Shown here: piece after piece, positions 1-64,000 of the stretch
Layout: every line of letters starts with the position of its first letter
Numbering within the stretch: the first letter of the stretch is position 1
Source of the DNA: an uncultured Actinomycetota bacterium
Lineage (GTDB): Bacteria > Actinomycetota > Actinomycetes > Mycobacteriales > Micromonosporaceae
Length of the DNA: 64,000 nt
Assembly: GCA_963803345.1 (NCBI GenBank)
Contig: CAWDLX010000013.1
Location: 133,804-197,803 of the forward strand
Direction: 5' to 3'
Made by a program: the position numbers and the translations under genes
Notes under the pieces: generated by a model
Databases searched by the model: none
Seen by the model: only the letters and a program-made list of their open reading frames with translations
Told to the model about the DNA's origin: nothing

Positions 1-159
1 CAGGTGGTGATCGTGAAGACGACCGGCGCGACGGCGGTGCGAACCGAGCAGGCGGCGGCGGTGAAGGACCTCACGGTCGGATCGTCGGTGACCGTCACCG
101 GTACCACGGCGGCGGACGGCTCGATGACCGCGACCCAGATCACCGCGCAGTCCAAGTAG
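1..159 (+). CDS. hypothetical protein, C-terminal fragment (5' end outside window)
   Basis: Frame 1 is open from base 1 to TAG 157-159 (...KDLTVGSSVTVTGTTAADGSMTATQITAQSK*). No family recognised. Confidence 0.4.
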   Translation, partial: QVVIVKTTGATAVRTEQAAAVKDLTVGSSVTVTGTTAADGSMTATQITAQSK

Positions 160-160
160 C

Positions 161-522
161 TCAGGGCGCTGTCGGGTCGTCCAGACACAGGCAGAACGGG
201 TGCCCGGCCGGATCCGCGTAGACCCGGAATCCGTCGTCGGGGTGCAGCCGGGTGGCCCCGAGCGCGAGCACCTGGCCTCAGCCGCGTCCAGGTCATCGAC
301 GAAGAAGTCCAGGTGGCTCTGCTGGGGAAACTCGGGATCCGGCCAGCGCGGCCGCCGGTGGTCAGGGGCGGGCTGGAACGACAGCCGTGGCACGCCCTGT
401 GTTCCTAGCACCACCCAGTTGCCGTCATCGATCCGCTCCCAGCCGGTCAGCTCGGTGTAGAACGCGCCGAGCGCTACCGGATCCGGGCAGTCGATCACGT
501 ACGCGTACAACCGACCGATCAT
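161..522 (-). pseudogene. VOC (glyoxalase-like) family protein, one frameshift
   Basis: Reverse strand from ATG (comp. 520-522): MIGRLYAYVIDCPDPVALGAFYTELTGWERIDDGNWVVLG...HLDFFVDDLDAAEA. The frame slips near 275 and continues VLALGATRLHPDDGFRVYADPAGHPFCLCLDDPTAP* (stop comp. 161-163). Same family as 26908-27391. Confidence 0.6.
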
Positions 523-630
523 TGGGTCCACCCCTCCCGAACGGAGGCTACCGCACGTTTGCGCCCCCACAGGGGCCACAACCTGAGTCGGCCGCTGTGG
601 CCGCCGGTGTCGTGGGTGGAGAATGGGCGC

Positions 631-1476
631 ATGGGTAGGGTGACGGACCGACGTAGCGTCACACGGATCGATACCACCACACCAGGTGGAGCGGTCAGGG
701 TGATGGACACGCTGGTCGGCGAGGAGCCGCTGGAGATCCGGGTGGCCCGACCGGGCGGGACGAAGGCCCCGCTCGCGGTGACCATGCGGACCCCGGGCGA
801 CGACATCGATCTGGCACTGGGCTTCCTCCTGACGGAGGGCATCATCGCGGCGGCCGACGACGTGATGACCGCGCAGCTGTGCGCCGGTACCGATGAGCCG
901 AACACCTACAACGTCGTCGACATCACGCTCGCGCCGCACGTGCCGCCACCCAGCACCGACCCGACCCGAGCCTTCTACACGACCAGCTCGTGCGGGGTAT
1001 GCGGGAAGGCGAGCATCGACGCGGTCCGGACCACCTCCCGGTTCAACGTGGCCGGCGACCCGGTGACGGTGACACGCCGCCACACTGGCCGCCTGCCGGA
1101 TCGGCTGCGTAAGGCGCAGAAGGCGTTCGACCGCACCGGTGGGCTGCACGCGGCCGGCCTGTTCACGGCCGGGCGGCGACCTGGTGTGCGTGCGCGAGGA
1201 CGTGGGCCGGCACAACGCGGTCGACAAGGTGGTCGGGTGGGCGCTGCGCGAGCGGGCGCCTGCCGCTGGCCGGCCAGGTGCTGCTGGTCAGCGGTCGGGC
1301 GAGCTTCGAGCTGGTGCAGAAGGCCTCCATGGCCGGGGTGCCGGTGCTGGCGGCGGTGTCCGCGCCGAGCACCCTCGCGGTGGACCTGGCCGCTGATGCC
1401 GGGCTCACGTTGGTGGGCTTCCTCCGCGGCGCGACGATGAACGTTTACGCGGGCGCCGCCCGCGTCGTCGCGCTGA
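631..1476 (+). pseudogene. fdhD: formate dehydrogenase accessory sulfurtransferase FdhD, frameshifted
   Basis: ORF 559-1440 holds MGRVTDRRSV...SSCGVCGKASIDAV...GGLHAAGLF. The continuation [22 protein letters not shown] is in ORF 1139-1396. [37 protein letters not shown]...[13 protein letters not shown] is in ORF 1278-2150. That needs two frame slips (about 1165 and 1265). ATG at 631; 3' end approximate. Confidence 0.8.
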
Positions 1477-1479
1477 CCC

Positions 1480-2512
1480 GTCCGCGTCGAGCTCCACTGT
1501 GGACTGACTCGGCGCGGAGGGGCCGGCCAGGCGGGTGGCGATCCGCTCAGGTCGTCGTGGGCGAGCTGGGCCAACCGGTATTCCGGCTCCTCGAGCACGG
1601 CGCGCGCTCGATGGCGAACCGGGCCAGGCGAGCTCACCGCGGCGCCAGGCGGCCAGGCGCGAAGAGGTCGCCGGACCGTCGAACCAGGTCCGGCTCCGCC
1701 CGCCGCATGACGTCCAGCCAGAGCGCGCGGCTCACGGCGAGCATCGCCGGCCGTTCGATCAGCGCGTCCAGCGCGATCTCGCAGAACTCGTCCCAGCACA
1801 GCAGCAGCGAGATCCATGCGACCGAGTCGTCGTCGGGCCGCCGACCTTCGAGCTGGGCGTCCAGGTACGCGTTCTTGAGCGAGTCCCGCCCGCCCGCATC
1901 CAGCCGTTCGAAGAGTCGTCCTCGTCGGCGGCCTCCACCAGCATGGCATCAGCCGCGTGTAGGCGGCCCGGGTCGCCTCCGCGATCGCTTCCCGCGCGGC
2001 ACCGGTCACCGGGTCGAGCTGGTGTTCGTAGGCCGTCCGGTCGGGCAGCGCGGTCAGCCCGCCATGGTGGCCTCGGCCGCCGAACGGCTGTCGCGCACGT
2101 CGTATTCCTGGCCGTCGGGTGGGCAACAGTCCGGGTCGGTGCACAGATAGGACCAGTACCGGCCGTCCTGCGACCGCAGCGCGTCGAGCAGCTCGGTTCC
2201 GATATCGGCCAGCGCGGCGCCCAGGTGTGGCACCAGCGCCCGCACCAGCGCGTCCGGCCCGTACCCGATGAGGATCGCCTCCTGCACGCCACCCGGGCGC
2301 AGTTCGTCCGCCAGTTCGCGGACCAGAGTGCGGGCGACCTGTGGACTCTCGGGCAGGTTCGCGCACGCGGTCACGACGAGCTGCCGTTCGCGCAGGCCGA
2401 CGAGGACAACGGAGTCGGTCGGATGGTACCCGAGAAGGTAGGGCACCGCGCCGAGAATGTCGCGTGGCTCGGCCAGCTTGAGCCGGAACGGGGGTCCGGT
2501 GGGGTCACTCAT
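1480..2512 (-). pseudogene. DUF4192 family protein, multiple frameshifts
   Basis: ORF 2054-2512 (MSDPTGPPFRLKLAEPRDILGAVPYLLGYHPTDSVVLVGL...) is a typical DUF4192 N-terminus. The rest is spread over all three reverse frames: [28 protein letters not shown]; [44 protein letters not shown]...[15 protein letters not shown]; [15 protein letters not shown]. 3' end uncertain (1480-1540). Confidence 0.6.
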
Positions 2513-2598
2513 GAATGTCGAGCCTGCCGAGACGGCGACCAGGTACGGAAGCGCGAATCGGCGAACTGTGGACAGCCGGGCCGCCTGTGGATAACTGC

Positions 2599-3142
2599 TC
2601 AGGTGTCGAAACGCAGCCCACGCAGGTCGAGCGCGCCGTCCGGGCCGGAAGATGTACCGGCCGACCTGCCCAGATCGTAGGCGAGTGTGACAGTGGCGAC
2701 GGTGTCGAAGCCGGCCGTGTGGAGGCTACGCAGGGCCGCCACATCGCGGACCGGTGGGGACACCGTGAGCCGGCGCAGCCCGCGCCGGCGGGCCTCGTCG
2801 ACGACGGTGGCGAGCAGCGCACGACCGATACCGCGTCCGCGCATGCCGTCGGCCACCACGACCGGCTCGACCTCGCCGGCCCGGCCGTCGAGCATGAGGC
2901 CGACGAAACCGGCCACGCCCCGGTCCGCCTCGGCCACCCACATGCCGGACAGGTTGAGCTGGGTCAGGTACTCCTCGAAATCCGGCGCCCGCGTCGGTCT
3001 CCCGGGCCGCTTCGCCGTAGAGGCCCTGCTGGTGGCGCGTCAGCTCGGCCCAGAGCCGCCGGCAGTCGTTGTGGTCCGCGGGCCGGTAAGGGCGGATGGT
3101 CACCCCCGGCAGGCTCCGGGCGGGTGACAGCATTTCGGTCAT
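2599..3142 (-). pseudogene. GNAT family N-acetyltransferase, one frameshift
   Basis: The N-terminus MTEMLSPARSLPGVTIRPYRPADHNDCRRLWAELTRHQQGLYGE is in ORF 2726-3142. The core MWVAEADRGVAGFVGLMLDG...VVADGMRGRGIGRALLATVVDEARRRGLRRLTV is in ORF 2599-2943. The slip is near 2985. Confidence 0.7.
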
Positions 3143-3183
3143 AAGGTCATGCTTACCCCACCAGCCCGGCCACCGGTACCCGA

Positions 3184-4125
3184 ATGACCCGTGTCGCTAG
3201 GCTGGCACCAATGGACCTGGCGTATCTGCGAGCCCACCCGCAGCAGCTACCAACGTTTCTGCGCCACCAACGCATCCGGGAGACTCCGGTGGCGGGTGGC
3301 TCGATCTGTCAGGCCAGCCGGCTCACCCTCGACGACGGCGCTTCGGTGTTCGTCAAGTACCTCAACGATCCCGGGGCCGGAGAACCGGGCACTTCGCAGC
3401 CCGAGCACTTCTTCGAATCGGAGGCCGACGGCCTACGGTGGCTGGCCGGCGCCGGCCCGTCCGGTGCGCCGGTGCCCGAGGTCCTGGTCGCCGGGCCGGA
3501 CCTGCTCGCACTGGAGTGGGTCGAGCCGGGTCCGGCGACGCCGACCGCCGCCGAGCGGTTCGGGCGGGAGCTGGCCACGACGCACCGGGCCGGCGCCGCA
3601 CGCTTCGGTGCGCCCTGGGCCGGCTTCATCGGGCGCCTTCCTCAGTCCAACGACGGCTCCGGCATGGCCTGGCCCGAATTCTTCGCCGAACGTCGGCTGC
3701 ATCCGCACCTGCGGAGCTCTGCAGACTCGGGTGCTCTGGCAGCTACGGACGTGACACTCGTGGAGTCTGTGCTTTCGCGTATCGACGAGCTTGCTCCACC
3801 CGCCGAGGCGCCGGCTCGGGTGCACGGCGATCTGTGGCCCGGCAACGTGCACTGGAGCATCGAAGACCGCGCATACTTGATCGACCCGTCGGCGCATGGG
3901 GGACACCGCGAGACGGACCTTGCCGAGCTGGCCCTGTTCGGTGGAATGCCGTACCTGCCAAGGTTTCTCGCCGCATACGACGAGGCTTGGCCACTGGCTG
4001 AGGGATGGCGTCAACGGGTACCGCTTCATCAGTTGCACCTGTTGCTCGTGCACACGGCATTGTTCGGCTCGAGCTACCGGGGCGCGGTGGTCGACGCCGC
4101 CCAGGACGCTCTGCGGGGATGGTGA
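3184..4125 (+). CDS. fructosamine kinase family protein
   Basis: Intact 313-aa ORF. It has AGGSICQASRLTLDDGASVFVKY, HGDLWPGNVHW and IDPSAHGGHRETDLAELALFG, typical of the fructosamine/ketosamine-3-kinase family. Confidence 0.85.
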   Translation: MTRVARLAPMDLAYLRAHPQQLPTFLRHQRIRETPVAGGSICQASRLTLDDGASVFVKYLNDPGAGEPGTSQPEHFFESEADGLRWLAGAGPSGAPVPEVLVAGPDLLALEWVEPGPATPTAAERFGRELATTHRAGAARFGAPWAGFIGRLPQSNDGSGMAWPEFFAERRLHPHLRSSADSGALAATDVTLVESVLSRIDELAPPAEAPARVHGDLWPGNVHWSIEDRAYLIDPSAHGGHRETDLAELALFGGMPYLPRFLAAYDEAWPLAEGWRQRVPLHQLHLLLVHTALFGSSYRGAVVDAAQDALRGW

Positions 4126-4156
4126 ACCGGGGCCGGTCGGGCGCTACTGTTCAGGA

Positions 4157-5158
4157 ATGCAGCCTGTGCAAGGTCTCGCCGACCGGTTCGGCCGTGTCGC
4201 CACCGATCTGCGGGTCTCCCTGACCGACCGGTGCAATCTGCGGTGCACGTACTGCATGCCCGAGGAAGGGTTGGCCTGGCTACCGAAGCAGACCGTGTTG
4301 ACCGACGACGAGGTGGCCCACCTCGTTCGCATCGCGGTCGAGCAGTTGGGCGTAACCGAGGTCCGCTTCACCGGCGGCGAACCGCTGCTGCGGCCCGGCA
4401 TCGTCGACATCGTCGCGGCCTCGGCCCAGCTTCGCCCCCGGCCGCGGCTGTCGGTGACCACCAACGGCATCGGACTCAAGCGGCTCGCCGGCGCCCTGGC
4501 GGCGGCCGGCCTCGATCGGGTGAACGTCTCGCTCGACACGCTGCGGCAGGACCGCTTCGCCGAGCTCACCCGCCGTGACCGTCTCGAGGACGTGCTGGCC
4601 GGACTGCGGGCGGCCGACGAGGCCGGGCTCCGGCCGGTGAAGCTCAACGCCGTTCTGATGCGCGGTGTCAACGATGACGAGGCGGTTCCTCTGCTGTCGT
4701 TCGCTCTGACCCACGGGTACGAGCTGCGCTTCATCGAGCAGATGCCGTTGGACGCGCAGCATGCCTGGCGCCGCGAGGACATGGTCACCCAGAGCGAGAT
4801 CCTGGCCGCGCTGGGCGAGCACTATTCGCTGAGTGAGGACCCGCACGAGCGGGGGGCGGCGCCAGCGGAGACGTTCATTGTGGACGGTGGCCCGGCCCGG
4901 GTCGGCATCATCGCCAGTGTCACGCAGCCATTCTGTGGCGCCTGCGACCGGACCCGGCTCACCGCCGACGGCCAGGTGCGCAACTGCCTGTTCAGCCAGG
5001 AGGAGACCGACCTGCGGGGCCTGCTGCGCGACGGTGCCTCCGACGACGTGATCGCCAAGGCCTGGCGGACCGCGATGTGGGGAAAGCGGGCCGGCCATGG
5101 CATCGACGATCCCACGTTCCTGCAGCCGGCGCGGCCCATGTCCGCGATCGGCGGCTGA
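4157..5158 (+). CDS. moaA: GTP 3',8-cyclase MoaA (radical SAM)
   Basis: ATG at 4157 inside ORF 3896-5158. MQPVQGLADRFGRVATDLRVSLTDRCNLRCTYCMPEEG carries the CxxxCxxC radical-SAM motif. The C-terminal cluster region is FCGACDRTRLTADGQVRNCLF. Ends ...PMSAIGG. Confidence 0.95.
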   Translation: MQPVQGLADRFGRVATDLRVSLTDRCNLRCTYCMPEEGLAWLPKQTVLTDDEVAHLVRIAVEQLGVTEVRFTGGEPLLRPGIVDIVAASAQLRPRPRLSVTTNGIGLKRLAGALAAAGLDRVNVSLDTLRQDRFAELTRRDRLEDVLAGLRAADEAGLRPVKLNAVLMRGVNDDEAVPLLSFALTHGYELRFIEQMPLDAQHAWRREDMVTQSEILAALGEHYSLSEDPHERGAAPAETFIVDGGPARVGIIASVTQPFCGACDRTRLTADGQVRNCLFSQEETDLRGLLRDGASDDVIAKAWRTAMWGKRAGHGIDDPTFLQPARPMSAIGG

Positions 5159-5203
5159 AGGTTTCCGATTGTCGGCATATACCGGTCGACGTATCGTGGC
5201 GGC

Positions 5204-5533
5204 GTGACCAAGCCGTTGCAGGAGCCGACCTTTCTGATTCTCACCGCGCTCGCTACGGGTCCGTTGCACGGCTATGGCGTGATCCAGGAGGTGAGCACCC
5301 TGTCCGAGGGACGGGTCGTGCTGCGCCCCGGAACTCTCTACGGTGCGCTTGACCGGCTGGTCGAGCAGGGCCTGGCCGTAGCCGACCGGGAAGAGGTCGT
5401 GGACGGCCGGCTGCGTCGCTACTACCGGCTGACCGATGAGGGAGCCGGGGTACTCGACGCGGAGGCGGCCCGACTGACGACGAACGCCGAAGCGGCGATG
5501 AGCCGGCTGCGCCGCCGGGCCCGCCTGGCTTGA
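5204..5533 (+). CDS. PadR family transcriptional regulator
   Basis: Intact 109-aa ORF: FLILTALATGPLHGYGVIQEVSTLSEGRVVLRPGTLYGALDRLVEQGL...RRYYRLTDEG, a PadR winged helix. Confidence 0.9.
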   Translation: MTKPLQEPTFLILTALATGPLHGYGVIQEVSTLSEGRVVLRPGTLYGALDRLVEQGLAVADREEVVDGRLRRYYRLTDEGAGVLDAEAARLTTNAEAAMSRLRRRARLA

Positions 5534-5616
5534 TGGTGACCGGAGCGCGAGGAGGCGAGCTTGCGAGCGTCGGCGGGAGCTGGCCGGGCCGGCGTCGGCT
5601 GGGGCAGGATGGTGGC

Positions 5617-5853
5617 GTGGTAACGGTGCGGTACTTCGCGGCCGCCCGCGCGGCGGCGGGGGTCAGCGAGGAGACATTCGATGTGCCGTCACTCGGCGCG
5701 CTGCGCAAGGAACTCGCCGCGCGCGGCGAGCGGATGGCGCGGGTCGTCGAGGTGGCGAGCTTCCTGGTCGACGGTCTCGCCTGGCACCAGGCGGACGCGC
5801 CTCTGCCGCGCACCTGCACCGTCGACGTGCTGCCACCCTTCGCCGGGGGCTGA
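5617..5853 (+). CDS. moaD: MoaD/ThiS family sulfur-carrier protein
   Basis: ORF 5530-5853 ends ...VDVLPPFAGG* (C-terminal GlyGly). The homologous start is GTG 5617 (VTVRYFAAARAAAGVSEE...). An alternative ATG at 5533 overlaps the padR stop (TGATG) and would add 28 aa. Confidence 0.75.
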   Translation: MVTVRYFAAARAAAGVSEETFDVPSLGALRKELAARGERMARVVEVASFLVDGLAWHQADAPLPRTCTVDVLPPFAGG

Positions 5854-5866
5854 ACCGTAGCGCCGC

Positions 5867-5971
5867 GCCGGAGGCGCCATATAGCTCCGTGCCGGAGGCG
5901 CCATATAGCTCCGCGCCGGAGGCGCCATATAGCTCCGCGCCGGAGGCGCCATATAGCTCCGTGCCGGAGGC
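5867..5971. repeat. 24-bp tandem repeat, about 4.4 copies (GCCGGAGGCGCCATATAGCTCCGY)
   Basis: Units at 5867-5890, 5891-5914, 5915-5938 and 5939-5962, plus a partial unit at 5963-5971. Copies differ only at the last base (T/C). The repeat is intergenic, between moaD and the metallophosphoesterase gene. Confidence 0.9.
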
Positions 5972-6039
5972 CGCAATGTCGATGAGTGCCGTAGGGATTG
6001 CCTCAGGCGCCATTCGGTAGGTTGGCCGCCGGAGGGAAC

Positions 6040-7179
6040 ATGATCGCGGTTGTGCTGATGGTTGCCCTGCTCGTTGTGGCGGCCGCGCACTACTACCTGT
6101 GGCGTCGGCTCGTGCGCGACACCACCACCAACCGGGTGGTCCGCCGCATCGGTACCGGTGTCGTTGTCGGCCTGGGCGCCGTCCTGCTGGCCAGCCTGAT
6201 CGGCAGTCGCGCCCTACCCAGGACGGCCGAGATCCCGATCGCCTGGCCGGGCTACGTCTGGCTGGCGCTGGTGTTCTACCTGCTGCTGACCGTGGCCGTC
6301 CTGGAGATTCCGGCGTTCGTGCTACGGCGAAGACTCAGGGCCACCGGCGCCGATCCGGCCCGGCGGGTCTTCCTGGCCCGGACCGTCGCGGTGACGGCGG
6401 GCGTCGCCTCGGCCGGGCTGGTCGGGGCGGGCATGGTCTCCGCCCTCGGGGCCCCCGGGCTGAAGCGGATCCAGATCCCCCTGGCCAAGCTGCCCCGCTC
6501 GGCTGATCTGACCCGCATCGCCGTGGTCAGCGACATCCATCTTGGGCCCTTGCGCGGGTACTCCCACACCCGACGCATCGTCGACATGATCAACGGGCTG
6601 GACGCCGATGTCGTGGCCGTCGTGGGTGACCTTGTCGATGGAACCGTGGCCGACCTGGGCTTCGCCGCGTCGCCGTTGCGCGACCTGCGCAGCCGGTACG
6701 GGTCGTTCTTCGTCACCGGCAACCACGAGTACTTCTCGGGCTTCCAGGAGTGGCTGGACGAGGTGGCCGGTTTCGGGGTGACACCGCTGCGCAACGAGCG
6801 GGTGGCGCTCCCGTTCGGGGTGGATCTGGCCGGGGTCAACGACGCGTCCGGTACCGGCTCGGGCGATCCGCCGGACTACGACCGCGCGCTGGGCGGGCGG
6901 GACCCGGCCAAGCCGGTGATCCTGCTCGCCCATCAGCCGGTGCAGGCCCACCAGGCGGCCGCTCACGGGGTCGACCTGCAACTGTCCGGGCACACGCACG
7001 GCGGGCAGATGGTCCCGTTCAACGTGATCGTCCGGGCGACCGGGCAGCCGGTGATCAGTGGGCTGGGCGTGGTCGACGGCATGCCGGTGTACGTGACCAA
7101 CGGGGCCGGATTCTGGGGGCCGCCGGTGCGGGTCGGGGCGCCGCCGGACATCACGCTGGTCGAAGTGCGATCGATGTAG
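6040..7179 (+). CDS. membrane-anchored metallophosphoesterase
   Basis: ATG 6040 inside ORF 5998-7179. N-terminal TM helices (MIAVVLMVALLVVAAAHYYLW...), then the calcineurin-like motifs VVSDIHLG, VGDLVDG, TGNHEY and GHTHGGQ. Confidence 0.85.
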   Translation: MIAVVLMVALLVVAAAHYYLWRRLVRDTTTNRVVRRIGTGVVVGLGAVLLASLIGSRALPRTAEIPIAWPGYVWLALVFYLLLTVAVLEIPAFVLRRRLRATGADPARRVFLARTVAVTAGVASAGLVGAGMVSALGAPGLKRIQIPLAKLPRSADLTRIAVVSDIHLGPLRGYSHTRRIVDMINGLDADVVAVVGDLVDGTVADLGFAASPLRDLRSRYGSFFVTGNHEYFSGFQEWLDEVAGFGVTPLRNERVALPFGVDLAGVNDASGTGSGDPPDYDRALGGRDPAKPVILLAHQPVQAHQAAAHGVDLQLSGHTHGGQMVPFNVIVRATGQPVISGLGVVDGMPVYVTNGAGFWGPPVRVGAPPDITLVEVRSM

Positions 7180-7236
7180 TAACGGACAGTATCGACACGC
7201 CACAACACGCGCGCCCGGCCGCCCTGGGCGCCGCCG

Positions 7237-10200
7237 ATGGGGCAAGATGCGCCTGTGCCGGTAGCGCCCGAGTCGTGGATCGCCGATCTCCATATCCACT
7301 CGAAGTTCTCGCGAGCGTGCAGTCGAGACCTCGACCTGGAGAATCTCGCGTGGTGGGCGCAGCGCAAAGGCGTCCGGGTGCTCGGTACCGGCGACTTCAC
7401 CCACCCCGGTTGGTACGACGATCTGTGTACCCACCTGCGCCCGGCCGAGCCCGGCCTGTTCCGGCTCGCCCCCGACCGCGAGCAGCACGTGCGTGACCGG
7501 TTGCCGGCCAGCGTGCACGCCCCGGTCCGGTTCATGCTCAGTGTCGAGATCTCGACGATCTACAAGCGCGGCGACCGCACCCGTAAGGTCCACCACCTGA
7601 TCTACCTGCCTGACCTGGACTCGGTGCGGCGGTTCAACGACCGGCTCGGCCACGGCGCCGGCGGGCTCGGCGCGAACCTGGGCTCCGACGGCCGCCCGAT
7701 CGTCGGTCTCGACTCGCGCGATCTGCTCGAGGTGACGCTCGAGGCGAGTCCGGACGGGTTCCTGGTGCCGGCGCACATCTGGACGCCGTGGTTCTCGGCA
7801 CTCGGCTCACGCTCAGGTTTCGACGCCATCGCCGACTGCTACGCCGACCTGGCCGGTCACATCCATGCCGTCGAGACCGGGCTCAGCTCCGATCCGGCGA
7901 TGAACTGGCGTGTGTCCAGTCTGGACAGTTACCAGCTGGTGTCCAATTCGGACGCGCATTCGCTCCAGGCGCTGGCCCGGGAGGCGACCAGGCTGGACAC
8001 CGGACTCGACTACGCCAGCATCAGGCGGGCGCTGGAGACCGGTGAAGGTCTAAAAGGGACAGTCGAGTTCTTCCCCGAAGAGGGGCGCTATCATGCCGAC
8101 GGCCACCGTGCCTGCGGGGTGTGCTGGGAGCCCCGGCGGACCCGGGAGGGCGGCGGCGCCTGTCCGGAGTGTGGCAAGCCGCTCACGATCGGCGTCCAGC
8201 ACCGTGTCGAGGAGCTGGCGGACCGGCCCGCCGGTTACCGTCCCCCGCAGCGTCCGGACGCCACCTATCTCATCCAACTGCACCAGGTACTCGGCGAGAT
8301 CCAGCGGGTGGGGTCGAAGGCGAAGGCGGTGGAGTCCGCCGCCGCCCGCCTGGTCGCGGAGCTCGGCTCCGAGCTGGACATCCTCATCAGTCGCCCGCTG
8401 GACGAGGTCGCCCGGGTCGGCGGTGAGCTGTTCGGCGAAGCGGTCGCCCGGCTGCGCCGCGGCCAGGTGCACCGCCAGCCGGGGTACGACGGCGAATACG
8501 GCGTGGTCCGCCTCTTCGACCCGACCGAGCTGGCCGCCGGTACCGGTCGGGTGGAGGCCCTGTTCGAGGTCGAGCCGGCGGCCCGCCCGGTGACGCACCG
8601 GACGCCGGCGATCGTCCCCCGCCGCCGGCTACCCCGCCAGGCAGCTCCCCCCGCTGGCCGCGCCGGCCTCTCCCCACCAGCCGTGGGAACCCATGCTGGC
8701 CGGCATGGAGGAGGTCGGTACCGGCCTGCTCGACCGGCTGGACGCGTTGCAGCGGGTGGCGGCGTCGGCGTCCAAGGGCCCTCTGCTCGTGGTGGCCGGG
8801 CCGGGAACAGGCAAGACCCGGACGTTGACCCATCGCATCGCCTACCTCTGCGCTGAGCTGGGCGTACCACCCGAGCAGTGCCTGGCCATCACCTTCACCC
8901 GCCGGGCGGCTGAGGAGATGCGGACCCGCCTGGCCGGACTCATGCAGGACGGCGCCGAGCGGGTCACGGTATCCACGTTCCACGCCCTATGCCTGTCCAT
9001 CCTGCGCGAGCACCCCGAGCAGGCCGGCCTGCGGCCGGGCTTCGGCGTGGCCGACGACGTGGAGCGCACCGCGGCCCTGGCGGCCGACGCGAACAGCCTG
9101 CGTGAGCAGAATCTGGTGGATCTGGACGAGCTCGGACCACTGGCGGTCGCGCTGCTGCGCGAGGACCCGTGCTGGCCGGACAGTACCGGGTCCGCTGGCC
9201 CTGGGTCTTTGTCGACGAGTACCAGGACGTGGACGGCGTCCAGTACGAGTTGCTCCGACTATTGACCACAGTGGACGGTAACGTCTACGCGATCGGCGAC
9301 CCGGATCAGGCCATCTACTCGTTCCGCGGCGCCGACGTCGGCGTACTTCCTGCGCTTCAGCGAGGACTTCCGAAACGCTCGGGTGGTCCGGCTCACCCGC
9401 AACTACCGCTCGAGCGCGCCCGATCATCGCGGCCGCCTCGCAGGCCATCGCGCCCACCTCGCTGGTCCGGGGGCGGCGCCTCGACCCGGCCCGGCTCGAC
9501 CCGGACGCGCCGCTGGTCGGGCTGCACGCGGCGGCGTCGCCGGTGGCCGAGGCCGAATGGGTCGCCCGTACCATCGACGAGCTCGTCGGTGGGGTGTCGC
9601 ACCGGTCGTTCGACGGCGGCCGGGTCGATTCGCGAGCCGGGGTACGCGACGCACTGTCCTTTTCGGATATTGCCGTGCTCTACCGGACCGATGCCCAGGC
9701 CGGCGCCGGTTGTCGAGGCGCTGGCCCGGGCCGGCATCCCGGTGCAGAAGCGGACGCCACGACCGGCTCAGCGCCCGCCGGGCGGTCGGCGAGATCGCGC
9801 GCGAGCTGCGCTTCACGCCGCGAGCCGAGGGCAATCCTGGTCGACCGGGTACGCGCGGCTGGTGCGGCCCTCGCCTCAGGGCGGCCGCGACTGTTCGAAG
9901 TGGACGGTTCCGCACCGGCCATGCTGACCGAGGCGGAGGTGTACATCCGCGGTCGAACTGCTCGTGCCGCTCGCCGCCCGATGCGATGACGACCTGGAGA
10001 GCCTGTTGCAGGCACTCGCGACCGGCGCCGAGGTCGACGCGCTGGATCCGCGGGCTCAGGCGGTCACCGCGTTGACTCTGCACGCGTCGAAGGGTCTCGA
10101 GTGGCCCGTGGTGTTCATCATCGGATGCGAGGACGATCTCCTGCCGCTGCGCCTACCCGGGCAGGCGCACCGACGAGATCGCGGTCGCCGAGGAGCGCCG

Positions 10201-10400
10201 GCTGTTCTTCGTCGGGCTGACCCGTGCCCAGAGCCGGCTGTTCCTGTCGTACACGACCCAGCGCACCCGGCACGGAGCGCCCGCGCCAGCCGGCCCGGAC
10301 ACCATTCCTGGACGCGGTCGACCCCGGCCTTCTGGAGCGCCTGGGCCCCCCCTCGGACGCCCCCGTCCTCCCGCGCCACCGCCAGCTTCGTCTGCTCTGA
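7237..10400 (+). pseudogene. PHP-domain (TIGR00375/EndoQ-like) nuclease fused to UvrD/REP-type SF1 helicase, many frameshifts
   Basis: N-terminal module in ORF 7237-8856: WIADLHIHSKFSRACS, PAHIWTPWFS, NSDAHS and the Cys4 finger CGVCW...CPECGKPLTIGVQHRVEELADRP. Helicase motifs then appear in shifting frames: VVAGPGTGKTRTL (ORF 8693-9265), VFVDEYQDV...YAIGDPDQAIYSFRGA (9169-9927), RLTRNYRSSAP (9383-10075), AEAEWVARTIDELV (9543-9989), LTLHASKGLEWPVVFIIG (9964-10464), then EERRLFFVGLTRAQSRLFLSY. Stop TGA 10398-10400. At least 8 frame slips. Confidence 0.75.
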
Positions 10401-10576
10401 CGCGAAACTGGCCAAAGCTGACGATGTTGCCGGGTTGGCTGGTCGCGCTACCGTTTCCGCGTAGCTGCCCGGGCTGTCGGGTAGGTGCATGAAACGGTGG
10501 CCGCGCCCCGGGTAACCGCTAGCGTCTACCCGCGGTGGGGTTGGCTGGCCGAGCGGGCCGGAAGCCAGGAGGAGAG

Positions 10577-11215
10577 ATGTCGACGCAGCAGCCACCGGGG
10601 CGGGGGTCAGACGACGACCCGGCGTACGCGCAGCCGCAGGACCCGTGGATCGGCTACGACCACGGGTCTCGCCTCGATGCCGACCGATCCGATCCCTCAG
10701 GGGCAGCCGTACAACCCTGAGTCCGATGTCTGGTCCAGCGCGACCGTGCAGCACGGCGGTCCGCAGCCGTTCCCGGTCCCGCCGCCGCGGCCCCGACGAA
10801 CAGCCCTCGTCATCTCCATCGTGGTCCTGGTCGTGCTCGCGCTCGGGGGCGGCGGCGCCTATGCGGCCTACCGGTACTTCGCTAACCACCGCTCGGCACC
10901 GCCACGGCGACGACCCCGCCGACCACCACCGACATCCGCGGCCAGTTCCCCTACACGGTCAAGGTCGGCGATTGCCTGGTCAACATGGGTACCGGGAGAA
11001 GCCCAAGATGGCGCTTCCCCGTGCGCCACGCCGCCGGCTCGTACACGGTCGTGAAGATCGCGTCGGGGGCGGGCATTCCGGTCGGTCCGAGGGACACCTT
11101 CGACACCGACACCACCAGTGCCGCGGTGTGCAAAGGGATCAAGTTCGACACCTGGTACGGCTACCAGGTCGACGATCCCGCGCTGAACCTGTTCTTCTGC
11201 ATGACCAACAACTGA
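10577..11215 (+). pseudogene. Pro-rich single-pass membrane protein (hypothetical), frameshifted
   Basis: RBS GGAGGAG precedes ATG 10577: MSTQQPPGRGSDDDPAYAQPQDPW (ORF 10535-10720). TM helix ALVISIVVLVVLALGGGGAYAAY (ORF 10485-11054). C-terminal domain ...[57 protein letters not shown] (ORF 10985-11215). No family recognised. Confidence 0.5.
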
Positions 11216-11227
11216 GGGCGCCCGGGA

Positions 11228-11605
11228 TCAGGGCGAGTTCACCCACTCGTCGGTGCCGTCGGCGAAGAGCTGGTGCTTCCAGACGGGGAGCCGTGCCTTG
11301 ACCTCGTCGACGAGGCGGGCGCAGAGGGCGAACGCCTCGGCCCGGTGCGCGGTCGACACGGCGGCGGCCAGGGCCACATCGCCGACGGCCAGCTCGCCGA
11401 TCCGGTGCGACACGGCCAGAGCGCGGACAACCGGGTCCTTGGCGATCTCGGCCGCGACCTCGGCCAGGACGGCGGCGGCGTCGGGTGGGCCTCGTAGATC
11501 AAGCCGGAGCACACCACGGCCGCTGTCGTGGTCGCGGACGACACCGGCGAATGACACGACCGCCCCGGCAGTGGGGTCGGCCACCGCCGCCTCGTGCTCG
11601 GTCAC
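11228..11605 (-). CDS. moaE: molybdopterin synthase catalytic subunit MoaE
   Basis: Open 125-aa ORF with a GTG start: VVSFAGVVRDHD...ALAVSHRIGELAVGDVALAAAVSTAHRAEAFALCARLVDEVKARLPVWKHQLFADG. A patch at about 11480-11520 reads LRLDLRGPP in frame, but the conserved GLIYEAHP appears one frame over. That implies two compensating indels. Confidence 0.85.
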   Translation of the reverse strand: MTEHEAAVADPTAGAVVSFAGVVRDHDSGRGVLRLDLRGPPDAAAVLAEVAAEIAKDPVVRALAVSHRIGELAVGDVALAAAVSTAHRAEAFALCARLVDEVKARLPVWKHQLFADGTDEWVNSP

Positions 11606-11642
11606 ATCCAGCGGGGTGTCGGTGACGCGCGGTGCGCAGCGA

Positions 11643-12877
11643 TCATGGTCGTTCTCCGGTCAGCAGGGGCAGCGGTACGAACGGCACAGCGGAGCCGGCC
11701 TCGCCGGTGTGCCCGGGGGCGATCACGGCGAAGCCGTCGGCCCGGACCAGACCACGCAGCATGGCCGAGCCGGAGTGGGCCAACGGGTGGGCGAGGCCGG
11801 AGGCCTCGATCCGCACCAGCGCCAGGTGGGTCTGGTCCCCCCGCCCGGGGATCGGTCTCGCCGAGAGTCACCTCGCTCATCGCCGGCGCGGCCCGACCCG
11901 TCAGTCCGGCCAGCAACGGCACCACGAGGGACACGAGGGCCACGATGGCCGACTGCGGGTTGCCAGGTAGCCCGGCCACGAAAGCGGTACGCCCGCCGGG
12001 ACCCGCTCCGGGTACCTCGGCCAGCAGCATCGGGAAGCCCGGGCGGACCGCGACCGTATCGGCGATGTAGCGGGCGCCGAGTTCGGCCAGGGCCGGGTGC
12101 AGGTGGTCGACCGGCCCGTGCATCGTGCCACCGGTCGTGCAGACGAGGTCGGACACGGCCAGGGCAGCCTGGATCGCCGCTACGTGCGCTTCGAGGGTGT
12201 CCTCGACCGGACCCCGCGGGGCGAATCCCGGTACCGTCGCCGCACCGTAGCGCCGCAGCCATCCGGGCACCTGCGGTCCGAGCGAGTCGCGCACCCGGCC
12301 GGCTCCGGGCAGCCCTTCAACGAGCAGCTCGTCGCCGAACACGACCACGGCCGCCCGGATCGCCGGGATGAGACGCAGGGTCTGATAGCCGCAGGTGGCG
12401 GCGATGCCGACGACGCCCGGCGTGACCGGGGTGCCGGCCGCCAGCAGCTCGTCGCCGCGCGGCCGCCTCGTCGCCGGCGTCGCGCCACTCCCGTACCGGC
12501 CGGCCGGGACCGTTGACCAGCCCGTCAGCTTCCACAGTGGACTCTTCGGTGCGGATGATCTGCTCGGTGCCGTCGGGGACCATCGCGCCGGTGGCGATCT
12601 CTACGCACTCGCCGTCGACCGACGCGGGTGGCGACCTCACCGGCCAGCACCCGACCGGTCAACCGCCACGGGCCGGCGCCGCGGGTGGCGTAACCGTCCA
12701 CACTGGACGTTGGAAAGGCCGGGAGGTCGGTCAGCGTGATGAGCGGGTCGGCCAGGGTCAGGCCGTCGGCCTCGGCCAGAACCACGTCGACCGGGGCCGG
12801 CATGGCGGCGCGGCCGGCGGCGTAGGCGGCGGCCCGGGCGGCGCCCCAGGACGCGGTTTCGAGTCGGTCGACGTCAT
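11643..12877 (-). pseudogene. moeA: molybdopterin molybdotransferase MoeA, frameshifted
   Basis: ATG at comp. 12875-12877. Pieces: AMPAPVDVVLAEADGLTLADPLITLTDLPAFPTSSVDGYATRG (ORF 12525-12803); GECVEIATGAMVPDGTEQIIRTEE (ORF 12317-12640); VVFGDELLVEGLPGAGRVRDS...TTGGTMHGPVDH...VAVRPGFPMLLA...AGLPGNPQSAIVALVSLVVPLL (ORF 11602-12348). C-terminus HLALVRIEASGLAHPLAHSGSAMLRGLVRADGFAVIAPG...LLTGERP* ends at TGA comp. 11643-11645. At least 4 slips. Confidence 0.8.
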
Positions 12878-12896
12878 CTGAACCTTTCCGTGTGGG

Positions 12897-13368
12897 TCAG
12901 CGGTGGTCGCCGCCGTGGAGCTGGTCGACCGCGTGGGCCAGGATCGGGCCGAGCACCGCCAGCCCGTCCCGGGCGCCGCCGGTCGACCCGGGCAGGTTGA
13001 CCACCAGGGTGCTCGCCCGGCACGCCGGCCACGCCCGCGGGACAGGGCGAGGCCGGCACCCGGTCGCGGGAGTAGGCGCGGACCGCCTCGGCGATGCCCG
13101 GGATCTCGTAGTCGAGCAGGGCGCGGGTCACGTCCGGGGTCCGGTCGGTCGGCGTGATACCGGTGCCACCGCTGGTGATGACGGCGTCGACGCCGTCGGC
13201 GACGGCCGCCCGCAGCGCCTCGCCGACCGGGTCGCCGTCGGGCACGACCACCGGCTCGTCCACGTCGAAGCCGAGCTGCCGCAGGCCGGCGACCAGGATC
13301 GGGCCACTCGTGTCGGCGTAAACGCCGGCCCAGGCCCGGTTGGAGGCGACGATGACGCGCGCCCTCAT
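12897..13368 (-). pseudogene. MogA/MoaB family molybdenum cofactor biosynthesis protein, one frameshift
   Basis: ORF 12874-13383: MRARVIVASNRAWAGVYADTSGPILVAGL...AVITSGGTGITPTDRTPDVTRALLDYEIPGIAEAVR. It slips near 13030 into ...LSRGVAGVAGSTLVVNLPGSTGGARDGLAVLGPILAHAVDQLHGGDHR* (stop comp. 12897-12899). The start overlaps the moaC stop (ATGA, 13365-13368). Confidence 0.8.
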
Positions 13369-13865
13369 GACGGTCGCTCCCACACGCCGGTCTTGCCGCC
13401 TTCCTTACGCAGCACCCGGACGCCGTCGATGCTCGCCGCCGGATCGACCGCCTTGACCATATCGATGACCGCCAGTCCGGCCGTGGCCACCGCGGTGAGC
13501 GCCTCCATCTCGACCCCCGTACGGTCGGCCGTGCGCACGGTCGCGGTGATCTCGACCGATGCGTCGCCGAGTGCGAGCTCGACCTCGACACCGTGCATCG
13601 CGATCGGGTGGCACAGCGGGACCAGGTCGGGCGTCCGCTTGGCGCCCATGATGCCGGCGATCCGGGCCACCGCCAGCGCGTCGCCCTTGGGCAGCGCGTC
13701 CGGCGCAGCAGCGAGATCACCTCGCGCGGTGGTCCGGACGTACCGGCGGCCACGGCCCGCCGTACGGTCACGTCCTTGCCCGGCCACGTCGACCATGCGG
13801 GCGGCGCCCGACGAGTCGACATGGGTGAGCCCGGGGTGTGTGAGCTCTGGGCCGTCTGCGTCCAC
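13365..13865 (-). pseudogene. moaC: cyclic pyranopterin monophosphate synthase MoaC, frameshifted
   Basis: C-terminal two thirds of ORF 13365-14189: KGDALAVARIAGIMGAKRTPDLVPLCHPIAMHGVEVEL...VRTADRTGVEMEALTAVATAGLAVIDMVKAVD...VLRKEGGKTGVW. The N-terminal part (LTHVDSSGAARMVDVAGK / DVTVRRAVAAG) alternates between two frames around 13690-13800. Proposed GTG start at comp. 13863-13865. Confidence 0.8.
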
Positions 13866-14233
13866 GGCCCGAGGGTACGCCGAGGTCGGGCCGGGCCGCG
13901 CCGCGTGTCCCGGCACGCGCGTGACTGAGCGACCACTGTCCGCTGTGGTCGGTGGTGCGCCCGCGGCGTAGCGTTTGTCGCCCGTTCTGTGAATCCCGTT
14001 CCAGACCCGTTCTCCCACGCAGGCCCCGGGGGGAGGTGGATCCTGTGGAGGAGTGGCTGTAGCAGAGGCAGGCGGGCAGTTCTGTCGTGACGGTCCTGTC
14101 CCAGCCTTGATGAACCGGCATCCGTGCCGGTCTGTCCGATCGCCCGTTGGCCGCCTACCCTGACAACGGGCGCGTTGCGGCGTGCCCACGCGTCGATGGC
14201 GTTCGACGCTGGCGGCCCGGCGGAAGGCGACAT

Positions 14234-16845
14234 GTGAGGGAACGGGCCCTGCGATGGGTCGTGGGCTGCGTTGTCGCGCTCGCGGGGCTGGTCAGTGGCG
14301 GCGTCCTGGTGCTGCGCCACGACAACCTCGGCGCGACGACAGCCTGGCTGCTCCCGGCACTGACCGGTCTGGTCGCGGTGGCCAGTTCAGCCGTGGTCCG
14401 GGTCCGGCTCCGCTCGGCTGTCATCGGTACGACCTGGACCGATGCCGCCATCCTCATCTGCGTCGTATCCCTCCCGCCGGCCTGGGTGCCGCTCTGCGTC
14501 GGTGCGGGCGTGTTGGTCGCCAAGCTCTTCATGCGGGTCGCCCCGATCAAGGCCGCCTACAACGCGGCCAAGGACGCCCTGGCCGCCTCGGCGGCCCTGC
14601 GGTGGCGCTGCCGTTGGGCGTGGCCTGGGCGCCGCACCCGCTGTCCCACCCCTGGCAGCTCTTCGCGGTCGACACTGGCAGCCGGCATCACCGAGACCGT
14701 GATCGGCGTGCCGGTCCTGGCCCTGGCGACGGGAATGCGGTGGAAGCACGTGCTGTGCAACGGGGGGTTGACCAAGGTGGCCGGCTTCCTCGGCAAGTTC
14801 GCCGTAGCCGTACTCGCACTCCGGCTCATCAGCGTGAACGTGCGGTTGCTCGCGGTCATGCCCTCGGTCGTCCTGTGCCTGCATCTGCTGTACGCGAGCC
14901 GGCTGCGGGCCCAGGCCGAGCGGGCGGCCTGGCAGCGCCTGGCCGCCGCAACGGACGAGCTCAACAGCACCGACCTGGACACCGTGCTGGCCACGGGCCG
15001 TCGTCAACGCGGCCACCCTGTTCGAGGCGGACGAGGTCGAGGTGTTCGTCCGGGACGAGCCGGGCGGCCCGACGCTGGTCCGAGGCGACGCCGACGGGGC
15101 CGCCTGGCGCGGCAACCCGGGCGCGGCCCCGCCGCCGACTTCGGCGGCGAGAGCGTGACCGTGCGCGCTGGTCGGCCAGGACGGCACGCCCGACCTCGGC
15201 GAGCTGCGGTTGAACTTCGCCGGCCGGGTGAAGCTGACCGACCGCGAGCGGCTGACTCTGCGTACGTTTGTCGCGGCCCTGCGTACCGCCGTCCGCAACG
15301 CCGCCGCGTTCGCCGAGACCCGCCGGCTTGGCCGAGCGTAACGCCGCACGCCGCCCTGCATGATCCGTTGACCGGGCTGGCGCAACCGGCGCCAACTGCC
15401 GAGACGGGACGAGAAGCTGCTCGGGCGCGACCCGGCGTGACCGCGCTGATCGTCGCTCGACCTCGACATGTTCCGCGAGGTCAACGAGACGCTCGGGCAC
15501 CTCGCCGGCGACCGGCTGCTGGTCGAGGTGGCGCGGCGGCTGGCCCGGGGCGGCGGTGACGACGACTGGTCGCCCGCTCGGCGGGGACGAGTTCGCGGCG
15601 CTGCTACGTCGGCCTGCCGTCAGCCAGCGCGGCCGAGCAGCGGGCCCGCGAGCTGCTGGCCACCCTCGACGCGCCGATCGACCTGAACGAGATGCGCGTG
15701 CGGGTGGAGGCGAGCGCCGGCGTCGCGGTCGTCGAGGAGCCGGTCAACCGACCCGCAGGCGACCCGACGCTGCAGGAGGCCGGCATGGTCGAGCTGCTGC
15801 GCCGGGCCGACGTGGCGATGTACCAGGCCAAGCGCGGCGGGCCGCAGATCGTGCGGTACGACCCGAGCCCACGACAAGGCCGACGTCGCCCAACTGATGC
15901 TCGGCGGTGACCTGCCCCGGGCGGTCGCTGAGCGCGAGTTCACCGTGCTCTTCCAGCCGATCGTGGATCTCGCCAGCGGGCAGATGATCGCGGCCGAGGC
16001 GCTGGCCCGCTGGCACCATCCGGCCCGGGGCGATCTCGATCCGCGGCGGTTCCTGGCCGCCGTCGAGCGGTCCGGACTGCTGCCGGCGTTCGCCGAGGCG
16101 GTCCTCGACCAGGCGCTGGCCACGATGATGTGCTGGCGGGAGCTCGGCCTGGACGGCGCCGGTGGCGGTGAACGCCTCGCCCCGCAGCCTGCTCGACCCG
16201 ACTTTCCCGCGCATGGTGCGCCGACCGGCTGGCCGCGTCCGGCGCGCGCAGCGACCGACCTGGTCATCGAACTGACCGAGTCGCTCACCCTGGGCCAGGT
16301 CGAGCTGGTCGGCGGGGTGCTGCGGGAGCTGCGCGACTCCGGGCTGCGGCTGGCCCTGGACGACTTCGGCACCGGCTCTCGTCGCTGTCGATGCTGGCCA
16401 AGGTCCGGGTGCACGAGCTGAAGATCGACCGCAGCTTCGTCGCGGCGATGGGCAGACCTCCCCGGAGGCGGCCGCCGTGGTCCGCTCGACCATCGAGCTT
16501 GGCCGCAGCCTCGGCCTGCTGGTCGTGGCCGAGGGCGTCGAGCGGGAGGAGCAGCGCCGCACGCTGTGGGAGCTGGGCTGCCCGGCCGGTCAGGGCCACC
16601 TGTTCGCCCGCGGCGTGCCGGCGCGGACGCTGCTGGACCTGGTCGGATACCGGCGTCGACGGCACGCCCGGTCGGCTTGTGCGCGCCGATTCACGGCTCG
16701 GCGCGCCAACGTGATCGACCTGCCCCGACCCCGCCGCGCCGGCATCGCTGACCGCGGCCGCCGGACGCATCGGGCTCGACGACCTCGACTGACGGAGCGA
16801 CGAGGACCGGGCGGCGGGCGTTGGCCGAGTCCGCGCGATCGGTAG
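14234..16845 (+). pseudogene. membrane-bound GGDEF/EAL (c-di-GMP turnover) protein, heavily frameshifted
   Basis: N-terminal multi-TM region in ORF 14147-15559. GGDEF domain pieces: HDPLTGLA, DLDMFREVNETLGHLAGDRLLVEVARRL, RPLGGDEFAALL, ADVAMYQAKRGG. EAL domain: FTVLFQPIVDLASGQMIAAEALARWHHP, LVIELTES and LALDDFGTG (ORF 15897-16421), then VVRSTIELGRSLGLLVVAEGVEREEQ...GCPAGQGHLFARG (ORF 16477-16845). About 10 frame changes are needed. The 3' end is uncertain (16714-16845). Confidence 0.75.
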
Positions 16846-16876
16846 GGTGCGCCGATGCGCGCTGAAGGAGGAACCG

Positions 16877-17945
16877 GTGACCGACGACGCTGCCCACGCC
16901 GAGCCGAGGCGGCGCTGCTCGACGACCCGGCGACGGCCGACCTGGCGGCCAAGGTGACCGAGTCGTGGAACGACTTCAGCGCCGCCCTGGGCAAGGCGCT
17001 GGCCGAACTGCCCGCGGGGACCCGGCTGGAGGTGACCGTCGACCAGGCCGCGCTCGAGGGCGGGCTGCCGGTGTACGAGGTGAGCGCCGAGCGCGCCGAC
17101 GGCGGCGAGTTGACCGCGTACGCCGTGGGCAACACCATGCTGCCCGAGGCCCACCGGCTGCCCCGGGACGCCGTGGGCCAACTGGTCGCGCTCGGCTGGT
17201 CGCCGCCGGGTGCCGGGCCCCAGCGCGACGAGCGGTATCGCCTCACGCTCCCGCAGGCCAGGCGGGCCGACTCGGCCGCCGTGCTGACCCGGACCCTGCG
17301 CGACGTCTACGGCGCGCCGCATCCGGCGTTCCTGATGTACACGATGGAGTCGACCAACGCCTCGGGGCCGTCGGTGCTGCCGCCGCTCGGAGCGGCTCGG
17401 CCGATTGTGGCGACGACGACGACTCTGCTCTGCCGAGCCAGGCCGAGCTGGCCGTCCTGCCGTTGCCGGATCAGGTCGCCACCGTGCTCGCGGCGATCCT
17501 CAAGACGACGCCGGAGAGCCTGCCGGTCGACAACGACGGTGATTTCGGCATCCGGTCGGGCTCGGCGATGGTGTTCGTCCGGGTCCGCGACGATCCGCCA
17601 CTGATCGATGTGTTCTCGCCGGTGCTGACCGACGTGGCCCCGACGGCAGCAGCTGTTCGCCCGAAGCTCTCGGAGCTGACCGCTCGGCTGCCTATCGGGC
17701 GGCTCTACTGCGCCAACAACACGGTGTGGGCGTCGGTGCCGGTGATCGGGCGCAACTTCCAGGCCACCCACCTGATGCTGGCCGTCCAGGTGATGACGGG
17801 ACTGGCCGACGAACTCGACGACCGGCTGCACGGCGAGTTCGGCGGCAAGCGGTTCTTCGTCGAGGCGGACCGGGCCGACCGAGACTGCCGCCAGGAGGAG
17901 AGGAGGCGGTGGGAGACGGCGACGGCCACACCGGCCTGTACCTAA
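16877..17945 (+). pseudogene. YbjN / T3SS-chaperone-like (TY-Chap) domain protein, frameshifted
   Basis: RBS GAAGGAGG then GTG 16877 (VTDDAAHAEP). ORF 16855-17604 follows (AALLDDPATADLAAKVTESWNDFSAALGKALAELPAGTRLEVTVD...). ORF 16965-17945 then carries VATVLAAILKTTPESLPVDNDGDFGIRSGSAMVFVRVRDDPPLIDVFSPVLTDV...GRLYCANNTVWASVPVIGRNFQATHLMLAVQVMTGLADELDDRL. Slips are near 16910 and 17400. The alternative start ATG 16855 cannot be excluded. Confidence 0.6.
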
Positions 17946-17950
17946 TAGGG

Positions 17951-20119
17951 TCAGCCAGCGGGATCCAGCTGGTCTGCTGGAGGGTGCACAGGTCGGAGGC
18001 CATCAGCCCGCCGTCCGAAATTGTCCACAGTGTACTGTTGATGACCAGGGAGCGCCGGATCGGGTAGGAGTACCCCTGTCCGGTGTCCGGTTGGGCGATG
18101 AAGCCGACCTGGGCGAGGTGGCTGCCCTCGATCCGGAGCACCAGGGCACCCGCCGCCCGGCGTCCCGGTCGGTCGTGATCCGGCCGGCCATGGTGGTCAG
18201 GTTCATCGGCACGACCAGCAGCCCGGTGGCCGGCCAGTACAGGAAGGCGTGCGGATCGAACTCGGCCTCCGAGTTACCTCCGGGAAGGGTGTACACCGCA
18301 AGCCGGGTCGGATTGTCCAGATTGGACACGTTGAACAGGGACACCTGGGTACCGGTGGCCTGGACGTTGCCGTTGACATCCTGCCCGATCCCGATGAGCC
18401 GACCGTCACCGACCGGGTGCAGGTAGGACGAGTAGCCGGAGATCTTCAATGCCGCCCCGGACCACCGGATCGGGCCGGGTCGCTCAGGTCCACTGTGTAC
18501 AGCGGGTCGGTCTGCTTGAACGTGACCACGTACGCGGTCGCGTCGAGGAACCGGACAGCGTAGATCTTCTCGCCCTTGCCGAGCCCCTCGACCTTGCCCA
18601 CCTGGGTCAGGTTCGACCCGTCGGCACGCAGCACGTAGACGCCGGACTGCGAGGTCACGGCCGAGTTGCTCTCCCAGTTGGAGTTCCCGCTCGTGGTGGC
18701 CACCCGCAGGTACCCGTTGCGGGCCGACATGGCGTACTGGTTGACCAGGAAGCCGGGCACCCCGCCGCCGGCCACGAAGGTCGGCCGGCCCGGCTTGGAG
18801 GTGTCGAACTGGTAGACGGTGGTCCCGTCGACTGGCTTGGCGCCGTTGACGGCCGGGCGCCACCGCTGGTCCGTCGCGACGTAGAGGCTGGACCCGTTGC
18901 TGTAGACGGTCTGGCCGTCAGCCATTATCGAGACCGGTTGCGGGTCGGCCAGCGTGTCGGCCGCGACATCCAGGCTCAGCACGGTCAGCATGTTGGATCC
19001 ACTGTAGACATCGGGTCGACTGATCGCGTCGCAGCCGATCTCGGGATGCGTGGTCGCGCTCCCGGTCGTGACTGCGATGCGCGGCAGCCAGCGATCGAGG
19101 GTGGCCTGGTCGAGAATCTGCCGGTTGACCTTGACGCGTTGGGTGGCGGTGGCGTTCGAGGGGGGGTTCGGGAAGGTGATCCGAGGCGATGAGGTCACGA
19201 CGACCCGGGCGACCGAGCCGGTCTGCCGGGCGTCGAGCACCGACCCGTCGACACTGAGCCGGGACAGCACCCGGCCACCGACCAGGTCGACCAGGATCAA
19301 CCGCGGCCCGACGATGTCGGGAACCGCGTCGGTGGGCCCGCTCGGCTTGGTGGGCACCGCGTCGGGGGCCTGGTTGCCCGGCGGCGCCGGGTCGACATTG
19401 CCTGCCTTCGGCGCGTCGCCCGACACGCCTGCGCCGCTGCCCGAGCCGCCGACGGCACCAACGTCGTCGCCCATCGGCGGGCCGACCGGTACCGGCGTGG
19501 CCGGGCCGACGTACATGCCCCGGTAGCCGCCGTTGACCAGCACCAGCGCGTGGTCGCCCGAGATGAGCAGCTCGGACGCCCCGTACCGGACGATGTCGTC
19601 GGGACGCGAGCCGTCGGTCAGGTCGATCGAGCCGGTCGCGCGCTGGCTGGCCGCGTCGATGATGCGCAGCACCCCGTTGTGGACCACCAGAATGCGGTGT
19701 CCGTCGGTCTTGACCAGGTCGGGCTCGTCGACCGAGGCCTCCTGGTTGTTTGTGCCCGAGTACACCGGTGCCGTCCCGGACTGGTTCGTAGCGCTGGAGC
19801 CGGCCGCGCTGGCGCTGAGGTCCTCGCGTTTCTGCGGCCCCGGAGCGACACCCGGCAGCGCGAGGCCGCCCGCGTCGTCGATCGCGTAGTTGGAGCCGAA
19901 GCCGTACGGGCCCACCGCCTCCTTGGCCGTGGACCGGATCTGGGCGAGCGCGTCGGCGCAGGAGTCGAACGCGACCAGCCGGTACGCCGGTACCGGTCCG
20001 CTGGTCGCCGAGGCGGTGTCGTCGCTGGTGCAGGCGGTCAGCGAGCCCAGCCCGGCGCAGAGCGCCAGCCCGGCCGCGCCCGCGCGCAGGAGCCCGCTGC
20101 GGGGCTTCCGAGGTGTCAT
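17951..20119 (-). pseudogene. beta-propeller domain lipoprotein, frameshifted
   Basis: ORF 18446-20119 has a signal peptide with lipobox (AGLALCAGLGSLTAC), then EPDLVKTDGHRILVVHNGVLRIIDA and a long propeller region. It continues as ISGYSSYLHPVGDGRLIGIGQDVNGNVQATGTQVSLFNVSNLDNPTRLAVYTLPGGNSEAEFDPHAFLYW (ORF 18003-18863). The last piece is LRIEGSHLAQVGFIAQPDTGQGYSYPIRRSLVINSTLWTISDGGLMASDL (ORF 17692-18141). 3' end approximate. Confidence 0.7.
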
Positions 20120-20156
20120 GCGGCTTGGACGTTGATCGCGGCTGGTCCGTTCCGTG

Positions 20157-20630
20157 TCAGGTCAACTGGCCCTCCACCAGCCGAGATAGCACGATCATGC
20201 TGCGGCTGGACGTGACGAACGGCTCCGACCGCAGCCGCTCGAGCACCTTCTCCAGGTGCCGGATGTCCGACGCCCGCAGGTGCACCAGGGCATCGGCCTG
20301 TCCCGACACGGTGTACGCGCCGACTACCTCGGGATGCCGCCGGACCGCCGCCGCGATCTGGGCCGGCGTGGTCCTCCCGGTACAGAACAGCTCGACGAAC
20401 GCCTCGGTCGTCCAACCCACCGCCGCCGGGTCCACGACCGCGGTGAATCCCCGGATCACCCCGGCCGATCGGAGCCGGTCCACCCGCCGCTTCACCGCGG
20501 GCGCCGACAGCGCGACGAGCTGTCCGATGTCCGCGTAGGACGTTCGGGCGTCAGCGGTCAGAGCCACAATGATTCGCTGGTCTGTGTCGTCAAGCTGCAA
20601 CGGATCGCCTCCTGCCCGCAACGAAACCAA
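20157..20630 (-). CDS. Lrp/AsnC family transcriptional regulator
   Basis: Intact 157-aa ORF. HTH: DQRIIVALTADARTSYADIGQLVALSAPAVKRRVDRLRSAGVIRGF. A C-terminal RAM/AsnC_trans_reg domain follows. Confidence 0.9.
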   Translation of the reverse strand: MVSLRAGGDPLQLDDTDQRIIVALTADARTSYADIGQLVALSAPAVKRRVDRLRSAGVIRGFTAVVDPAAVGWTTEAFVELFCTGRTTPAQIAAAVRRHPEVVGAYTVSGQADALVHLRASDIRHLEKVLERLRSEPFVTSSRSMIVLSRLVEGQLT

Positions 20631-20659
20631 CTGTTTCCGGTCGTTGACCCTACCTACCC

Positions 20660-21502
20660 TTGGTGATCGTGAAGAGCCCCGCGCGCCACCGCACGTACCT
20701 CATGTGCCCACCCGAGCACTACGCGGTGGAGTACGCGATCAACCCGTGGATGGACACCTCCACGCCGGTCGACGCCGAACTCGCGGTCAAGCAGTGGCAC
20801 GGCCTGCGTGAGGCCCTGCTCGCTCTCGGCCACACCGTGCACGTGCTCGAACCCCGCCCGGGGCTGCCAGACATGGTCTACGCCGCCAACGGCGCGTTCT
20901 CGGTCGACGGGATCGTCTACGGCGCCCGGTTCCGTTATCCCCAACGGGCCGGCGAGGAGGCGGCCCATCGGGAGTTCTACGAGGCCGACCCGCGGACCTG
21001 GCACTTCGTCGCGCCGACCGCGGTCAATGAGGGCGAGGGAGACTTCGCCTATGTCGCTGGGCCGCACGGAGGGCTCGTACTGGCCGGCTACGGCTTCCGC
21101 ACCGAACTGGCCGCCCATGCCGAGGCCCAGGAGACGCTGGGTCACCCGGTCATCTCGCTCCGGCTGGTGAACGAGCGGTTGTACCACCTCGATGTGGCAC
21201 TGACCGCGCTCGACGACGAGCGGATCGCGTACTTCCCGGGAGCGTTCTCCCCGGCCTCCCAGCGGGTGCTGGCCGAACTGTTCCCGGACGCGCTCGTCGC
21301 TGGTGAGTCCGACGCCCTCGCGTTCGGTCTGAACCTGGTCAGCGACGGTCATCACGTGCTCCTGAACGCGGCGGCATCCGGGCTCGCCAGGCGCCTCGCC
21401 GACGCCGGCTTCGAACCGGTTCTGGTGGACTTGAGCGAGCTGAAGAAGGGCGGCGGCAGCGTCAAGTGTTGCGTCGCCGAGCTTCGCCCGCCGTTGCGCT
21501 GA
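20660..21502 (+). CDS. amidinotransferase / dimethylarginine dimethylaminohydrolase (DDAH)-type guanidino-modifying enzyme
   Basis: Intact 280-aa ORF: YLMCPPEHYAVEYAINPWM, PDMVYAANGAF, LYHLDVALTALDD, and the C-terminal catalytic Cys context GGGSVKCCVAEL. Divergent from the Lrp gene. The exact start (TTG 20660 or a nearby GTG) is uncertain. Confidence 0.8.
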   Translation: MVIVKSPARHRTYLMCPPEHYAVEYAINPWMDTSTPVDAELAVKQWHGLREALLALGHTVHVLEPRPGLPDMVYAANGAFSVDGIVYGARFRYPQRAGEEAAHREFYEADPRTWHFVAPTAVNEGEGDFAYVAGPHGGLVLAGYGFRTELAAHAEAQETLGHPVISLRLVNERLYHLDVALTALDDERIAYFPGAFSPASQRVLAELFPDALVAGESDALAFGLNLVSDGHHVLLNAAASGLARRLADAGFEPVLVDLSELKKGGGSVKCCVAELRPPLR

Positions 21503-21620
21503 CCGCTGGCGCTTCACGTCTGCCCGCTCCCCTCTCGTTGCGCGTGTCCGCTACAGTCTGGGCTTCCGTGTGCTGCTGGTATTGATGTGGCACCCGTTTC
21601 GTCAAGGAGTGCATACCCTC

Positions 21621-22076
21621 ATGCGCAAGCTTCTGATCGTGACCTTGCTGGCGAGTGTCGCTCTGGGTGGGGTCGCCGCCTGCGCGTCCGGTACCCCGAC
21701 CGACTCGTCCTCATCACCGACCGGCTCATCCGCTGCCGACCAGACCGCGACGGTGTGCCAACAGGCCCTCGCCCTGGAGAAGTCGAAGAGCTCGGAGGTG
21801 CTGGCCAAGGTCCAGGCGGCACTGGCCAGCATGGCCGCCGGCGGCAGCCCGGACCTGACCGGCATCCAGGCCGACCTCGAGAAGATCCAATCCGACTGGG
21901 TCACCGCCTTCCAGGGCTTCGCCTCCCAACCGGTCAAGCCCGAGGTGAAGACGGCGATCAACAACTTCATCACCTACCTGCAGGCGATCGGCCAGAGCAG
22001 CAACACCGACTCGATCCCCCAGGTCACGGCCAAGTTCGCCGAGCTGGACCAGGCACTCACGGCGGCCTGCGCCTAG
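21621..22076 (+). CDS. lipoprotein (hypothetical)
   Basis: AAGGAG lies 11 nt upstream of ATG 21621. MRKLLIVTLLASVALGGVAACASG is a signal peptide plus lipobox. The mature part is helical and Ala/Gln-rich. It lies inside the 5' extension of ORF 21587-24010, in another frame. Confidence 0.7.
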   Translation: MRKLLIVTLLASVALGGVAACASGTPTDSSSSPTGSSAADQTATVCQQALALEKSKSSEVLAKVQAALASMAAGGSPDLTGIQADLEKIQSDWVTAFQGFASQPVKPEVKTAINNFITYLQAIGQSSNTDSIPQVTAKFAELDQALTAACA

Positions 22077-22228
22077 TTAGTTCCGGTGCCCGGACCCCGG
22101 CTGCCCGCTGTGGGCGCCGGGGGACGGGTGCTTCAGCGATCTTGGACTGCCCGATCTCGCCCTACCTCAGCGGCGCGTCTATTAAGAGTTACTTGGCGGC
22201 ATATGCCCCAATCGTGCAATCTGAAGGT

Positions 22229-24010
22229 GTGGGCATCCCGGCGAGGCCGTCAGCGGCATTGGTGGCGGCGTGGCGACAACGTCTGCGCGCCGTCGAATCA
22301 GACCCACCACCGCAGCGTCGGTTGCCGCCCGACCGCCCGTACGGTGAGCTGGCCGCGTCCCTGGTCGCCACCCGTGATGTGGTGTCGGAGGCCCGGTTCC
22401 CGCTCGATCTGACCAGCGCATCCCACGCCCGCGACGCGGCGGCGGCCTTGGCCGGTCAGCTCAACGACTACATCCTGCCCAGACTGCTCCGGATTGACGC
22501 CCCGCTCCTGGCGGTGGTGGGCGGCTCAACCGGCGCCGGCAAGTCGACGCTGGTGAACAGCCTGGTCCAGGCGCCCGTCAGCCGGGCCGGAGTGATCCGG
22601 CCGACCACGCGCTCCCCGCTGCTGGTGAGCAACCCGGGCGACGCGGGGTGGTTCGCACAGGCGGAGATCCTGCCGGACCTCGTCCGCTCGTCCAACTCCG
22701 GCGAGCGGACACTGCAGATCGTCAACGCTCCCGCCCTGCGCCCCGGGGTTGCCCTGCTCGACGCGCCGGACATCGACTCGGTCGTCACCGCGAACCGGGA
22801 ACTTGCCAGGGAACTGTTCGCAGCCGGCGACCTGTGGCTGTTCGTCACCACGGCGGCCCGCTACGCCGACGCCGTGCCGTGGCGGCTGCTCCGGGAGGCA
22901 CGGTACCGCGGCACCTCGGTGGCCATCGTCCTCGACCGGGTGCCGGCGGAGGTCGCCGATGAGGTAGCCGGCCACTTCGGGCAGATGCTGGCCGCGCAGG
23001 ATCTTGGCGACGAGCCACTCTTCGTCGTGCGAGAGTCCACCTTGGACGGACACGGGCTACTGCCCGAAGATGAGGTGCGCGCCGTCAAGCAATGGCTGGA
23101 CGAGGTGGCCGGCAGTATCAGCCGTCGGCGGGCCATGACCGCCCGGACGCTGCTCGGAGCGGTCAACGCCGTTCCGGCGCGCACCGATGAGCTCGCTCTC
23201 GCGGCGGACGAGCAGGTGGCCGTGCAGACCCGGCTGGCCACCGCCTGCCGCCAGGCCTTCGCCGCGGCGATGGCCGATGTGGAGACGCAGCTCCGGGGTG
23301 GCGCGGCCCTGCGGGGCGAGGTCTACGCCCAGTGGTTACGACTGCTGGGTACTGGTGATCTTGGTCCGGCGCTGCGCAGTGCGACGGACCGCCGCGGCGA
23401 TGAGGCCGTTCCGGTACGCGGCAACCAGGCTCATCCGGGCGTCGAGTTCCTGGCCACGATCGCATCCACCATGGCCGGGCTGATCGCCGAAGCCGACGTC
23501 ACCGCGACCAACCTGTGCCGCGAGAACTGGCGGGCCGAGCCGTCCGGTCGGTTCTTCCTCGCCACCGACTCGGGACTCGGGCGACCCTGGACCGGCTTCG
23601 CCGACGCCAGCCATGATCTCGTGTACCAGTGGCAGCGCTGGGTACAGGCGCTGGCCCGAGCGGATGCGCCACCGGTACGGACCCCCTCGCGGTCGTACTC
23701 GACCGCGGCCACGGTCCTGTTCGTGACCATTGCTGCCGTGGCGCCGCCGCGAGAGTCCGTCACGACGACCAGTCCGGCCGCTGACGTCCTGCGCCGGATA
23801 CTGGCCGACGAACACCTCCGGGTGCTGGCCGAGCGGGCTCGGGCCGAACTGCTCGTCCGGGTTGGTGACCTGCTCCAGGCCGAGGTCGACCGCCATCTGG
23901 CACCGATCGTCGCGATCGAGGCCGACCATGCGCTCGCCCAGCGATTGCGCGACGCCGCTGGCCGGGTGCGGGCGGCCGGGCTGGCCACCCGGACGGGCGT
24001 CGCCGCGTGA
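22229..24010 (+). CDS. dynamin-like GTPase (DynA-like)
   Basis: In-frame part of ORF 21587-24010. P-loop: LLAVVGGSTGAGKSTLVNSL. Also LLDAPDIDS, WLFVTTAARYADAVPW and VAIVLDRVP, followed by a long helical stalk. The start is approximate (GTG 22229; GTG 22214 is also possible). Confidence 0.75.
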   Translation: MGIPARPSAALVAAWRQRLRAVESDPPPQRRLPPDRPYGELAASLVATRDVVSEARFPLDLTSASHARDAAAALAGQLNDYILPRLLRIDAPLLAVVGGSTGAGKSTLVNSLVQAPVSRAGVIRPTTRSPLLVSNPGDAGWFAQAEILPDLVRSSNSGERTLQIVNAPALRPGVALLDAPDIDSVVTANRELARELFAAGDLWLFVTTAARYADAVPWRLLREARYRGTSVAIVLDRVPAEVADEVAGHFGQMLAAQDLGDEPLFVVRESTLDGHGLLPEDEVRAVKQWLDEVAGSISRRRAMTARTLLGAVNAVPARTDELALAADEQVAVQTRLATACRQAFAAAMADVETQLRGGAALRGEVYAQWLRLLGTGDLGPALRSATDRRGDEAVPVRGNQAHPGVEFLATIASTMAGLIAEADVTATNLCRENWRAEPSGRFFLATDSGLGRPWTGFADASHDLVYQWQRWVQALARADAPPVRTPSRSYSTAATVLFVTIAAVAPPRESVTTTSPAADVLRRILADEHLRVLAERARAELLVRVGDLLQAEVDRHLAPIVAIEADHALAQRLRDAAGRVRAAGLATRTGVAA

Positions 24011-25635
24011 CCGCGCTGCTGGCCGGCGGCCCGCGGACGGGAGCGCCGGCCAACTACGCCGCGCAGGCCGATGCGCTGGCCGACCGGTTCGACGCGCTCG
24101 GCCGGTTCGTCCGGCTCACCTGGGGCCACGTCGCCGCCGCCCCGGAGATGTCCGATGTGGATGCCTCCGCGGTCGCCGCGGCCGGGGTGCTCAGCGAACG
24201 GGCGGCGGCCCGGCTACGACTGGCCGGTGGCCATACGGTGGTCGCCCTGGCCGGTGCGACCGGCAGCGGCAAGTCGAGCATGTTCAACGCGCTGGCCCGG
24301 ATGAACCTGTCCGCCACCGGGCACCTGCGACCGACCACCGGCGCGGCGCACGCCTGCGTCTGGGGCGAGCGGGGAGCGGACGATCTGCTCGACTGGCTCG
24401 GGGTGACCCACCGGTTCCGCCGCGAGAGCCCGCTCGACGCGCAGGATGAGGCGTCGCTGCACGGCCTGGTGCTGCTCGACCTGCCGGACCTCGACTCGGT
24501 CGCCACCGGGCACCGGCTCGAGGCCGAGCGACTGGTCGGCGTGGTCGACCTGGTGGTCTGGGTGCTCGATCCACAGAAGTACGCCGACCAGAGCGTGCAC
24601 GGCGAGTACCTGCGGCACATGGGTCCGCTGCGTGATGTGACCGTCGTCGTGTTCAACCAGGCCGACCGGCTCAGCCCGGCCGACACCAACCGCTGCCTGG
24701 CCGACCTGCGCCGTCTGCTCGACGCCGACGGGCTGCCGGACGTCCCGATCCTCGCCACGTCGGTGCGGTCAGGGGCCGGCGTGAACCGGCTCCGGCGACT
24801 GCTCGAACGGACCGTCGCCGGGCGCCACGCCGGACTGGCCCGGCTCGAAGGTGAGCTGGACGAGGCGGTCGGCGGCCTGGTCCCGCTGGTTCGCGACGGG
24901 CATCCGTCAGCGGCCGAGGACGCGCTCGACCGGCACGTGGTGTCCGACTTCGCCGGCGAGTTGGCCGACGCGGCCGGGGTGATGGCGGTCGCCGCCGACG
25001 CCGGTCGAAGCTACGCCCGGCGCGCCCGGGTACCCGGTTGGCCATTGCGGCCCCGCGGTGCCGGCGCCGTGCCCGCCGACCGTCGCGTGCCACCCGCCGA
25101 CCCGGCCGCCGTCGCCGTCGCGGTCCGGCGGATGTCGGCGACCGCCGGAGCTCGCCTACCGGCACCCTGGCCGGACCAGATCCAGGCGGCGGTGGGCGGC
25201 GGCCTCGACCGGCTCCCCGACGAGCTGGGCGACGCCCTGACCCGGGTCAACCCGCCGCTGCCCAGCCGAGCGGGCTGGGCAGCGGCCCGTGTGTTGTGGT
25301 GGCTGGCGGTGCTGGCGGCGGTCGCCGGCCTGGGCTGGCTTGCCGGCGCCGCGTGGGACGGCGGGGGCGTTCAGCCGCCCCGTCCCGGCGGGGTGAGCCT
25401 TCCGGTCCTCCTCATCGGTGTCGGTTTCGTCCTTGCTGTGGCGGTGCCCCTGGTATGCCTACCGTTGGCGCGGCTGTGCGGCCGCCGCTACGCCGACCGG
25501 GTCCTGCGCCGACTCCGGGAAGCCGCCGGCAGCGTCGCCCGCGACAGCGTCGGACCAGCGCGGCTGGTCCTGCGGGACTACAGCGCCGCCCGGTCAGCCC
25601 TGGAGATCGCGGCGACCCGGACGGACGGCGGTTAA
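24007..25635 (+). CDS. dynamin-like / GTP-binding protein with C-terminal TM hairpin (DynB-like)
   Basis: Intact 542-aa ORF. The GTG start overlaps the upstream stop (GTGA). P-loop VVALAGATGSGKSSMFNAL, then LVLLDLPDLDS and VVFNQADRL. Two C-terminal TM helices: VLWWLAVLAAVAGLGWLAGAAW and LPVLLIGVGFVLAVAVPLVCLPL. Confidence 0.75.
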   Translation: MTALLAGGPRTGAPANYAAQADALADRFDALGRFVRLTWGHVAAAPEMSDVDASAVAAAGVLSERAAARLRLAGGHTVVALAGATGSGKSSMFNALARMNLSATGHLRPTTGAAHACVWGERGADDLLDWLGVTHRFRRESPLDAQDEASLHGLVLLDLPDLDSVATGHRLEAERLVGVVDLVVWVLDPQKYADQSVHGEYLRHMGPLRDVTVVVFNQADRLSPADTNRCLADLRRLLDADGLPDVPILATSVRSGAGVNRLRRLLERTVAGRHAGLARLEGELDEAVGGLVPLVRDGHPSAAEDALDRHVVSDFAGELADAAGVMAVAADAGRSYARRARVPGWPLRPRGAGAVPADRRVPPADPAAVAVAVRRMSATAGARLPAPWPDQIQAAVGGGLDRLPDELGDALTRVNPPLPSRAGWAAARVLWWLAVLAAVAGLGWLAGAAWDGGGVQPPRPGGVSLPVLLIGVGFVLAVAVPLVCLPLARLCGRRYADRVLRRLREAAGSVARDSVGPARLVLRDYSAARSALEIAATRTDGG

Positions 25636-25644
25636 CCTTCACCC

Positions 25645-26085
25645 GTGCTGCGGCTACTCGTGCGGGCGGGGTACGGACTGCTGGCCGTGGTCAACCTGTG
25701 GTGGGGCATCTGGGGCCGGTTCTTCCCGCGCGGGTTCTACGAGACCTTTCCGGGGTTCGGGCATCGATGGGTGGCCGCGTACCCCCCGTACAACGAGCAC
25801 CTCGTGACCGACCTGGGCGCGACCTTTCTCACCCTCGGCGTACTGCTCGGTGTGGCCACGGTGGTGACAGACCGCCGGCTCCGCTGGGCGGTGCTGGCCG
25901 GTGTCCTCGTGTTCAACGCGCTGCACCTGTCGTTCCACGCGGCCAACCACGGCACCATGGACGCCTTCGATGTCGGGGCGAGCCTGGCCACGCTGATCGC
26001 GGGTGTGCTGGCGCCGATCGTTCTCGGTTGCCTCGAGCTGGTGGCCGGCGCGCGTGGTCGCCGGGCCCGCTGTCCCGGCGGGTGA
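25645..26085 (+). CDS. hypothetical integral membrane protein
   Basis: Intact 146-aa ORF with about 4 hydrophobic helices (GYGLLAVVNLWWGIW; LGATFLTLGVLLGVATVV; WAVLAGVLVFNALHL; ASLATLIAGVLAPIVLG). No family recognised. Confidence 0.6.
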   Translation: MLRLLVRAGYGLLAVVNLWWGIWGRFFPRGFYETFPGFGHRWVAAYPPYNEHLVTDLGATFLTLGVLLGVATVVTDRRLRWAVLAGVLVFNALHLSFHAANHGTMDAFDVGASLATLIAGVLAPIVLGCLELVAGARGRRARCPGG

Positions 26086-26086
26086 G

Positions 26087-26179
26087 TCAGGCCACGCGGA
26101 ACTCATTGCCCTCGGGGTCGGCCATGGCGATCCAGGGGAACCCGAGGTGGACCCGGTTCTTCACCGTCTTCTTCTCGGG
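26087..26179 (-). pseudogene. VOC-family gene remnant (internally deleted)
   Basis: The reverse strand reads PEKKTVKNRVHLGFPWIAMADPEGNEFRVA* (stop comp. 26087-26089). The KNRVHL motif is joined directly to the C-terminal W..MADPEGNEF motif. The paralog at 26908-27391 has about 40 aa between them. Confidence 0.45.
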
Positions 26180-26246
26180 TAACACTGGAGGAACCAAGAA
26201 CCGGTGGTCCGACACGAGTGAGCGGGAGTGGGCTACCCGTCGTGGG

Positions 26247-26810
26247 CTACCAGTCGATCAGAGCATCGGCGTTGATCTGGCAGGCTAGCGGGCCTTCCAG
26301 TGTCAGTGATTCGCCGCGGCCCGCCACGGCGTGCTCCACGAAATGATGGCCAACGAGTCGGAAGAGTCGAAGAGTCACGAAGTCGAACGCGACCAGATCG
26401 GGCTCCACGAGTAGGTACCACTCGATGTGTGCGGTCGCATAGAACTGCATCTTGAGCAGGCGGTCGTTCGCGGCGTTGCTCGGTGAGACGATCTCGCACA
26501 CCAGGGTGACCTCGGAGGCCTCGATGACTCCGCCGTGCGGGTCAGTGTCGGCCACGACGAGGTCCGGGATGACGATCCGGTCTGGGCCGAGACGAAGGTT
26601 GGCCGCCTCGTACGCGCGTAGGCCGGCGGCCCGGGCGGCCGGGCGGATCATGGCCATGAGGAGGAACGAGATGTCCTGATGCGGCTTGTTCGGAGCCGGG
26701 CTCACCCACAGTCCCCCGTCGATCAGCTCGATCCGGTTCGGCGTTTCGCCAAGCGCGAAGTACTGCTCCTCCGACCACGGGCCGGGATGTTCCAGCACGG
26801 CCGCGCTCAT
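26247..26810 (-). CDS. Uma2 family endonuclease (DUF820)
   Basis: Intact 187-aa ORF: WSEEQYFALGETPNRIELIDGGLWVSPAP, IPDLVVADTD, TLVCEIVSPSNAANDRLLKMQFYATAHIEWYLLVEP. This is the PD-(D/E)xK Uma2 signature. Confidence 0.85.
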   Translation of the reverse strand: MSAAVLEHPGPWSEEQYFALGETPNRIELIDGGLWVSPAPNKPHQDISFLLMAMIRPAARAAGLRAYEAANLRLGPDRIVIPDLVVADTDPHGGVIEASEVTLVCEIVSPSNAANDRLLKMQFYATAHIEWYLLVEPDLVAFDFVTLRLFRLVGHHFVEHAVAGRGESLTLEGPLACQINADALIDW

Positions 26811-26907
26811 CGCGATCCACCTCCGTACGATTGGTGGTCATCTTATCGCGGCGGCCTGGTGCTCCCGTGCCGCAACGAGTCGATCGCGATTGTCAGGCTC
26901 GACGCGG

Positions 26908-27391
26908 TCAAGCGACGCAGAATTCGTTGCCTTCTGGGTCGGCCATCGTGACCCAGGTCGAGCCGCCCTGCTCGCCGTCCCATAGCTTGCTCGCTCCGGC
27001 CTTGAGCAGTCGGTCGACCACCTCGCCCGCCGCTCCGGCCCGACGTGCAGGTCCAGATGCACCTTGTTCTTGATCTTCTTCGGTGGGCCGTGCGCCGGTT
27101 GTCGGTTCGCTAAGGATTGCCCTCCGGCACCACCTGGAACAGGACCCGGCCGCCAAGGCCGGAGCCGCTGCGCGGGTCGACCGGCGCGTCGGGATCGCGC
27201 ACGGCTGCGCCGTCCTGCAGGCCAGCCGGCCGTCCACAGTGGTCACATCGTCCTGGGTCACGCGACCCTCGTCGAGAGGAGCGGATCAAGGCGGAGTGGT
27301 CCTCGACCACGTAGTCCAGCGCCTCGGCCCAGAACGCGGCCAGCGTGTGCGGATCCTCGCAGTCGACGCAGACTTTGTATGCAACAGCCAT
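26908..27391 (-). pseudogene. VOC (glyoxalase-like domain) family protein, frameshifted
   Basis: MAVAYKVCVDCEDPHTLAAFWAEALDYVVEDHSALIRS (ORF 27110-27445, ATG comp. 27389-27391). ...KVHLDLHVG (ORF 26838-27062). ...EVVDRLLKAGASKLWDGEQGGSTWVTMADPEGNEFCVA* (ORF 26908-27261). At least 3 slips. Confidence 0.65.
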
Positions 27392-27433
27392 GGCTCGCAC
27401 GCTATGGCCGGCTACGACGAAGATTGTCCGCAC

Positions 27434-27967
27434 GTGAGCATTCACGCGACCGATCCGTTCGCGACCCCTGAGGACGCGAGGTCGAGCCTGCGCCGCCTAC
27501 GCGGACGACTGCCCGCGTCGGTCGCGTTGTGGACGGCCTGGGCGGGACGGCCGCCCAGCCGGGCTGACCGTGTCGTCGACCGTGGTCGTCGATGGTGACC
27601 CGGGCCGGGTGCTGGCGGTCATTGACGCGGAGTCCGAGCTGTACCCCGCGTACGGGACAGCGGCCGGTTCGCCGTCTGCGTGCTGCGCACATCTGACCGT
27701 CGGTTGGCGGACATCTTCGCGGGGATCATGCCGGTACCGGGAGGCCCGTTCCGCGAGGGTGGGACGAAACCGCTTCGGGCGCGTGCCCGCGGACGAGCCG
27801 TACCTGGGCTGGCTGCCGGTTGGACAGCGCCATCGTGATGGGTTATTGAGCAGCTGGTGATGGCCACTGTCGAAGCTATCCGGTTGGGGGACCATGGAGC
27901 ACCCCTGATCCATTACCGTGGCCGGTACGCCGACGGGCCGGCTGGCGGCCCGGGTGGGAGCGGATAG
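27434..27967 (+). pseudogene. flavin reductase family protein, frameshifted
   Basis: VSIHATDPFATPEDARSSLRRLRGRLPASVALWTA (ORF 27083-27598, GTG 27434; ATG 27404 is possible). LTVSSTVVVDGDPGRVLAVIDAESELYPA (ORF 27570-27860). Then ...RFAVCVLRTSDRRLADIFAG and ...VEAIRLGDHGAPLIHYRGRYADG...* with TAG at 27965-27967. Several slips. Confidence 0.6.
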
Positions 27968-27976
27968 GGTTTTCGG

Positions 27977-28961
27977 ATGGGCGTGCAGCCGCGCTTCGGT
28001 GCAGGCAGTCGGGTTCTGGTCGCCGGCGGTGCCGGATTCGTCCCGTCTCACCTCGTCGAGCGCCTGATCGCCCGTGGGGCCACCGTGGTGGCGCTCGACA
28101 ACTTCATCACCGGGGCGAAGGAGAACGTCGCGCACCTCGAGGGCCACCCGCGTTTCACGCTGATCGAGACCGACGTGTCCATGCCGATGCCGGCTGATGC
28201 TGGAGGCGCTCAGCCGCCGCTTCGACGCGATCCTGCACCTCGCCTCACCGGCCAGTCCGACCGACTTCCGCAAGCTGCCGATCGAGATCATGAAGGCCAA
28301 CGCGCTCGGCGCCCTGCACCTGCTCGAACGGGCGGTGGCCGACGGTGCCCGGTTCCTGATGGCCTCGACCTCGGAGGCGTACGGGGACCCGCTGGTGCAT
28401 CCTCAGAGCGAGGACTACTGGGGCAACGTCAACCCGGTCGGCGAGCGGGCCGTCTACGACGAGTCGAAGCGTTTCGCCGAGGCGGCCACGATGGCCTATC
28501 ACCGGGACCTCGGTGCCGATGTCGCCATCGTGCGGATCTTCAACACCTACGGCCCTCGCATGGCCATGACCGACGGGCGTGCGGTACCGACGTTCATCCG
28601 ACAGGCGCTGCGGGGTGAACCCATCACGGTCTTCGGTACCGGGAGCCAGACCCGCTCCATCTGCTACGTCGACGACCTGGTCTCGGGCATCATGGCCCTG
28701 CTCGACTCGACCGAGACCGGGCCGATCAACTGTGGTACGGAGCATGAGATCAGCGTGGTCGACCTGGCCCGCACCGTGGTCCGGCTGACCGGCAGCGACT
28801 CGCAGATCGTGTTCCTGCCCCGTACCCCGGACGACCCCGACCAGCGCCGTCCCGACCTGACCCGGGCCCGGACCCTGCTCGGCTACGAGCCCGACGATCG
28901 GCCCGGAGGAGGGCCTCCGCCGCACGATTGCGCGAACTTCGCGTCGCGAATCAGGATCTAG
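27977..28961 (+). pseudogene. UDP-glucuronate decarboxylase (UDP-xylose synthase, extended SDR), frameshifted
   Basis: ORF 27977-28618: RVLVAGGAGFVPSHLVERLIARGATVVALDNFITGAKENVAHL. ORF 28197-28961: [13 protein letters not shown]...[41 protein letters not shown]...[11 protein letters not shown]...[18 protein letters not shown]. Slips are near 28190 and 28890. Confidence 0.8.
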
Positions 28962-29091
28962 GGCGCGTCGCGAACATCTAGGGCGCGTCGCGTAGGCGGG
29001 CGCGTCGCTCGCATACCCCCTTTAGCACATGCGCGCAACACTTGTCCGTCGCGCTGCGCCGGTTCATCAGCGTTCGTCCGTACGCTGGGCA

Positions 29092-30332
29092 ATGATGACG
29101 ACACCGGGCCCAGAGGACAATCCCGAGCAACCGGCCCAGCGATGGACCGGCCGGGCCAGCGTCGGCTCCTCGGCTACGCCGGCGCCGGCCGCGCCCGGGT
29201 CGACCTCGGTGTCGGGCCGGGCGACCGTCGACGCGTACCGCGCCTCGTCGCTCCGCCTCCGCCGCCGGTGGCGGTCTGGCCCCGCCGCCGCCACCGGCGG
29301 ACCCGGCCTCTACGGCGGGGCGCCGGCAAGAGGAAGCTGAGGCCGCGTTGGGGTCGCATCGCCCTGGTCGGCCTGCTGGTCATCGGACTCGTCACCGCCG
29401 GCGTCGTCCTGTGGGGCTTCCTCTACATCCAGCACGTCAACGACAACCTCAAGCGCACCGACTCGATCGACAGCATGGTCGGCAGCACCCGCCCGGGGAA
29501 GGGGGTCTCCGGGGCGCTCAACATCCTGCTGCTCGGCTCGGACTCGAGGGACCCGGACCAGCCCGTCAACGTCGGTGGCAACTGGCGCACCGACACCATT
29601 GAGCTCATGCACATCAACGCCAACCACGACAAGGCGTACCTGGTCTCGTTCCCCCGCGATCTCTGGATCCACATCCCCAAGAGCAAGACCAGTCAGTACG
29701 GCGACACCGACGCCAAGATCAACGCCGCCACGGCATGGGGCGGGGTACCGCTGGTGGTGCAGGCGGTGGAGGAGTACAGCGGGGTCCGGATCGACCACCT
29801 CGCGTTGATCGACTTCGCCGGATTCGTCCAGGTCACTGACGCCCTCGGCGGCGTCGACATGAATATCGAGCAGACGATCACCTCGATCCACCAGCCGCAT
29901 CGGACGTTTCACGCCGGCATGAACCATCTCAGTGGTGCTGAGGCGCTCGACTACGTCCGGCAGCGCAAGCAGTTCGCTGACGGGGACTTCGCCCGCATCC
30001 GCCACCAGCAGGAGTTCCTCAAAGCGGTGCTGGACAAAGCGGTCAGCGCGGGAACGGTGGCGAGCCTGGACAGACTGACCTCGTTCGTGTCCTCGGTGGC
30101 CAACTCGTTGACGGTGGACAAGGACTTCTCGCTCCTCGACGTGGCCTGGCAGTTCCACAGCCTGCGTAGCAGCGATCTGACGTTCCTGACCTGCCCGAAC
30201 AACGGTACGGGCAACGTCGACGGACAGAGCGTCGTGCTGACGGACCCGGCCAAGGCGAAGTCCTTGTTCACGGCGATCAACGCGGACACGATGTCCCAGT
30301 GGATCACCCAACCCGGCAACGTACCGAAGTAG
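29092..30332 (+). pseudogene. LCP (LytR-CpsA-Psr) family glycopolymer ligase, paralog 1; frameshift in N-terminal tail
   Basis: The cytoplasmic tail MMTTPGPEDNPEQPAQRWTGRASVGSS... is in ORF 29029-29340. TM helix plus catalytic domain are in ORF 29142-30332: RIALVGLLVIGLVTAGVVLW, NILLLGSDSRD, RTDTIELMHI, YLVSFPRDLW, LDYVRQRKQFADGDFARIRHQQEFLKA. The slip is somewhere in 29225-29335. Confidence 0.8.
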
Positions 30333-30531
30333 CGCGCGGCCCGGCGACTGGTGCGGAGCAGGGCCCCGGTAGCCTGGGCCTGGCTGGGGCGGGCGTATCC
30401 GCGGTTGATTCGGTAGTCTGTCCGCGGCTTACCGCTGGACGCGCGGTGCCCCGTTTCCGCGCGTCGGTGCCCGGTGCACCCCAGTCGCTCGACGACGGGC
30501 AGCCCGATGACCCCTCCGTCGAGGAGCCGCT

Positions 30532-31716
30532 ATGACGATCTACGCCGACCCGGCGACGCGACCGCGTCGGCCGGGGGGCGACCCGCCGCGGCGTCCTCGA
30601 GCGAGCCGGTCCCGCCCCGCGCGGAAGAAGCCCAAGGATCCTATCTGGGCCAAGCTCTGCGTGATCATGGGCGCCCTCGTCATGGTCGTCGCTGGTGCGG
30701 CGGTGGTCCTGCCCCGGGTGCTGGCCAACTGGGCGGTGTCGAACATCCCGCGGGCGAACCTGGTACCACAGGGCCTGCAGGGCAAGGACATCAGCGGACC
30801 GATCAACTTCCTGTTGCTCGGGATGGACCAACGGCTCGGCAGCAATGACCTCATCCGGGCGGACACCATCATCATCGTGCACATCCCGGCAGATCATCAG
30901 ACCGCGTACCTGGTGTCGCTGCCCCGTGACGCCGAGGTGCAGATCCCGGCCTATCCCGATACGGGGTTCCGCGGCGAGCTCACCAAGATCAACGCTGCCT
31001 TCGCGTTCGGCTGCCAGAAGAACGGTCAGGGCGACTACACCACGCCGGCCGGGAGCGCGGTGCCGCGCTGACCATGAGACCATCAACGCGCTCGTCCCGG
31101 GCGGACTCACCTTCAACGGCGCCGCGATCATCAACTTCGACGGGTTCCGCGACGTCCTCAAGGCGATGGGCGGCGTCGATCTGTGCGTCGATGTGGAGAC
31201 CCGGTCGATCCACTACGACAACAAGGGCGTGTACCACACGAACGAGGTGCCATTCGCCCAACAGAAGGTCTACAAGGTCGGCTGCCAGCACTTCGACTAC
31301 ATCTCGGCCCTGGACTACTCCCGCCAGCGTCACTTCGACACCGGTGACTACGTACGCCAGCGTCACCAGCAGCAGTTGCTCATGGCGATCATGAAGAAGC
31401 TCGCCTCCGCCGGTACCCTGACCGACCCGAGCAAGCTGGCCGCGCTGCAGAAGTCAGCCGGCAACCTGTTGACCCTCGACCTGGGCAACACCTCCACCCT
31501 GGACTGGATCGTTCACCCTCAAGGGCATCGACACCAAACACATCGTGATGATCAAGACGAACGCCGGCAAGATAACGCCCGGCACGATCAAGGGCAACGA
31601 GGCGTTCTCGCCGGAGAGCATGAAGATGCTCAAGGCGATCCACGACGACAACATCTCGACTTCCTCGGCGGTCACCCGACTGGATCACCGCCGACACCAC
31701 CCCGAAGCAGGCGTGA
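30532..31716 (+). pseudogene. LCP family glycopolymer ligase, paralog 2; frameshifted
   Basis: ORF 30532-31071: TM LCVIMGALVMVVAGAAVVL, NFLLLGMDQR, RADTIIIVHI, YLVSLPRD. ORF 30695-31885 middle: INFDGFRDVLKAMGGVDLCVDV...LDYSRQRHFDTGDYVRQRHQQQLLMAIMKK. ORF 31545-31769: MIKTNAGKITPG... Ends ...WITADTTPKQA* at TGA 31714-31716. Confidence 0.8.
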
Positions 31717-31779
31717 GGCGAGCGCTCCGGCTTTGCACAAAGCCCCGGCGGCCGTTGCCCGGCGCCTAGAGTCGGCCCC

Positions 31780-32833
31780 ATGCCTGCATCGCCGGTGTCC
31801 ACCGACGAGTCGGCACCCGGCGCGGCGGCCCGGCGCGGGCGGCGGCGGTTACCCCGGATCCTGGTCGGCATTGGCATCGCCCTGACGCTGCTGATCGGGC
31901 TGGTCGCTGTCGGCGGGTTCCTGCTGGTGCGGCGATACGAGAGCGCCTTCAACCGGGATACCCTGCTCGCCCCGGGTGCCCGGGCGGCCGGCCAGGGATC
32001 GCTGTCCGGGCCGCTGAACTTGCTGCTGATCGGCTCGGACTACCGGACCTGGAGTCCCACGGCCGGTCAACGGTCGGACACGATCATCATCGCCCACATA
32101 CGCGAAGGCCTGGACCACATCTACCTGCATCTCGATTCCGCGTGATCTGCTCGTACACATCCCGGCTGATCCGGCAGGCGGTTCGGCGGGGCGGTTGCGA
32201 AGATCAACACGGCGTTCGAAGCTGGTCACGGCGGCTCAGCCGGGATGCAGCTGCTCTCACGCACGCTCAACGATCTGTCCGGGATCCGGTTCGACGGGGC
32301 GGCAGCGGTCCGCTTCGACGGTCTCAAGCAGGCGGTCGACCTGCTCAACGGGGTGAACTTGTGCGTGGACGTGCCCACCACCTCCATCCACACCAGGAAG
32401 TTCTTCCCGGTCGGATGCCGCCTGATGAACTCGACCGATGTCCTCGACTACCTTCGCCAGCGGGAGCAGTACGCGGACGGCGACTTCACCCGGCAGCGCC
32501 ATCAGCAGCAGTTTCTCAAGGCCATCCTGCAACGCGCGGCGTCCACCGGCATGCTGACCAATCCGGTGAAGCTCGACCAGTTCATCCGGTCGGTGGGCTC
32601 GGCGATGACGGTCGACACCGGCAGCCATTCAGCTCGCCGACGTGACCCTGGGGCTGCGCGGGATCGGCGCCGGTGAGCTCACCGGTGTCAAGATCCCTTC
32701 GTCCACCGAGACCCTCAACGGACAGTCGGTGGTCGTCGCCACCTGGGAGGCGAGTCCTCTGTTCGCGGCCCTGCGCGACGACACGCTCGACACGTGGATC
32801 CGCCAGCATCCGCGGTGGACGAACAACATCTGA
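31780..32833 (+). pseudogene. LCP family glycopolymer ligase, paralog 3; frameshifted
   Basis: ORF 31780-32145: TM ILVGIGIALTLLIGLVAVGGFLL, LNLLLIGSDYR, RSDTIIIAHI. ORF 32245-32676: RFDGLKQAVDLLNGVNLCVDV...LDYLRQREQYADGDFTRQRHQQQFLKAILQR. ORF 32642-32833 is the C-terminus ...TWIRQHPRWTNNI*. Confidence 0.8.
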
Positions 32834-32856
32834 GCCGCGCCTGCTATACAGGCCTT

Positions 32857-33198
32857 GTGTCCGACCGCCGAAGTCTGCCCGAGGTCAGTCCCGCCGAGGT
32901 GACTGACGACGCGCTCCTGATCGACGTTCGGGATGGCGACGAATGGGCGGCCGGGCACGCGCCGCAGGCCCGCCACGTGCCCATGATGGAGATCCCCGGC
33001 CGGGTCGACGAGTTGCCCCGTGACCGCGACATCGTGTTCGTGTGTCGGGTCGGCTCCCGATCGGCTCAGGTCGTCGCGTATCCTGATGGCCCAGGGGTTT
33101 CGACCGGGTGGCCAACCTCGGCGGCGGCATGTTCGCCTGGGAGGCGGCCGGCCGGGCCGATGGTCAGCGATGCCGGGCAGCCCGCCTTCGTGTTGTGA
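32857..33198 (+). CDS. rhodanese-like domain protein (ORF open, internal out-of-frame patch)
   Basis: GTG 32857 in ORF 32794-33198: LLIDVRDGDEWAAGHAPQARHVPM...IVFVCRVGSRSAQVVAY. The expected LMAQGF / RVANLGGGMFAWEAAGR segment is only readable in the two other frames (ORFs 33020-33319 and 33108-33881). The frame then returns for PMVSDAGQPAFVL*. Confidence 0.65.
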   Translation: MSDRRSLPEVSPAEVTDDALLIDVRDGDEWAAGHAPQARHVPMMEIPGRVDELPRDRDIVFVCRVGSRSAQVVAYPDGPGVSTGWPTSAAACSPGRRPAGPMVSDAGQPAFVL

Positions 33199-33978
33199 GC
33201 GGCCACTGGTTTTCGCCCACCGGGGCGCATCGGCCGAGCTGCCCGGAGCACACTCTCGAGCGCCTACCTGCGGGCCATCGAGCAGGGCGCGGACGGGCTC
33301 GAGTGCGACGTCCGGCTGACCCGCGACGGGCACCTGGTCTGCATCCACGACGGCCGGCTCGACCGGACCAGCAACGGCCGGGGCCGGGTCAGCGGGGCCA
33401 CCCTGGACGAGCTGGAGCGGCTCGACTTCGGCGTCGTGGCACCGGGCCGGCCCAGCCGCGCCCGAGACCACCCCGACCGGGGTGCTCACCCTCGACCGGC
33501 TGCTCACCGACCGTGCGGGCCGCCGGCCGGCCGCTGCGTCTGCTGATCGAGACCAAGCACCCGACCCGGTACGGCAGCGAGGTGGAGGACCGGTTGGTCG
33601 CGCTGCTCGCGCGGCACGGCCTGACCGTCGCCGATCCGGCCGACCCGGTCCGGGTCACCGTGATGTCGTTCTCGCCGCTGGCGCGTCCGTCGGGTGCGTA
33701 CGCTGGCTCCGCGGTTGCCGATGGTGTTCCTGTTCGAGGTGGCCACGCCGGGAGTCCGGGACGGTCGGCCCCCGTTCGGGGCGCAGATTCTCGGCCCCGG
33801 CTCTGCCCGTGCTCAAGGCCCGGCCGGAGCTGGTCGAGCGGGCCCACGAGCGAGGGCACGCGGTGTTCGTGTGGACCGTGAACGACCCGGACGAGGTCGA
33901 CCTGGTCGCTCGGACTCGGGGTGGACGGGATCATCTCGGACCGGCCCGGCGGACACCCTGTCCCGGCTGGGCCCTTGA
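33195..33978 (+). pseudogene. glycerophosphodiester phosphodiesterase, frameshifted
   Basis: RPLVFAHRGASAELPEHTL...GADGLECDVRLTRDGHLVCIHDGRLDRTSNGRG, ...LRLLIETKHPTRYGSEVEDRLVALLARHGL, ...HAVFVWTVNDPDEVDLVARLGVDGIISDRP are spread over three frames (ORFs 33020-33319, 33108-33881, 33482-34015, 33694-33978). GTG 33195 overlaps the rhodanese stop. A 1-nt slip comes right after the start. Confidence 0.75.
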
Positions 33979-34081
33979 TCGCACCGCCGCTCTGGCCTTC
34001 ACCGGCCCGGGGTAGGCAGACTCGGCGCATGCCCATCGACTACCGGTCGCCTGGTGAGCGGCACTCAGTTCGCTCGCGAGC

Positions 34082-35270
34082 ATGGCGTCCGAGTCGGCGG
34101 GACTGCCGGCCCTGCAGTCGCTGATCACCACGGCGCAGGAGGCCACCGGGGCCAGGGCCGCGACCTTCATCGAGTTCCGCCACAACAGTGGGCCGCATCG
34201 TGCTGGCCACCGGCGCGATGATCACCTCACTGGGCCAGCCGATCGCGCCGGACCTCGCCGACTGGCGCCACCGTCCACCGGACACAGCTCTGCGTCGCGT
34301 TGACTCGATCCCGCCCGAGCTGGCCGAGCGGCCGCTGCGCCAAGGGCTGGTCAGCGCTCATCGCGGCCGTCATCCGCCGTGGCAACGAGCCGATCGGGGT
34401 CGTTCCACCTCTACTTCGACACCTATGAGGTGGACGACCTCGAGGCCGTCATGTCCATTGTGGACCTGACCGCGAAGACGGCCCGCAGCATCTTCCACCC
34501 GCCGCAGACCGCCTCACTCGCGAGCGTGGCCGATGCCGAGGACCGGGCGCTCTTCCTCGCCGTGGCCGGGCATGAGCTGCGCACTCCGGTCACCGTCATC
34601 AAGGGGTACGCCGGCATGCTGGCCGACCGGTGGGACGTGCTCGACGAAGGGAACCGGCGGGAGGCGTCCCGGGTGCTGACGATCCGGGCTGACGAACTGG
34701 CCCGGCTGGTCGACCGGATGCTGCGCGCGTCGACCGGTGAGAGCGAGGCCGGGTGGTTGGTCCGCACGGTGCCGTTCGATCCGGTGGAGGCGTTGGCCCG
34801 GACTGCGCATGATCTTCCCATGGACCTACGGCGGTGCGCTGCGGCTGCAGGTGCCGGAGGGCCTGCCGATGGCCATCGGTGACCCGAGCCTGCTCACCTC
34901 GGTCGTGGCTGAGCTCGTCACGAACGCGGTGCGGGCCACGCCCCCGCAGACCGGGCGGGACGGGCCACCCAGTGTCGACCTCAAGGCCGGCGCCGACAGC
35001 GAGACCGTGTACATCCAGGTGCACGACCGCGGGGTGGGTATCGATCCCAGCCAGGCGGAAATCGCCTTCGAGAGGTTCTGGCGGGCGCCGCACCAAGCCG
35101 CGGACGCGCGTCCGGGGGTCGGACTCGGCCTGTATCTCGTCAGACGGCTCGTGGAGCGACAAATGGGATGGGTATCATTACGTCCTCGAGACGGTGGCGG
35201 CACCGTCGCCGAGGTCCGACTGCTGCGGGCGGACGGGCCGGATCGTCGAGCACTGCTCGGGGAGGCATGA
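34082..35270 (+). pseudogene. GAF-domain sensor histidine kinase, frameshifted
   Basis: MASESAGLPALQSLITTAQEATGARAATFIEF (ORF 34082-34303). ...GSFHLYFDTYEVDDLEAVMSIVDLTAKTA...FLAVAGHELRTPVTVIKGYAGML is the H-box (ORF 34379-34882). ...VAELVTNAVRAT...VHDRGVGID...GVGLGLYLVRRLVE...GGTVAEVRL (ORF 34737-35270). An alternative start is ATG 34029. Confidence 0.7.
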
Positions 35271-35273
35271 CGC

Positions 35274-35771
35274 GTGTCGATGGCGGTGAGCGACCGCACG
35301 GGGCCGGGGGCGGCTGACGACCCGTCCTCGCTCATCGTCGTGGCCCACCATCCGCACGGCGCCCGGATGGGCCGGCAGCGTCTCGCCGCCGAGCTGGCCG
35401 ACATCCGCGATGTCATCGCGCCCGGTCTGGCCGCGGACGTGGTGGCCGTGAGTGCCGAGCTGCTCGGCAACGCGGTGCGCCACGCCGCGGCCCTGCCCGG
35501 CGGCGTGATCCACCTCGCCTGGCGGGTCGACCGGGCCGGCGGTCAGGCCTTCGTGCACGTGCGTGTCACCGACGGTGGTTCCAGCCTGACGCCGACCCGT
35601 CGGGCCGCCGACCCGGACGCGGTCGACGGACGCGGACTGGCCATCGTGGCCGCCCTGGCCCGGCGCTGGGGAGTCGACCGCGGACGGCCCGGGCAGCTGC
35701 GTCTGGGCCGACGTGGCGGGCGCGCGACTGACGCGACGGTGGAGCGCGGCTCCCGTCCGCGGCGTTGCTGA
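35274..35771 (+). CDS. ATP-binding protein (RsbW-like HATPase_c_2 anti-sigma/serine kinase fold)
   Basis: 165-aa ORF: ARMGRQRLAAELADI...AVSAELLGNAVRHAAALPGGVIHLAWRV...VHVRVTDGGS...DGRGLAIVAALARRWGVD. The last ~30 aa look off-frame, so a 3' frameshift is possible. Confidence 0.65.
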   Translation: MSMAVSDRTGPGAADDPSSLIVVAHHPHGARMGRQRLAAELADIRDVIAPGLAADVVAVSAELLGNAVRHAAALPGGVIHLAWRVDRAGGQAFVHVRVTDGGSSLTPTRRAADPDAVDGRGLAIVAALARRWGVDRGRPGQLRLGRRGGRATDATVERGSRPRRC

Positions 35772-35809
35772 CGGCCACCGGTACCGGGCAGGGCTTAGGC
35801 TCTCCGTTC

Positions 35810-36685
35810 GTGAGCAAACGGCGTGCACCGGCCCGGGGCAAGACACCGCGAGAAGAAGGTCCGGGACATCTACGTCTCCCGACCGTTCCAGGGCCTGTCC
35901 GGCGAGGGCGACTGGGTGGCGATGCGCGAGCTGGTGCCGGCCGCGACCGCCACCGTGCGCCTGGCCGGGGAGTACGCCGCCAGATACCCCGACCGGGAGA
36001 TCACCGTGGCGACGGTGCTGCCGCTGGCCTGGCCGGCGCTGGCCAAGCCGGACGGCCGGATCTTCTTCGGGCCTGCAGCGCAACACCCAGAGCGGCGACG
36101 TGAGCCGGGATATCGCGCTGGCTCTACTGCTGGCGCTCGACTCCGAGCCGGGGCGTCGGTCAGCGTTCCGGCGCTGCCGGGCATCGGGCCACGCCTGCAG
36201 GACGTGCTGGCGCCCGACCCGCTGGAGGTGACCGTGCAGGACGGGTTCGACTTCTGGCTGGACGAGGAGTCGACCGATCCCGAGGTGATCGCGTCGCTCG
36301 AGCGGGCCAACGCCTCGGTGTTCCCGACCGTCCGCCTGTCCGCTGTTGAGTCCGCCTACTGGTGCCGGTTCCCGGAGAAGGCGCACGTGCGGTGGGTCCT
36401 CACCGACGACGAGGATGCCGCCCTCGACGCGCTGGCCCGGGTGTCGGCCGCCGGCGGCCTACCGCTCGGCGAGGGCACCGAGTTCGCCGGCATGTTCCGG
36501 GCCCATGGCCTGCTCGTGCCGGTATGGGACCTGCCGACCGGGCCTGACGCCAGCACGTGGGACGCGCCGATCGCCGCGTTCGCCGAGCGCTACCGGGCCG
36601 CACTGGCTGACGCCCGCCTCCCTCGACGGCGATCAGCGGCGAGCGCGGCAGGGGTCTGCTGGGCCGCCAGCTCGCTCTGCGCTGA
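35810..36685 (+). pseudogene. DUF5926 family protein, frameshifted
   Basis: GTG 35810 (VSKRRAPARGKTPREEG, ORF 35765-36103). ORF 35823-36698: VSRPFQGLSGEGDWVAMRELVPAATATVRLAG...ITVATVLPLAWPALAKPDGRIFFG...GPRLQDVLAP...GFDFWLDEE...ASLERANASVFPTVRL...HVRWVL...ALARVSAAGGLPLGEG...GMFRAHGLLVPVWDL. The central SGDVSRDIALALLLALDSEPG is in another frame (ORF 35713-36231). The C-terminus ...DQRRARQGLLGRQLALR* ends at TGA 36683-36685. Confidence 0.65.
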
Positions 36686-36814
36686 CTGGCGTGGATGACC
36701 CAAGCCATATGCCATTCACGTGATCGTGCGTTCATTCAGTCCCGTCTGCCGCGTAGGCACCACTTACCGTATGTGGACCACAACTAAGCGGATATCCCGT
36801 CGTGGAGGTGTGCT

Positions 36815-37469
36815 GTGAACTCACGTGATCGTGACCCCTCAGCCCAGCCGACCTCCCACACCCGCCCGACCCCGACCCACCCGCCGGGCGGCCGCGTGTC
36901 CGGGACGGCGCACCCGGTGCTCGCGGCGACCGCGCCGACGGGTTCGTGGTTCACCCGGCAGCTGGCCGCACGGGCCAGGCGCCGGGTGCTCAGTGGACGC
37001 AAGCGGGTGGTCGCACCGGGTCGAGATGCTCGGCCCGGAGTGGCGGATCGTCGACTACCACCCGGAGGACCCGGACTTCCTCGCCATCGGACCGGGCGGC
37101 ATCTTCCAGGTGACGGTCTGCGACCACGGACGCTCACGGGTCCAGCTGGCCGGAGATGTCGTCCAGGTGGACGGCCAAAGACCCCCCTACGTGGCGCTGG
37201 CCCGTCGCGACGCGACCCGCATCTCCCAGCAGATGACCGGGATGGCCGGCCGCCGGATCCCCGTGATACCCGTGGTGGCGTTCCTCGGAACGGGTCAGAT
37301 TGTCTACTATGGACGGCCGCCGGACGGCTGCGTGGTGACCTCGTACCGGGACATCGGGCAGGCCCTGCGCGCCCACGGCAGCCGGGTCGGCAAGCCGACC
37401 ATCGATCGCCTGGTCGAGCTGGCCGAGCGGGTTGACAGTGCCACGGTCGGGCAGTATCTCGGGTCGTGA
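36815..37469 (+). pseudogene. NERD domain protein, one frameshift
   Basis: GGAGG then GTG 36815 (ORF 36815-37435: ...WFTRQLAARARRRVLSGRKRVV). The slip near 37010 leads into ORF 36825-37469: VEMLGPEWRIVDYHPEDPDFLAIGPGGIFQVTVCDHGRSRVQLAGDVVQVDGQ...IPVIPVVAFLGTG. Confidence 0.65.
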
Positions 37470-37586
37470 CCGGTTGGATCGGCAGAAGGGCCGTCGTGCC
37501 GGCTGACAGACGTTGACCCGTCCGTTAGCGTCAGAGGCAGCTGCATCGGCGCGTGCATCGGCCGATGACGACGGAGAGGAGCGTTT

Positions 37587-38039
37587 GTGCCCCACGTCGA
37601 ACTGTCGCTCTCCGAAGTCGCGGACCTGGGCGCTACCCGCCCGGGTGGCTTCGAAGGTTCTCTGCACCGGTGGGGGTTCGCGGTGGCATCGGCCAGCGAA
37701 CCGTGCCTGGTGATCGACGCCTCGGGTGTGGTGGTGGCCGCATCGCCGGGCTGCCACGCTCTGTTCGGCATGGACCCGGCCGACGCGGTCGGTCGGCGCC
37801 TGGTTGACGGGGTGCTCCGGTTGCTCGACTTCAACGCCGTCTCCGGCGAACTCCCCGGCTGGGAGGCGGACAAGATCCCACCACTACTGGCCGTCGCGTC
37901 GGGCGGCCTGGCCCGGGGGCTGCTCCGCGTGGCCGACATCCACGGGGTGCCGCGTACCGTCGACGCGGTGTCCGCGCCATTGCGGGACGCAACGACGGTG
38001 GTGGGGTCGATCACCTACTTTGCCCCCGTCACCAGGTGA
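37587..38039 (+). CDS. PAS-like domain protein (hypothetical)
   Basis: Intact 150-aa ORF (GTG start): ASEPCLVIDASGVVVAASPGCHALFGMDPADAVGRRLVDGVL...VSAPLRDATTVVGSITYF resembles a single PAS fold. Weak call. Confidence 0.55.
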   Translation: MPHVELSLSEVADLGATRPGGFEGSLHRWGFAVASASEPCLVIDASGVVVAASPGCHALFGMDPADAVGRRLVDGVLRLLDFNAVSGELPGWEADKIPPLLAVASGGLARGLLRVADIHGVPRTVDAVSAPLRDATTVVGSITYFAPVTR

Positions 38040-38111
38040 TCTATGTCGCGCTTGCGTCTCAATAGGCGGGCTGAGGCTCGGACGCGTCCGCCGGTGACCT
38101 AGCCTCGTCTC

Positions 38112-38495
38112 GTGTTGGATCTCGTCCTGTTGCCGGACGAATATGCGGTGTGCCGGCTCGAGCCCGGCGCCGACCTGCCGCCGGACCTGGGCAAGGCGGG
38201 CGGCGTCGTGTCGGTCACCTGGACGCCAACGGAGATCTCGATCATCTGTACGGCCGACCATGCCCCGACCGAGGGCGTCGTCAACACGCCCTGGCGCTGC
38301 CTGCGGGTCAACGGACCGGTGAATCTCGCCCTGACCGGGATCCTCGCGGCGCTGGCCAATCCACTGGCCCAGGCGCGGGTGAATATCTTCGCCTTCTCGA
38401 CCCATGACACCGACTACGTGCTGGTGCCCAACGTGCGGTTGGGCGAGGCCCTGGCGGCCCTCAGCGCGGCCGGTCATCGCATCGCCACCACCTGA
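38112..38495 (+). CDS. ACT domain-containing protein
   Basis: Intact 127-aa ORF: LVLLPDEYAVCRLEPGADLP...ISIICTADHAP...WRCLRVNGPVNLALTGILAALANPLAQARVNIFAFSTHDTDYVLVP. This is the ACT_7-type small protein family. Confidence 0.75.
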   Translation: MLDLVLLPDEYAVCRLEPGADLPPDLGKAGGVVSVTWTPTEISIICTADHAPTEGVVNTPWRCLRVNGPVNLALTGILAALANPLAQARVNIFAFSTHDTDYVLVPNVRLGEALAALSAAGHRIATT

Positions 38496-38514
38496 ACGGT
38501 CGTAGGCTGGCGGC

Positions 38515-39474
38515 ATGCCTGGCGTCCCGCCTACCCGTTTTGTCTACCTTGGTCCGGAAGGCACGTTTGCCGAGCAGGCGGTGCGCTCCCTGCGGGCGGC
38601 TGCCACGGCGCCGGCGACGCCGATGCCGAGCGTGCCCGAGGCACTTGACGCCGTGCGCTCCGGTGAGGCCGACGCCGCGGTGGTACCGCTGGAAAACTCC
38701 ATCGGCGGGCAGGTGGGGGTGACCCTCGACGAGCTCACCGCTGGAACACCGCTCGTGATCACCCGCGAGGTCGTGCTGCCGGTCAACTTCGTCCTGGCCG
38801 TTCCGGCCGGCGTAGCGCTGGAATCTGTCGGCTCGATCGCCGCCCACCCGCAGGCGTCCACCCAGTGCCGTGGCTGGCTGCGTCTGCACGCCCCGGACGC
38901 CACTGTCATCGACGTGCTCTCCAATGGAGCCGCCGCCGCGGCCGCCGCGGCCGGCCAGTACGACGCGGCGATCTGCGCTCCGGTCGGGGCCGACGGGCAC
39001 GGGCTGACCGTCATCGCCAAGGACATCGCCGACCGGCCCGACGCGATGACCCGGTTCGCGGTCGTCTCCCGCCCGGGTCCGGTACCGCCGCCCACGGGCG
39101 ATGACCTCACCTCGCTGGCCGTCTACATCGCCCATGACCGGGTCGGGGCGCTGCTGGCCGTGCTCACCGAGTTGGCCGTACGCGGGGTGAACCTGACCCG
39201 CATCGAGTCCCGCCCGACCGGCGAACGGCTCGGCCGTTACGCCTTCTTCCTCGACTGCGAGGGACACGTGGCCGAGGTGCGCGTGGGTGAGGCGCTGCAG
39301 GGCCTGCACCGGGTCTGCGCTGACGTGCGCTTCCTGGGCTCCTACCCCCGGGCGGTGGTGGAGCGCCGGCGGGGTGCGAGGCCGCAGGCCAGTGCCCCGC
39401 CCGGAACGTCGGACGAGGACTTCCGGCAGTCTGGGACGTGGCTGGCCCGCCTGCGGGCCGGCGAGATCGCCTGA
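38515..39474 (+). CDS. pheA: prephenate dehydratase
   Basis: Intact 319-aa ORF: FVYLGPEGTFAEQA, AVVPLENSIGGQVGVTLD, MTRFAVVSRPG. ACT domain: LAVYIAHDRVGALLAVLTELAVRGVNLTRIESRPTGERLGRYAFFLDCEGH. Confidence 0.95.
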   Translation: MPGVPPTRFVYLGPEGTFAEQAVRSLRAAATAPATPMPSVPEALDAVRSGEADAAVVPLENSIGGQVGVTLDELTAGTPLVITREVVLPVNFVLAVPAGVALESVGSIAAHPQASTQCRGWLRLHAPDATVIDVLSNGAAAAAAAAGQYDAAICAPVGADGHGLTVIAKDIADRPDAMTRFAVVSRPGPVPPPTGDDLTSLAVYIAHDRVGALLAVLTELAVRGVNLTRIESRPTGERLGRYAFFLDCEGHVAEVRVGEALQGLHRVCADVRFLGSYPRAVVERRRGARPQASAPPGTSDEDFRQSGTWLARLRAGEIA

Positions 39475-39490
39475 GCCGGTCGCCACACGG

Positions 39491-39844
39491 TCAGGACCAG
39501 CCCAGCTCGTGGAGCCGGGCGTCGCCGATGCCGAAATGGTGGGCGATCTCGTGCACGACCGTCGTCACGACTTCGTCGACGACGTCATCCTCGGACTCGC
39601 AGACGCGCAGAGTTGGGTTGCGGAAGATCGTTATCCGGTCGGGCAGGACGGCGCCGTAGTCCCAGCCACGATCAGTGAGCGCGTGGCCCTCGTACAGCCC
39701 GAGCAGGGTGGGGTCGTCGCCCTCCGGATCGTCTTCAACCAGGACGACCACGTTGTCCATCAGCGCAAGCAGCTCCTCCGGGACCTCGTCGAGCGCGTCC
39801 GATACGAGTTCGGAGAAGCGGTCCCGGCTCATCTCGACCGGCAT
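39491..39844 (-). CDS. metallopeptidase family protein (zincin-like, DUF1025-type)
   Basis: ATG at comp. 39842-39844 inside ORF 39491-39907: MPVEMSRDRFSELVSDALDEVPEELLALMDNVVVLVEDDP...GLYEG...ITIFRNPTLRVC...VVTTVVHEIAHHFGIGDARLHELGW. Confidence 0.8.
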   Translation of the reverse strand: MPVEMSRDRFSELVSDALDEVPEELLALMDNVVVLVEDDPEGDDPTLLGLYEGHALTDRGWDYGAVLPDRITIFRNPTLRVCESEDDVVDEVVTTVVHEIAHHFGIGDARLHELGWS

Positions 39845-39915
39845 CAGCCCATTGTGGGCCGTCCGGCAACACCGCGCGGGGGCGCCACCCGGTAGGCGGC
39901 GCCCCACGCGTGGGT

Positions 39916-40344
39916 TCAGACCAGTGCCGCAGTCAGGTTGATCTGTGTACCAGGTGCCAACAAGCGCGAAATCGGGCAGTTCTGCTTGGTCGCCTCGGCG
40001 ACCTTGGCGAAGGTGGACTCATCGATCCCCGGTGCGCTGACCCGGGTGTCGAGATCGATGCTGGTGATGGTCTGCTTGCCGTCGACCGACTCGAGGTGCA
40101 CGCTCGCGGTCGTGTCGACCGACGTGGGTGCGAAACCGGCGTCCTGGAGTCCCTTCGACAGCGCCATCGAGAAGCAGCCGGCGTGGGCCGCTCCGATGAG
40201 CTCTTCAGGGTTGGACCCCTCTCCCTCCTGGAAGCGCGACGCGAACGAGAACGGCGCCTCCAACCCACCCTTGCCCGTGCGCATGGTGCCCGAGCCCTCG
40301 GTGAGCGTGCCCTCCCAGCGGGCGGTTGCAATGCGGATAGCCAT
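39916..40344 (-). CDS. osmC: OsmC family peroxiredoxin
   Basis: ATG at comp. 40342-40344 inside ORF 39916-40476: MAIRIATARWEGTLTEGSGTM...NPEELIGAAHAGCFSMALS...TKQNCPISRLL. Both conserved Cys are present. Confidence 0.85.
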   Translation of the reverse strand: MAIRIATARWEGTLTEGSGTMRTGKGGLEAPFSFASRFQEGEGSNPEELIGAAHAGCFSMALSKGLQDAGFAPTSVDTTASVHLESVDGKQTITSIDLDTRVSAPGIDESTFAKVAEATKQNCPISRLLAPGTQINLTAALV

Positions 40345-40426
40345 GAACGTGACGCTAGTCGAACCGGCGGTCCGCCGCGACGGGACCCATCCTTGCGGGG
40401 CAGTCGGTGCTGCCACACTGGGCGCG

Positions 40427-41072
40427 ATGAACATCGGCGTTCTGGGCACCGGCGTGGTCGGCCGGTCGTTGGCCACCCGGCTGGTCGAGGTGGGTCATCG
40501 GTGGCGCTCGGCACCCGTGATCCGGCCGCCGAAGGACCGCGCCAATGGCTGGCCCGGGTCGGGCCGGCCCGCGGGCGGCTGGGTACGTTCGCCGAGGCGG
40601 CCACGTTCGGGGCTCTGGTGGTGAACGCGACCTCCGGAGCCGCGTCGATCGCCGCGCTCAAGCTCGCCGGGGAGCGCAACCTGCACGGCAAGGTACTCAT
40701 CGACGTGGCCAACCCGCTCGACGCGGTGGACGCAGTGCCGTCGCTGTCGGTGGTCAACACGGACAGCCTGGGCGAGCAGATCCAGCGCTCCTTCCCCGAG
40801 GCCCGGGTGGTCAAGGCGCTCAACACGGTCAACGCCGAGGTGATGACCCATCCCGGTCGGCTGGCGAGGAGCACACGATGTTCGTCGCCGGGGACGATGC
40901 CGAGGCCAAGGCGACAGTCGCCGACCTGCTCCGGTCGTTCGGTTGGAAGTCCATTCTGGACATCGGTGGGATCTCCGGCGCGCGGGGCATGGAGACCTAC
41001 ATGCTGCTGTGGCTGGCGCTGGCGCAGACCCAGGGAACTGTCGCGTTCAACGTGAGGATCGTTCGCGCATGA
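40427..41072 (+). pseudogene. NADPH-dependent F420 reductase-like oxidoreductase, frameshifted
   Basis: MNIGVLGTGVVGRSLATRLVEVGH (ORF 39938-40624 frame, ATG 40427). ...GTFAEAATFGALVVNATSGAASIAALKLAGERNLHGKVLIDVANPLD...ARVVKALNTVNAEVMTHPG (ORF 39910-41055). ...HTMFVAGDDAEAKATVADLLRSFGWKSILDIGGISGARGMETYMLLWLAL...* (ORF 40545-41072). Confidence 0.65.
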
Positions 41073-42658
41073 CATCCAGCTACGACGCGGTCATCATCGG
41101 TGGTGGCCACAATGGACTGGTTGCCGCCGCCTACCTGGCCCGGGCCGGACGCCGGGTGGTCGTCCTCGAGCGGCGCGATGTCGTCGGCGGAGCAGCCGTG
41201 ACCGAGCAGCCGTTCGGGCCGGACTACCGGGTGACCTCACTGTCCTATGTGGTGAGTCTGTTCCCGCCCGACATGGTCCGTGACCTCGACCTGACGGCGC
41301 ACGGGTACCACGTGTATCCGCAGGGTCCCTACTTCGCTCCGCGCCGAGACGGCCGGGCGCTGCACCTGTCCGACGATCCGCGGCTGCGACGCGAGCAGAT
41401 CGCGGCGTTCGCGCCGGCCGATGCCGGGGCCTACGAGCGGTGGAACGCCTGGCTCGGCGGGCTCGGCGCACTGGTCGGTCCGCTGCTGTCGACCATCCCG
41501 CCCCGGGTGGGCTCGCACCGGCCGGCCGATCTGGTCAGCCAGGCCGGCCTGCTGCGGACCGGGCGCAAGGTCGACGTGCGTACGGCGTACGACCTGACCA
41601 AGCTTTTCACCACCTGCCTGGCCGACCTGCTCGAGGACCGGTTCTCCTCCGACGCCCTGCGCGGGGTCCTCAGCGTCTCCGGAGTCATCGGTACCTGGGC
41701 CGGACCGCGCAGCCCGGGTACGGCGTACGTCGCCCTGCATCACCACATCGGTGAGACGACGTGGGGCTTCCCGCGCGGCGGCATGGGCGGGGTGACCCAG
41801 GCGATCGCCGGCGCGGCCCGACAGTTCGGGGCCGAGATCCGTACCGGGGCCGGCGTGGTCCGGGTCGAGATCGGCAATGGGCGGGTGCGCGGGGTCACGC
41901 TCGCCGCCGGCACCCAGATCTCGGCGCCCGTGGTGATCACGACCGCCCACCCCCGGATCTTCCTTCCTCGAGCTGGTCGGCCGGGAGCAGCTGCCAGCCG
42001 ACTTCGTGGCCGACATCGAGGCGTGGCGGAGCCGGTCGGGCACGGTCAAGGTGAACTATCGCGGTCGACCGGCTGCCCGTGTTCACCGCCCATCCCGAGC
42101 CCGACCCCGAGGTGTACGGCGGCACGATCGTGCTGGCCGAGTCGCTCGACGACATCGAGACCGCGTTCCAGGACGCGGTGGCTGGACGGGCCGCCGAGCT
42201 GCCGTTCGCCGACATGTGCATCCCGAGCGTGCTCGACCCGACCCTGGCGCCGGAGGGCCACCACATCGTCAGCGCCTTCACCCAGTGGGTGCCGCACGGC
42301 TGGGTCGACGATCCGCACGCGGACGAACTGGACGCGTACGCCGACCGCCTCACCGCCCGGCTGGAGGCGGTCGCGCCCGGGTTCACCGACTCGATCGTCG
42401 GGCCGCCAGGTCATCGGCCCGGACACGATGCAGTCCGAGTACGGGCTGGTGGGCGGAAACATCTTCCACGGCGAGCTGACGGTCGGGCAGATGTTCCACT
42501 GCCGCCCGGCGGCGGGCTACGCCGACCTGCGCACCCCGGTACGGGGGTTGTACCAGGCCGGCAGCGCCACCCACGGCGGTGGCGGCGTGACCGGCATACC
42601 CGGCCGCAACGTCGTCCGCCAGGTACTGCGCGATCAGCGGGGGCTGCGCCGGCGCTGA
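41069..42658 (+). pseudogene. phytoene desaturase family NAD(P)/FAD-dependent oxidoreductase, frameshifted
   Basis: ATG 41069 overlaps the upstream stop (ATGA). MTSSYDAVIIGGGHNGLVAAAYLARAGRRVVVLERRDVVGGAAV... is intact to about 41960 (ORF 40943-42658). The middle part is in ORF 42079-42744 (VFTAHPEPDPEVYGGTIVLAESLDDIETAFQDAVAGRAAELPFADMCIPSVLDPTLAPEGHHIV...). It returns to the first frame for IGPDTMQSEYGLVGGNIFHGELTVGQMFHCRP...GLYQAGSATHGGGGVTGIPGRN. Confidence 0.75.
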
Positions 42659-42822
42659 AACTCGCGGACCTCCCGGCCGCCACCCGCATGGCACCATGGT
42701 GCACGAGCCGCGCGGACGAGGAGGCACAAGCCGACAGCGAGTGAGGATCGCAGGGCCGCCAGGCCCGAGGACCGGAGCGAGCGCGCGGCCGAGGACCGGA
42801 GCGAGCGGGCGGACGAGGAGGC

Positions 42823-43817
42823 ATGGTGCACATGAGTCAGCAGGGGTGGTATCCGCCGCCACCGGACGAGCTGCGCCCGATCGCCCCGCAGCGAGGCTGG
42901 GTCGAGCGGCTGCTCGGGATCTCCGATCGCGGCGGAGCCACGTCCGTCGCGGTCCTCGTCGGGGCGCTCGGGGCGGCGGCGTTCGTCGGCTCCCTCGCCT
43001 ACGGCTGGCAGAAGGAGGTCGTCGATCTCACCTCCAGCTCCGGCGGCAGCGGCAACGATGCCGCCGTGAGCACGATGACGTTCGACGTCTCACCCGCCTC
43101 GGTCGCCGGCCTCGGTACCGTCTACGTGCTGGCGATGGTCGGGTTGCTGGCCGTCGTCGGCGTCGCCGTGTCGTGGCAGTATCTGGCGCTGCGGCTGCGG
43201 GTGATCTCCAGCGGCGTCGGGGTGGGGCTGATCGGGGTGCTGATCGCCCTGACCATCCGGATGCCGTCGACCGCCGGGCAGGCCGAGGGGGCGGGCCTGT
43301 TGCCGGTCGAAGTGCGGGACCGCATCACCACGACGCAATCGGCCGGGCTCTACTTCGCCTACCTGGCGGTGGCGCTGCTGGTCGCCTCGACCTGGCTGGC
43401 CGGGCCGTCGTTGCGCCGGTCGGCCGCCGGAACCGCCTGGGCGCCCGCGGCGCCCCCAACGGGAATGTACCCGCCGCACGCCGAGGAATGTACCCGCCGC
43501 ACCCGGGAGCGCCGGCCCATCCGGGCGTCGCGGCCTATCCAGGCGCCCCCGCCCCGGCGGAGCCGCCGGGCGCGTCCGTCGGGTCCGGCCAGCCGGGGGC
43601 GTCCGTCGGGTCCGGCCAGCCAGGCGCGGGGTCGTCCGTGTCCGGGCCGCCGGCACCGATGCCGCCACCGGCCACCCCGGCACCGTCCATTCAGGACGCG
43701 TCCGGCGACGTGCCACCGCCGTACCCGTACCAGCGGGGAACGGTGAACGGCCTCACCGTCTCGCCGGCCGAACCGATCGACGTTGCCCTCTTCCGGGGAG
43801 AGCAGTTCCCACGATGA
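42823..43817 (+). pseudogene. multi-pass membrane protein with Pro-rich C-terminal tail (hypothetical), frameshifted
   Basis: ORF 42823-43746: MSQQGWYPPPPDELRP..., 4 hydrophobic helices (VAVLVGALGAAAFVGSLAY; VYVLAMVGLLAVVGVAV; VGVGLIGVLIALTI; LYFAYLAVALLVASTWL). The tail continues in ORF 42696-43817: MYPPHPGAPAHPGVAAYPGAPAPAEPPGASVGSGQPGASVGSGQP...PPPYPYQRGTVNGLTVSPAEPIDVALFRGEQFPR*. The start is ATG 42823 or 42832. Confidence 0.5.
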
Positions 43818-43874
43818 CCGCCGGTCCCATATCCGGGTGAGGACCGCCCGGCCCGACCGGTAGGCTCGTCGACT

Positions 43875-45137
43875 GTGATCGACCTGCGACTGCTGCGTGA
43901 TGACCCGGACACCGTCCGGGCCAGCCAGCGCGCCCGGGGCGAGTCGGAGGCCGTCGTCGACGATCTCCTGCGCGCGGACGAGGAGCGCCGGGCGGCCCTG
44001 CAGACGTTCGAATCGCTGCGCTCCGAGCAGAAGCAGCTTTCGGGCCAGGTACGTACGGCCACGGGCGCCGAGCGCGATGAGCTTCTGGCCCGTACCAAGG
44101 GGCTCGCGGCCCGGGTGAAGACGGCCGAGGCAGCGGCCGGCGGGGCCGAGGCGACGTTCCGGCGCGCCCAGTTCGCCGTGTCGAACCTGGTCGGGGCGGA
44201 TGTTCCCGCCGGCGGCGAGGACGACTATGTCGTGCTCCGGGAGGTCGGGACCCGACCCGAGATCGAGAATCCGCGCGACCACCTGGAGCTGGGCGAGCTG
44301 CTCGGCGCGATCGACGCCGAGCGGGGCGCCAAAGTGTCGGGCAGCCGGTTCTACTTCCTGACCGGCGTCGGCGCCCTCCTGCAGCTCGGCATGCTCCAGC
44401 TGGCTATGCAGCTGGCCGTGGAGAACGGGTTCACCCCAGTGGTCACCCCGGTGCTGGTCAAGCCGGAGTCGATGGAAGGCACCGGCTATCTGGGCGCCCA
44501 CGCCAGCGAGGTGTACCGGCTGGAGGCGGACGACCTCTACCTGGTCGGCACCTCGGAGGTGGCCCTGGCGGCGTATCACAGCAACGAGATCCTCGACCTT
44601 CCGGTCGGCCAGCCGCGGCGCTATGCCGGCTGGTCGTCGTGCTTCCGGCGGGAGGCCGGGTCGCACGGCCGCGACGTACGGGGCATCATCCGGGTGCATC
44701 AGTTCGACAAGGTCGAGATGTTCTCGTACTGCCGACCGGAGCAGGCGCAGGACGAACACCTGCGGTTGCTGGCCTGGCAGGAGGAGATGCTCGCCAAGGT
44801 CGAGCTTCCGTACCGGGTGATCGACGTGGCCGCCGGCGATCTGGGAACCTCGGCCGCCCGTAAGTTCGACTGCGAGGCGTGGCTGCCCTCGCAGGGCCGG
44901 TACCTCGAGCTGACCTCCACGTCGAACTGCACCACATTCCAGGCCCGCCGGCTCGGGGTGCGCTATCGCGACGATGCGGGCAAGCCGCAGGTCGCGGCCA
45001 CCCTGAACGGCACGCTGGCCACCACGCGCTGGCTCGTGACGATTCTCGAGAACCATCAGCAGCCGGACGGTTCGGTGGCCGTCCCGAAGGCGTTGCAGCC
45101 CTACGTCGGGGGACGTGACCTGCTCGAGCCTCGTTAG
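43875..45137 (+). CDS. serS: serine--tRNA ligase
   Basis: Intact 420-aa ORF: [12 protein letters not shown]..., coiled-coil arm, class II motifs [43 protein letters not shown] and [16 protein letters not shown], then [17 protein letters not shown]. Confidence 0.97.
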
Positions 45138-45250
45138 CACGAGGTCTACCTCAACGGCATGGCCGGGTTGGCGGGCGGCGGGTATCGTTGCTGACCCGCC
45201 ACCCGGCCGAACCTGTTGCCGGGGGCGCGGTACGGCACAGGAGGGCACCC

Positions 45251-46066
45251 ATGCCCGATTTCCCGGCGATCGTGGCCACCGATCTCGACGGCACCCTCGT
45301 GCGCGGTGACGAGACCGTCTCCGACCGCTCGATCACGGTGCTGCGCAAGGTCCGGGAGGCCGGCATGACCGTGGTCGGCGTCACCGGCCGCGGCCCGCGC
45401 CTCATCGAACTCTGCCGCCGGGACATGCCCGAGGCCGACTTCCTCGTCCTGGCCCAGGGCGCTTACGTCGTCGACCAGCGACCCGAGCTTGACGAGCCGC
45501 GGGTGCTGCACCGCGCCCGGATCGCTGGCGCCGATGTCGCCGCCGCACTGGCCATTCTCGAAGCCGAGGTCGGGCATCTCAGCGTGCTTGTCGAGGCGGG
45601 CGAGGCGCCCCGTACCCCCCTGTGGGGCGACCACGACGTCGTCTGGCCCTATCCCGAGTGGATCCCCTACGACCGCGCGACGGCCTTGTCCGGCGACGTC
45701 TTCAAGGCATTCGCCCACGCCGAGCACCTCGACGCCGACGAGCTGCTCGCCATCGGCCGCGAGCTGATCCCGACTCACCTGGCCACGCTCACGCAGGCTG
45801 GACTGGGCTACGTCGAACTGACCGCCCCGGGCGTGGACAAGGCGTCGGGTCTGGCCGTCGTCGCCACCACTGTCGGTGCGGGGCCGGACGAGGTACTCGT
45901 GTTCGGCGACATGCCCAACGACGTTCCGATGTTCTGCTGGGCCCGTTGGCGCCGAGTAGCCGTGGCGAACGCCCACCCCGAGATCCTCGCCCTCGCCGAC
46001 GAGGTGACCGCCAGCAATGACGACGACGGTGTGGCCACCTGGCTCGAGCGCATGCTCTCCACGTGA
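45251..46066 (+). CDS. Cof-type HAD-IIB family hydrolase
   Basis: ATG 45251 inside ORF 45188-46066: IVATDLDGTLVRGDETVS (motif I), VVGVTGRG, GVDKASGL, VLVFGDMPNDVPMF (motif IV). Confidence 0.85.
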   Translation: MPDFPAIVATDLDGTLVRGDETVSDRSITVLRKVREAGMTVVGVTGRGPRLIELCRRDMPEADFLVLAQGAYVVDQRPELDEPRVLHRARIAGADVAAALAILEAEVGHLSVLVEAGEAPRTPLWGDHDVVWPYPEWIPYDRATALSGDVFKAFAHAEHLDADELLAIGRELIPTHLATLTQAGLGYVELTAPGVDKASGLAVVATTVGAGPDEVLVFGDMPNDVPMFCWARWRRVAVANAHPEILALADEVTASNDDDGVATWLERMLST

Positions 46067-46075
46067 TGCTCCGGC

Positions 46076-46131
46076 GAAGGAAGGGCACCTTGTTAACGCT
46101 TGCGGTATAGGAAGGTGCCCTTCTTAACGGG
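46076..46131. repeat. 56-nt dispersed palindromic element, copy A
   Basis: GAAGGAAGGGCACCTTGTTAACGCTTGCGGTATAGGAAGGTGCCCTTCTTAACGGG. It contains a perfect 12-bp inverted repeat: GAAGGGCACCTT (46080-46091) and AAGGTGCCCTTC (46112-46123), with a 20-nt loop. Copy B at 53693-53748 matches at about 50 of 56 positions. Confidence 0.85.
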
Positions 46132-46234
46132 GCGCGGGCCAGCGTAACGGGGCGCGGGCGAGCGCGGACGGGGCGCGGGCCAGCGCGGACGGGGCGCGGG
46201 CGGGCGGGGCGGGGCGGGCGGGGGCGGGGTGGGG
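46127..46234. repeat. GC-rich 20-21-bp minisatellite ending in a G-tract run
   Basis: Units ACGGGGCGCGGGC(C/G)AGCG(TA/CGG) at 46127-46146, 46147-46167 and 46168-46188, with a fourth degenerating. Then GGGCGGGCGGGGCGGGGCGGGCGGGGGCGGGGTGGGG up to the bpa stop codon. Confidence 0.85.
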
Positions 46235-46846
46235 TCAGAGGTACTGGCCGGTGCGGCCGGTCTCGCCTTCGCCGGGCTGGCCGGGTGCGCTCGGGTGGCC
46301 GCCGGGCGGCATCATGCCGGGCATGCCGGACGACGGGCCGACCGGGAGTGCGGGCCGGCCCCGCATCTGCTCGAGCTGCATGCGGGCCGCCATCTGCTGA
46401 GCCACCAGGGTGGCCTGGATGCCGTGGAAGAGGCCCTCGAGCCAGCCGACCAGCTGAGCCTGGGCCATCCGCAGCTCCGCGTCACTGGGAGTGGCACCCT
46501 CCTCGAACGGCAGGGAGAGCCGGTCGAGCTCCTCCACCAGTTCGGGTGCGAGGCCGCTCTCCAGCTCGACGATCGAACGCCGGTGGATCTCGGTGAGCCG
46601 CTGGCGGGCCTTCTCGTCGAGCGGGGCGGACTTCACCTCGTCCAAGAGCTGCTTGATCATGCTGCCGATCCGCATCACCTTGGCCGGCTGCTCGATCAGG
46701 TTCGACGGGTCCTCTTCGGACCGGCTGCCGTCCGCCTGGGTCGCGTCAACCTCGAGTGTGCCCACCGGTCGCCCGTCCGGACCGACCACCACGACGGTCC
46801 GCTGGGTCCCGTCGCCGCTCGGGTGCGGTGTCTCGGTCATGCTCAA
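46235..46846 (-). CDS. bpa: bacterial proteasome activator Bpa/PafE
   Basis: Intact 203-aa ORF: LIEQPAKVMRIGSMIKQLLDEVKSAPLDEKARQRLTEIHRRSIVELESGLAPELVEELDRLSLPF...AELRMAQAQLVGWLEGLFHGIQATLVAQQMAA. It ends in the GQYL proteasome-docking motif, as in M. tuberculosis Rv3780. Confidence 0.9.
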   Translation of the reverse strand: MSMTETPHPSGDGTQRTVVVVGPDGRPVGTLEVDATQADGSRSEEDPSNLIEQPAKVMRIGSMIKQLLDEVKSAPLDEKARQRLTEIHRRSIVELESGLAPELVEELDRLSLPFEEGATPSDAELRMAQAQLVGWLEGLFHGIQATLVAQQMAARMQLEQMRGRPALPVGPSSGMPGMMPPGGHPSAPGQPGEGETGRTGQYL

Positions 46847-46897
46847 CCCTCACTCTGTGTCTAGGAGGTCTGATCACCTCACGATAGCGTCGGCGCC

Positions 46898-47725
46898 GTG
46901 GCGTCCGACTCCCGCTCCGTACTGACCCGCTCCGCCCGACCTCCCGACCGCATGCTGTCCTATGGCCCGAACTCCGAGCAGGTCATCGATGTCTGGCTCG
47001 CACCGGCAATGCCCGCACACCCGGCCGGGAAACCCGACGATCTGCTGATCTTCCTGCACGGCGGCTTCTGGCGCTCGGGCTATGACCGGGCCCACGTCGC
47101 CCCCCTGGCCGAGGCGTTCGCCGACCTCGGCTGGACGGTGGCCACCCCGGAGTACCGCCGTACCGGCCGTACCGGCGGCGGCTGGCCGACCACGTTCGAT
47201 GACGTGCGGGTCGCGGTCGCCACCCTGCTGTCCGAGTCGGGTGGTGACCGGGTCGTGGTAGCCGGGCATTCGGCTGGCGGGCAGCTGGCCCTCTGGGTGG
47301 CGGGTGAGGTCGCCGTGTCGGCGGTGGTCGCGCTCGCCCCGGTCGCCGACCTGCGAGCCGCCTACGATCTTGACCTCGATGGCGGAGCGGTGGCCGACCT
47401 GCTCGACGGCGGACCCCACGCCGTGCCGGAGCGCTACGCCGCCGCTGACCCGATGGCCCGCCGGCCCGTGCCGGTACCCGTGACGCTGGTTCACGGCGAC
47501 CGTGATCTCCACGTACCGGTGTCGTTCTCACAACACTACGCCGCCGGCTACGAGTCATCCGTGCGTCTGGAGATCCTGGCGGGGGTTGACCACTTCGCGG
47601 TGATTGATCCGCAATCGGCGGCCTGGCCGGCCGTGGTCGGCGCGGTCGATGGAGATCAGCCGGCCCGGGTACCCACGTTGACGCGTCCGGGGCGCACGGC
47701 GGTAAAACCCCCGTGGGACCGGTGA
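46898..47725 (+). CDS. alpha/beta hydrolase (esterase/formamidase-like)
   Basis: Intact 275-aa ORF: LLIFLHGGFWRSGYD (oxyanion HGG), VVVAGHSAGGQLAL (GxSxG nucleophile), VHGDRDLHVP, GVDHFAVID. Confidence 0.8.
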   Translation: MASDSRSVLTRSARPPDRMLSYGPNSEQVIDVWLAPAMPAHPAGKPDDLLIFLHGGFWRSGYDRAHVAPLAEAFADLGWTVATPEYRRTGRTGGGWPTTFDDVRVAVATLLSESGGDRVVVAGHSAGGQLALWVAGEVAVSAVVALAPVADLRAAYDLDLDGGAVADLLDGGPHAVPERYAAADPMARRPVPVPVTLVHGDRDLHVPVSFSQHYAAGYESSVRLEILAGVDHFAVIDPQSAAWPAVVGAVDGDQPARVPTLTRPGRTAVKPPWDR

Positions 47726-47753
47726 CGGACCGTGTCCGTGCTGGGGAGGAAAT

Positions 47754-48928
47754 GTGTCCACAATGGACCGGCGCCAGGTTCTGCGGCTGATCGGCGCACT
47801 CGCCGCCGCGGGTGTTACCGGAGCTGGCGCGGCCTGCACGGCCAATACCGCCGACGGCCCCGGCATGGCGCTACCCAACGGCAAACGCATCACGGTCGGT
47901 CTGGTCGCCCCGGCCGTCGGCGCCTATGCCAAGGTCGGCGACGAGATCACCAAGGGCTTCCAGCTCTACCTGAGCGAGCACGACCGCCTGCTCGGGCTGT
48001 ACGCCGTCGACGTGAAGGTGGTCGACGAGGGCGCGAACGTGAACGACGCCACCCGGGCCGTCAAGGGACTGTTCGCCGACAAGGTGCTCGCGGTGGCCGG
48101 TGTGGCCAACCCGCTCGCCCTGGCCGCGATCGTGCCGGAAGCGGCGAAGGCGAAGATCCCCGTACTGAGCGCGAACGCGGCTCCGGCCAGCCTGGGCGCC
48201 ACCGAGTTCGTCTGGCAGGCGTCCTCGGTCGAGGGTGAGGCCGGCCGGGCGGCCGCCACCTTCGCCCGTGCCAAAGGCAGCCGGGCCTACGTGCTCAGCG
48301 ACGGAACGCCCTCGGCCAAGGTCGAATCCGGCGGGTTCCAGAGCCAGTTCACCGCGCTGAAGGGCTCCATCGTCGACGTCTCCGAGGGCGCGGGCGGAGT
48401 CGTCGGACGCCTCAACGACGCCCTCGATGCGAATCCCGACGTGATCTTCGCCGCCCACAACGGCGACTCGGCCGTGGCCGTGCTCGCCGCCTACCGGGCG
48501 GCCGGGACCGAGATCAGCCTGGTCGGCCCCGGCTCCCTGACCGAGTCGATCGACCTCAGCAAGCTCTCGCCGCTCCCGACCGGGGTGTACACGGCCATGT
48601 TCTACGCGCCGGACCTCGAGAATCCCGACAACGAGCGATTCGTCGCCAGCTACCACAACACTCACGGGGTGCCGCCCAGTTCGGCGGCAGCGGCGGCCTA
48701 CGACACCGCCGGACTGCTCGACCGGGCGCTGCGGGTGGTCGAGGGCGACGCCGACCCGGACAAGCTGAACGACGCCATGGGCATCCTCGGGCAGATCAAC
48801 AGCCCGCGCGGCACCTGGACGTTCAACACCGCCGCATCGCCGCAGCAGACGTGGTACCTGCGCGAGCTCGCATGGACGGCCAGGTGCCGTCCAACCTGCT
48901 CGACAGCGACCTCGCCGTGCTCAGCTGA
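47754..48928 (+). pseudogene. ABC transporter substrate-binding lipoprotein (LivJ / branched-chain amino acid type), 3' frameshift
   Basis: ORF 47754-49247: Tat-like signal plus lipobox (MDRRQVLRLIGALAAAGVTGAGAAC), then ITVGLVAPAVGAYAKVGDEITKGFQLYL... and a type I periplasmic binding fold up to ...QQTWYLRE. It slips near 48870 to ...MDGQVPSNLLDSDLAVLS* (TGA 48926-48928). No permease or ATPase genes are adjacent. Confidence 0.75.
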
Positions 48929-49070
48929 CCCGGCCCTGACCGACCACCCAACGGTCGGCGCCGGTGCCGTGCCGGATATTTCGAAAAGCCGGGCGAGCGG
49001 GGGCTGGGTCGGGGCCCATCCTGTCCCGTCGGACAAGTCGGACATCGCCGATAGGCGCCGGCGCGAACGG

Positions 49071-49795
49071 TCAGTCGGGAACCCGGGCGACCGTGAAGAC
49101 AGACTGGCCGAAGGGGCTGCCGTAGCGGTCGGCGAATCGGGCGACCGGGACAGCCAGCCGGTCGTAGAGGCGCAGCAGCGGGCCGTTGCGCGGGGACATC
49201 GCAGGCCTTGGCGGCGACGTACCAGCTCAGCAGCCCGACCGGGTTGATGTAGCGTAACTGCTCGACCGTGAGCCCGGCAGTGGTCAGCGCGCCGCCGAGG
49301 CTCGCCCTGGTGTAGCGCCGCTGGTGGCCGACCGGCCAGGTCGAATCGGGACATCGCCGACGGGAACGCCGGCACGACCAGCACAACCGCGCCACCCGGC
49401 TCGACGACGTCGCCAGGCTGCTAGAGCGCCCACATCATCCGGAATGTGCTCGAAAACATTGAACGAGACAGCGGCGGAATGTGTCGGCGAACGCGATGGA
49501 GGCAGTCGAGCCGTCGCCAGCAGCAAGCGGCATGTCCGGATCACGGGGTGCCCGGTCGAAGCGTTCGGCCAGCGCCCGGTAGCGCTCCGGGTCCTCGCCC
49601 TCGGTGACGGTGAAAGTGGTGCAACCGGTCTACCCATTCCAGGGCATAGTCGCCATTGCCCGATCCGATCTCAATGGGGTGTTCGCCTAGATATGGTCGA
49701 GCGAGATCAGCCAGCCAGCGGCGGTACCGCCGAGCGTCGGAGAGGTCTTCCAGCACCTGGTCCTGCAAACGCGAATCCCCGGTTACCTTGCCCAC
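49071..49795 (-). pseudogene. class I SAM-dependent methyltransferase, frameshifted
   Basis: GTG at comp. 49793-49795. VGKVTGDSRLQDQVLEDLSDARRYRRWLADLARPYLGEHPIEIGSGNGDYALEWV carries motif I (ORF 49541-50077). ...SFNVFEHIPDDVGAL (ORF 49284-49637). ...GHQRRYTRASLGGALTTAGLTVEQLRYINPVGLLSWY (ORF 48823-49395). C-terminus ...LLRLYDRLAVPVARFADRYGSPFGQSVFTVARVPD* (stop comp. 49071-49073). Confidence 0.65.
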
Positions 49796-49852
49796 GCCGT
49801 ACACTCTGCCAGACACCCCGGGGGCGCATGCGCCGCGTCCGCTGGCAGGCAC

Positions 49853-50559
49853 TTGGAGCAGATCGTGAAGCTGTCCATCCTGATGCCGGTGTACAACGAG
49901 CAGGCGCTGATCGCCACCGCGGTGAAGCAGGCCCTCGACGTGGCGTACCCGTGCGAGATCGAGCTGATCGTCGTCGACGACGGCAGCAAGGACCGCACCG
50001 CGGAGATCCTCGCCGGCTTCGACGACCGCGGATGCGGCTGATCGTGCACAGCGCAACCAGGGCAAGGGCGCGGCCATCCGGACGGCCGCGGCCCAGCGCC
50101 ACCGGCGACTACATGGTGATCCTCGACGCGGACCTCGAGTACGACCCGCAGGACATCCCGCGGCTGCTCGAGCCGGTGCTCGACGGCCGGGCCGAGATCG
50201 TCTACGGCAGCCGGACGTTCGGCAGCCACAGCGCGTACTCGTTCTGGTACGTCATGGGCAACAAGGGCGTCACGACGGCCGCCAACATGATCTACAACTC
50301 GTATATCTCCGATCTGGAGACCTGCTTCAAGCTGATGCCGGTCCCGCTGTACCGGAGCCTGCACGTCCAGTCGCACGGGTTCGGCATGGAGGCCGAGGTC
50401 ACCGGCAAGCTGCTGCGCCGCAGGCTCCGCCCGTACGAGGTGCCGATCTCCTACCGTGCCCGTACCCGGGAGGAGGGCAAGAAGATCACCTGGCGGGACG
50501 GGGTCGAGGCGATCTGGATCCTGCTCCGGGAGCGGTTCCGCCGGCTACCCACGAAGTGA
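49853..50559 (+). pseudogene. glycosyltransferase family 2 protein, frameshifted
   Basis: ORF 49853-50041: VKLSILMPVYNEQALIATAVKQALDVAYPCEIELIVVDDGSKDRTAEIL. ORF 49324-50559, 3' part: GDYMVILDADLEYDPQDIPRLLEPVLDGRAEIVYGSR...DLETCFKLMP...GFGMEAEVTGKLLRRRLRPYEVPISY. There are two or more slips in 50030-50100. The start is TTG 49853 or GTG 49865. Confidence 0.75.
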
Positions 50560-50562
50560 TCC

Positions 50563-51555
50563 ATGCGCCGCCGGTACCGCCCGCTGATCTCGTGCGGCCG
50601 TCCGTGCTCGTCGGTGCGGTACCGCAGTGGTGCTGGGCCGGCTTGGTCGACCGTGGACCGTCCGGCTCGGACACTCCTGGCGCCGCTGCCGCCGTCCGCT
50701 TCGAGGGCGAGCCGAGCCAGCCGACGGCTCGAGCTCCGGCCCGGCCGCCCGACCGCGGACCCGGCCGGCCTGCAGTCGTGGGGATGCGACCAGGACGTCC
50801 GGTTCGCGGCGACCGCCGCCACCGTCAAGAAGATGAACAACGGTCACGTCGGGATCGAGGTGAAGGACCGGGTCACCGGGGCGGTCTGGACGGCGCGGCG
50901 AGCCGGACTACCGGATCTGGGCGGGCTCGACTCCCAAGCTGGCGTTCTCGGTGGCGCTGCTCGAGCAGGCCCGGGCGGGCCAGATCACACTTGGACGCCA
51001 AGGCGAACGGCCAGATCGACGCGATGCTGCACGTGTCGGACAACGACGCCGCCGACTCACTGTGGGACCGTACGCCGGGCAAGTCCGACACGATGGATGA
51101 GCCGGTGGAAGACCCGGTACGGCATGGCGACCGCGGGCTATGTGAGCGGCTTCCCGAGTCGCTGGGGGTTCGTCAAGTGCACGCCCAAGGACCTGGCCGC
51201 CCTGATGACGTACGTTCTGGAGAAGCTGGACGCGACCGATCGGGCCTACATCCTGGGCCAGATGCGCACGGTCGGCGACATCCAGCACTGGGGCGTCTGG
51301 GCCGCGGGAAGCACCCTGCAGCCCGGGGTCAAGGACGGCTGGTCCCAGGAGATGGACGCCGGCAAGCAGCACTGGATCACCGCCACCGTGGGGTTCGCCG
51401 GCCCCAACCAGCGCTACGTGGTCGCCGCCATGTACCACCAGAATCCCGGCGGCGACACCATCGAGCGCGGCGTCCACGTGCTGACCGATCTGGTGGCCAC
51501 CATCTTCGGGCAGCCCATTCCGGCGCCCGCGGTCATTCCGCCCCCGGACACCTGA
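50563..51555 (+). pseudogene. serine hydrolase (class A beta-lactamase-like fold), frameshifted; weak call
   Basis: ORF 50563-51555: ...VRFAATAATVKKMNNGHVGIEVKDRVTGAVWTA, then ...WGFVKCTPKDLAALMTYVLEKLDATDRAYILGQMRTVGDIQHWGVWAAG...VKDGWSQEMDAGKQHWITATVGFAGPNQRYVVAAMYH. The middle part (STPKLAFSVALLEQARAGQITLDAKANGQIDAMLHVSDNDAADSLWDR) is in the frame of ORF 50556-51563. The N-terminus and signal peptide are unresolved. Confidence 0.45.
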
Positions 51556-51641
51556 TTCTTTAATGGCGTAGGTCCGTCGGGCTCAAGGCCGCCGCTCCCG
51601 CCGTCTTGATGTCCGTGCGCCCTCACCGTCGTTGACGCGGG

Positions 51642-52533
51642 TCATCCGGGCAGTGCCTTGGTGATCGAGGCGCGCAGACCGGCCGGGTCGAGGCCATGCA
51701 GACGCTGATGGTCGGCGCGTTCGCCGTAGCGGTGCGAGTCGGTCCGGGTCACGCCCAGGCTGAGCAGCCGGTGCGGTACATCGGTCAGGGCACTGGACAC
51801 CACATGGGCCGAGGTGCCGGCCAGGTACGGCTCGACCAGCACCACCAGTGGCGGCGTCGTCAGGGGCCAGACGAGTTCCCGGGTGCCTTCGGCGTCCCAG
51901 GGCCGGGGGGTGTTGCTGTAGGCCACAGCCAGGTCCAGTCCTTCGGTCGCGGCCAGCGTCGGGGCGAGCATCGGCCCGACCGCCACGACCAGGCCCCGCT
52001 GGCCCGGCCGGATCAGGGCGAGCCGCCCGTGTGTCGCGTGTGGACGTTCGTTGTGGTCCTCGGCCAGCCGCACATAGACCGGCCGGTCATGACGCGCGGC
52101 TACCCGCAGCATCGGCTCGACCTCGTCACGCGTGTCCGGGCACCTGGACAGTCCAGCCGTCCAGCGTGTCCAGCAGCGCCACATCCCCGGGCCATGGTGG
52201 GTCCGCCCGGCGGTCGACGCGTCGTAGGAGGCGCCGACGCTGACCAGGATCGCACCGACACCCTGGTGACCGAGGTCGAGCTTCATCTGCTCCCAGGCGC
52301 GCTCGACCAGGAACGGCGTGTACGAGTGGGCGATCGGCCGCAGTCCGGTCAGCGCCAGCCCGCCGGCGACGCTGACCATCAACTGTTCCCGGATGCCGAC
52401 GTTGAGGACCCGGTCCGGATGGCGCTGGATGTGCACGCGAACCCCGCGGCCGAGATGTCGGCCAGTACCAGGGCGGTGCGCGGATCTTCGTCCAGCAGCG
52501 AGCCGTGATCGCGTAGAACGCATGGCGCATCAT
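51642..52533 (-). pseudogene. transketolase, C-terminal (pyrimidine-binding) subunit, frameshifted
   Basis: MMRHAFY... start at comp. 52531-52533, overlapping the upstream stop (ATGA). ...DHGSLLDEDPRTALVLADIS is in ORF 52379-53089. ...HPDRVLNVGIREQLMVSVAGGLALTGLRPIAHSYTPFLVERAWEQMKLDLGHQGVGAILVSVGASYD...PVYVRL...VGPMLAPTLAA... is in ORF 51642-52523. There is a further slip near 52170. Confidence 0.75.
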
Positions 52534-53214
52534 CCCGCCTTCCCTTCGATGTGGGCGACAACCACGTGGGGGCGGTCCGGTTCGTGGGCCAGCAGGGCGC
52601 CGCGATGGCTTCGTGGTCACGTCCGTCCACATCCGACGATGACCATCCGTTGACGGTGAACCGGGATGCGATACCGCCCGGCCAGCCGTGGGTGGCCGAT
52701 TCGTTGTCGATCACGACCACGGTCAGGCTGGCCAGCCCGATCGCGCCGGCATAGGCGATCGCCTCGTGGTTGGAGCCCTCGTCGAGTTCGGCGTCGCCGA
52801 CCAGCACGTAGACCCGCGGGGTCGTCAGTCCCTGGGCCCGCAGGCCGAGGGCCGACCCGACGGCGAGCGGCAGCCCGTGGCCGAGCGAGCCGGAGGAGAT
52901 CTCCACCCCCGGTACCCGCAGCCGGTCCGGATGGTGGCCGAGCGGGTTGTCCCAGCTGGCCACGTCGTCCAGCCATTCGGGCGGGATGAAGCCCTTCGCG
53001 GCGAGGACGGCATAGTAGGCGGCCGGACCGTGGCCCTTGGACAGCAGGAACCGGTCCCGGTCGTCGGCCGTCACAGTCTGCGGGGTCACTCGCAGGACCC
53101 GGTCGTATAGAACCCAGAGGACGTCCAGCGTGGAAGGGCGCTCGGCTCGTGCTTCTCGTCGCCGGTGAAGCGGGACAACAACTCATCGAGGATCACGATA
53201 CGATCGTGCAACAT
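52530..53214 (-). pseudogene. transketolase, N-terminal (TPP-binding) subunit, frameshifted
   Basis: ATG at comp. 53212-53214 (MLHDRIVILDELLSRFTGDEKHEPS). Then STLDVLWVLYDRVLRV, and ORF 52379-53089: DRDRFLLSKGHGPAAYYAVLAAKGF...HPDRLRVPGVEISSGSLGHGLPLAVG...VLVGDAELDEGSNHEAIAYAG...VVIDNES. Ends ...VVAHIEGKAG* at TGA comp. 52530-52532. The start is uncertain; see the SoxR-box finding. Confidence 0.75.
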
Positions 53215-53234
53215 GAAGTTAACTTGAGCTCAAG
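53212..53234. promoter_or_regulatory. putative SoxR operator (two overlapping palindromes)
   Basis: CATGAAGTTAACTTGAGC (53212-53229) matches the E. coli soxS operator CCTCAAGTTAACTTGAGG at 15 of 18 positions. It overlaps the perfect palindrome CTTGAGCTCAAG (53223-53234). It lies in the 28-bp gap between the divergent soxR and transketolase start codons. Confidence 0.6.
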
Positions 53235-53242
53235 GGATTCGC

Positions 53243-53677
53243 ATGAACTCACTGAGCATCGGTGAGCTGAGCGCGCGCAGCGGGGTCGCCCCGTCGGCGT
53301 TACGGTTCTACGAGTCCCGGGGCCTGATCCGGTCAAGCCGCAGCGGGGGCAATCAGCGCCGGTACGGTCGGGCTGAGCTGCGCCGGGTGGCCTTCATCCG
53401 GATCGCCCAACGGGTCGGACTCTCCCTCGACGAGGTGGCCGACGCGCTGGCCACTCTGCCCGGCGGGCGGACGCCGACCAAGGCCGACTGGGCGCGACTG
53501 TCCGCCCTCTGGCGGGCGCGCCTGAACGAGCAGATCAGCCTGCTCGAGCGACTCCGCGACCGGCTGACGAGCTGCATCGGCTGCGGCTGCCTGTCGCTGC
53601 GCAGCTGCCGCATCTCCAACCCCGACGACAGCCTGGCCGAGCAGGGCCCCGGCCCGCACCACCTCCTGGCCCCCTGA
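53243..53677 (+). CDS. soxR: redox-sensitive transcriptional activator SoxR (MerR family)
   Basis: Intact 144-aa ORF. MerR HTH: LSIGELSARSGVAPSALRFYESRGLI...GNQRRY. The [2Fe-2S] ligand motif is CIGCGCLSLRSCRISNP. Confidence 0.9.
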   Translation: MNSLSIGELSARSGVAPSALRFYESRGLIRSSRSGGNQRRYGRAELRRVAFIRIAQRVGLSLDEVADALATLPGGRTPTKADWARLSALWRARLNEQISLLERLRDRLTSCIGCGCLSLRSCRISNPDDSLAEQGPGPHHLLAP

Positions 53678-53692
53678 CCCGCCGACCCGCTG

Positions 53693-53748
53693 GAAGGAAG
53701 GGCACCTTGTTAACGCTTCCGGTATAGGAAGGGCCCCCTATTAACGGG
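53693..53748. repeat. 56-nt dispersed palindromic element, copy B (degenerate 3' arm)
   Basis: GAAGGAAGGGCACCTTGTTAACGCTTCCGGTATAGGAAGGGCCCCCTATTAACGGG. It aligns base for base with copy A (46076-46131). The differences cluster in the 3' arm. Confidence 0.85.
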
Positions 53749-53940
53749 CGAGGCGGACAAGCGCGGGGCAGCGCGAGCGCGGGGCGGCGGCGAGCGTGGG
53801 GCAGCGCGAGTGCCAACGAGCGGGCGACGACGGGCGAGCGCGGGGCGGCGGCGAGCGTGGGGCAGCGCGAGTGCCAACGAGCGAGCGAGCGCGGCGGCAG
53901 CGGGCGAGCGCGGCGGCAGCGGGCGAGCGCGAGGGGCACA
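53749..53940. repeat. GC-rich compound minisatellite
   Basis: The 48-nt block GAGCGCGGGGCGGCGGCGAGCGTGGGGCAGCGCGAGTGCCAACGAGCG occurs at 53775-53822 and 53836-53883 (61-bp period). The 19-bp unit GCGGCGGCAGCGGGCGAGC then occurs twice (53891-53909, 53910-53928). It fills the gap between soxR and the qor stop. Confidence 0.85.
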
Positions 53941-53944
53941 ACCC

Positions 53945-54922
53945 TCAGGGGGCGAGGAGGAGGATCTTGCCGATGTGGTCGGAGGTCTCCATGACCCGAT
54001 GGGCGGCCGCCACGTCCGGCATGGGCTTGCGCTTGTAGATGACCGGCCGGACCGTATCGGCTTCGAGGAGCGGCCAGACATGCTCCCGGACGGCAGACAC
54101 GATCGCCGCCTTCTCCTCGACCGGACGGGCCCGCAACGAGGTGGAGCTGACCGTTCCCCGCTTGGCCATCAGCGCACCGATGTCCAGCTCGGCCTTACGG
54201 CCGCCCTGCATGCCGATGATGGCCAGGTGCCCGTTCACGGCGAGGGCCGAAATGTTGCGCTCCAGGTAGGAGGCGCCCATCAGGTCGAGGATCACATCGG
54301 CACCGTGGCCGTGGGTGGCCGTCTGGACGGCCGTGACGAAGTCCTCGGACAGGTAGTCGATGACGACGTCGGCCCCGAGTTCGCGCACCGCGGCGTGTTT
54401 GGTCGGCCGGGCGGTGGTGAGGACCCGGGCGCCGTGGGCCGAGGCGAGCTGGATGGCTAACGTACCGACGCCGCTGCCGCCGCCATGGATCAGGCACGAG
54501 TCCAGCGGGCTGAGGTGGGCGTCCATGAACACGTTCGACCACACCGTGCAGGCGGCCTCGGGCAGACCCGCGGCGTCGACCAGGCTGACCCCGGCCGGTA
54601 CCGGCAGGCACAGCACGGCCGGAGCCGCGACCAGCTGTGCGTACCCGCCGCCGGCGAGCAGGGCGCACACCTCGTCGCCGACGCTCCACCCGGTCGCCCC
54701 GGGCCCGAGACCGATGACGACGCCGGAGCACTCCAGCCCCGGGTAGGGCGACGCACCCGGCGGCGGTGGGTAGAAGCCGGCGCGTTGCAGCAGGTCCGCC
54801 CGGTTCACGCCGCTCGCCGCTACGTCGATGAGGACCTCGCCGGGTCCAGGTTCAGGATCGGGTACCTCGGTCCAGGTCAACACCTCGGCGCCGCCGGGAC
54901 GGGGAATGGTTACCGCGTGCAC
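53945..54922 (-). CDS. qor: NAD(P)H:quinone oxidoreductase (zeta-crystallin / MDR family)
   Basis: Intact 325-aa ORF: VLIDVAASGVNRADLLQRAGFYPPPPGASPYPGLECSGVV, GGGYAQ, LIHGGGSGVGTLAIQLA. Confidence 0.85.
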   Translation of the reverse strand: MHAVTIPRPGGAEVLTWTEVPDPEPGPGEVLIDVAASGVNRADLLQRAGFYPPPPGASPYPGLECSGVVIGLGPGATGWSVGDEVCALLAGGGYAQLVAAPAVLCLPVPAGVSLVDAAGLPEAACTVWSNVFMDAHLSPLDSCLIHGGGSGVGTLAIQLASAHGARVLTTARPTKHAAVRELGADVVIDYLSEDFVTAVQTATHGHGADVILDLMGASYLERNISALAVNGHLAIIGMQGGRKAELDIGALMAKRGTVSSTSLRARPVEEKAAIVSAVREHVWPLLEADTVRPVIYKRKPMPDVAAAHRVMETSDHIGKILLLAP

Positions 54923-54977
54923 TCACCCATCTTGCCGTGTCGGCCCGGGTGTTGGGCGATCAGGGCCAGCAAATCCC

Positions 54978-55811
54978 TCAGACCCAGGGCAGCCCGGTGA
55001 TCCGCTCGTACACCTCGACATACCGGTCCCGGGTCGCGGCCACGATCTCCGGGGGCAGCGCCGGCCCCGGTGCGGTGCGATCCCAGCCGGTGCTGATGGC
55101 CCAGTCGCGGACGATCTGCTTGTCGAACGGGTACTGCACCTGCCCGGGCCGATAGTCGGCGGCTGACCAGAACCGGGACGAGTCCGGGGTGAGGACCTCG
55201 TCGGCCAGCACCATGACGCCGTCCGGCGATCGTCCAAACTCGACCTTCGTGTCGGCGATGAGCAGCCCCCGTTCGCCGGCCAGCTCCGCCCCTCGCTGGT
55301 AGATCTCCAGCGTGATCCGGCGCAGCTCGTCAGCGGTATGACTACCTTCCTGGGTCACCACCTCGGAGAACGTCATCGGGGTGTCGTGTTCGCCTAGTTG
55401 AGCCTTGGTGGTCGGCGTGAAGATCGGCTCGGGTAGCCGGCTCGCCTCGACCAGCCCGTCCGGCAGCGGTACGCCGCTGATCGCGCGGTCCCGGTGATAG
55501 TCCTTGAGCCCCGAACCGGCCAGGTACCCCCGGGCAACGCATTCGACCGTGACCATGTCGAGCCGCCGGCAGCGGACAGCCCGCCCGGCCCACTCGGCCG
55601 GCACATCGGTGCCCGAGATGATGTGATTGGGCACGATGTCAGACAGCCGGTCGAACCACCACAGCGACAGCTTGGTGAGCACCTTCCCCTTGTCCGGGAT
55701 CAAGGTGGGCAGCACAACGTCGAAAACCGACACCCGGTCGGACGCGACGAGGATCAGATCCTCGCCGTCGGTGTAGACATCGCGCACCTTGCCCGAGTGG
55801 ACGAGCTCCAT
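54978..55811 (-). CDS. purC: phosphoribosylaminoimidazolesuccinocarboxamide (SAICAR) synthase
   Basis: ATG at comp. 55809-55811 inside ORF 54978-55958: MELVHSGKVRDVYTDGEDLILVASDRVSVFDVVLPTLIPDKGKVLT...VECVARGYLAGSG...LLIADTKVEFG...DEVLTPDSSRFW. Confidence 0.95.
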   Translation of the reverse strand: MELVHSGKVRDVYTDGEDLILVASDRVSVFDVVLPTLIPDKGKVLTKLSLWWFDRLSDIVPNHIISGTDVPAEWAGRAVRCRRLDMVTVECVARGYLAGSGLKDYHRDRAISGVPLPDGLVEASRLPEPIFTPTTKAQLGEHDTPMTFSEVVTQEGSHTADELRRITLEIYQRGAELAGERGLLIADTKVEFGRSPDGVMVLADEVLTPDSSRFWSAADYRPGQVQYPFDKQIVRDWAISTGWDRTAPGPALPPEIVAATRDRYVEVYERITGLPWV

Positions 55812-55829
55812 GCCGGTGACGCTACCGGA

Positions 55830-56245
55830 ACACAGGTGCGGGCTGACGGGGACGCGTCGAGAACCGTGGCACCGAACGTTTCCCGGCCTCGACGACATCG
55901 TGCAGCGCGTCCTGGCCGTCGTCTTCTTCCGGTGGCCCCGGGTGCGCCAGGCCGACAAACGTCGACGCCTACGTCGAGAAGATCCTGGTCAACCGCTTCA
56001 TCGACGACCAGCGGCGCGGCTGGGCCAAGGTACGGCTGATGGAGTCATTGCCCGAACGGGCCGGCGGACAATCTCGAAGAGGTGCACACACGGCTGGACG
56101 TGCGCAACGCCTGCCGCCCTGGGCCAACGGGCGGTGCTGGTGCTGCGGTTCCTGTGTGACCGTTCGGTCGAGGACACCGCCGAGGCGTTGAACTGCCGCA
56201 CCGGCACGGTCAAGAGCACCACCAGCACCGGCCCGCAGGAGCTGA
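55830..56245 (+). pseudogene. ECF/SigE-family RNA polymerase sigma factor remnant (5'-truncated, frameshifted)
   Basis: ORF 55789-56847 and neighbouring frames give a region 2 fragment GLDDIVQRVLAVVFFRWPRVRQAD / VDAYVEKILVNRFIDDQRRGWAKVRL. Region 4 is RAVLVLRFLCDRSVEDTAEALNCRTGTVKS. Only about 20 codons are available upstream of DDIVQ before the divergent purC start, although these sigmas normally have about 45. Confidence 0.5.
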
Positions 56246-57041
56246 TCTACGCGGTCGACCCGGCCGCCGACACGAGCTTCGTCGGCGGCGACTGGGTTGA
56301 CGTGACACTCTGTGCCGCCGGGATCATCCCCTGGCAACTGCGTCCAGGCGGGCGTCCAAACGCCAACGGCCGTGCCGTACCGCAGCGGCAGAACGCCGCC
56401 CCGGTAGGAGGACGGGGCGATCCGGCCGTACGGTTCACATTCGATCCGTCCACTGTGGTGCCCGCCGGAGTGGACACTGTGGACGGACTGGCCTTCCGGT
56501 GGGCCGATGGCGCGTGGGTGGTGGTACGGGCCGTGCTGGGAGCGGCGGAGCCGTCGGCCGAGGTGGCCCGCCGGGTCGCGGAAGGACTGGTCTTCGGTCC
56601 GGGCGACCGGGTGCGGATGCCGTTCACGATGGCCCGCCCGACCGCCGCGTCCACGCTGGTCACGACGTCCGCGTGGAACGACACACCGGGGGCGTTCGCG
56701 TTGGGATTCAGCCTGCACCCGGCTGTGGTGCGCAACGCGGTCGGCGACGCCGTGTCAGGCGCGGGCGAGCTGAGCATCGGACTCGTGCGGGCGCGCTGCC
56801 GGACGCGCAGCCCAACACCACCATCGGTGGACGACCGACGTACGTGAGCTACTTTCCCGGTGGTGTGTCAGGCCGGGTGGTCCTCTTCGGCGAGGAGAGC
56901 TACGTGGAGCTGACGGTCGGCCTCGGTGAGGGCATGGACCACCTCGGCCGGGAGCAGGCGATCGCCCTGGTGGCCAGCGTCCAGGAGCTCAACCCATCCA
57001 GCGATCGCAGCACGTGGAGCGACCCGCCGCTGCGGGACTAG
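56246..57041 (+). pseudogene. hypothetical protein downstream of sigma factor (N-terminus apparently fused or lost, frameshifted)
   Basis: Continuation of ORF 55789-56847 (...VRFTFDPSTVVPAGVDTVDGLAFRWADGAWVVVRAVLGAAEPSAEVARRVAEGLVFGPGDRVRMPF...). Then ORF 56499-57041 (...PNTTIGGRPTYVSYFPGGVSGRVVLFGEESYVELTVGLGEGMDHLGREQAIALVASVQEL...*). No start, TM or anti-sigma segment is identifiable. Confidence 0.35.
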
Positions 57042-57058
57042 CGACCCGCCCCTTGGGA

Positions 57059-57958
57059 CTAGGCGGGAGCGTCCCCTGTGGACGGACGGAACCAGGTCAG
57101 CGGATCGTCGTCAACGTCCTGTCCGGCCGCGGCGAGGGCGCTGACCACCATCGTGCGACGGTAGGCGGCATATGTCACGATGTGGGCGACCATGCCGGCG
57201 GCGGTGAACAGGTACGGCGGATCGCCGGTCGCATCGACGAAGGTCTCGTCGAAGCTCTCCCGCTGGTCCAGGCCATGCACGTACGCCGAGAACTCCGGAC
57301 CGACCCTGGCCAACCGGGCTCTGATCGCGGCGATCGTCTGGTGCTCCTCCGAGGCAAGGTCGTAGGGCACGCTGGCCATCGCGGCCAGCCACATGTCGAG
57401 CTGACCGGCCAGTCGGGCCAGCAGCGACCGGACCGTGGGGTCGGTGTCGATGCCCGGCCCGGGCGGGTGCAGCGGTGCGTCGAGAAGGTCATCGCCGAGC
57501 TGATCCGCCCGGTCGAGCAGTTGCTGCAGTACGGCGATGTGATGGTCGACCAAGCTGGCGATCATGCGGGTGGTCCCCTTCCTGGCCGGCAGCCGCAGCC
57601 CGGCCGGTGGATAGAAGTGCACGCCGTTGGGCGTAGGCAGGTGGAAACTGGCGCTCGCCGAGCGCCACTGCTGCGGCGACCGGTAGTAGACCCGTTGGAA
57701 CGCCCGGGTGAATGCCTCGTGCGAGGTGTACCCCGCCTCCATGGCGGCGTCGATGATCGGGACACGTGTCGTACGCAGCCGGTAGGCCGCCCGTTCCAGT
57801 AGTACCCGCCGGCGCAGCCGACCTGGCGTCTCGCCCCCGAGGGCGCCGACCACCCGGTCGAACTGGGCACGCGACAGGTGCAGATGAGCGGCCAGGTCGG
57901 CCGGCCGCGCGCTCGGGTTCCCCGTGAGGCGGGCAACGAACTCGGCGAACCTGTCCAT
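57059..57958 (-). CDS. AraC family transcriptional regulator with C-terminal helical (DinB-like) domain
   Basis: ATG at comp. 57956-57958 inside ORF 57059-58009: MDRFAEFVARLTGNPSARPADLAAHLHLSRAQFDRVV...LRTTRVPIIDAAMEAGYTSHEAFTRAFQRVY is an AraC HTH pair. The C-terminal part, IASLVDHHIAVLQQLLDRADQL...LAGQLDMWLAAM, is labelled DinB-like by inference only. Confidence 0.75.
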   Translation of the reverse strand: MDRFAEFVARLTGNPSARPADLAAHLHLSRAQFDRVVGALGGETPGRLRRRVLLERAAYRLRTTRVPIIDAAMEAGYTSHEAFTRAFQRVYYRSPQQWRSASASFHLPTPNGVHFYPPAGLRLPARKGTTRMIASLVDHHIAVLQQLLDRADQLGDDLLDAPLHPPGPGIDTDPTVRSLLARLAGQLDMWLAAMASVPYDLASEEHQTIAAIRARLARVGPEFSAYVHGLDQRESFDETFVDATGDPPYLFTAAGMVAHIVTYAAYRRTMVVSALAAAGQDVDDDPLTWFRPSTGDAPA

Positions 57959-58152
57959 CCGACCATCCTGCCGCCCGCGCCGCCCTCCCCGCTTGATCGC
58001 CTTCCGCAACCCTTCTGGATCTTGTCATTCCGAGGCCCCTCTGGGGGCTCAGACATGCCAAGATCTCGGCCGCCATCGCCACCTCTCGGCGGGCGGCGGT
58101 GATCTGGTGTCTGGCACACTTGCGGTCGGGACACCGGCGCGCCGGTCGTCTT

Positions 58153-58239
58153 GGAGGGCTCGCCTAGTGGCCGATGGCGGCGGTCTTGAAAACCGCTTCA
58201 GGAGCGATCCTGACGTGGGTTCGAATCCCACGCCCTCCG
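58153..58239 (+). tRNA. tRNA-Ser (anticodon UGA)
   Basis: The sequence folds by hand. Acceptor GGAGGGC / GCCCTCC plus discriminator G. Anticodon stem GCGGT/ACCGC with loop CTTGAAA (TGA). Long variable arm TTCAGGAGCGATCCTGAC. T arm GTGGG-TTCGAAT-CCCAC. CCA is not encoded. Confidence 0.95.
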
Positions 58240-58518
58240 CCTTGACCAGCCATAACGGAGATCGCACCTGGAACCCGCAGGGGTGATCTTGCCGGTATGG
58301 ACACTCTATGGACACAGACTGCCGAGAGATTTCCCGGAGCCGTACACGGGCGGACGAGGGGCGACTCGACCCGCCCACCAGTGACTGCCTTCCTGGCGGC
58401 ACAGCAATGCGTGATATGCCGTGGACGGGTCACCGGCCGAGGTGAGCACATCGACCACGAGGCGTGATGCACGCTTCTGGGCCTGCCGGGTCCGTTTACC
58501 CTCGACCTGAACTTTGCG

Positions 58519-61100
58519 CTAACTGGTGGCTCGTATGCGTTCGCGTGCCTGAACACGCAGCGCTTGTCTGACCTCCGTGTGGACGTCGACGCGTGCGGTG
58601 GCGGCCAGCTCGAGCGAGACCGCGATGCCGTACCGAACAGGCGGCGAGGCCGTTCTGGCTTCGCGAATGCCTGCGTCGATGTCGATGCGAAGCGCTTGCC
58701 CATTGGTGAAGGCGACTGCCGCGCTTCCTTCGAGAACTTCGTGCTGCACCGTGCCTCTTGTCACAATGTGATGATCGGCCTGGGTCCGTCGCACTCCGAT
58801 CTCCTGCTGCGGCGGCTGAAACTTGAGCACCGCCAAACGGTGGCGCTGCGTGCGGGTGTTGACGGGCGACAGCCACGCCAGCGTGATCGTCATTCGCCTC
58901 CACTCGGTCGTTGTGGAGAGGCTTGGTGGAAGCGGGAAAGCAAGTGTGTGGCGCTCGTGATCGCGAATGGACCCGGCGCCAATGAGCACGGCACGGGTCC
59001 GGCTCGCTGCAGCCACTCGGTCTCGATCGAGGGCGCCGTATCCGACGAGCTGCGTGACGTCGCGCCTCAACGTCGCGTTCGCCAAGCCGAGCGCGTCTGC
59101 GAGCCAGGGCCTCATCTCGCCCCACGAGGCGGCGTGCACTAGGAGCGCCTTGGCTAGGACCGGGTGATACTGCGGGTCCGGGAACCGGAACTCGCCTTCC
59201 TCCGATTCGGTCGTCTCCAGCACGTCAAGGACTTGGTTGGTGATCCGTGTCGCGAGCGCGGCTGCGTTGCTAGTGCCGTGGGTGAACGCGGTCGCCTGAA
59301 GGTCCCCGTGGTGGCCTGGCGCTGCGACACGTAGACCTGGACCGAGCGCCGCTGTCGAAGCTGGCAAGAGCGCCACGTGGCTGCCCGTGGTCTGGGGCGG
59401 CCGTTGAAACAGCTGTCGGCCGCCCGGGAGCAGGATCTCGGGTTTGACCGCTCGCCGGTAGCCGAACCCGACCGCGCTGTACAGCGCGGGCATGCCTGCC
59501 TGACCTGCGTCCAAGATTGAGTCAGAGACCGTCGCGTCCGCGTCGTCGTCATGGAGGGCGCCGACGGTCACGACGTTGACGGCTTCGGCGGGCGAAAACA
59601 GCCGCCGCTGACGAGCACGGGAATGGATGTCCGCGGCAACGATCTTGCGGAGAGTTGTCTCGTCGTGAACGACGTGCGCCGGGAACAGTGGCGGCCACTG
59701 GATGGTTGCCCGCGCTTACCAGGACGACCAGGTTGTAGCGGTGGGCAAGCCAGTCGAGAAGCTTGGCTAAGGGGCTCATGCGGCGGGCGAAGGTTCTGGC
59801 CGGATCCCCGATCGACAGGTTGACTACACGCACGCTCGGTGCGGCCGGCGGCTGCTGGCCGTCGCCCTCGAAGATGCGGCGGAAGGCTCGGTGAACCAGG
59901 TCCACGAGCAGCTCGTTGCGGACCGTCGTCTCCTCCTGGGGGTTGGCCGGATGCGGCTCCAGGATCGGCCGAACATATAGCCGGGTGGATAGCGGAAGCC
60001 CTTGCGAACCGAGGTCACCGTGGCAGATAAGGGAGGCCATCGCTGTCCCGTGCTGGCGCTGCGCGGCTGTGTACCGGCTCGCGTAGTCATCGGGGTCGTC
60101 GATGACAAGTCGGTCCGCAAGTTGGGCGTGGTTGGCGAGCGGTAAGCCGTCTAAGAGCGCAACACGCGGCGCCGCAATCTGAGGAAGGGGTGCCGTTTCA
60201 GCCGGACCCGCCTCCGATACATCGAGCGCGGGGATAGCCATCGGGCGTGCAGGTGATACGAACATGATCGTCTCCGCGGTGAGGAGCTCGATCGCGTCCG
60301 GGCCAGCTTCGAGTACCGCTTCGACTTGCGCGTAGGGAAGATCCGCAAGAACGGCGTGGTAGCCGATCTCGGCAAGTGTTGCGGTGTTGATCACCGTGCC
60401 TCCGCCGTCGGCTACCAGTCGTTCGACCTCACCCTGAGCGGCCTGTCGACTAGCGATGTCCGATCGGTACCACAGCTCGATCTCAACGCGCGTTGACCCT
60501 GACTGTCCGACGACGGCCTTGTCTTCCTCCCATCTTTCCAGGAGCCCTGTCTCGCGAACCCGGTCCTGGGGTCCCCACCGTCGGATGTCACGCAGGAGCC
60601 CGAACACCGTCTTCAACGAGGCGAGGCCATAGGCGAAGGTGACGTTCGGGTTCGGTCTGCCATCCATCGAACAGTCGGATGAGCTCGGTGACGGCCCGGG
60701 CGTTCGTCATGACCATGTAGAGGGTTTCCGGCACCGGCTTGTCGGCGGGCTGGCCATCTTCGACGTAGTGGAAGTCGTCGTCAGGGTCCGCCTCGTCCTC
60801 CTCTAACTCAGCCAGAAACTCCATGCCTGGAACGCGGCGAACAGCGCCAAGAAACTGCTCAACCGTTCCCACGAGGTCAAAGACGACCACCAACTCCGGA
60901 TCTGGTTCGGTGGTTTCGGTTGCCAGTCGGGCGCGTTCCGCAGCCAGCGCGTCCCGGAGGGCCCGGAACTGGGGGGACAGGCGCTGCCCCTGCCTGGACG
61001 GACTTGGACGGCGCGGTTGCGGTACCGGCCGCTGCGGCCCCGGGGGCGTCTGCTGGACCGTCGGCGCGCCGAAGGCCAGCAATTGGCGCAACTCGGTCAT
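58519..61100 (-). pseudogene. S8 family (subtilisin-like) serine peptidase, IetS-like; two frame slips
   Basis: Three reverse ORFs join. ORF 60588-61121: MTELRQLLAFG...ELVVVFDLVGTVEQFLGAVRRVPGMEFLAE...LYMVMTNARAVTELIRLFD. ORF 59549-60667: ...VALLDGLPLANH (Asp), QHGTAMASLICHGD (His), NLVVLVSAGNH. ORF 58519-59571: ...AFTHGTSNAAALATR (Ser)...LLVHAASW...LSPVNTRTQRHRLAVLKF... Slips are near 60655 and 59700. The ATG at comp. 61098-61100 overlaps the ATPase stop (ATGA). An alternative start is 61121. Confidence 0.8.
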
Positions 61101-62071
61101 TCGTGGGCTTGCGTCCGCCATTGGTCCAGTCTGCTACGAGCGATAGCGCCAAGGTCGGCATCTGGCAGCGTCAACACGTAGCGTCGTCTTACGTCTTGAG
61201 CGAACTCTTCCAACTCCCCGTAGCTCGCGCCCGCGAGTCGGTCCGCCAACGTACGAGGTGCGAGCCCCAGGCCACCGCCGAGCCGAGTGCCCAGCCGTTC
61301 GAAGAACTCGGCTGCCTGGGCGCGCGATGGCGCATTGAGGGTCAGGCGTGCTTGGAACCGGCGCCAAGTTGCCCGGTCGAGCAGCTCGCCGTGGTTCGTC
61401 GCGCAGACGAGGATGACGTGCGAGGGAATCCTGTCGACCTGCAGCAGAAGCGTCGACACCACCCGTTTGATCTCGCCGGTCTCGTGAGTGTCGGCGCGTT
61501 CCTTCGCGATCGTGTCGAACTCGTCGAAGAACAAGACACAACGCCGGGTCCGAGCGAACTCGAAGACCCGGTCGATCCGAGCCGCGGTCTCGCCGAGAAA
61601 GCTGGACACCGTTCCCTCGTACCTGACCGTGTACAGGGGCACCATGACCTCGGCAGCGATGGCTTCTGCCAGGCTGGTCTTGCCGTTGCCGGGCGCGCCC
61701 TCCAACAGGATCCTGTTGCGCGGCTCGATGCCATGACTTCGCAGCAGGTCGACCCGGCGGTGTTCCTCAACGATCTCGGAGGCCACGGTCGCGACGGTCT
61801 TGTTGAGCTGCAGGTCGGCAAGGCGCCGGCGGGGAACGACCTCATGCAGCAGGTCCGACATCTGCCGCCTGACCTCGTCCCGAACGAGAAGATCACTTGA
61901 GCCAGACGTAGTGATCAGCTCGGCGAGACGGTCGGCTACAAGGTGGTGCTGGTTGCTCCGCTCCTCGGCGATGATCGCTTCAACCAATGAGCGAAACCGC
62001 TCACCATCGCCTCGGCGTTGGGCGTCGACCAAGTCGATGATCAGATCAGACCGGGCCACGGCTTCCTCCAC
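61097..62071 (-). CDS. AAA+ family ATPase, IetA-like
   Basis: Intact 324-aa ORF. Walker A: ILLEGAPGNGKTSLAEAIA. Walker B: CVLFFDEFDTIA. Sensor 1: LVCATNHGELLD. Also RATWRRF. It lies immediately upstream of, and is translationally coupled to, the S8 peptidase gene. Confidence 0.85.
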   Translation of the reverse strand: MEEAVARSDLIIDLVDAQRRGDGERFRSLVEAIIAEERSNQHHLVADRLAELITTSGSSDLLVRDEVRRQMSDLLHEVVPRRRLADLQLNKTVATVASEIVEEHRRVDLLRSHGIEPRNRILLEGAPGNGKTSLAEAIAAEVMVPLYTVRYEGTVSSFLGETAARIDRVFEFARTRRCVLFFDEFDTIAKERADTHETGEIKRVVSTLLLQVDRIPSHVILVCATNHGELLDRATWRRFQARLTLNAPSRAQAAEFFERLGTRLGGGLGLAPRTLADRLAGASYGELEEFAQDVRRRYVLTLPDADLGAIARSRLDQWRTQAHE

Positions 62072-62158
62072 CTGTCGACTTACCCAACTGTAAGGGCCGC
62101 GGTGCCCGGAGGTCCTGGCAAGACCTGTGAGCGACGGCCGTTAGTATATGATAGTCAT

Positions 62159-62449
62159 ATGATTCAGGCGGGACCGTCGGTGACACGCTTGTTGTGCGCG
62201 ACGGACCGTTGCTCGACGCTGGTCCACTGGCCCATCGAGGTGAATCGCAGGCTTGATCAACTTCAGGATCTCGCGACCGGTGCGGGGACCCACGTCAGCC
62301 GCGCTCAGATCCTGGCTGCACTGGTGATGGCCGCGGAAGAGAGCGGTGAGGCCGTCGCCGAACTCGTCCGCATATATCGCCTCATGGAGGCGGGCGACCT
62401 CGCCGAGCCTGCCGATGGACGCCGACCTGGCCCCCGCAAGATCCGTTAA
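62159..62449 (+). CDS. hypothetical small protein (possible ribbon-helix-helix-like regulator)
   Basis: ATG 62159 inside ORF 62018-62449: MIQAGPSVTRLLCATDRCSTLVHWPIEVNRRLDQLQDLATGAGTHVSRAQILAALVMAAEESGEAVAELVRIYRL... The strand-helix-helix pattern is only suggestive. It is divergent from the ATPase gene. Confidence 0.4.
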   Translation: MIQAGPSVTRLLCATDRCSTLVHWPIEVNRRLDQLQDLATGAGTHVSRAQILAALVMAAEESGEAVAELVRIYRLMEAGDLAEPADGRRPGPRKIR

Positions 62450-62716
62450 CACTGAAGGTCGGCGCCGTGGCCTTGCCGGTGAGGGCGTCCGGTGTTCGTG
62501 TCAAGTGAGGGTGCGGCGAGCAAAGTCCTTGCACCGGGCACGACATGGCCGAATTCGGGCGCTTAGTGGAGGCCCGGCATCAATGACAGTTCCGTCGGTG
62601 CGGCGGGTGGGGTACGTCCTGTTGGACCTCGCTAGGGTTGCGGCATGTAGCTCCGCCTGAAAGGCCGTAGGGCTAGGGCCGGGGCTTAACGCGCACCAGG
62701 AAGGACGAGCTGCCGG

Positions 62717-64000
62717 ATGCCCCGCTTGACCCTGCCGCAGCTGGAGCGGCACCTGTTCACAGCTGCCGACGTGCTCCGCGGCTCCATGGAGGCATCGGCC
62801 TATAAGGAATACATCTTCGGGATGCTGTTTCTGAAGTATGCCTCGGACCAGTTCGAGGCGGAGCAGCAGCAGGTTATCGCCGAGCAGCGCTTACGTGGCC
62901 GCAGCCAGGCTGACGCTGAGCAGCGCGCCGAGTCGCCGTCGTTCTACAAGACGTTCTACGTGCCGCAGCGGGCCCGCTGGGAACAGATCCGTGATCATCT
63001 CCATAAGACGGTCGGGAGTGGGCTGAACAAGGCGCTGGAGGAGCTGGAGCACAGTAACCGGTCGCTCGACGGGGTGCTGCAACACATCGACTTCAACCGC
63101 AAGATCGGCCAGTCGTCGATGTCCGACAAGAAGCTGCGCGAGCTGATCATGCACTTCAACAAGGTGCCCCTCCGGCAGCAGGACTTCGAGTTCCCCGACC
63201 TGCTGGGCGCTGCCTACGAATACTTGATCCGCGACTTCGCCGACTCGGCAGGGAAGAAGGGCGGGGAGTTCTACACGCCCCGCGACGTGGTCCGTCTGAT
63301 GGTGCAGATCGCCGACCCGCATCCAGGGATGAGCGTTTACGACCCATGCACCGGCTCGGGCGGCATGCTGATCCTCTCCAAGGAATACATCGAGGAGTCG
63401 GGTGGTGATGGGCGCAATCTGGCGCTCGCCGGCCAAGAGAAGGACGGCAGCGTCTGGGCCATCTCCAAGATGAACATGCTGCTCCACGGCATCCCGGACG
63501 CCGACCTCCGCAACAACGACGACGGCACGCTCGAAGACCCGGCTCACATCACCGGCGGTGAGCTGCAACGGTTCGACCGCGTGATCACCAATCCGCCGTT
63601 CTCGATGAACTACGTGGCTGACGCCATCCCGTTCCCCGAGCGCTTCCGTTACGGCTACACCCCCGACAAGGGCAAAAAGGCCGACCTTATGTTCGTCCAG
63701 CACATGCTGGCGGTGACTCGGCCGGGCGGCATGGTCACAACGGTCATGCCTCACGGCGTGCTCTTCCGCGGTGGAGACGAGGGCCGGATCCGTACCGGTT
63801 TCCTGAACGACGACCTCATCGAGGCTGTCATCGGCCTCGGGCCGCAGCTCTTCTACGGCACGGGCATCCCTGCCTGCATACTGGTGCTCCGCCCGGTCGG
63901 CTCAAAGCCCGCGGCGCGCAGGGGCAAGGTGCTGTTCATCAACGCCGACCGGGATTACCGGGAGGGCCGGGCGCAGAACTATCTGGAGCCCGAGCACATC
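62717..64000 (+). CDS. hsdM: type I restriction-modification system methyltransferase subunit HsdM (3' end outside window)
   Basis: Not in the ORF track because it is open at the window edge. ATG 62717, 428 codons in frame to base 64000: [46 protein letters not shown] (HsdM N domain), [30 protein letters not shown] (motif I), RVITNPPFS (motif IV), [10 protein letters not shown]. Confidence 0.9.

Follow-up and report, generated by a model that had tools for sequence, protein, structure and literature searches.

Bacteria under reductive evolution accumulate pseudogenes, with Mycobacterium leprae as a further example. In hybrid or gap-filled assemblies, long-read consensus joins accurate contigs built from short reads, leading to kilobase-scale steps in accuracy that ignore gene limits. 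Error-induced gene fragmentation in long-read assemblies is documented with Kastor (PMC12007338) and ARAMIS (PMC8574707); in the known cases the lesions are private to the assembly and, as in the locus analysed here, conserved genes are split by single-base indels and become full length when corrected. In particular, G/C deletions make up most of the residual errors when high-GC genomes are assembled from PacBio data at high coverage, with over 70% in homopolymer tracts (PMC8574707), while raw PacBio RSII reads carry 8.0% insertions and 3.2% deletions, spread uniformly along the reads (PMC7671305). Of 396 deletions in curated genuine bacterial pseudogenes, 131 have a length of 1 nt and the mean length is about 19 nt; the insertion-to-deletion ratio is 0.76, within a power-law size spectrum that includes many multi-nucleotide deletions and is accompanied by nonsense mutations (PMC6054270). 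The Candidatus Burkholderia leaf-nodule symbionts (PMC6054270) resemble our locus in that they are high in GC, have many genes with several frameshifts and spare essential genes; in contrast, our locus shows no deletion bias, multi-nucleotide deletions or nonsense codons in its disrupted genes.

The window, which is the whole 64,000 nt stretch of DNA that was analysed, has a GC content of 70%. Judged by SerS, its closest relatives belong to the Micromonosporaceae, with a top amino acid identity of 80%, and the collections searched contain no genome or metagenome contig above ~77-80% protein identity. A scan of the window with a Viterbi model of codon usage, for which its intact genes served as the training set, finds 101 same-strand frame junctions. 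Eighty of them are frameshift-like, where the upstream frame stays open for more than 21 nt beyond the switch; removal of one at the window edge leaves 79 switches, or 1.25 per kb. With the same model, the background across 14 relatives' loci (297.5 kb in total) is 0.094 per kb, which is 13-fold lower. The slips recur at matching places in frameshift-aware orthologue alignments and, once the translations are frame-corrected, Pfam matches run end to end over the junctions (FdhD, 3-236 of 237; Beta_propel, 1-494 of 495; EAL, 3-235 of 236; DUF5926, 1-242 of 264; MoaC, 1-136 of 136; others likewise). The frame disruptions in about half of the window's genes are confirmed as a real feature of the sequence record.

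The disruptions are also strongly clustered (Table 1). The initial annotation described disrupted blocks of genes alternating with intact ones, and the switch positions bear this out: all 79 fall inside its seven disrupted blocks (39.1 kb; 2.0 per kb), and its six intact blocks (22.0 kb) contain none according to the Viterbi model. At the rate within the error-rich stretches, ~2.6 per kb, 22 kb free of slips by chance is effectively impossible. One block, 26908-37469, is disrupted overall as claimed, except for its lesion-poor 3.3 kb, near the end of which the Viterbi filter takes a junction at ~31063-31070 for a gene boundary and one orthologue alignment reads it as a +1 nt slip. Of the eight bad stretches, all but the IetS pair (1.0 per kb) have a slip density of 1.85-3.6 per kb, and the spacing inside the stretches is near-exponential (coefficient of variation 0.93, mean 387 nt). 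Every gene within a bad stretch is affected, irrespective of its product. Moreover, patch edges fall within three genes, those for EndoQ-UvrD, the beta-propeller protein and the periplasmic binding protein, although each edge is open to an alternative reading. The bad stretches have a GC content of 0.710, versus 0.696 in the good ones, and they are non-repetitive, the LCP paralogues excepted; unlike in hybrid assemblies, the usual causes of short-read gaps (repeats or a shift in GC) are not evident in them. Compared to a genome-wide low error rate, the window's kilobase-scale alternation with error-free stretches is more extreme.

Table 1. Error-rich and clean stretches of the 64 kb window, with the genes that they contain
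Stretch	Coordinates	Genes	Slips and remarks
Error-rich 1	274..2982	VOC/Glyoxalase_6, FdhD, DUF4192, GNAT	6 slips, 1.9/kb; pure +1 nt lesions at 1171, 1253 and 2980 by orthologue alignment
Clean	2983..7237	Fructosamine kinase, MoaA, two small ORFs, metallophosphoesterase	0 slips
Error-rich 2	7238..18470	EndoQ-UvrD helicase fusion, MoeA, MoaE, MoaC, MoCF, GGDEF-EAL membrane protein, TY-Chap, beta-propeller 3' end	31 slips counted, 2.7/kb; more hidden in 15321-15455
Clean, 8.7 kb	18471..27219	Most of beta-propeller, 157-aa conserved protein, two dynamin-like GTPases, VOC remnant, Uma2	0 slips
VOC/Glyoxalase_6 C-terminal remnant	26087..26200, minus strand		Pfam profile positions 93-105 of 106 only
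Error-rich 3	27220..28189	VOC N-terminal fragment, NAD-epimerase 5' part	3 slips
Lesion-poor, 3.3 kb	28190..31509	Intact LCP gene 29358-30308	Lies within disrupted block 26908-37469
Error-rich 4	31510..37016	Two LCP paralogues, GDPD, histidine kinase, DUF5926, neighbours	13 Viterbi slips up to 36150; extra lesions from orthologue alignments at ~35682, 36610, 36652 and 37010
Clean	37017..40494	PheA prephenate dehydratase, four small genes	0 slips
Error-rich 5	40495..42399	F420-type oxidoreductase, FAD amine-oxidase-like gene	5 slips; orthologue alignment gives clean single-base insertions at 41960, 42057 and 42400, gene 73% identical to orthologue
Clean, 6.5 kb	42400..48868	SerS, HAD hydrolase, conserved 200-aa protein, alpha/beta hydrolase, most of periplasmic binding protein	0 slips
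Error-rich 6	48869..53131	Periplasmic binding protein 3' end, methyltransferase, GT2 glycosyltransferase, beta-lactamase-like, transketolase-like	15 slips, 3.3/kb
Clean	53132..55955	MerR, Zn-dependent dehydrogenase, PurC	0 slips
Error-rich 7	55956..56787	ECF-type sigma factor and attached C-terminal region	4 slips
Isolated slip pair	59688..60652	IetS (S8 protease) gene	2 slips

Where the lesions lie, what type they are and how they cluster is directly visible in the window, as is the absence of other lesion types. When resolved against the best orthologues, 25 of 36 lesions are pure +1 nt, 8 are pure -1 nt and 3 are ambiguous; thus 33 of 36 are exactly ±1 nt and none of the 36 is demonstrably longer than 1 nt, as expected of an artefact limited to small indels. 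The same direction appears by frame class, where +1 outnumbers -1 by 55 to 24 across the 79 Viterbi switches, and the GDPD gene alone has 7-8 successive +1 nt lesions. A lesion can be present even without breaking an ORF, which we count in favour of sequencing error: the DUF5926 ORF (35823-36698) remains open despite a compensated +1/-1 pair at ~36069 and ~36155. No IS insertions are found in the disrupted genes, and their frame-corrected paths contain no in-frame stops. The stops that were tallied in the alignments lie outside the gene limits, within over-long stop-to-stop query ORFs, and the short excursions that could mask a stop are pairs of frameshifts. Since 2.3-2.6% of substitutions in these coding sequences create a stop, natural decay would be expected to leave ~18-21 stops if substitutions outnumbered indels 10:1 and ~6 at a ratio of 3:1, where the range of 3-10 is an assumption.

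The lesions show no preference for sequence context. In the 4 nt on either side of the lesions, the longest run has a mean length of 2.53 for insertions and 2.32 for deletions, versus 2.45 at random positions, and runs of at least 4, of which the window has ~470, lie near 6% of insertions, 5% of deletions and 8.6% of random positions. The suggestion in the initial annotation that some slips sit in G/C runs is not supported by this count, as the lesions occur there no more often than random positions in the window do. Likewise, there is no concentration of the kind expected from homopolymer-type platform error (454, Ion Torrent, Nanopore or residual high-coverage PacBio). Conservation is similar to that of intact genes: identity within 8 codons of a lesion is 65%, which equals the gene-wide value, and identity to orthologues is 67-77% for disrupted genes and 73-81% for intact ones. 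Programmed frameshifting or slippage rescue was rejected, because its signature, usually one conserved site per gene with a slippery heptamer or a long homopolymer tract, is missing from the window: there are no long runs at the slips, up to 10-13 slips per gene fall at unrelated sequences, and the orthologues are read in a single frame.

From these sequence features, we judge it highly probable (roughly 0.85) that the disruptions are consensus errors caused by mosaic accuracy, where under-corrected stretches of single-molecule long reads alternate with accurate ones. The initial annotation already favoured mosaic consensus quality; single-base indels, the lack of nonsense codons, the excess of insertions, the similar density across stretches, the exponential spacing and the intragenic edges all support its choice. 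We infer that the lesions originated during sequencing or assembly, in stretches of ~1-11 kb with random single-base indels at roughly 2-3.6 per kb, lying between nearly error-free stretches of ~3-9 kb. Such a mosaic could result if the depth of noisy single-molecule long reads fell locally to a few reads, if contigs from accurate short reads were bridged or gap-filled by poorly corrected long reads, or if polishing was limited to parts of the contig. As a bad stretch would affect every gene in it, gene callers would then yield truncated or split proteins. The insertion-dominated and context-independent profile tentatively points to under-corrected data of the PacBio CLR type, rather than to a homopolymer-limited chemistry. 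In particular, the raw-type CLR profile (about 2.5 insertions per deletion, few substitutions, and errors independent of context and evenly spread over the reads) is matched by the 55:24 and 25:8 ratios and by the lack of context bias, although this is a resemblance only. In contrast to residual high-coverage PacBio errors, the lesions are dominated by insertions and show no homopolymer enrichment, which places them nearer to raw-read random error; as the residual errors reported from PacBio or Nanopore assemblies at high coverage do have a homopolymer association (PMC8574707), the attribution to a platform stays tentative.

A different consensus artefact, such as the collapse of strains co-assembled in a metagenome bin, local mis-polishing with reads from paralogues or relatives, or damage to the record once it had been assembled, is an unlikely source of these lesions. 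It would similarly yield private, patchy and indel-only lesions; metagenome bins are the origin of several of the nearest relatives in the collections, and many database homologues of EndoQ-UvrD are partial, a few of them with arginine-rich tails typical of frameshifts. However, strain collapse or mis-polishing should add substitutions and lower the identity to orthologues within the bad stretches, neither of which is seen, and the bad stretches, apart from the LCP paralogues, are not repeats.

Genuine and recent pseudogenisation, in which reductive evolution frameshifts dispensable blocks and keeps essential genes, is quite improbable. Most of the affected genes are accessory, among them those for GGDEF-EAL, the LCP paralogues, the glycosyltransferase, the methyltransferase and IetS and several Moco genes, and most could be dispensed with under laboratory conditions; the evidently important SerS, PheA, PurC and MoaA are intact, and selection would create the same pattern. 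Further, two lesions suggest some real decay. The VOC remnant, described in the initial annotation as internally deleted, is confirmed to be a C-terminal fragment, which is not a simple indel and probably reflects a genuine rearrangement or decay. For the sigma-factor gene, the proposed 5' truncation is weakly indicated by a Sigma70_r2 match that starts at profile position 23 (E = 0.05), and it may be a genuine lesion. However, the mixed spectrum of reductive-evolution pseudogenes (nonsense codons, multi-nucleotide deletions and a deletion bias) is not what the disrupted genes contain. Their lesions are of ±1 nt only, with neither multi-nucleotide deletions nor IS insertions; nonsense codons number 0 where about 6-20 were expected; and insertions are more than twice as numerous as deletions, opposite to the deletion bias of real pseudogenes. 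Moreover, most of the unlinked patches share a like density with exponential spacing within them, clearly dispensable genes in the clean blocks, such as those for the fructosamine kinase, the HAD and alpha/beta hydrolases and the dynamin-like GTPases, are spared, MoaA is intact though five other Moco genes are disrupted, and the compensated DUF5926 pair lies within an open ORF.

It is very improbable that the lesions are real and reflect a very early decay, in which kilobase-long accessory blocks of a Micromonosporaceae-related actinobacterium acquired many single-base, insertion-biased frameshifts. They would then imply an unusual regional mutational process, with context-free +1 insertions outpacing point substitution, and an error-prone polymerase or a repair defect would be its candidate source.

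A uniform spread of errors, with blocks produced by chance and post-hoc grouping, has next to no credibility and is refuted by gap simulations: the block limits were set after inspecting the data and, taken alone, eight gaps longer than 2 kb are unremarkable if 79 points are placed at random (simulated P = 0.27), but the gap coefficient of variation of 1.78 exceeds every one of 20,000 uniform simulations (maximum 1.67), and the longest slip-free gap of 8,750 nt has a simulated P of 0.00075, with further gaps of 6.5, 4.3 and 4.3 kb.

Consensus error from mosaic accuracy makes the finding a data-quality warning of little biological weight. About 27 kb of the 64 kb window would be at roughly 0.3% indel error, and the 199 kb source contig is presumably affected in about the same proportion. 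Such errors would mislead gene calls, pseudogene counts, completeness estimates, pathway inferences and defence-system calls; for example, the Moco pathway seems half broken, and IetS seems split, with profile positions 148-460 and 477-840 in two different frames. Truncated products are already in protein databases, including the window's EndoQ-UvrD product, recorded as a 539-aa 'EndoQ' truncation. The features used here (±1 nt lesions only, no nonsense codons, insertions in excess of deletions and two-state spacing) can tell artefact from decay when there are no reads, and might serve as a screen elsewhere.

Within single genes, multiple slips are present in both the UvrD fusion and the GGDEF/EAL gene as first reported, but the initial counts of about 8 and about 10 were too low: the former has 10 and the latter at least 13, with ~4 of these hidden in 15321-15455. 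In the beta-propeller gene, slips are confined to the last 520 nt. In the EndoQ-UvrD gene, the initial 1,380 nt are slip-free and all 10 slips follow in 1.8 kb; alternatively, this clean first 44% of the gene could be a retained stand-alone EndoQ.

The frame disruptions in the window are most probably not a biological feature; the probability that they are a consensus artefact from under-corrected long-read stretches is put at roughly 0.85. Reading frames were followed by a Viterbi decoder, used in place of a simple GC3 sliding-window frame plot that proved too noisy, with a codon model trained on 13 intact window genes; the decoder's states distinguished non-coding sequence from coding sequence on either the plus or the minus strand, and shifts of frame by ±1 or 2 nt were permitted at a penalty. 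The decoder found 101 same-strand frame junctions; when junctions followed within 21 nt by the stop of the upstream frame were classified as gene boundaries, 80 frameshift-like junctions remained (79 without one at the window edge). Applied to 297.5 kb of relatives' DNA (14 loci, 69-75% GC), the same model yielded 28 such junctions, a rate of 0.094 per kb versus 1.25 per kb in the window.

Orthologue alignments independently confirm these slips. Open reading frames from the relatives' loci were aligned to the window by tblastn and then, with database homologues added for the EndoQ-UvrD gene, by a frameshift-aware protein-to-DNA dynamic program with a frameshift penalty of -16, keeping only events that were shared between homologues or lay in high-identity alignments; a lenient penalty of -12, together with low-identity or over-long stop-to-stop queries, produced false pairs of shifts, as well as 'stops' beyond gene limits. 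Single orthologues traverse two to eight frames where the Viterbi path predicts. Moreover, after frame correction, translations match their Pfam profiles from end to end and through the junctions for FdhD, DUF4192, GNAT, UvrD, MoeA, MoaE, MoaC, MoCF, GGDEF-EAL, TY-Chap, Beta_propel, epimerase, LCP, GDPD, HisKA/HATPase, DUF5926, F420 oxidoreductase, amine-oxidase-like, Peripla_BP_6, methyltransferase, GT2, transketolase-like and S8 proteins, and clean-block genes (SerS, PheA, MoaA, HAD hydrolase, Zn-dehydrogenase and others) align shift-free.

Error-rich stretches, example frame slips and other located features of the window
Feature	Position	Strand	Basis or remark
Error-rich stretch 1	274-2982		Viterbi, data-driven
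Error-rich stretch 2	7238-18470		Viterbi, data-driven
Error-rich stretch 3	27220-28189		Viterbi, data-driven
Error-rich stretch 4	31510-36150		Viterbi; to ~37010 by orthologue alignments
Error-rich stretch 5	40495-42399		Viterbi, data-driven
Error-rich stretch 6	48869-53131		Viterbi, data-driven
Error-rich stretch 7	55956-56787		Viterbi, data-driven
Error-rich stretch 8	59688-60652		Viterbi, data-driven
fdhD slips	1171, 1253		Orthologue alignment
EndoQ-UvrD slips (examples)	~8647, 9165, 9340, 9419		Orthologue alignment
GDPD slips	33242-33945		Orthologue alignment; seven to eight sites
FAD oxidoreductase slips	41960, 42057, 42400		Orthologue alignment
GT2 glycosyltransferase slips	50025, 50051, 50094		Orthologue alignment
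VOC remnant	26087-26200	minus	Last 13 positions only of Glyoxalase_6 profile
Uma2-family putative endonuclease	26253-26816	minus	Intact; also matches PADLOC candidate PDC-S03
VOC/Glyoxalase_6 N-terminal fragment	27119-27424	minus
tRNA-Ser(TGA)	58153-58241
IetS S8 protease	58570-60971	minus	Split by two frame slips
IetA AAA ATPase	61097-62071	minus	E = 1e-141
Type I restriction-modification methyltransferase	62726-64000	plus	Runs off window

The Viterbi slip count is an underestimate. A 135-nt apparently non-coding gap in the GGDEF domain (15321-15455) conceals about four further shifts, and the path's excursion at 32136-32180 reflects paired +1 and -1 shifts that bracket the conserved S-I-P-R-D motif in an LCP gene. 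The DUF5926 frame stays open despite 86 nt out of frame (36069-36155). Further, several patch edges lie within genes: in the EndoQ-UvrD gene, 1,380 clean nt precede 1.8 kb with 10 slips, slips in the beta-propeller gene are confined to 18147 and 18470, and the periplasmic binding protein gene has a single slip, at its 3′ end.

Comparison with the best orthologues resolves 36 lesions at codon level: 25 carry one surplus nucleotide without a missing residue, 8 lack one nucleotide, 3 are ambiguous and none demonstrably exceeds 1 nt. Across all 79 junctions, the frame classes are 55 (+1) and 24 (-1). Identity within 8 codons either side of a lesion is 65%, equal to the gene-wide value. The lesions show no homopolymer association when runs within ±4 nt are compared with random positions; the longest run averages 2.53 nt at insertions, 2.32 at deletions and 2.45 at random, and runs of at least 4 nt (about 470 in the window) occur near 6% of insertions and 5% of deletions versus 8.6% of random positions. 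The slips that the initial annotation had placed in G/C runs thus occur at chance level only. GC content, for example through short-read dropout, was rejected as a cause of the patches, as it does not differ meaningfully between error-rich (0.710) and clean (0.696) stretches, nor does local GC at lesions (0.717 versus 0.702). A search for RNA genes that could reveal non-coding indels found none credible in the error-rich stretches; the sole credible RNA, tRNA-Ser, lies in a clean stretch.

Raw PacBio RSII reads contain 8.0% insertions, 3.2% deletions and 1.7% substitutions, uniform along reads, with about 0.5-1% error left after consensus correction (PMC7671305). The window resembles this raw profile in its insertion excess (~2.3-3:1), context independence and scarce substitution-type damage. 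The error-rich stretches would accordingly be ones whose consensus was built from a handful of single-molecule reads or from poorly corrected ones; both the lesion profile and the kilobase patch scale, which fits read lengths or gap-fill segments, favour this reading, and attribution to a PacBio-type platform is tentative. Other kinds of consensus artefact are unlikely. The residual errors of high-coverage PacBio assemblies of high-GC genomes are G/C deletions, with over 70% in homopolymer tracts (PMC8574707), and the window's profile differs both from these and from homopolymer-limited chemistries.

Real gene decay, in which the lesions would be genuine inactivating mutations, is very unlikely. 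Within gene limits, the corrected paths contain no in-frame stops; the small number of apparent 'stops' arise where query ORFs reach past those limits. In these coding sequences, 2.3-2.6% of possible substitutions create a stop; 79 neutral indels would be accompanied by about 18-21 nonsense codons at an assumed, usual bacterial ratio of roughly 10:1 between substitutions and indels, or by about 6 even at 3:1. Curated genuine pseudogenes of high-GC bacteria have an insertion:deletion ratio of 0.76, and their deletions follow a power law of sizes (mean ~19 nt; only 131 of 396 are 1 nt) (PMC6054270), whereas the window's bias is opposite in direction and its lesions form a single size class. Identity to orthologues is comparable in disrupted (67-77%) and intact (73-81%) genes. 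Decay shaped by selection could account for an intact set that includes SerS, PheA, PurC and MoaA beside mostly accessory disrupted genes, and a retained function could likewise explain why the EndoQ half of the fusion gene is clean. However, dispensable genes also lie in clean blocks (fructosamine kinase, HAD and alpha/beta hydrolases, dynamin-like GTPases and Uma2), and MoaA is intact while FdhD, MoeA, MoaE, MoaC and MoCF of the same pathway are broken.

Chance clustering has negligible probability: the gap CV of 1.78 exceeds the maximum of 1.67 in 20,000 uniform simulations, the longest slip-free gap (8,750 nt) has P = 0.00075 in such simulations, and all 79 slips fall inside the seven disrupted blocks of the initial annotation with none in its six intact blocks, so that the alternation it described is real and not a post-hoc grouping. 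A clean 3.3 kb interval lies within its disrupted block at 26908-37469. Slip density is 1.85-3.6 per kb in seven of the eight error-rich stretches (1.0 per kb for the IetS pair), spacing within them is near-exponential (CV 0.93), and 22 kb of clean blocks contain no slips. This is the expectation of a two-state error process; if genes were inactivated one by one, at different times, no such pattern would be expected. Overall, the ±1 nt lesions, absent nonsense codons, insertion excess and two-state spacing support mosaic consensus accuracy, the explanation originally proposed, and the finding flags the quality of the source assembly and of its derived proteins. Several EndoQ-UvrD homologues on large contigs of other public assemblies (P0076, P0092 and P0116) have arginine-rich tails (e.g. 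'...RRTRRRRYPGRGGG...') of the sort that frameshifted translation of high-GC DNA typically yields, suggesting that indel errors of this kind are widespread among public actinobacterial assemblies from long reads or metagenomes.

Two lesions had been singled out as more than simple indels. The VOC remnant is indeed one, reading '...KNRVHLGF' and then 'PWIAMADPEGNEFRVA', with the domain's central part absent. It and a second, non-overlapping VOC/Glyoxalase_6 fragment flank the Uma2 gene (26087-27424, minus strand), suggesting a genuine rearrangement through a real insertion or deletion event; both share a '...VPE(G/K)...' motif and may derive from two paralogues. The sigma-factor gene at ~55885, adjoining divergent purC, matches Sigma70_r2 only from profile position 23 onward (E = 0.05), making a 5′ truncation possible, though not established.

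The window, at 70% GC, is a stretch of actinobacterial chromosome. Its SerS (43875-45137) has at most 80% identity to any species representative, the nearest being the Micromonosporaceae Micromonospora pattaloongensis, Actinoplanes and Rugosimonospora, and its 539-aa EndoQ product has closest non-self homologues at 76-79%. With a best genome match of 80% SerS identity, no near-identical genome was found for direct DNA comparison, and the dynamin-like GTPase, used as query against metagenomes, returned no relative. In Actinoplanes/Micromonospora loci (L001, L003, L010 and L026), a single uninterrupted series of genes immediately downstream of serS, the HAD gene and the homologue of 46241-46840 includes orthologues of 20302-21490, 20172-20660, the beta-propeller, TY-Chap, fdhD, DUF4192, GNAT, fructosamine kinase and moaA genes. 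In the window, these genes (631-21490) sit 25-45 kb upstream of the serS region (43875-46840), partly inverted, possibly through a genuine intergeneric rearrangement or, given the assembly quality, a misjoin.

Two large adjacent dynamin-like GTPase genes (21587-25635; 807 and 542 aa) are fully intact and share a stop/start overlap at 24007-24010; in the first, coding potential is low over a long part (22068-22330). Three tandem LytR-CpsA-Psr (LCP) paralogues occupy 29340-32830, the first (29358-30308) intact and the other two slipped. A near-perfect 24-nt tandem repeat (5858-5971; 4.8 copies, 95% identity, unit TAGCTCCGCGCCGGAGGCGCCATA) is intergenic, upstream of a metallophosphoesterase gene, and imperfect G-rich repeats also occur at 46127-46233 and 53760-53931. 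A low-GC island (58153-64000; GC 0.64-0.66 versus 0.70 elsewhere) immediately downstream of tRNA-Ser(TGA) carries IetA and IetS, which together form the IetAS anti-phage system, and after them the type I restriction-modification methyltransferase gene; it looks like a defence island integrated at the tRNA gene.

Follow-up and report, generated by a model that had tools for sequence, protein, structure and literature searches.

The last 5.8 kb of the window, that is, of the whole 64,000-nt stretch of DNA that was analysed, follow directly on an intact tRNA-Ser(UGA) gene and contain a complete IetAS module, consisting of ietA, ietS and a divergent 96-aa ORF, and the beginning of hsdM (Table 1). 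The gene content is as described in an earlier, sequence-only reading of this DNA, which had recognised an AAA ATPase, an S8 peptidase, a small ORF and an hsdM running off the window end. Its label of a defence island was also right, because the PADLOC models assigned the operon to IetA/IetS and recognised a type I methyltransferase in the last gene. The island continues past position 64000.

Table 1. Features at and 3' of the tRNA-Ser(UGA) gene (window positions).
Feature	Coordinates	Strand	Evidence
tRNA-Ser(UGA), intact	58153..58241	+	ARAGORN; Rfam RF00005, 53.9 bits, full model
Spacer from tRNA 3' end to ietS stop codon, 277 nt	58242..58518		sequence
ietS, subtilisin-like (S8) protease	58519..61121	-	PADLOC IetS PDLC04233; tblastn with IetS of L027
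ietA, AAA+ ATPase, 320 aa	61097..62059	-	PADLOC IetA PDLC04232; Pfam AAA
Divergent intergenic region between ietA and small ORF	62060..62158		sequence
Small ORF, 96 aa, divergent from ietA	62159..62449	+	tblastn
hsdM, type I methyltransferase, first 427 codons in window	62717..64000	+	PADLOC; Pfam

IetA matched its PADLOC profile with 1.1e-141 (residues 6–323 on profile positions 2–321 of 330) and Pfam AAA with 3.6e-28. The start codon of ietA is a GTG at 62059 with GGAGGA just before it, and the end of ietA overlaps the start of ietS by 25 nt, likewise in relatives. The protein has 89% identity to P0001 and 100% identity to database protein P0030, on record from a 199,235-nt NCBI/ENA contig together with P0244, a further database protein with a 100% match; the public record has IetA at only 254 aa. 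Its score against the NCBIfam 'IteA_antiphage' equivalog model (206 bits) is under the cut-off of 510 bits, and it thus represents a divergent subfamily. Walker A and B motifs and the surroundings of the S8 Asp, His and Ser were seen in IetAS, and a SAGN motif is visible in IetS. Both defining genes, for an IetA-type AAA+ ATPase and for an adjacent IetS-type S8 serine protease in the same operon, are present. A 212-aa ORF follows ietS in loci L027–L032 and had no tblastn match at this locus. Relatives of IetAS adjoin ISL3 and IS3 transposases and are also found on actinobacterial and rhizobial plasmids, some of them beside parA. A mainly phage-borne distribution of IetAS was rejected, as predicted viral contigs carry only distant relatives (≤55%).

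PADLOC profile PDLC04233 was covered at positions 1–148, 148–480 and 507–851 of 855 on three consecutive same-strand ORFs, and the intact 872-aa IetS of L027 aligned to ietS by tblastn with amino acids 1–156, 161–481 and 481–866. The gene aligns over its full length, and in the same order, with intact homologues of 862–872 aa, yet is split over three frames, with frame changes near 60645 (GAACCCGAAC) and 59681 (GTTCCCGGCG), both at CCC runs. This three-frame split of the S8 peptidase gene was not part of the sequence-only reading. The housekeeping gene moeA is divided into four pieces that occupy three frames, and a split also affects an LCP gene. Because these genes are broken alike, the ietS frameshifts are likelier to be assembly indels, and both are probably assembly errors and not decay. 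Frameshifts of this kind are present on both sides of the tRNA. A true ietS pseudogene is improbable, given the same kind of break in housekeeping genes. If the frameshifts were real, the IetAS system would be dead; if they are assembly errors, it would be functional. The annotation of the locus was corrected where automatic gene callers split genes (IetS in three pieces), and the frameshifts, as probable assembly errors, are not to be taken for pseudogenes.

At the amino acid level, the small ORF is 68% identical (tblastn) to a 97-aa ORF in the same position in L027 and L029, and it is kept in the closest IetAS clade only. The IetAS loci of Cellulomonas and M. lentiflavum are without it, and its candidacy as a universal IetAS partner was rejected on these grounds. 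It belongs to no family in Pfam, PADLOC, PHROG or NCBIfam, a match to YscG being sub-threshold, and its single-sequence AlphaFold (AF2) model was too poor for searching (pLDDT 58). The ORF is possibly a small regulator of the IetAS operon, the sequence pattern prompting a guess at a ribbon-helix-helix regulator. A further, rather improbable conjecture is that this IetAS subfamily has the ORF as a third component with a regulatory role. The region between it and ietA is AT-rich at its 3' end (GTTAGTATATGATAGTCAT), which accounts for the line of 55% G+C picked out in the sequence-only reading, and is presumably a shared promoter and operator region.

HsdM matched PADLOC MTase_I (1.1e-206) and has the HsdM_N (4.7e-30) and N6_Mtase (8.1e-81) domains of Pfam by which a type I restriction-modification (RM) methyltransferase is recognised. 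Against TIGR00497 it reached 177 bits (cut-off 243), with the query protein ending at the window edge. The gene shows 98% amino acid and 91% nucleotide identity to L025 and L026 and 85% nucleotide identity to L033. This similarity begins at 62592–62716, i.e., 0–125 nt upstream of the gene start, and the DNA upstream of the boundary differs in L025, L026 and L033. Judged by these boundaries, hsdM is a separate mobile module. HsdR-domain ORFs and YgjP follow hsdM in all three related loci, although calls for an intact hsdS and hsdR were obtained in L033 alone; by analogy, hsdS, hsdR and a YgjP-like gene are expected past base 64000. None of the plasmid records carries both the IetAS and the type I RM module.

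The G+C content drops by 5.8 points at the tRNA, from 70.7% (1–58152) to 64.9% (58242–64000), and the lower G+C claimed directly 3' of tRNA-Ser(UGA) thus holds. The island is 4.6 SD under equal-sized background windows (5.76-kb windows in 1–58152: mean 70.8%, SD 1.3, minimum 67.3%), and its tetranucleotide L1 distance to the background is the maximum of the window (0.26 vs 0.10–0.18 elsewhere). In 300-nt windows the G+C step falls at approximately 58.0–58.3 kb, which is at the tRNA. The sequence-only reading had named these GC and tetranucleotide profiles as its check, and they reveal a shift at 58.2 kb and not the flat course that would have spoken against an island. Its hand counts of single lines were accurate (55.0%, 61.7% and 83.3% exact), but the contrast they conveyed was too large, the 83% line being unrepresentative of a background of 70.7%. 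The compositional shift has its proximal edge at tRNA-Ser(UGA). A tRNA 3' end and a change in composition coincide at the start of the island, and this tRNA is a candidate for the attachment site.

GC3 is 0.70–0.77 in ietA and ietS vs 0.82–0.91 in the high-GC3 ORFs of the window, and ietA and ietS also have a GC3 of approximately 0.75 in two further hosts, where the remaining genes sampled are at 0.84–0.97. The low G+C content of hsdM originates from codon positions 1 and 2 (GC2 of 0.40), which the sequence-only reading had also missed, and does not on its own speak for a foreign origin, because its GC3 of 0.87 matches the high-GC3 ORFs. A G+C content of only 67.7% is also found at 27.5–32.5 kb (LCP and epimerase genes). 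In the spacer, the first approximately 15 nt (TTGACCAGC) are similar to the trailer in L038 and L034, and TATGGACAC occurs twice, 11 nt apart (58296–58315); the rest of 58242–58518 had no match in blastn against all fetched loci or in the flank comparison.

purC adjoins tRNA-Ser(UGA) in the four closest purC loci, which are metagenome contigs, two of them identical, from distant relatives (purC ≤73%). Each of these contigs continues 3' of the tRNA with DNA unrelated to that of the others, with the exception of L035, which equals L034. All four differ 3' of the tRNA from the locus described here, and conservation of the same genes beside tRNA-Ser in relatives, which would have counted against an island, was thus not found. 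This variability of the flank, seen between distant relatives and not within one species, supports a variable site. purC was a better synteny anchor than the AraC-like neighbour, for which the best match in a scan of genome contigs was 60% and tRNA-Ser was near in 0 of 24 loci. The AraC-like protein had no relative above 63% among the candidates scored in a 5.8-billion-cluster collection, and purC none above 73% in a metagenome-contig scan.

Neither an integrase nor a direct repeat of the tRNA 3' end had been noticed in the window, and this is confirmed. The final 27 nt of the tRNA do not recur in 58242–64000, with up to three mismatches allowed, and this region has no integrase, excisionase or recombinase among its ORFs and no visible transposase or IS end. 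Direct and inverted repeats in 57900–64000 were short chance-level matches only, and viral contigs held no attP-like copy of the tRNA 3' part. A promoter and terminator scan gave no signal above shuffled expectation. An integrase may be located past base 64000. Two relatives have repeat-bounded islands at tRNA-Ser genes. In L034, a 62-nt partial copy of tRNA-Ser(UGA) is located 7.3 kb downstream of the purC-linked tRNA and encloses a TIR-TPR gene. In Cellulomonas sp. 73-92 (L114), ietAS is part of a 6.2-kb stretch of lower G+C at tRNA-Ser(GGA), bounded distally by a perfect 55-nt repeat of the 3' part of this tRNA. Neither island has a recognisable integrase. By analogy, these partial-tRNA repeats suggest integrase-mediated insertion into the tRNA at the present locus. 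Because ietAS has opposite orientations relative to the tRNA in the island described here and in that of Cellulomonas, the two do not represent a single element that entered both sites through an identical directional reaction. The two cases of IetAS at tRNA-Ser involve tRNA-Ser(UGA) here and tRNA-Ser(GGA) in Cellulomonas. A broader and rather improbable conjecture is that IetAS travels in small islands that specifically target tRNA-Ser genes in Actinobacteria without a recognisable integrase, being trans-mobilised or using an unrecognised recombinase; a candidate for the latter in L114 is a 618-aa protein with no family match beside the distal repeat.

We consider it likely that the last 5.8 kb belong to a defence island that was acquired horizontally and of which they form the proximal part, directly 3' of tRNA-Ser(UGA); the island is then made up of at least two independently mobile cassettes. 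The gene identities, the composition step at the tRNA, the mobility of the modules elsewhere and the variable 3' flank are direct results of the analyses; entry of the island by site-specific recombination into the 3' part of the tRNA is inferred. Alternatively, the genes were gathered piecemeal at a variable hotspot by IS transposition or homologous recombination and not brought in by one integrative element with the tRNA as its attachment site, and the position at the tRNA is incidental or merely a permissive intergenic site. This is possible but unlikely. It would fit the window without integrase or direct repeat, the ISL3- and IS3-family transposases flanking IetAS relatives, the separate homology boundaries of two modules that never occur together in plasmid records, the reversed orientation of ietAS to the tRNA compared to the Cellulomonas island, and the repeat-bounded islands of L034 and L114 themselves, which are without recognisable integrase. 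However, the composition step is within approximately 100–200 nt of the tRNA 3' end, the 55- and 62-nt partial-tRNA repeats in the two relatives are of the type that site-specific integration into tRNA-Ser genes classically leaves behind, and 58242–64000 shows neither a transposase nor an IS end.

A fusion of contigs from two organisms across the conserved tRNA-Ser, by which the island would belong to another genome, is very improbable. The assembly has the look of an error-prone metagenome assembly, with frameshifts in moeA, the LCP gene and ietS, the source contig is on record under NCBI and ENA only, the change in composition coincides exactly with a conserved gene of 89 nt, and the metagenome contigs L025 and L026 end just upstream of hsdM. 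A long-read assembler would not be misled by a repeat as short as 89 nt, however, and the many indels suggest that the assembly is of long-read origin. The occurrence of frameshifts on both sides of the tRNA and the repeat-bounded, tRNA-linked IetAS and TIR islands in independent assemblies, one of them from ENA, JGI and NCBI records, also argue against such a fusion. That the genes are long-resident chromosomal ones, with a lower G+C content due to amino acid composition and a tRNA adjacent by chance, would agree with the GC3 of hsdM and the 67.7% G+C at 27.5–32.5 kb, but is scarcely tenable given the clearly lower GC3 of ietA and ietS with the same value in unrelated hosts, the 89–98% relatives of the island genes elsewhere while neighbouring genes have none above 63–73%, and tRNA flanks that differ in all related loci except the identical L034 and L035.

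The plasmid-stabilising role of IetAS reportedly goes back to an Agrobacterium Ti plasmid and the anti-phage role to work by Gao et al. 2020. As part of the island, IetAS would act as a toxin-antitoxin-like anti-phage and plasmid-stabilisation system, in which toxicity would come from the subtilisin-like protease IetS and be held back by the AAA+ ATPase IetA, the small, clade-specific divergent ORF probably regulating the operon. This assignment of roles at the locus is by analogy to IetAS as first described as a plasmid-stabilising toxin-antitoxin pair and later as an anti-phage system, with the protease as toxin, the ATPase as antitoxin and a requirement of protease activity for defence (PMC13069673). 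The type I RM system, likewise by analogy, would methylate host DNA and cut unmodified invader DNA.

Both systems are already known, and the island is of an ordinary kind. It is a further example of known defence systems, here two, that occupy a variable site next to a tRNA gene, in a host of a poorly sampled actinobacterial lineage whose neighbouring genes had no relatives above 63–73% identity. For ietAS as a possible cargo of tRNA-Ser-integrated mini-islands it provides one small data point, and the locus opens no long-standing question. The module shares with described IetAS systems the two overlapping genes for an AAA+ ATPase and then an S8 subtilase, the full-length matches to PADLOC IetA and IetS, and plasmid relatives beside parA. 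It differs in belonging to an actinobacterial subfamily below the NCBIfam equivalog cut-off, in a clade-specific divergent 96-aa ORF that is outside the described system, and in an ietS that is frameshifted twice in this assembly. Unlike the ietHAS variant, it has no helicase. The hsdM has the HsdM_N and N6_Mtase architecture of type I RM systems (hsdM-hsdS-hsdR, of the YgjP-like kind as in L033) and 85–91% nucleotide identity to hsdM genes that have HsdR-domain ORFs and YgjP after them, whereas the system is known here from the first 427 hsdM codons alone. The repeat-bounded tRNA islands of L114 and L034 likewise begin at a tRNA-Ser 3' end, have a G+C content under that of their flanks and carry defence cargo, which in Cellulomonas includes ietAS. 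In contrast to them, the window shows neither a direct repeat nor a distal end, ietAS is reversed relative to the tRNA when compared with Cellulomonas, and a type I RM module is attached.

The window has a G+C content of 70.7% at positions 1-58152 and of 64.9% at 58242-64000, the island that lies 3' of tRNA-Ser(UGA). Windows of 5.76 kb across the rest of the sequence had a mean of 70.8% (sd 1.3, minimum 67.3%), and the drop in the island is significant, although the contrast had been overstated in the sequence-only reading. Its three hand counts of single 60-nt lines were exact (55.0%, 61.7%, and 83.3%) and the lower G+C 3' of the tRNA stands, but the size of the contrast does not, because the 83% line is an outlier. 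The tRNA itself was recovered by ARAGORN and Rfam, and the computed profiles bear out a composition change at this position: in 300-nt windows the G+C step falls between ~58.0 and 58.3 kb, and the island lies at a strand-symmetric tetranucleotide distance of 0.26 from the background, vs 0.10-0.18 for every other 5-kb window. Besides an epimerase and a rhodanese, the stretch with the second-lowest G+C of the window (26250-33100, 66-69%) encodes three LytR-CpsA-Psr proteins and a putative endonuclease of the Uma2 family (26250-26837), a set that resembles cell-envelope genes rather than an island. Within it, ARAGORN called a 92-nt tRNA-Ala(cgc) at 28520-28611, which is probably a false positive as it has no Rfam support and lies inside the frame of the NAD-dependent epimerase (28176-28943).

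The gene content expected from the sequence alone, i.e. an AAA ATPase plus S8 peptidase operon, a small open reading frame (ORF), and an hsdM gene that runs off the window, was recovered with PADLOC, which identified IetA, IetS, and a type I methyltransferase, and Pfam agrees on the operon (AAA and Peptidase_S8). The true start of ietA is a GTG at 62059 with GGAGGA ahead of it, which gives a protein of 320 aa as is typical of homologues, and ietS starts within the end of ietA with a 25-nt overlap that is likewise found in relatives.

Features of the island and its tRNA, with the IetS pieces matched by PADLOC and the segments aligned to the intact IetS homologue
Feature	Position	Strand	Evidence
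tRNA-Ser(tga)	58153-58241	+	ARAGORN; Rfam tRNA model full length, 53.9 bits
IetS piece, model positions 507-851	58519-59571	-	PADLOC
IetS piece, model positions 148-480	59549-60667	-	PADLOC
IetS piece, model positions 1-148/855	60588-61121	-	PADLOC
IetS homologue aa 481-866	59682-58528	-	alignment
IetS homologue aa 161-481	60637-59681	-	alignment
IetS homologue aa 1-156	61121-60651	-	alignment
IetA	61097-62071	-	PADLOC profile, 1.1e-141, full length
Type I methyltransferase (hsdM)	62717-64000, runs off window	+	PADLOC 1.1e-206; Pfam HsdM_N + N6_Mtase

An intact IetS homologue of 872 aa is collinear with the ietS of the window over its whole length, in three frames. Both frame changes occur at CCC runs (near 60645 and 59681), and the motifs around the S8 Asp, His, and Ser as well as the SAGN motif are all visible. 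Decay of ietS is not a tenable reading of these breaks, since the same kind of damage affects housekeeping genes of the window: moeA (11649-12875, minus strand) lies in four pieces and three frames, an LCP-family gene (30592-31558, plus strand) is split in two at ~31.05 kb, and adjoining transketolase-subunit ORFs (51645-53155, minus strand) overlap by ~80 nt. Related metagenome contigs carry long-read-assembler-style names and contain fragmented genes too, and indel errors of long-read metagenome assembly are therefore the likeliest cause of the ietS frameshifts. The window as a whole looks like an indel-rich assembly of this kind, so that apparent pseudogenes in it are not to be trusted.

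The small ORF (62159-62449, 96 aa) is no stray, as the closest IetAS loci (L027-L032) have a 97-aa homologue with 68% identity that is likewise placed upstream of ietA and divergent from it. It had no family match, its single-sequence structure model was too poor for use, and a counterpart is absent from the more distant IetAS loci of Cellulomonas and of a Mycobacterium lentiflavum plasmid. We take it to be an accessory gene specific to this clade that may encode a regulator of the 99-nt region between the two divergent genes. Two further ORFs of the closest loci had no family match, namely one of 212 aa after ietS in L027-L032 (L027 6238-6876), which is absent from the window, and one of 252 aa before ietA in L027 and L028 (L027 1220-1978).

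In type I restriction-modification, HsdM2S methylates host sites, while HsdR translocates along and cleaves unmodified DNA. With a GC3 of 0.87, the hsdM of the window is low in G+C on account of its second codon positions (GC2 0.40), a pattern that its relatives share, so that the composition argument for foreignness does not apply to this gene. Three contigs with related hsdM continue beyond it: L033 has an intact hsdS, a 1101-aa hsdR, and a YgjP-like gene, and L025 and L026 have HsdR-domain fragments and YgjP. Further downstream, L026 (9298-11923) and L033 (8741-13347) encode a GmrSD-type (DUF262/DUF1524) restriction gene and a PLD-DEAD-DUF3427 helicase. By comparison with these loci, further type I genes probably lie beyond position 64000, and the GmrSD gene and the DUF3427 helicase might also follow in the contig of the window. 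L025 (1-208) and L026 (1-358), independent ENA metagenome contigs whose hsdM has 91% identity, each break off within a few hundred bases of the gene on its upstream side, which suggests assembly-graph breaks from strain-level variation at the module boundary.

Four lines of evidence indicate that ietAS is foreign, and two indicate the same for hsdM. The GC3 of ietA and ietS is 0.70-0.77 vs 0.82-0.91 in the high-GC3 ORFs of the window, and IetAS genes have a GC3 of ~0.75 in two other hosts as well, against 0.84-0.97 for the remaining genes sampled there. IetA has an 89% relative in another contig and HsdM has 98% relatives in other contigs (91% at the nucleotide level); purC had a best match of 73% in the metagenome-contig scan, and the AraC-like gene that borders the tRNA on its 5' side matched itself at 100% and its next best relative at 63%. 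Transposases of the ISL3 and IS3 families flank IetAS relatives, which are also found on plasmids of Mycobacterium, Mycolicibacterium, Gordonia, Rhodococcus, and Rhizobium, once next to parA. The hsdM loci resemble the window from 62592-62716 onwards, the DNA upstream being unrelated, and no plasmid record contained the IetAS and hsdM modules together. At least two cassettes thus make up the island, which is a mosaic.

Searches of the window agree with the sequence-only reading that neither an integrase nor a direct repeat of the tRNA 3' end is visible: no integrase and no copy of the 3' end with up to 3 mismatches was found in the window, nor any meaningful repeats in its island region. A distal partial copy of the tRNA would be 50-65 nt long and match CGGTCTTGAAAACCGCTTCAGGAGCGATCCTGACGTGGGTTCGAATCCCACGCCCTCCGCC. 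In the four closest purC loci (72-73%), tRNA-Ser(UGA) lies ~100-175 nt upstream of purC on the opposite strand, and the purC/tRNA neighbourhood is therefore common to the window and its relatives. The 3' flank is unrelated between these loci and the window: past ~15 nt from the tRNA, the DNA differs in each contig and in the window, and L035 alone is an exact repeat of L034. By analogy, these loci and the repeat-bounded islands of relatives support the tRNA as a putative insertion site. In the window, purC and the tRNA are separated by 2.3 kb (55812-58152) with G+C near the background level, an ECF-sigma-like fragment (sigma-70 region 4 only), and the AraC-like regulator (Pfam HTH_18/HTH_AraC and DinB_2 in the precomputed annotation), whose relatives do not exceed 63%; remodelling may have affected the 5' side of the tRNA as well. 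Two copies of TATGGACAC with 11 nt spacing are present at 58296-58315, ~55 nt past the tRNA, and the corresponding flank of L038, a related purC/tRNA locus, has four CGGACAC motifs; both could be protein-binding (arm-type) sites or due to chance.

Repeat-bounded islands are present in relatives. In L034 (JGI contig Ga0209889_1000633, ~330-8048), a 62-nt copy of tRNA-Ser(UGA) positions 29-90 lies 7.3 kb downstream, and next to it comes a copy of the flank with 82% identity, an arrangement suggestive of elements integrated in tandem. Between the tRNA and its partial copy are genes for a protein with TIR_2 and TPR domains (5605-6525) and for a PadR regulator; no Pfam match was obtained for the other ORFs tested. 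Cellulomonas sp. 73-92 (MKTH01000013.1, L114 9632-15957) has a 6.2-kb island that extends from tRNA-Ser(GGA) to a perfect 55-nt repeat of its 3' part, with a G+C of 0.65-0.67 inside and 0.70-0.77 outside, and contains ietA-ietS, a 73-aa ORF, a 618-aa protein without family match, and no recognisable integrase. The locus was recovered from ENA, JGI, and NCBI records, its IetA is 77% identical to that of the window, and ietAS is thereby a documented cargo of a tRNA-Ser-integrated island.

The main alternative, in which IS elements or hotspot recombination brought the defence genes together piecemeal, is conceivable though not probable; it would fit the lack of an integrase in the window, the IS elements that flank IetAS relatives, and an ietAS orientation opposite to that in Cellulomonas. 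It is highly improbable that the assembly was joined chimerically at the tRNA, and equally so that the genes are long resident and of unusual composition. The observation of a defence island at tRNA-Ser(UGA) is real and its reading right in outline, with known anti-phage systems identified by PADLOC and foreign signatures. Members of the IetAS family, to which the following functional statements refer rather than to the locus of the window, first became known for plasmid stabilisation as a toxin-antitoxin pair, in which the protease is the toxin and the ATPase the antitoxin, and give phage protection that requires protease activity by a still unknown mechanism (PMC13069673). The ietAS of the Cellulomonas island points away from its tRNA, whereas the ietS of the window points towards the tRNA and ends 277 nt from it, and the two islands are hence not the same element. 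IetAS and type I restriction-modification are known systems, found here in a known kind of genomic context.

Follow-up and report, generated by a model that had tools for sequence, protein, structure and literature searches.

A predicted IetAS module at the tRNA-Ser edge of a lower-GC stretch in an actinobacterial genome, with frame breaks in ietS that are most likely assembly errors

Two adjoining genes in the window (the whole stretch of 64,000 nucleotides of DNA that was analysed) encode a predicted AAA+ ATPase, IetA, and a predicted S8 peptidase, IetS, and are, judged from their sequences, a new copy of the known two-gene module IetAS, belonging to an actinobacterial subfamily (Table 1). 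As an explanation of the locus as a whole, we consider it probable that this is a canonical IetAS pair in an actinobacterium related to the Micromonosporaceae, sitting at the tRNA-Ser edge of an acquired lower-GC stretch, and that the two breaks found in the ietS reading frame are sequencing errors.

Table 1. Features of the IetAS locus, with positions counted from the first letter of the window
Feature	Position	Strand	Description
tRNA-Ser(TGA)	58153..58241	+	ARAGORN; Rfam tRNA model 53.9 bits
ietS	58519..61121	-	S8 (subtilisin-like) peptidase; ~859 aa, 866 aa from 61121; presumed toxin/effector
Frameshift 2 (ietS)	59679..59683	-	One extra base in CCCGG run; corrected ...SAGNHPVAATVP/AHVVHDE...
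Frameshift 1 (ietS)	60647..60650	-	One extra base in CCCG run; corrected ...WQTEP/NVTFAYGL...
ietA	61097..62071	-	324-aa AAA+ ATPase, classical clade; presumed antitoxin/regulator; gene intact
Small putative ORF, 96 aa	62159..62449	+ (coding strand ambiguous)	Between ietA and hsdM, divergent from ietA
hsdM	62717..64000	+	Type I restriction-modification methylase, cut by the window end; neighbour, not part of IetAS

Identity and anatomy of the ATPase and peptidase pair

The ATPase and peptidase genes adjoin in the same orientation, as the definition of IetAS requires, and form a two-gene operon on the minus strand with ietA upstream. The stop codon of ietA (TGA, 61099-61097) overlaps an ATG of ietS (61100-61098) in the ATGA that the earlier note had read at 61097-61100, and its description of a minus-strand operon, together with all the motifs that it quoted for both proteins, was confirmed in the sequence. 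A second in-frame ATG for ietS is found at 61121, from which the N-terminus would read MADASPRMTELRQ..., as in some homologues; because there are two candidate starts (61100 and 61121), the overlap between the two genes amounts to either 4 or 25 nt.

The assignment to IetAS made in the earlier note is borne out by a profile check of the kind that it had proposed, run with PADLOC and Pfam models, in which the ATPase and the peptidase both match models for their respective proteins. IetA matches the PADLOC model PDLC04232 with an E value of 1.1e-141 (residues 6-323, profile positions 2-321 of 330), three more PADLOC IetA models with E values of 2e-81 to 3e-63, and the Pfam AAA family (PF00004) with an E value of 3.6e-28. 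As sequenced, ietS is distributed over three minus-strand frames (60588-61121, 59549-60667 and 58519-59571+), and the IetS fragments match, in order, positions 1-148, 148-480 and 507-851 of a single PADLOC model (PDLC04233, 855 positions), with E values of 8.5e-41, 4.2e-128 and 3.1e-113, respectively. Matches to the other PADLOC set (PDLC02195-02201) are far weaker (E about 1e-10 for IetS) than those to the best set (PDLC04231-04234). Pfam Peptidase_S8 also matches IetS.

The predicted IetA protein carries the complete set of AAA+ motor motifs, including a Walker A (GAPGNGKT, with K131), a Walker B (VLFFDEFD, with D183/E184) and a sensor-1 motif (ATNHG, with N226). Its best relatives among proteins of solved structure are p97/VCP/Cdc48 and NSF (E about 3e-36), to which it can be aligned in Walker A, Walker B, pore loop-1, sensor-1 and the arginine-finger region; in the alignment to p97/VCP D1 and D2, pore loop-1 falls on F158-L159-G160 (SFLGE) and the arginine-finger region on R237/R238. 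In contrast to these relatives, which have two tandem AAA+ modules and adaptor-binding N-terminal domains, IetA is a protein of 324 aa with one AAA+ module and, ahead of it, about 100 aa of helical N-terminal region.

The stitched IetS can be aligned from end to end with 60 homologues, to which it is 54-64% identical, and the corrected protein shows 54-67% identity to over 100 homologues, the best match among the matches listed in a species-genome scan being 58% identical. After frame correction the catalytic triad and the oxyanion Asn are intact: D317 (ALLDGLP), H350 (HGTAMAS), S610 (GTSNAAA) and N465 (SAGN) are all located in invariant columns, in alignments of 10 and of 61 sequences. Pfam matches nothing in the most N-terminal fragment, in keeping with the earlier description of this region as one of no recognisable family, and a sequence search of solved structures with an IetS profile returned no match. 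An AlphaFold2 model of IetS (mean pLDDT 85, pTM 0.88) has PCSK9, site-1 protease, pro-Tk-subtilisin and furin as its top PDB matches (Foldseek E 5e-14 to 1e-8), which share with it an S8 core that has an alpha/beta module on its N-terminal side and a beta domain on its C-terminal side. These proteins are 12-18% identical to IetS in sequence, with whole-chain TM-scores of 0.2-0.3, and, unlike IetS, they are secreted or lumenal, of eukaryotic or archaeal origin and without an AAA+ partner. The model of IetS also suggests several tandem ferredoxin-like modules, not one I9 prodomain. Searched by itself for similar folds, the N-terminal region matched ACT, BMC-T and ferredoxin-like folds, and because these matches are weak and generic we claim no specific family for this region. 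The layout that we propose on the basis of the model is about 300 aa of tandem ferredoxin-like modules, followed by the S8 core and a C-terminal beta-sandwich.

Genomic setting and distribution

GC content falls at the tRNA-Ser gene, being 0.65 from 58.0 kb onward as against 0.70 before it; ietAS and hsdM are both found in the lower-GC part. Scored per ORF, third-codon-position GC is 0.74-0.79 in ietS, as compared with mostly 0.85-0.92 in most other segments of the window. The methylase encoded by hsdM matches the PADLOC model MTase_I PDLC03031 (E 1.1e-206, profile positions 2-445 of 834) and the Pfam families HsdM_N and N6_Mtase. A compositional break at a tRNA gene and clustered defence genes are thus both present at tRNA-Ser/ietAS/hsdM, and they are best explained if the lower-GC stretch was horizontally acquired and carries IetAS and a type I restriction-modification system, with tRNA-Ser marking its boundary. 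The defence context that the earlier note had seen in the tRNA and restriction-modification neighbours holds, with the GC drop at tRNA-Ser and hsdM next door.

No repeat of the tRNA-Ser 3' end (att) was found within the window, no integrase gene in 58242-64000 and no excisionase gene in the window; these results still allow for an island, because its far end would be outside the window. Evidence for excision or mobilisation of an island was likewise not seen in this window, and a promoter and terminator scan of 58100-62800 gave nothing above shuffled sequence. The 96-aa ORF between ietA and hsdM has no PADLOC match and one Pfam match, well under the family threshold, and tblastn found no match for it in 80 related loci.

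In these 80 loci, which come from many phyla, an IetA homologue is located upstream of IetS on the same strand without exception, and the two genes are adjacent in 79. At least 368 loci were confirmed among 185,579 species genomes, and IetA homologues are carried by 606 plasmids, 389 of them conjugative; Agrobacterium plasmids are included, and on a plasmid of Mycobacterium lentiflavum the IetAS pair is found beside parA. None of the genes that flank ietAS in the window is present in any related locus. The IetAS pair is accessory and mobile in character.

Protein quality control commonly pairs AAA+ ATPases with proteases, and the pair could on this ground be taken for a vertically conserved housekeeping protease and chaperone, without a role in defence or in mobile elements; a conserved housekeeping operon was also the outcome that the earlier note had weighed against its own assignment. 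We consider such a role very unlikely and reject it, since the distribution of the pair is patchy across many phyla, none of the genes flanking it here is shared with a related locus and many copies are plasmid-borne. In addition, the GC and third-position GC of the pair are atypical for the genome, and its best profile matches are dedicated defence-system models.

Known IetAS systems and a proposed mode of action

IetAS is reportedly among the anti-phage systems listed by Gao et al. in 2020. [quoted passage not shown] Compared here, as a stand-in for the original pTiC58 type, is a plasmid pair from Agrobacterium tumefaciens, in which the AAA+ ATPase gene likewise precedes that of an S8 peptidase, about 840-860 aa long. 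The two IetA proteins are 37% identical over 240 aa and share their Walker motifs and the aromatic character of the pore loop (KFMGE in Agrobacterium, SFLGE in the present copy), whereas the IetS proteins are 25% identical, with only the catalytic and C-terminal parts aligning and the N-terminal ~300-350 aa not alignable by sequence to the Agrobacterium type. The present copy further differs in being chromosomal, actinobacterial and located beside a tRNA gene, and the alignments place its subfamily far from the Agrobacterium plasmid pair.

Three other systems invite comparison. SgiAT (S026/S025) is an IetAS-like ATPase/protease pair on the integrated Salmonella genomic island 1 (SGI1), the maintenance of which it promotes (PMC5006074); its setting on an island is analogous to the island-edge position of the present pair, and it represents the proteobacterial subfamily and is likened to the present pair by description. 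The IetAS system of Bacillus cereus m1293, which belongs to the same system family and is likened to the present pair by name, acts through abortive infection set off by the SPbeta protein YosG (bioRxiv 10.1101/2022.08.27.505566). The third system, ietHAS (Liu-DS4), has the IetA and IetS core in common with this pair and adds an SNF2 helicase; it defends only when its protease is active, and no ietA mutant of it could be made, in line with an antitoxin function (PMC13069673). Identity of the present locus with ietHAS is rejected: it is without the SNF2 helicase, and upstream of ietA there is only the divergent 96-aa ORF and then hsdM. Toxicity and its neutralisation, as well as anti-phage or stabilising activity, are known only for homologues from Agrobacterium, SGI1, E. 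coli and Bacillus. The actinobacterial subfamily has more than 3,000 homologues and PADLOC models for it already exist; a literature search found no experimental test of any of its members. The statement in the earlier note that the mechanism of IetAS is still unknown is only partly right, because abortive infection with a phage-protein trigger has been shown (bioRxiv 10.1101/2022.08.27.505566).

With the toxin, antitoxin and trigger roles taken from the literature and from protein anatomy, we propose that IetS may be a self-restrained protease toxin, with a layout resembling the prodomain, catalytic and C-terminal domains of PCSK9 and kexin, and that IetA probably works as a hexameric unfoldase or remodeller, which would spend ATP to hold IetS inactive and in this way act as its antitoxin. 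Once a trigger from a phage or a plasmid acted, or the operon was lost, IetA would no longer restrain IetS, which would then cleave cellular proteins and bring growth to a stop, the outcome being either abortive infection or a post-segregational killing by which the island is stabilised. An inhibition of the IetS protease by its prodomain-like modules is weakly suggested by the modelled structure (structural TM-scores 0.2-0.3). In a more specific version, which we regard as doubtful, the tandem ferredoxin-like/ACT-like modules in the N-terminal ~300 aa of actinobacterial IetS would serve as its own sensing and restraining lock on the protease, with IetA, as a single-ring AAA+ unfoldase with a pore loop, holding the lock and a phage or ligand signal releasing it. 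If true, this would make the subfamily a mechanistically distinct IetAS variant and provide a concrete, testable model for IetAS activation.

It is possible that the main role of the pair is here addiction and not phage defence, that is, the stabilisation of a tRNA-Ser-linked island, or of the parent element, by post-segregational killing, as SgiAT does for SGI1 and IetAS for pTiC58. The position at the edge of a lower-GC stretch beside a tRNA gene is consistent with this, as are the frequent occurrence of homologues on plasmids, mostly conjugative and in one mycobacterial case next to parA, and the promotion of island maintenance by the IetAS-like SGI1 pair (PMC5006074). In the window, however, no integrase, excisionase or att repeat was seen, the type I restriction-modification gene next to the pair is in keeping with a defence island, and IetAS homologues have been found experimentally to protect against phage (PMC13069673; bioRxiv 10.1101/2022.08.27.505566); moreover, addiction is compatible with defence.

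Frame breaks in ietS

The two breaks that the earlier note had described in the peptidase gene are both present. Placed by three-frame translation together with the sequence, and with the junctions checked against homologues, they are found roughly 6 and 20 nt away from the positions given there (about 60655 and 59700). When one base is removed at each site, IetS aligns with full-length homologues and the lengths at the junctions are unchanged: homologues read WQADPxxxFxRGL at junction 1 and SAGNHPITATVPAxAL at junction 2, where the corrected IetS reads ...HPVAATVP/AHVV, and lengths are equal at both.

Most likely, the breaks in ietS are single-base insertion errors in the assembly, a reading that is statistical and not direct, and which we adopt since breaks of this kind are found in many other genes of the window and the residues of IetS are conserved. 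Over 52.6 kb of coding sequence, a codon hidden Markov model places about 76 frame switches (1.4 per kb), a rough count in which some switches are overlapping gene boundaries (e.g. 24007); both ietS breaks are among the switches predicted. Once the frames are corrected, 17 of the switch sites fall within single Pfam domain matches, spread over seven unrelated genes (MoeA, MoaB, an LCP protein, GDPD, GGDEF-EAL, a UvrD-type helicase and an F420-oxidoreductase/amine-oxidase segment), with four sites inside one domain in the case of GDPD. With 2 breaks in 2.6 kb, ietS is at or below the background of the window, and the corrected IetS departs from family-invariant columns at 2 of 116 positions, within the range of 0-4 seen in homologues. 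The choice left by the earlier note between an inactive and a mis-sequenced copy resolves towards the latter, as frameshifts are spread across the whole window. The source assembly would then be long-read or otherwise unpolished, probably a metagenome-assembled genome, and the real ietS is probably intact. SerS (seryl-tRNA synthetase) has its nearest named relatives in the Micromonosporaceae, at only 80-83%, and an exact copy of the protein is found on just one contig in NCBI/ENA, as would fit a metagenome-assembled genome.

By general toxin-antitoxin logic, an addiction module can decay viably only if the toxin is lost before the antitoxin. An ietA gene that is intact while ietS is broken twice, together with the failure to construct an ietA mutant in ietHAS (PMC13069673), would fit breaks that are real, the IetS toxin having been inactivated by two frameshifts and ietA having been kept, perhaps as an orphan 'anti-addiction' gene. 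We judge this unlikely, since the frameshift density elsewhere in the window is equal to or higher than that in ietS, with four in the one GDPD domain, IetS is free of degenerative substitutions by the invariant-column count, and each of the two breaks consists of one added base in a short run of C/G. That ietA, at 0.97 kb, is intact is also not remarkable, because stretches of similar length (hsdM, serS) are unbroken as well. Real pseudogenisation may, instead of assembly errors, have taken place genome-wide. The CCCG context common to both ietS sites could point to two programmed +1 ribosomal frameshifts that regulate production of the toxin, which we hold to be exceedingly improbable and reject: IetS is uninterrupted and encoded in a single frame in 80 of 80 related loci and in all 60 aligned homologues, and breaks of a like kind occur in many unrelated genes of the window.

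Under the preferred reading of the ietS breaks as assembly errors, counts of pseudogenes or of "inactive systems" taken from this assembly would be inflated, because the window is full of single-base frame errors, and where a defence gene is found broken, the rest of the contig should be checked for like damage before a pseudogene is called.

The ATPase and peptidase pair and its family

Both ietA, encoding the ATPase, and ietS, the peptidase gene downstream of it, are read as open reading frames (ORFs) on the minus strand, and their translations contain GAPGNGKT, VLFFDEFD and ATNHG in the ATPase and ALLDGLP, HGTAMAS and GTSNAAA in the peptidase; the two-gene ATPase and S8 peptidase arrangement described in the earlier note is borne out, every motif it quoted being found in the sequence. 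The ATGA at 61097-61100, which that note had also reported, is confirmed: here the ietA stop codon shares bases with an ATG. Alignment points to an alternative in-frame ATG at 61121, giving the N-terminus MADASPRM..., as in some IetS homologues, and with two candidate start codons the overlap of ietA and ietS is therefore either 4 nt or, if ATG 61121 is used, 25 nt.

Along its whole length the ATPase matches PADLOC IetA model PDLC04232 (E 1.1e-141), and the three pieces of the peptidase as sequenced match positions 1-148, 148-480 and 507-851 of one 855-position PADLOC IetS model, PDLC04233. In Pfam, the ATPase hits AAA, and peptidase pieces two and three hit Peptidase_S8; the first, N-terminal piece gave no match. 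Once one base is removed at each of two frame breaks, the stitched 859-aa peptidase has more than 3,380 homologues (top identity 67%), those named by source coming mostly from Actinomycetota, e.g. Blastococcus, Mycobacterium, Mycolicibacterium and Pseudonocardia. A scan covering a single genome for each species shows relatives encoded at no fewer than 368 loci, and in all 80 loci retrieved, an IetA homologue lies upstream of IetS on the same strand (immediately adjacent in 79) and IetS is one unbroken frame. The PADLOC and Pfam matches, together with this conserved pairing, support the IetAS assignment made from the sequence, and the locus is a further copy of this known module.

IetAS first became known as a toxin-antitoxin pair that stabilizes plasmids, in which the protease is the toxin and the ATPase its antitoxin; defence requires protease activity, no ietA mutant could be obtained, and how the system stops phage has yet to be explained (PMC13069673). 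Salmonella genomic island 1 is stabilized by an IetAS-like pair (PMC5006074), and the Bacillus cereus IetAS acts by abortive infection, becoming toxic upon expression of the SPbeta protein YosG (bioRxiv 10.1101/2022.08.27.505566). Compared with the Agrobacterium-type system, IetA is 37% identical, whereas IetS is 25% identical in its catalytic and C-terminal parts only and cannot be aligned in its N-terminal third; the PADLOC model set PDLC04231-04234 fits the pair far better than PDLC02195-02201. On sequence grounds, the pair is assigned to an IetAS subfamily distant from the Agrobacterium-type pair. It is not ietHAS, the helicase-containing variant, and that identity was rejected.

Coordinates of the pair, its neighbours and examples of broken gene regions (window positions)
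Feature	Position	Strand	Remarks
ietA	61097-62071	minus	324-aa ORF
ietS, as sequenced in three frames	60588-61121, 59549-60667, 58519-59571	minus	ORF reading
Frameshift 1 in ietS	60647-60650	minus	one surplus base in CCCG; corrected WQTEP/NVTFAYGL
Frameshift 2 in ietS	59679-59683	minus	one surplus base in CCCGG; corrected SAGNHPVAATVP/AHVV
tRNA-Ser(TGA)	58153-58241
Small ORF between ietA and hsdM	62159-62449 / 62141-62452	plus / minus	about 96-103 aa; coding strand ambiguous
Broken gene regions, examples	7270-10267, 11234-13829, 14258-16644, 30625-33042, 33253-33907, 34070-35141, 40418-42646

Predicted structure and working model

IetA belongs to the classical AAA+ clade and has a single AAA+ module; its nearest solved relatives are p97/VCP and NSF (E about 3e-36). 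It carries Walker A K131, Walker B D183/E184, sensor-1 N226 and R237/R238, and its pore loop, of the aromatic-hydrophobic-glycine type (F158-L159-G160), lines up with the loops by which p97 grips its substrate; these motifs and the aligned loop suggest a protein-threading or remodelling motor. A profile sequence search among solved structures returned no relative of IetS. The AlphaFold2 model of the corrected protein is confident (pLDDT 85, pTM 0.88), and its top structural matches are PCSK9, site-1 protease, pro-Tk-subtilisin and furin, subtilases that retain a prodomain and have a C-terminal beta domain. Modelled separately (pLDDT 71), the N-terminal 305 aa give weak matches to ACT and BMC-T domains and look like tandem ferredoxin-like modules. 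In the working model we infer, IetS would be kept inactive, in part by its own N-terminal modules, and IetA would sustain this state by spending ATP; were a phage trigger to act or the operon to be lost, the restraint would be lifted and the freed protease would then halt the cell.

Genomic context and mobility

The earlier note had pointed to a neighbouring tRNA and a type I restriction-modification gene; both are present, and GC drops from ~0.70 to ~0.65 at tRNA-Ser(TGA), staying low through to the window end. Third-position GC is 0.74-0.79 in ietS versus mostly 0.85-0.92 in most other window segments. Divergent from ietA lie a 96-aa ORF and then the type I methylase gene hsdM, which extends beyond the window end and whose product matches PADLOC MTase_I (E 1e-206) and Pfam HsdM_N and N6_Mtase. 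The small ORF had no PADLOC match, no Pfam match above threshold and no counterpart in the 80 related loci, and may be part of the restriction-modification module or spurious. Neither an integrase gene nor a repeat of the tRNA 3' end was found within the window; the locus appears to be the tRNA-side margin of an acquired island whose far end lies beyond the window. The nearest named relatives of the SerS encoded in the window are from Micromonosporaceae (80-83% identity), a distance that hints at an uncultured source.

The 80 related loci contain none of the window's flanking genes, and IetA homologues occur on 606 plasmids, 389 of them conjugative and Agrobacterium plasmids included; this marks the module as accessory and mobile, and a housekeeping role is rejected. 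The closest plasmid-borne copy of this subfamily (IetA identity 73.5%), on the Mycobacterium lentiflavum plasmid NZ_CP092424.2 (locus L081, 5545-10533), lies 740 bp from the partition gene parA, which fits a plasmid-stabilization role. A tRNA gene lies within 3 kb in seven of the 80 related loci, with a tRNA-Ser beside ietA in two, and elements that carry this subfamily may repeatedly integrate at serine tRNA genes. The tRNA-Ser genes of a Cellulomonas genome (locus L007, 8658-8743) and a Microbacterium genome (locus L035, 8709-8799) are 240-280 bp upstream of ietA.

Frame breaks in ietS and across the window

Both ietS breaks were positioned by alignment with full-length homologues, and dropping one base at each restores colinearity with these at unchanged length. 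The corrected IetS deviates at only two of 116 columns that are invariant in the 60 other homologues, against a range of 0-4 for the homologues themselves. The two deviations are adjacent, residues 809-810 (about 58672-58677, minus strand) being AG in place of the family's CR; a one-base deletion with a nearby one-base insertion could yield exactly AG, the proposed change being from GAC TGC AGG ATT to GAC GCA GGC ATT, and this site may be another sequencing artefact.

Codon-position GC scoring of stop-to-stop ORFs reveals many places where coding segments on one strand adjoin or overlap each other in different frames. Over the 52.6 kb of coding sequence, a codon-usage model allowing frame switches predicts ~76 of them, ~45 resembling one-base insertions and 31 one-base deletions; it found both ietS breaks without prior input on them. 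In seven affected proteins rebuilt along the model path, single Pfam domain matches cross 17 predicted frameshift sites: four in one 212-aa GDPD domain (E 1e-38), three in Amino_oxidase, two each in MoeA_N and EAL, and one each in MoeA_C, MoCF_biosynth (in MoaB), LytR_cpsA_psr, GGDEF, AAA_19 (in the UvrD-type helicase) and F420_oxidored. The frameshifted genes elsewhere in the window are otherwise well conserved, and the density in ietS, two breaks in 2.6 kb, is at or below the window background; the breaks are not special to ietS. Taken together, the window-wide switches, the domain-spanned sites and the few departures at invariant columns make indel errors of an unpolished assembly the best explanation of the ietS breaks, and any pseudogene call from so indel-rich a contig is therefore suspect. 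That the two frameshifts truly and recently inactivated the toxin gene is improbable, and no observation specifically favours it. Of the earlier proposal of a twice-broken frame in an inactive or mis-sequenced copy, the breaks stand and mis-sequencing is favoured by the window-wide frameshifts, but the inactive copy gives way to what is largely poor sequence quality.

Several further gene groups were observed in the window. Molybdenum-cofactor biosynthesis genes at 3896-5158 (+) and 11234-13829 (-) encode a MoaA-like radical-SAM protein (called from its translation only), MoeA and MoaE, and MoaC and MoaB, several of them with like frameshifts. A large protein at 7270-10267 (+), broken in the given sequence by five or more frame changes, combines a C-terminal UvrD-type helicase with a ~450-aa N-terminal region starting DLHIHSKFS that resembles a PHP-type phosphoesterase. 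An apparent tandem of three LytR-CpsA-Psr (LCP) genes lies at 29142-33042 (+), the first seemingly intact and the second and third frameshifted as sequenced; Pfam confirms the family for the second, and the first and third were assigned by motifs common to the translations. The 92-nt 'tRNA-Ala(CGC)' called by ARAGORN at 28520-28611 (+), with its anticodon at position 38 and a score below the Rfam tRNA gathering score, is either a false positive or an indel-damaged tRNA gene. Two adjacent large P-loop GTPase-like genes at 21587-25635 (+), marked by GGSTGAGKST and GATGSGKSS motifs and overlapping through GTGA at 24007-24010, may be a putative dynamin-like pair.
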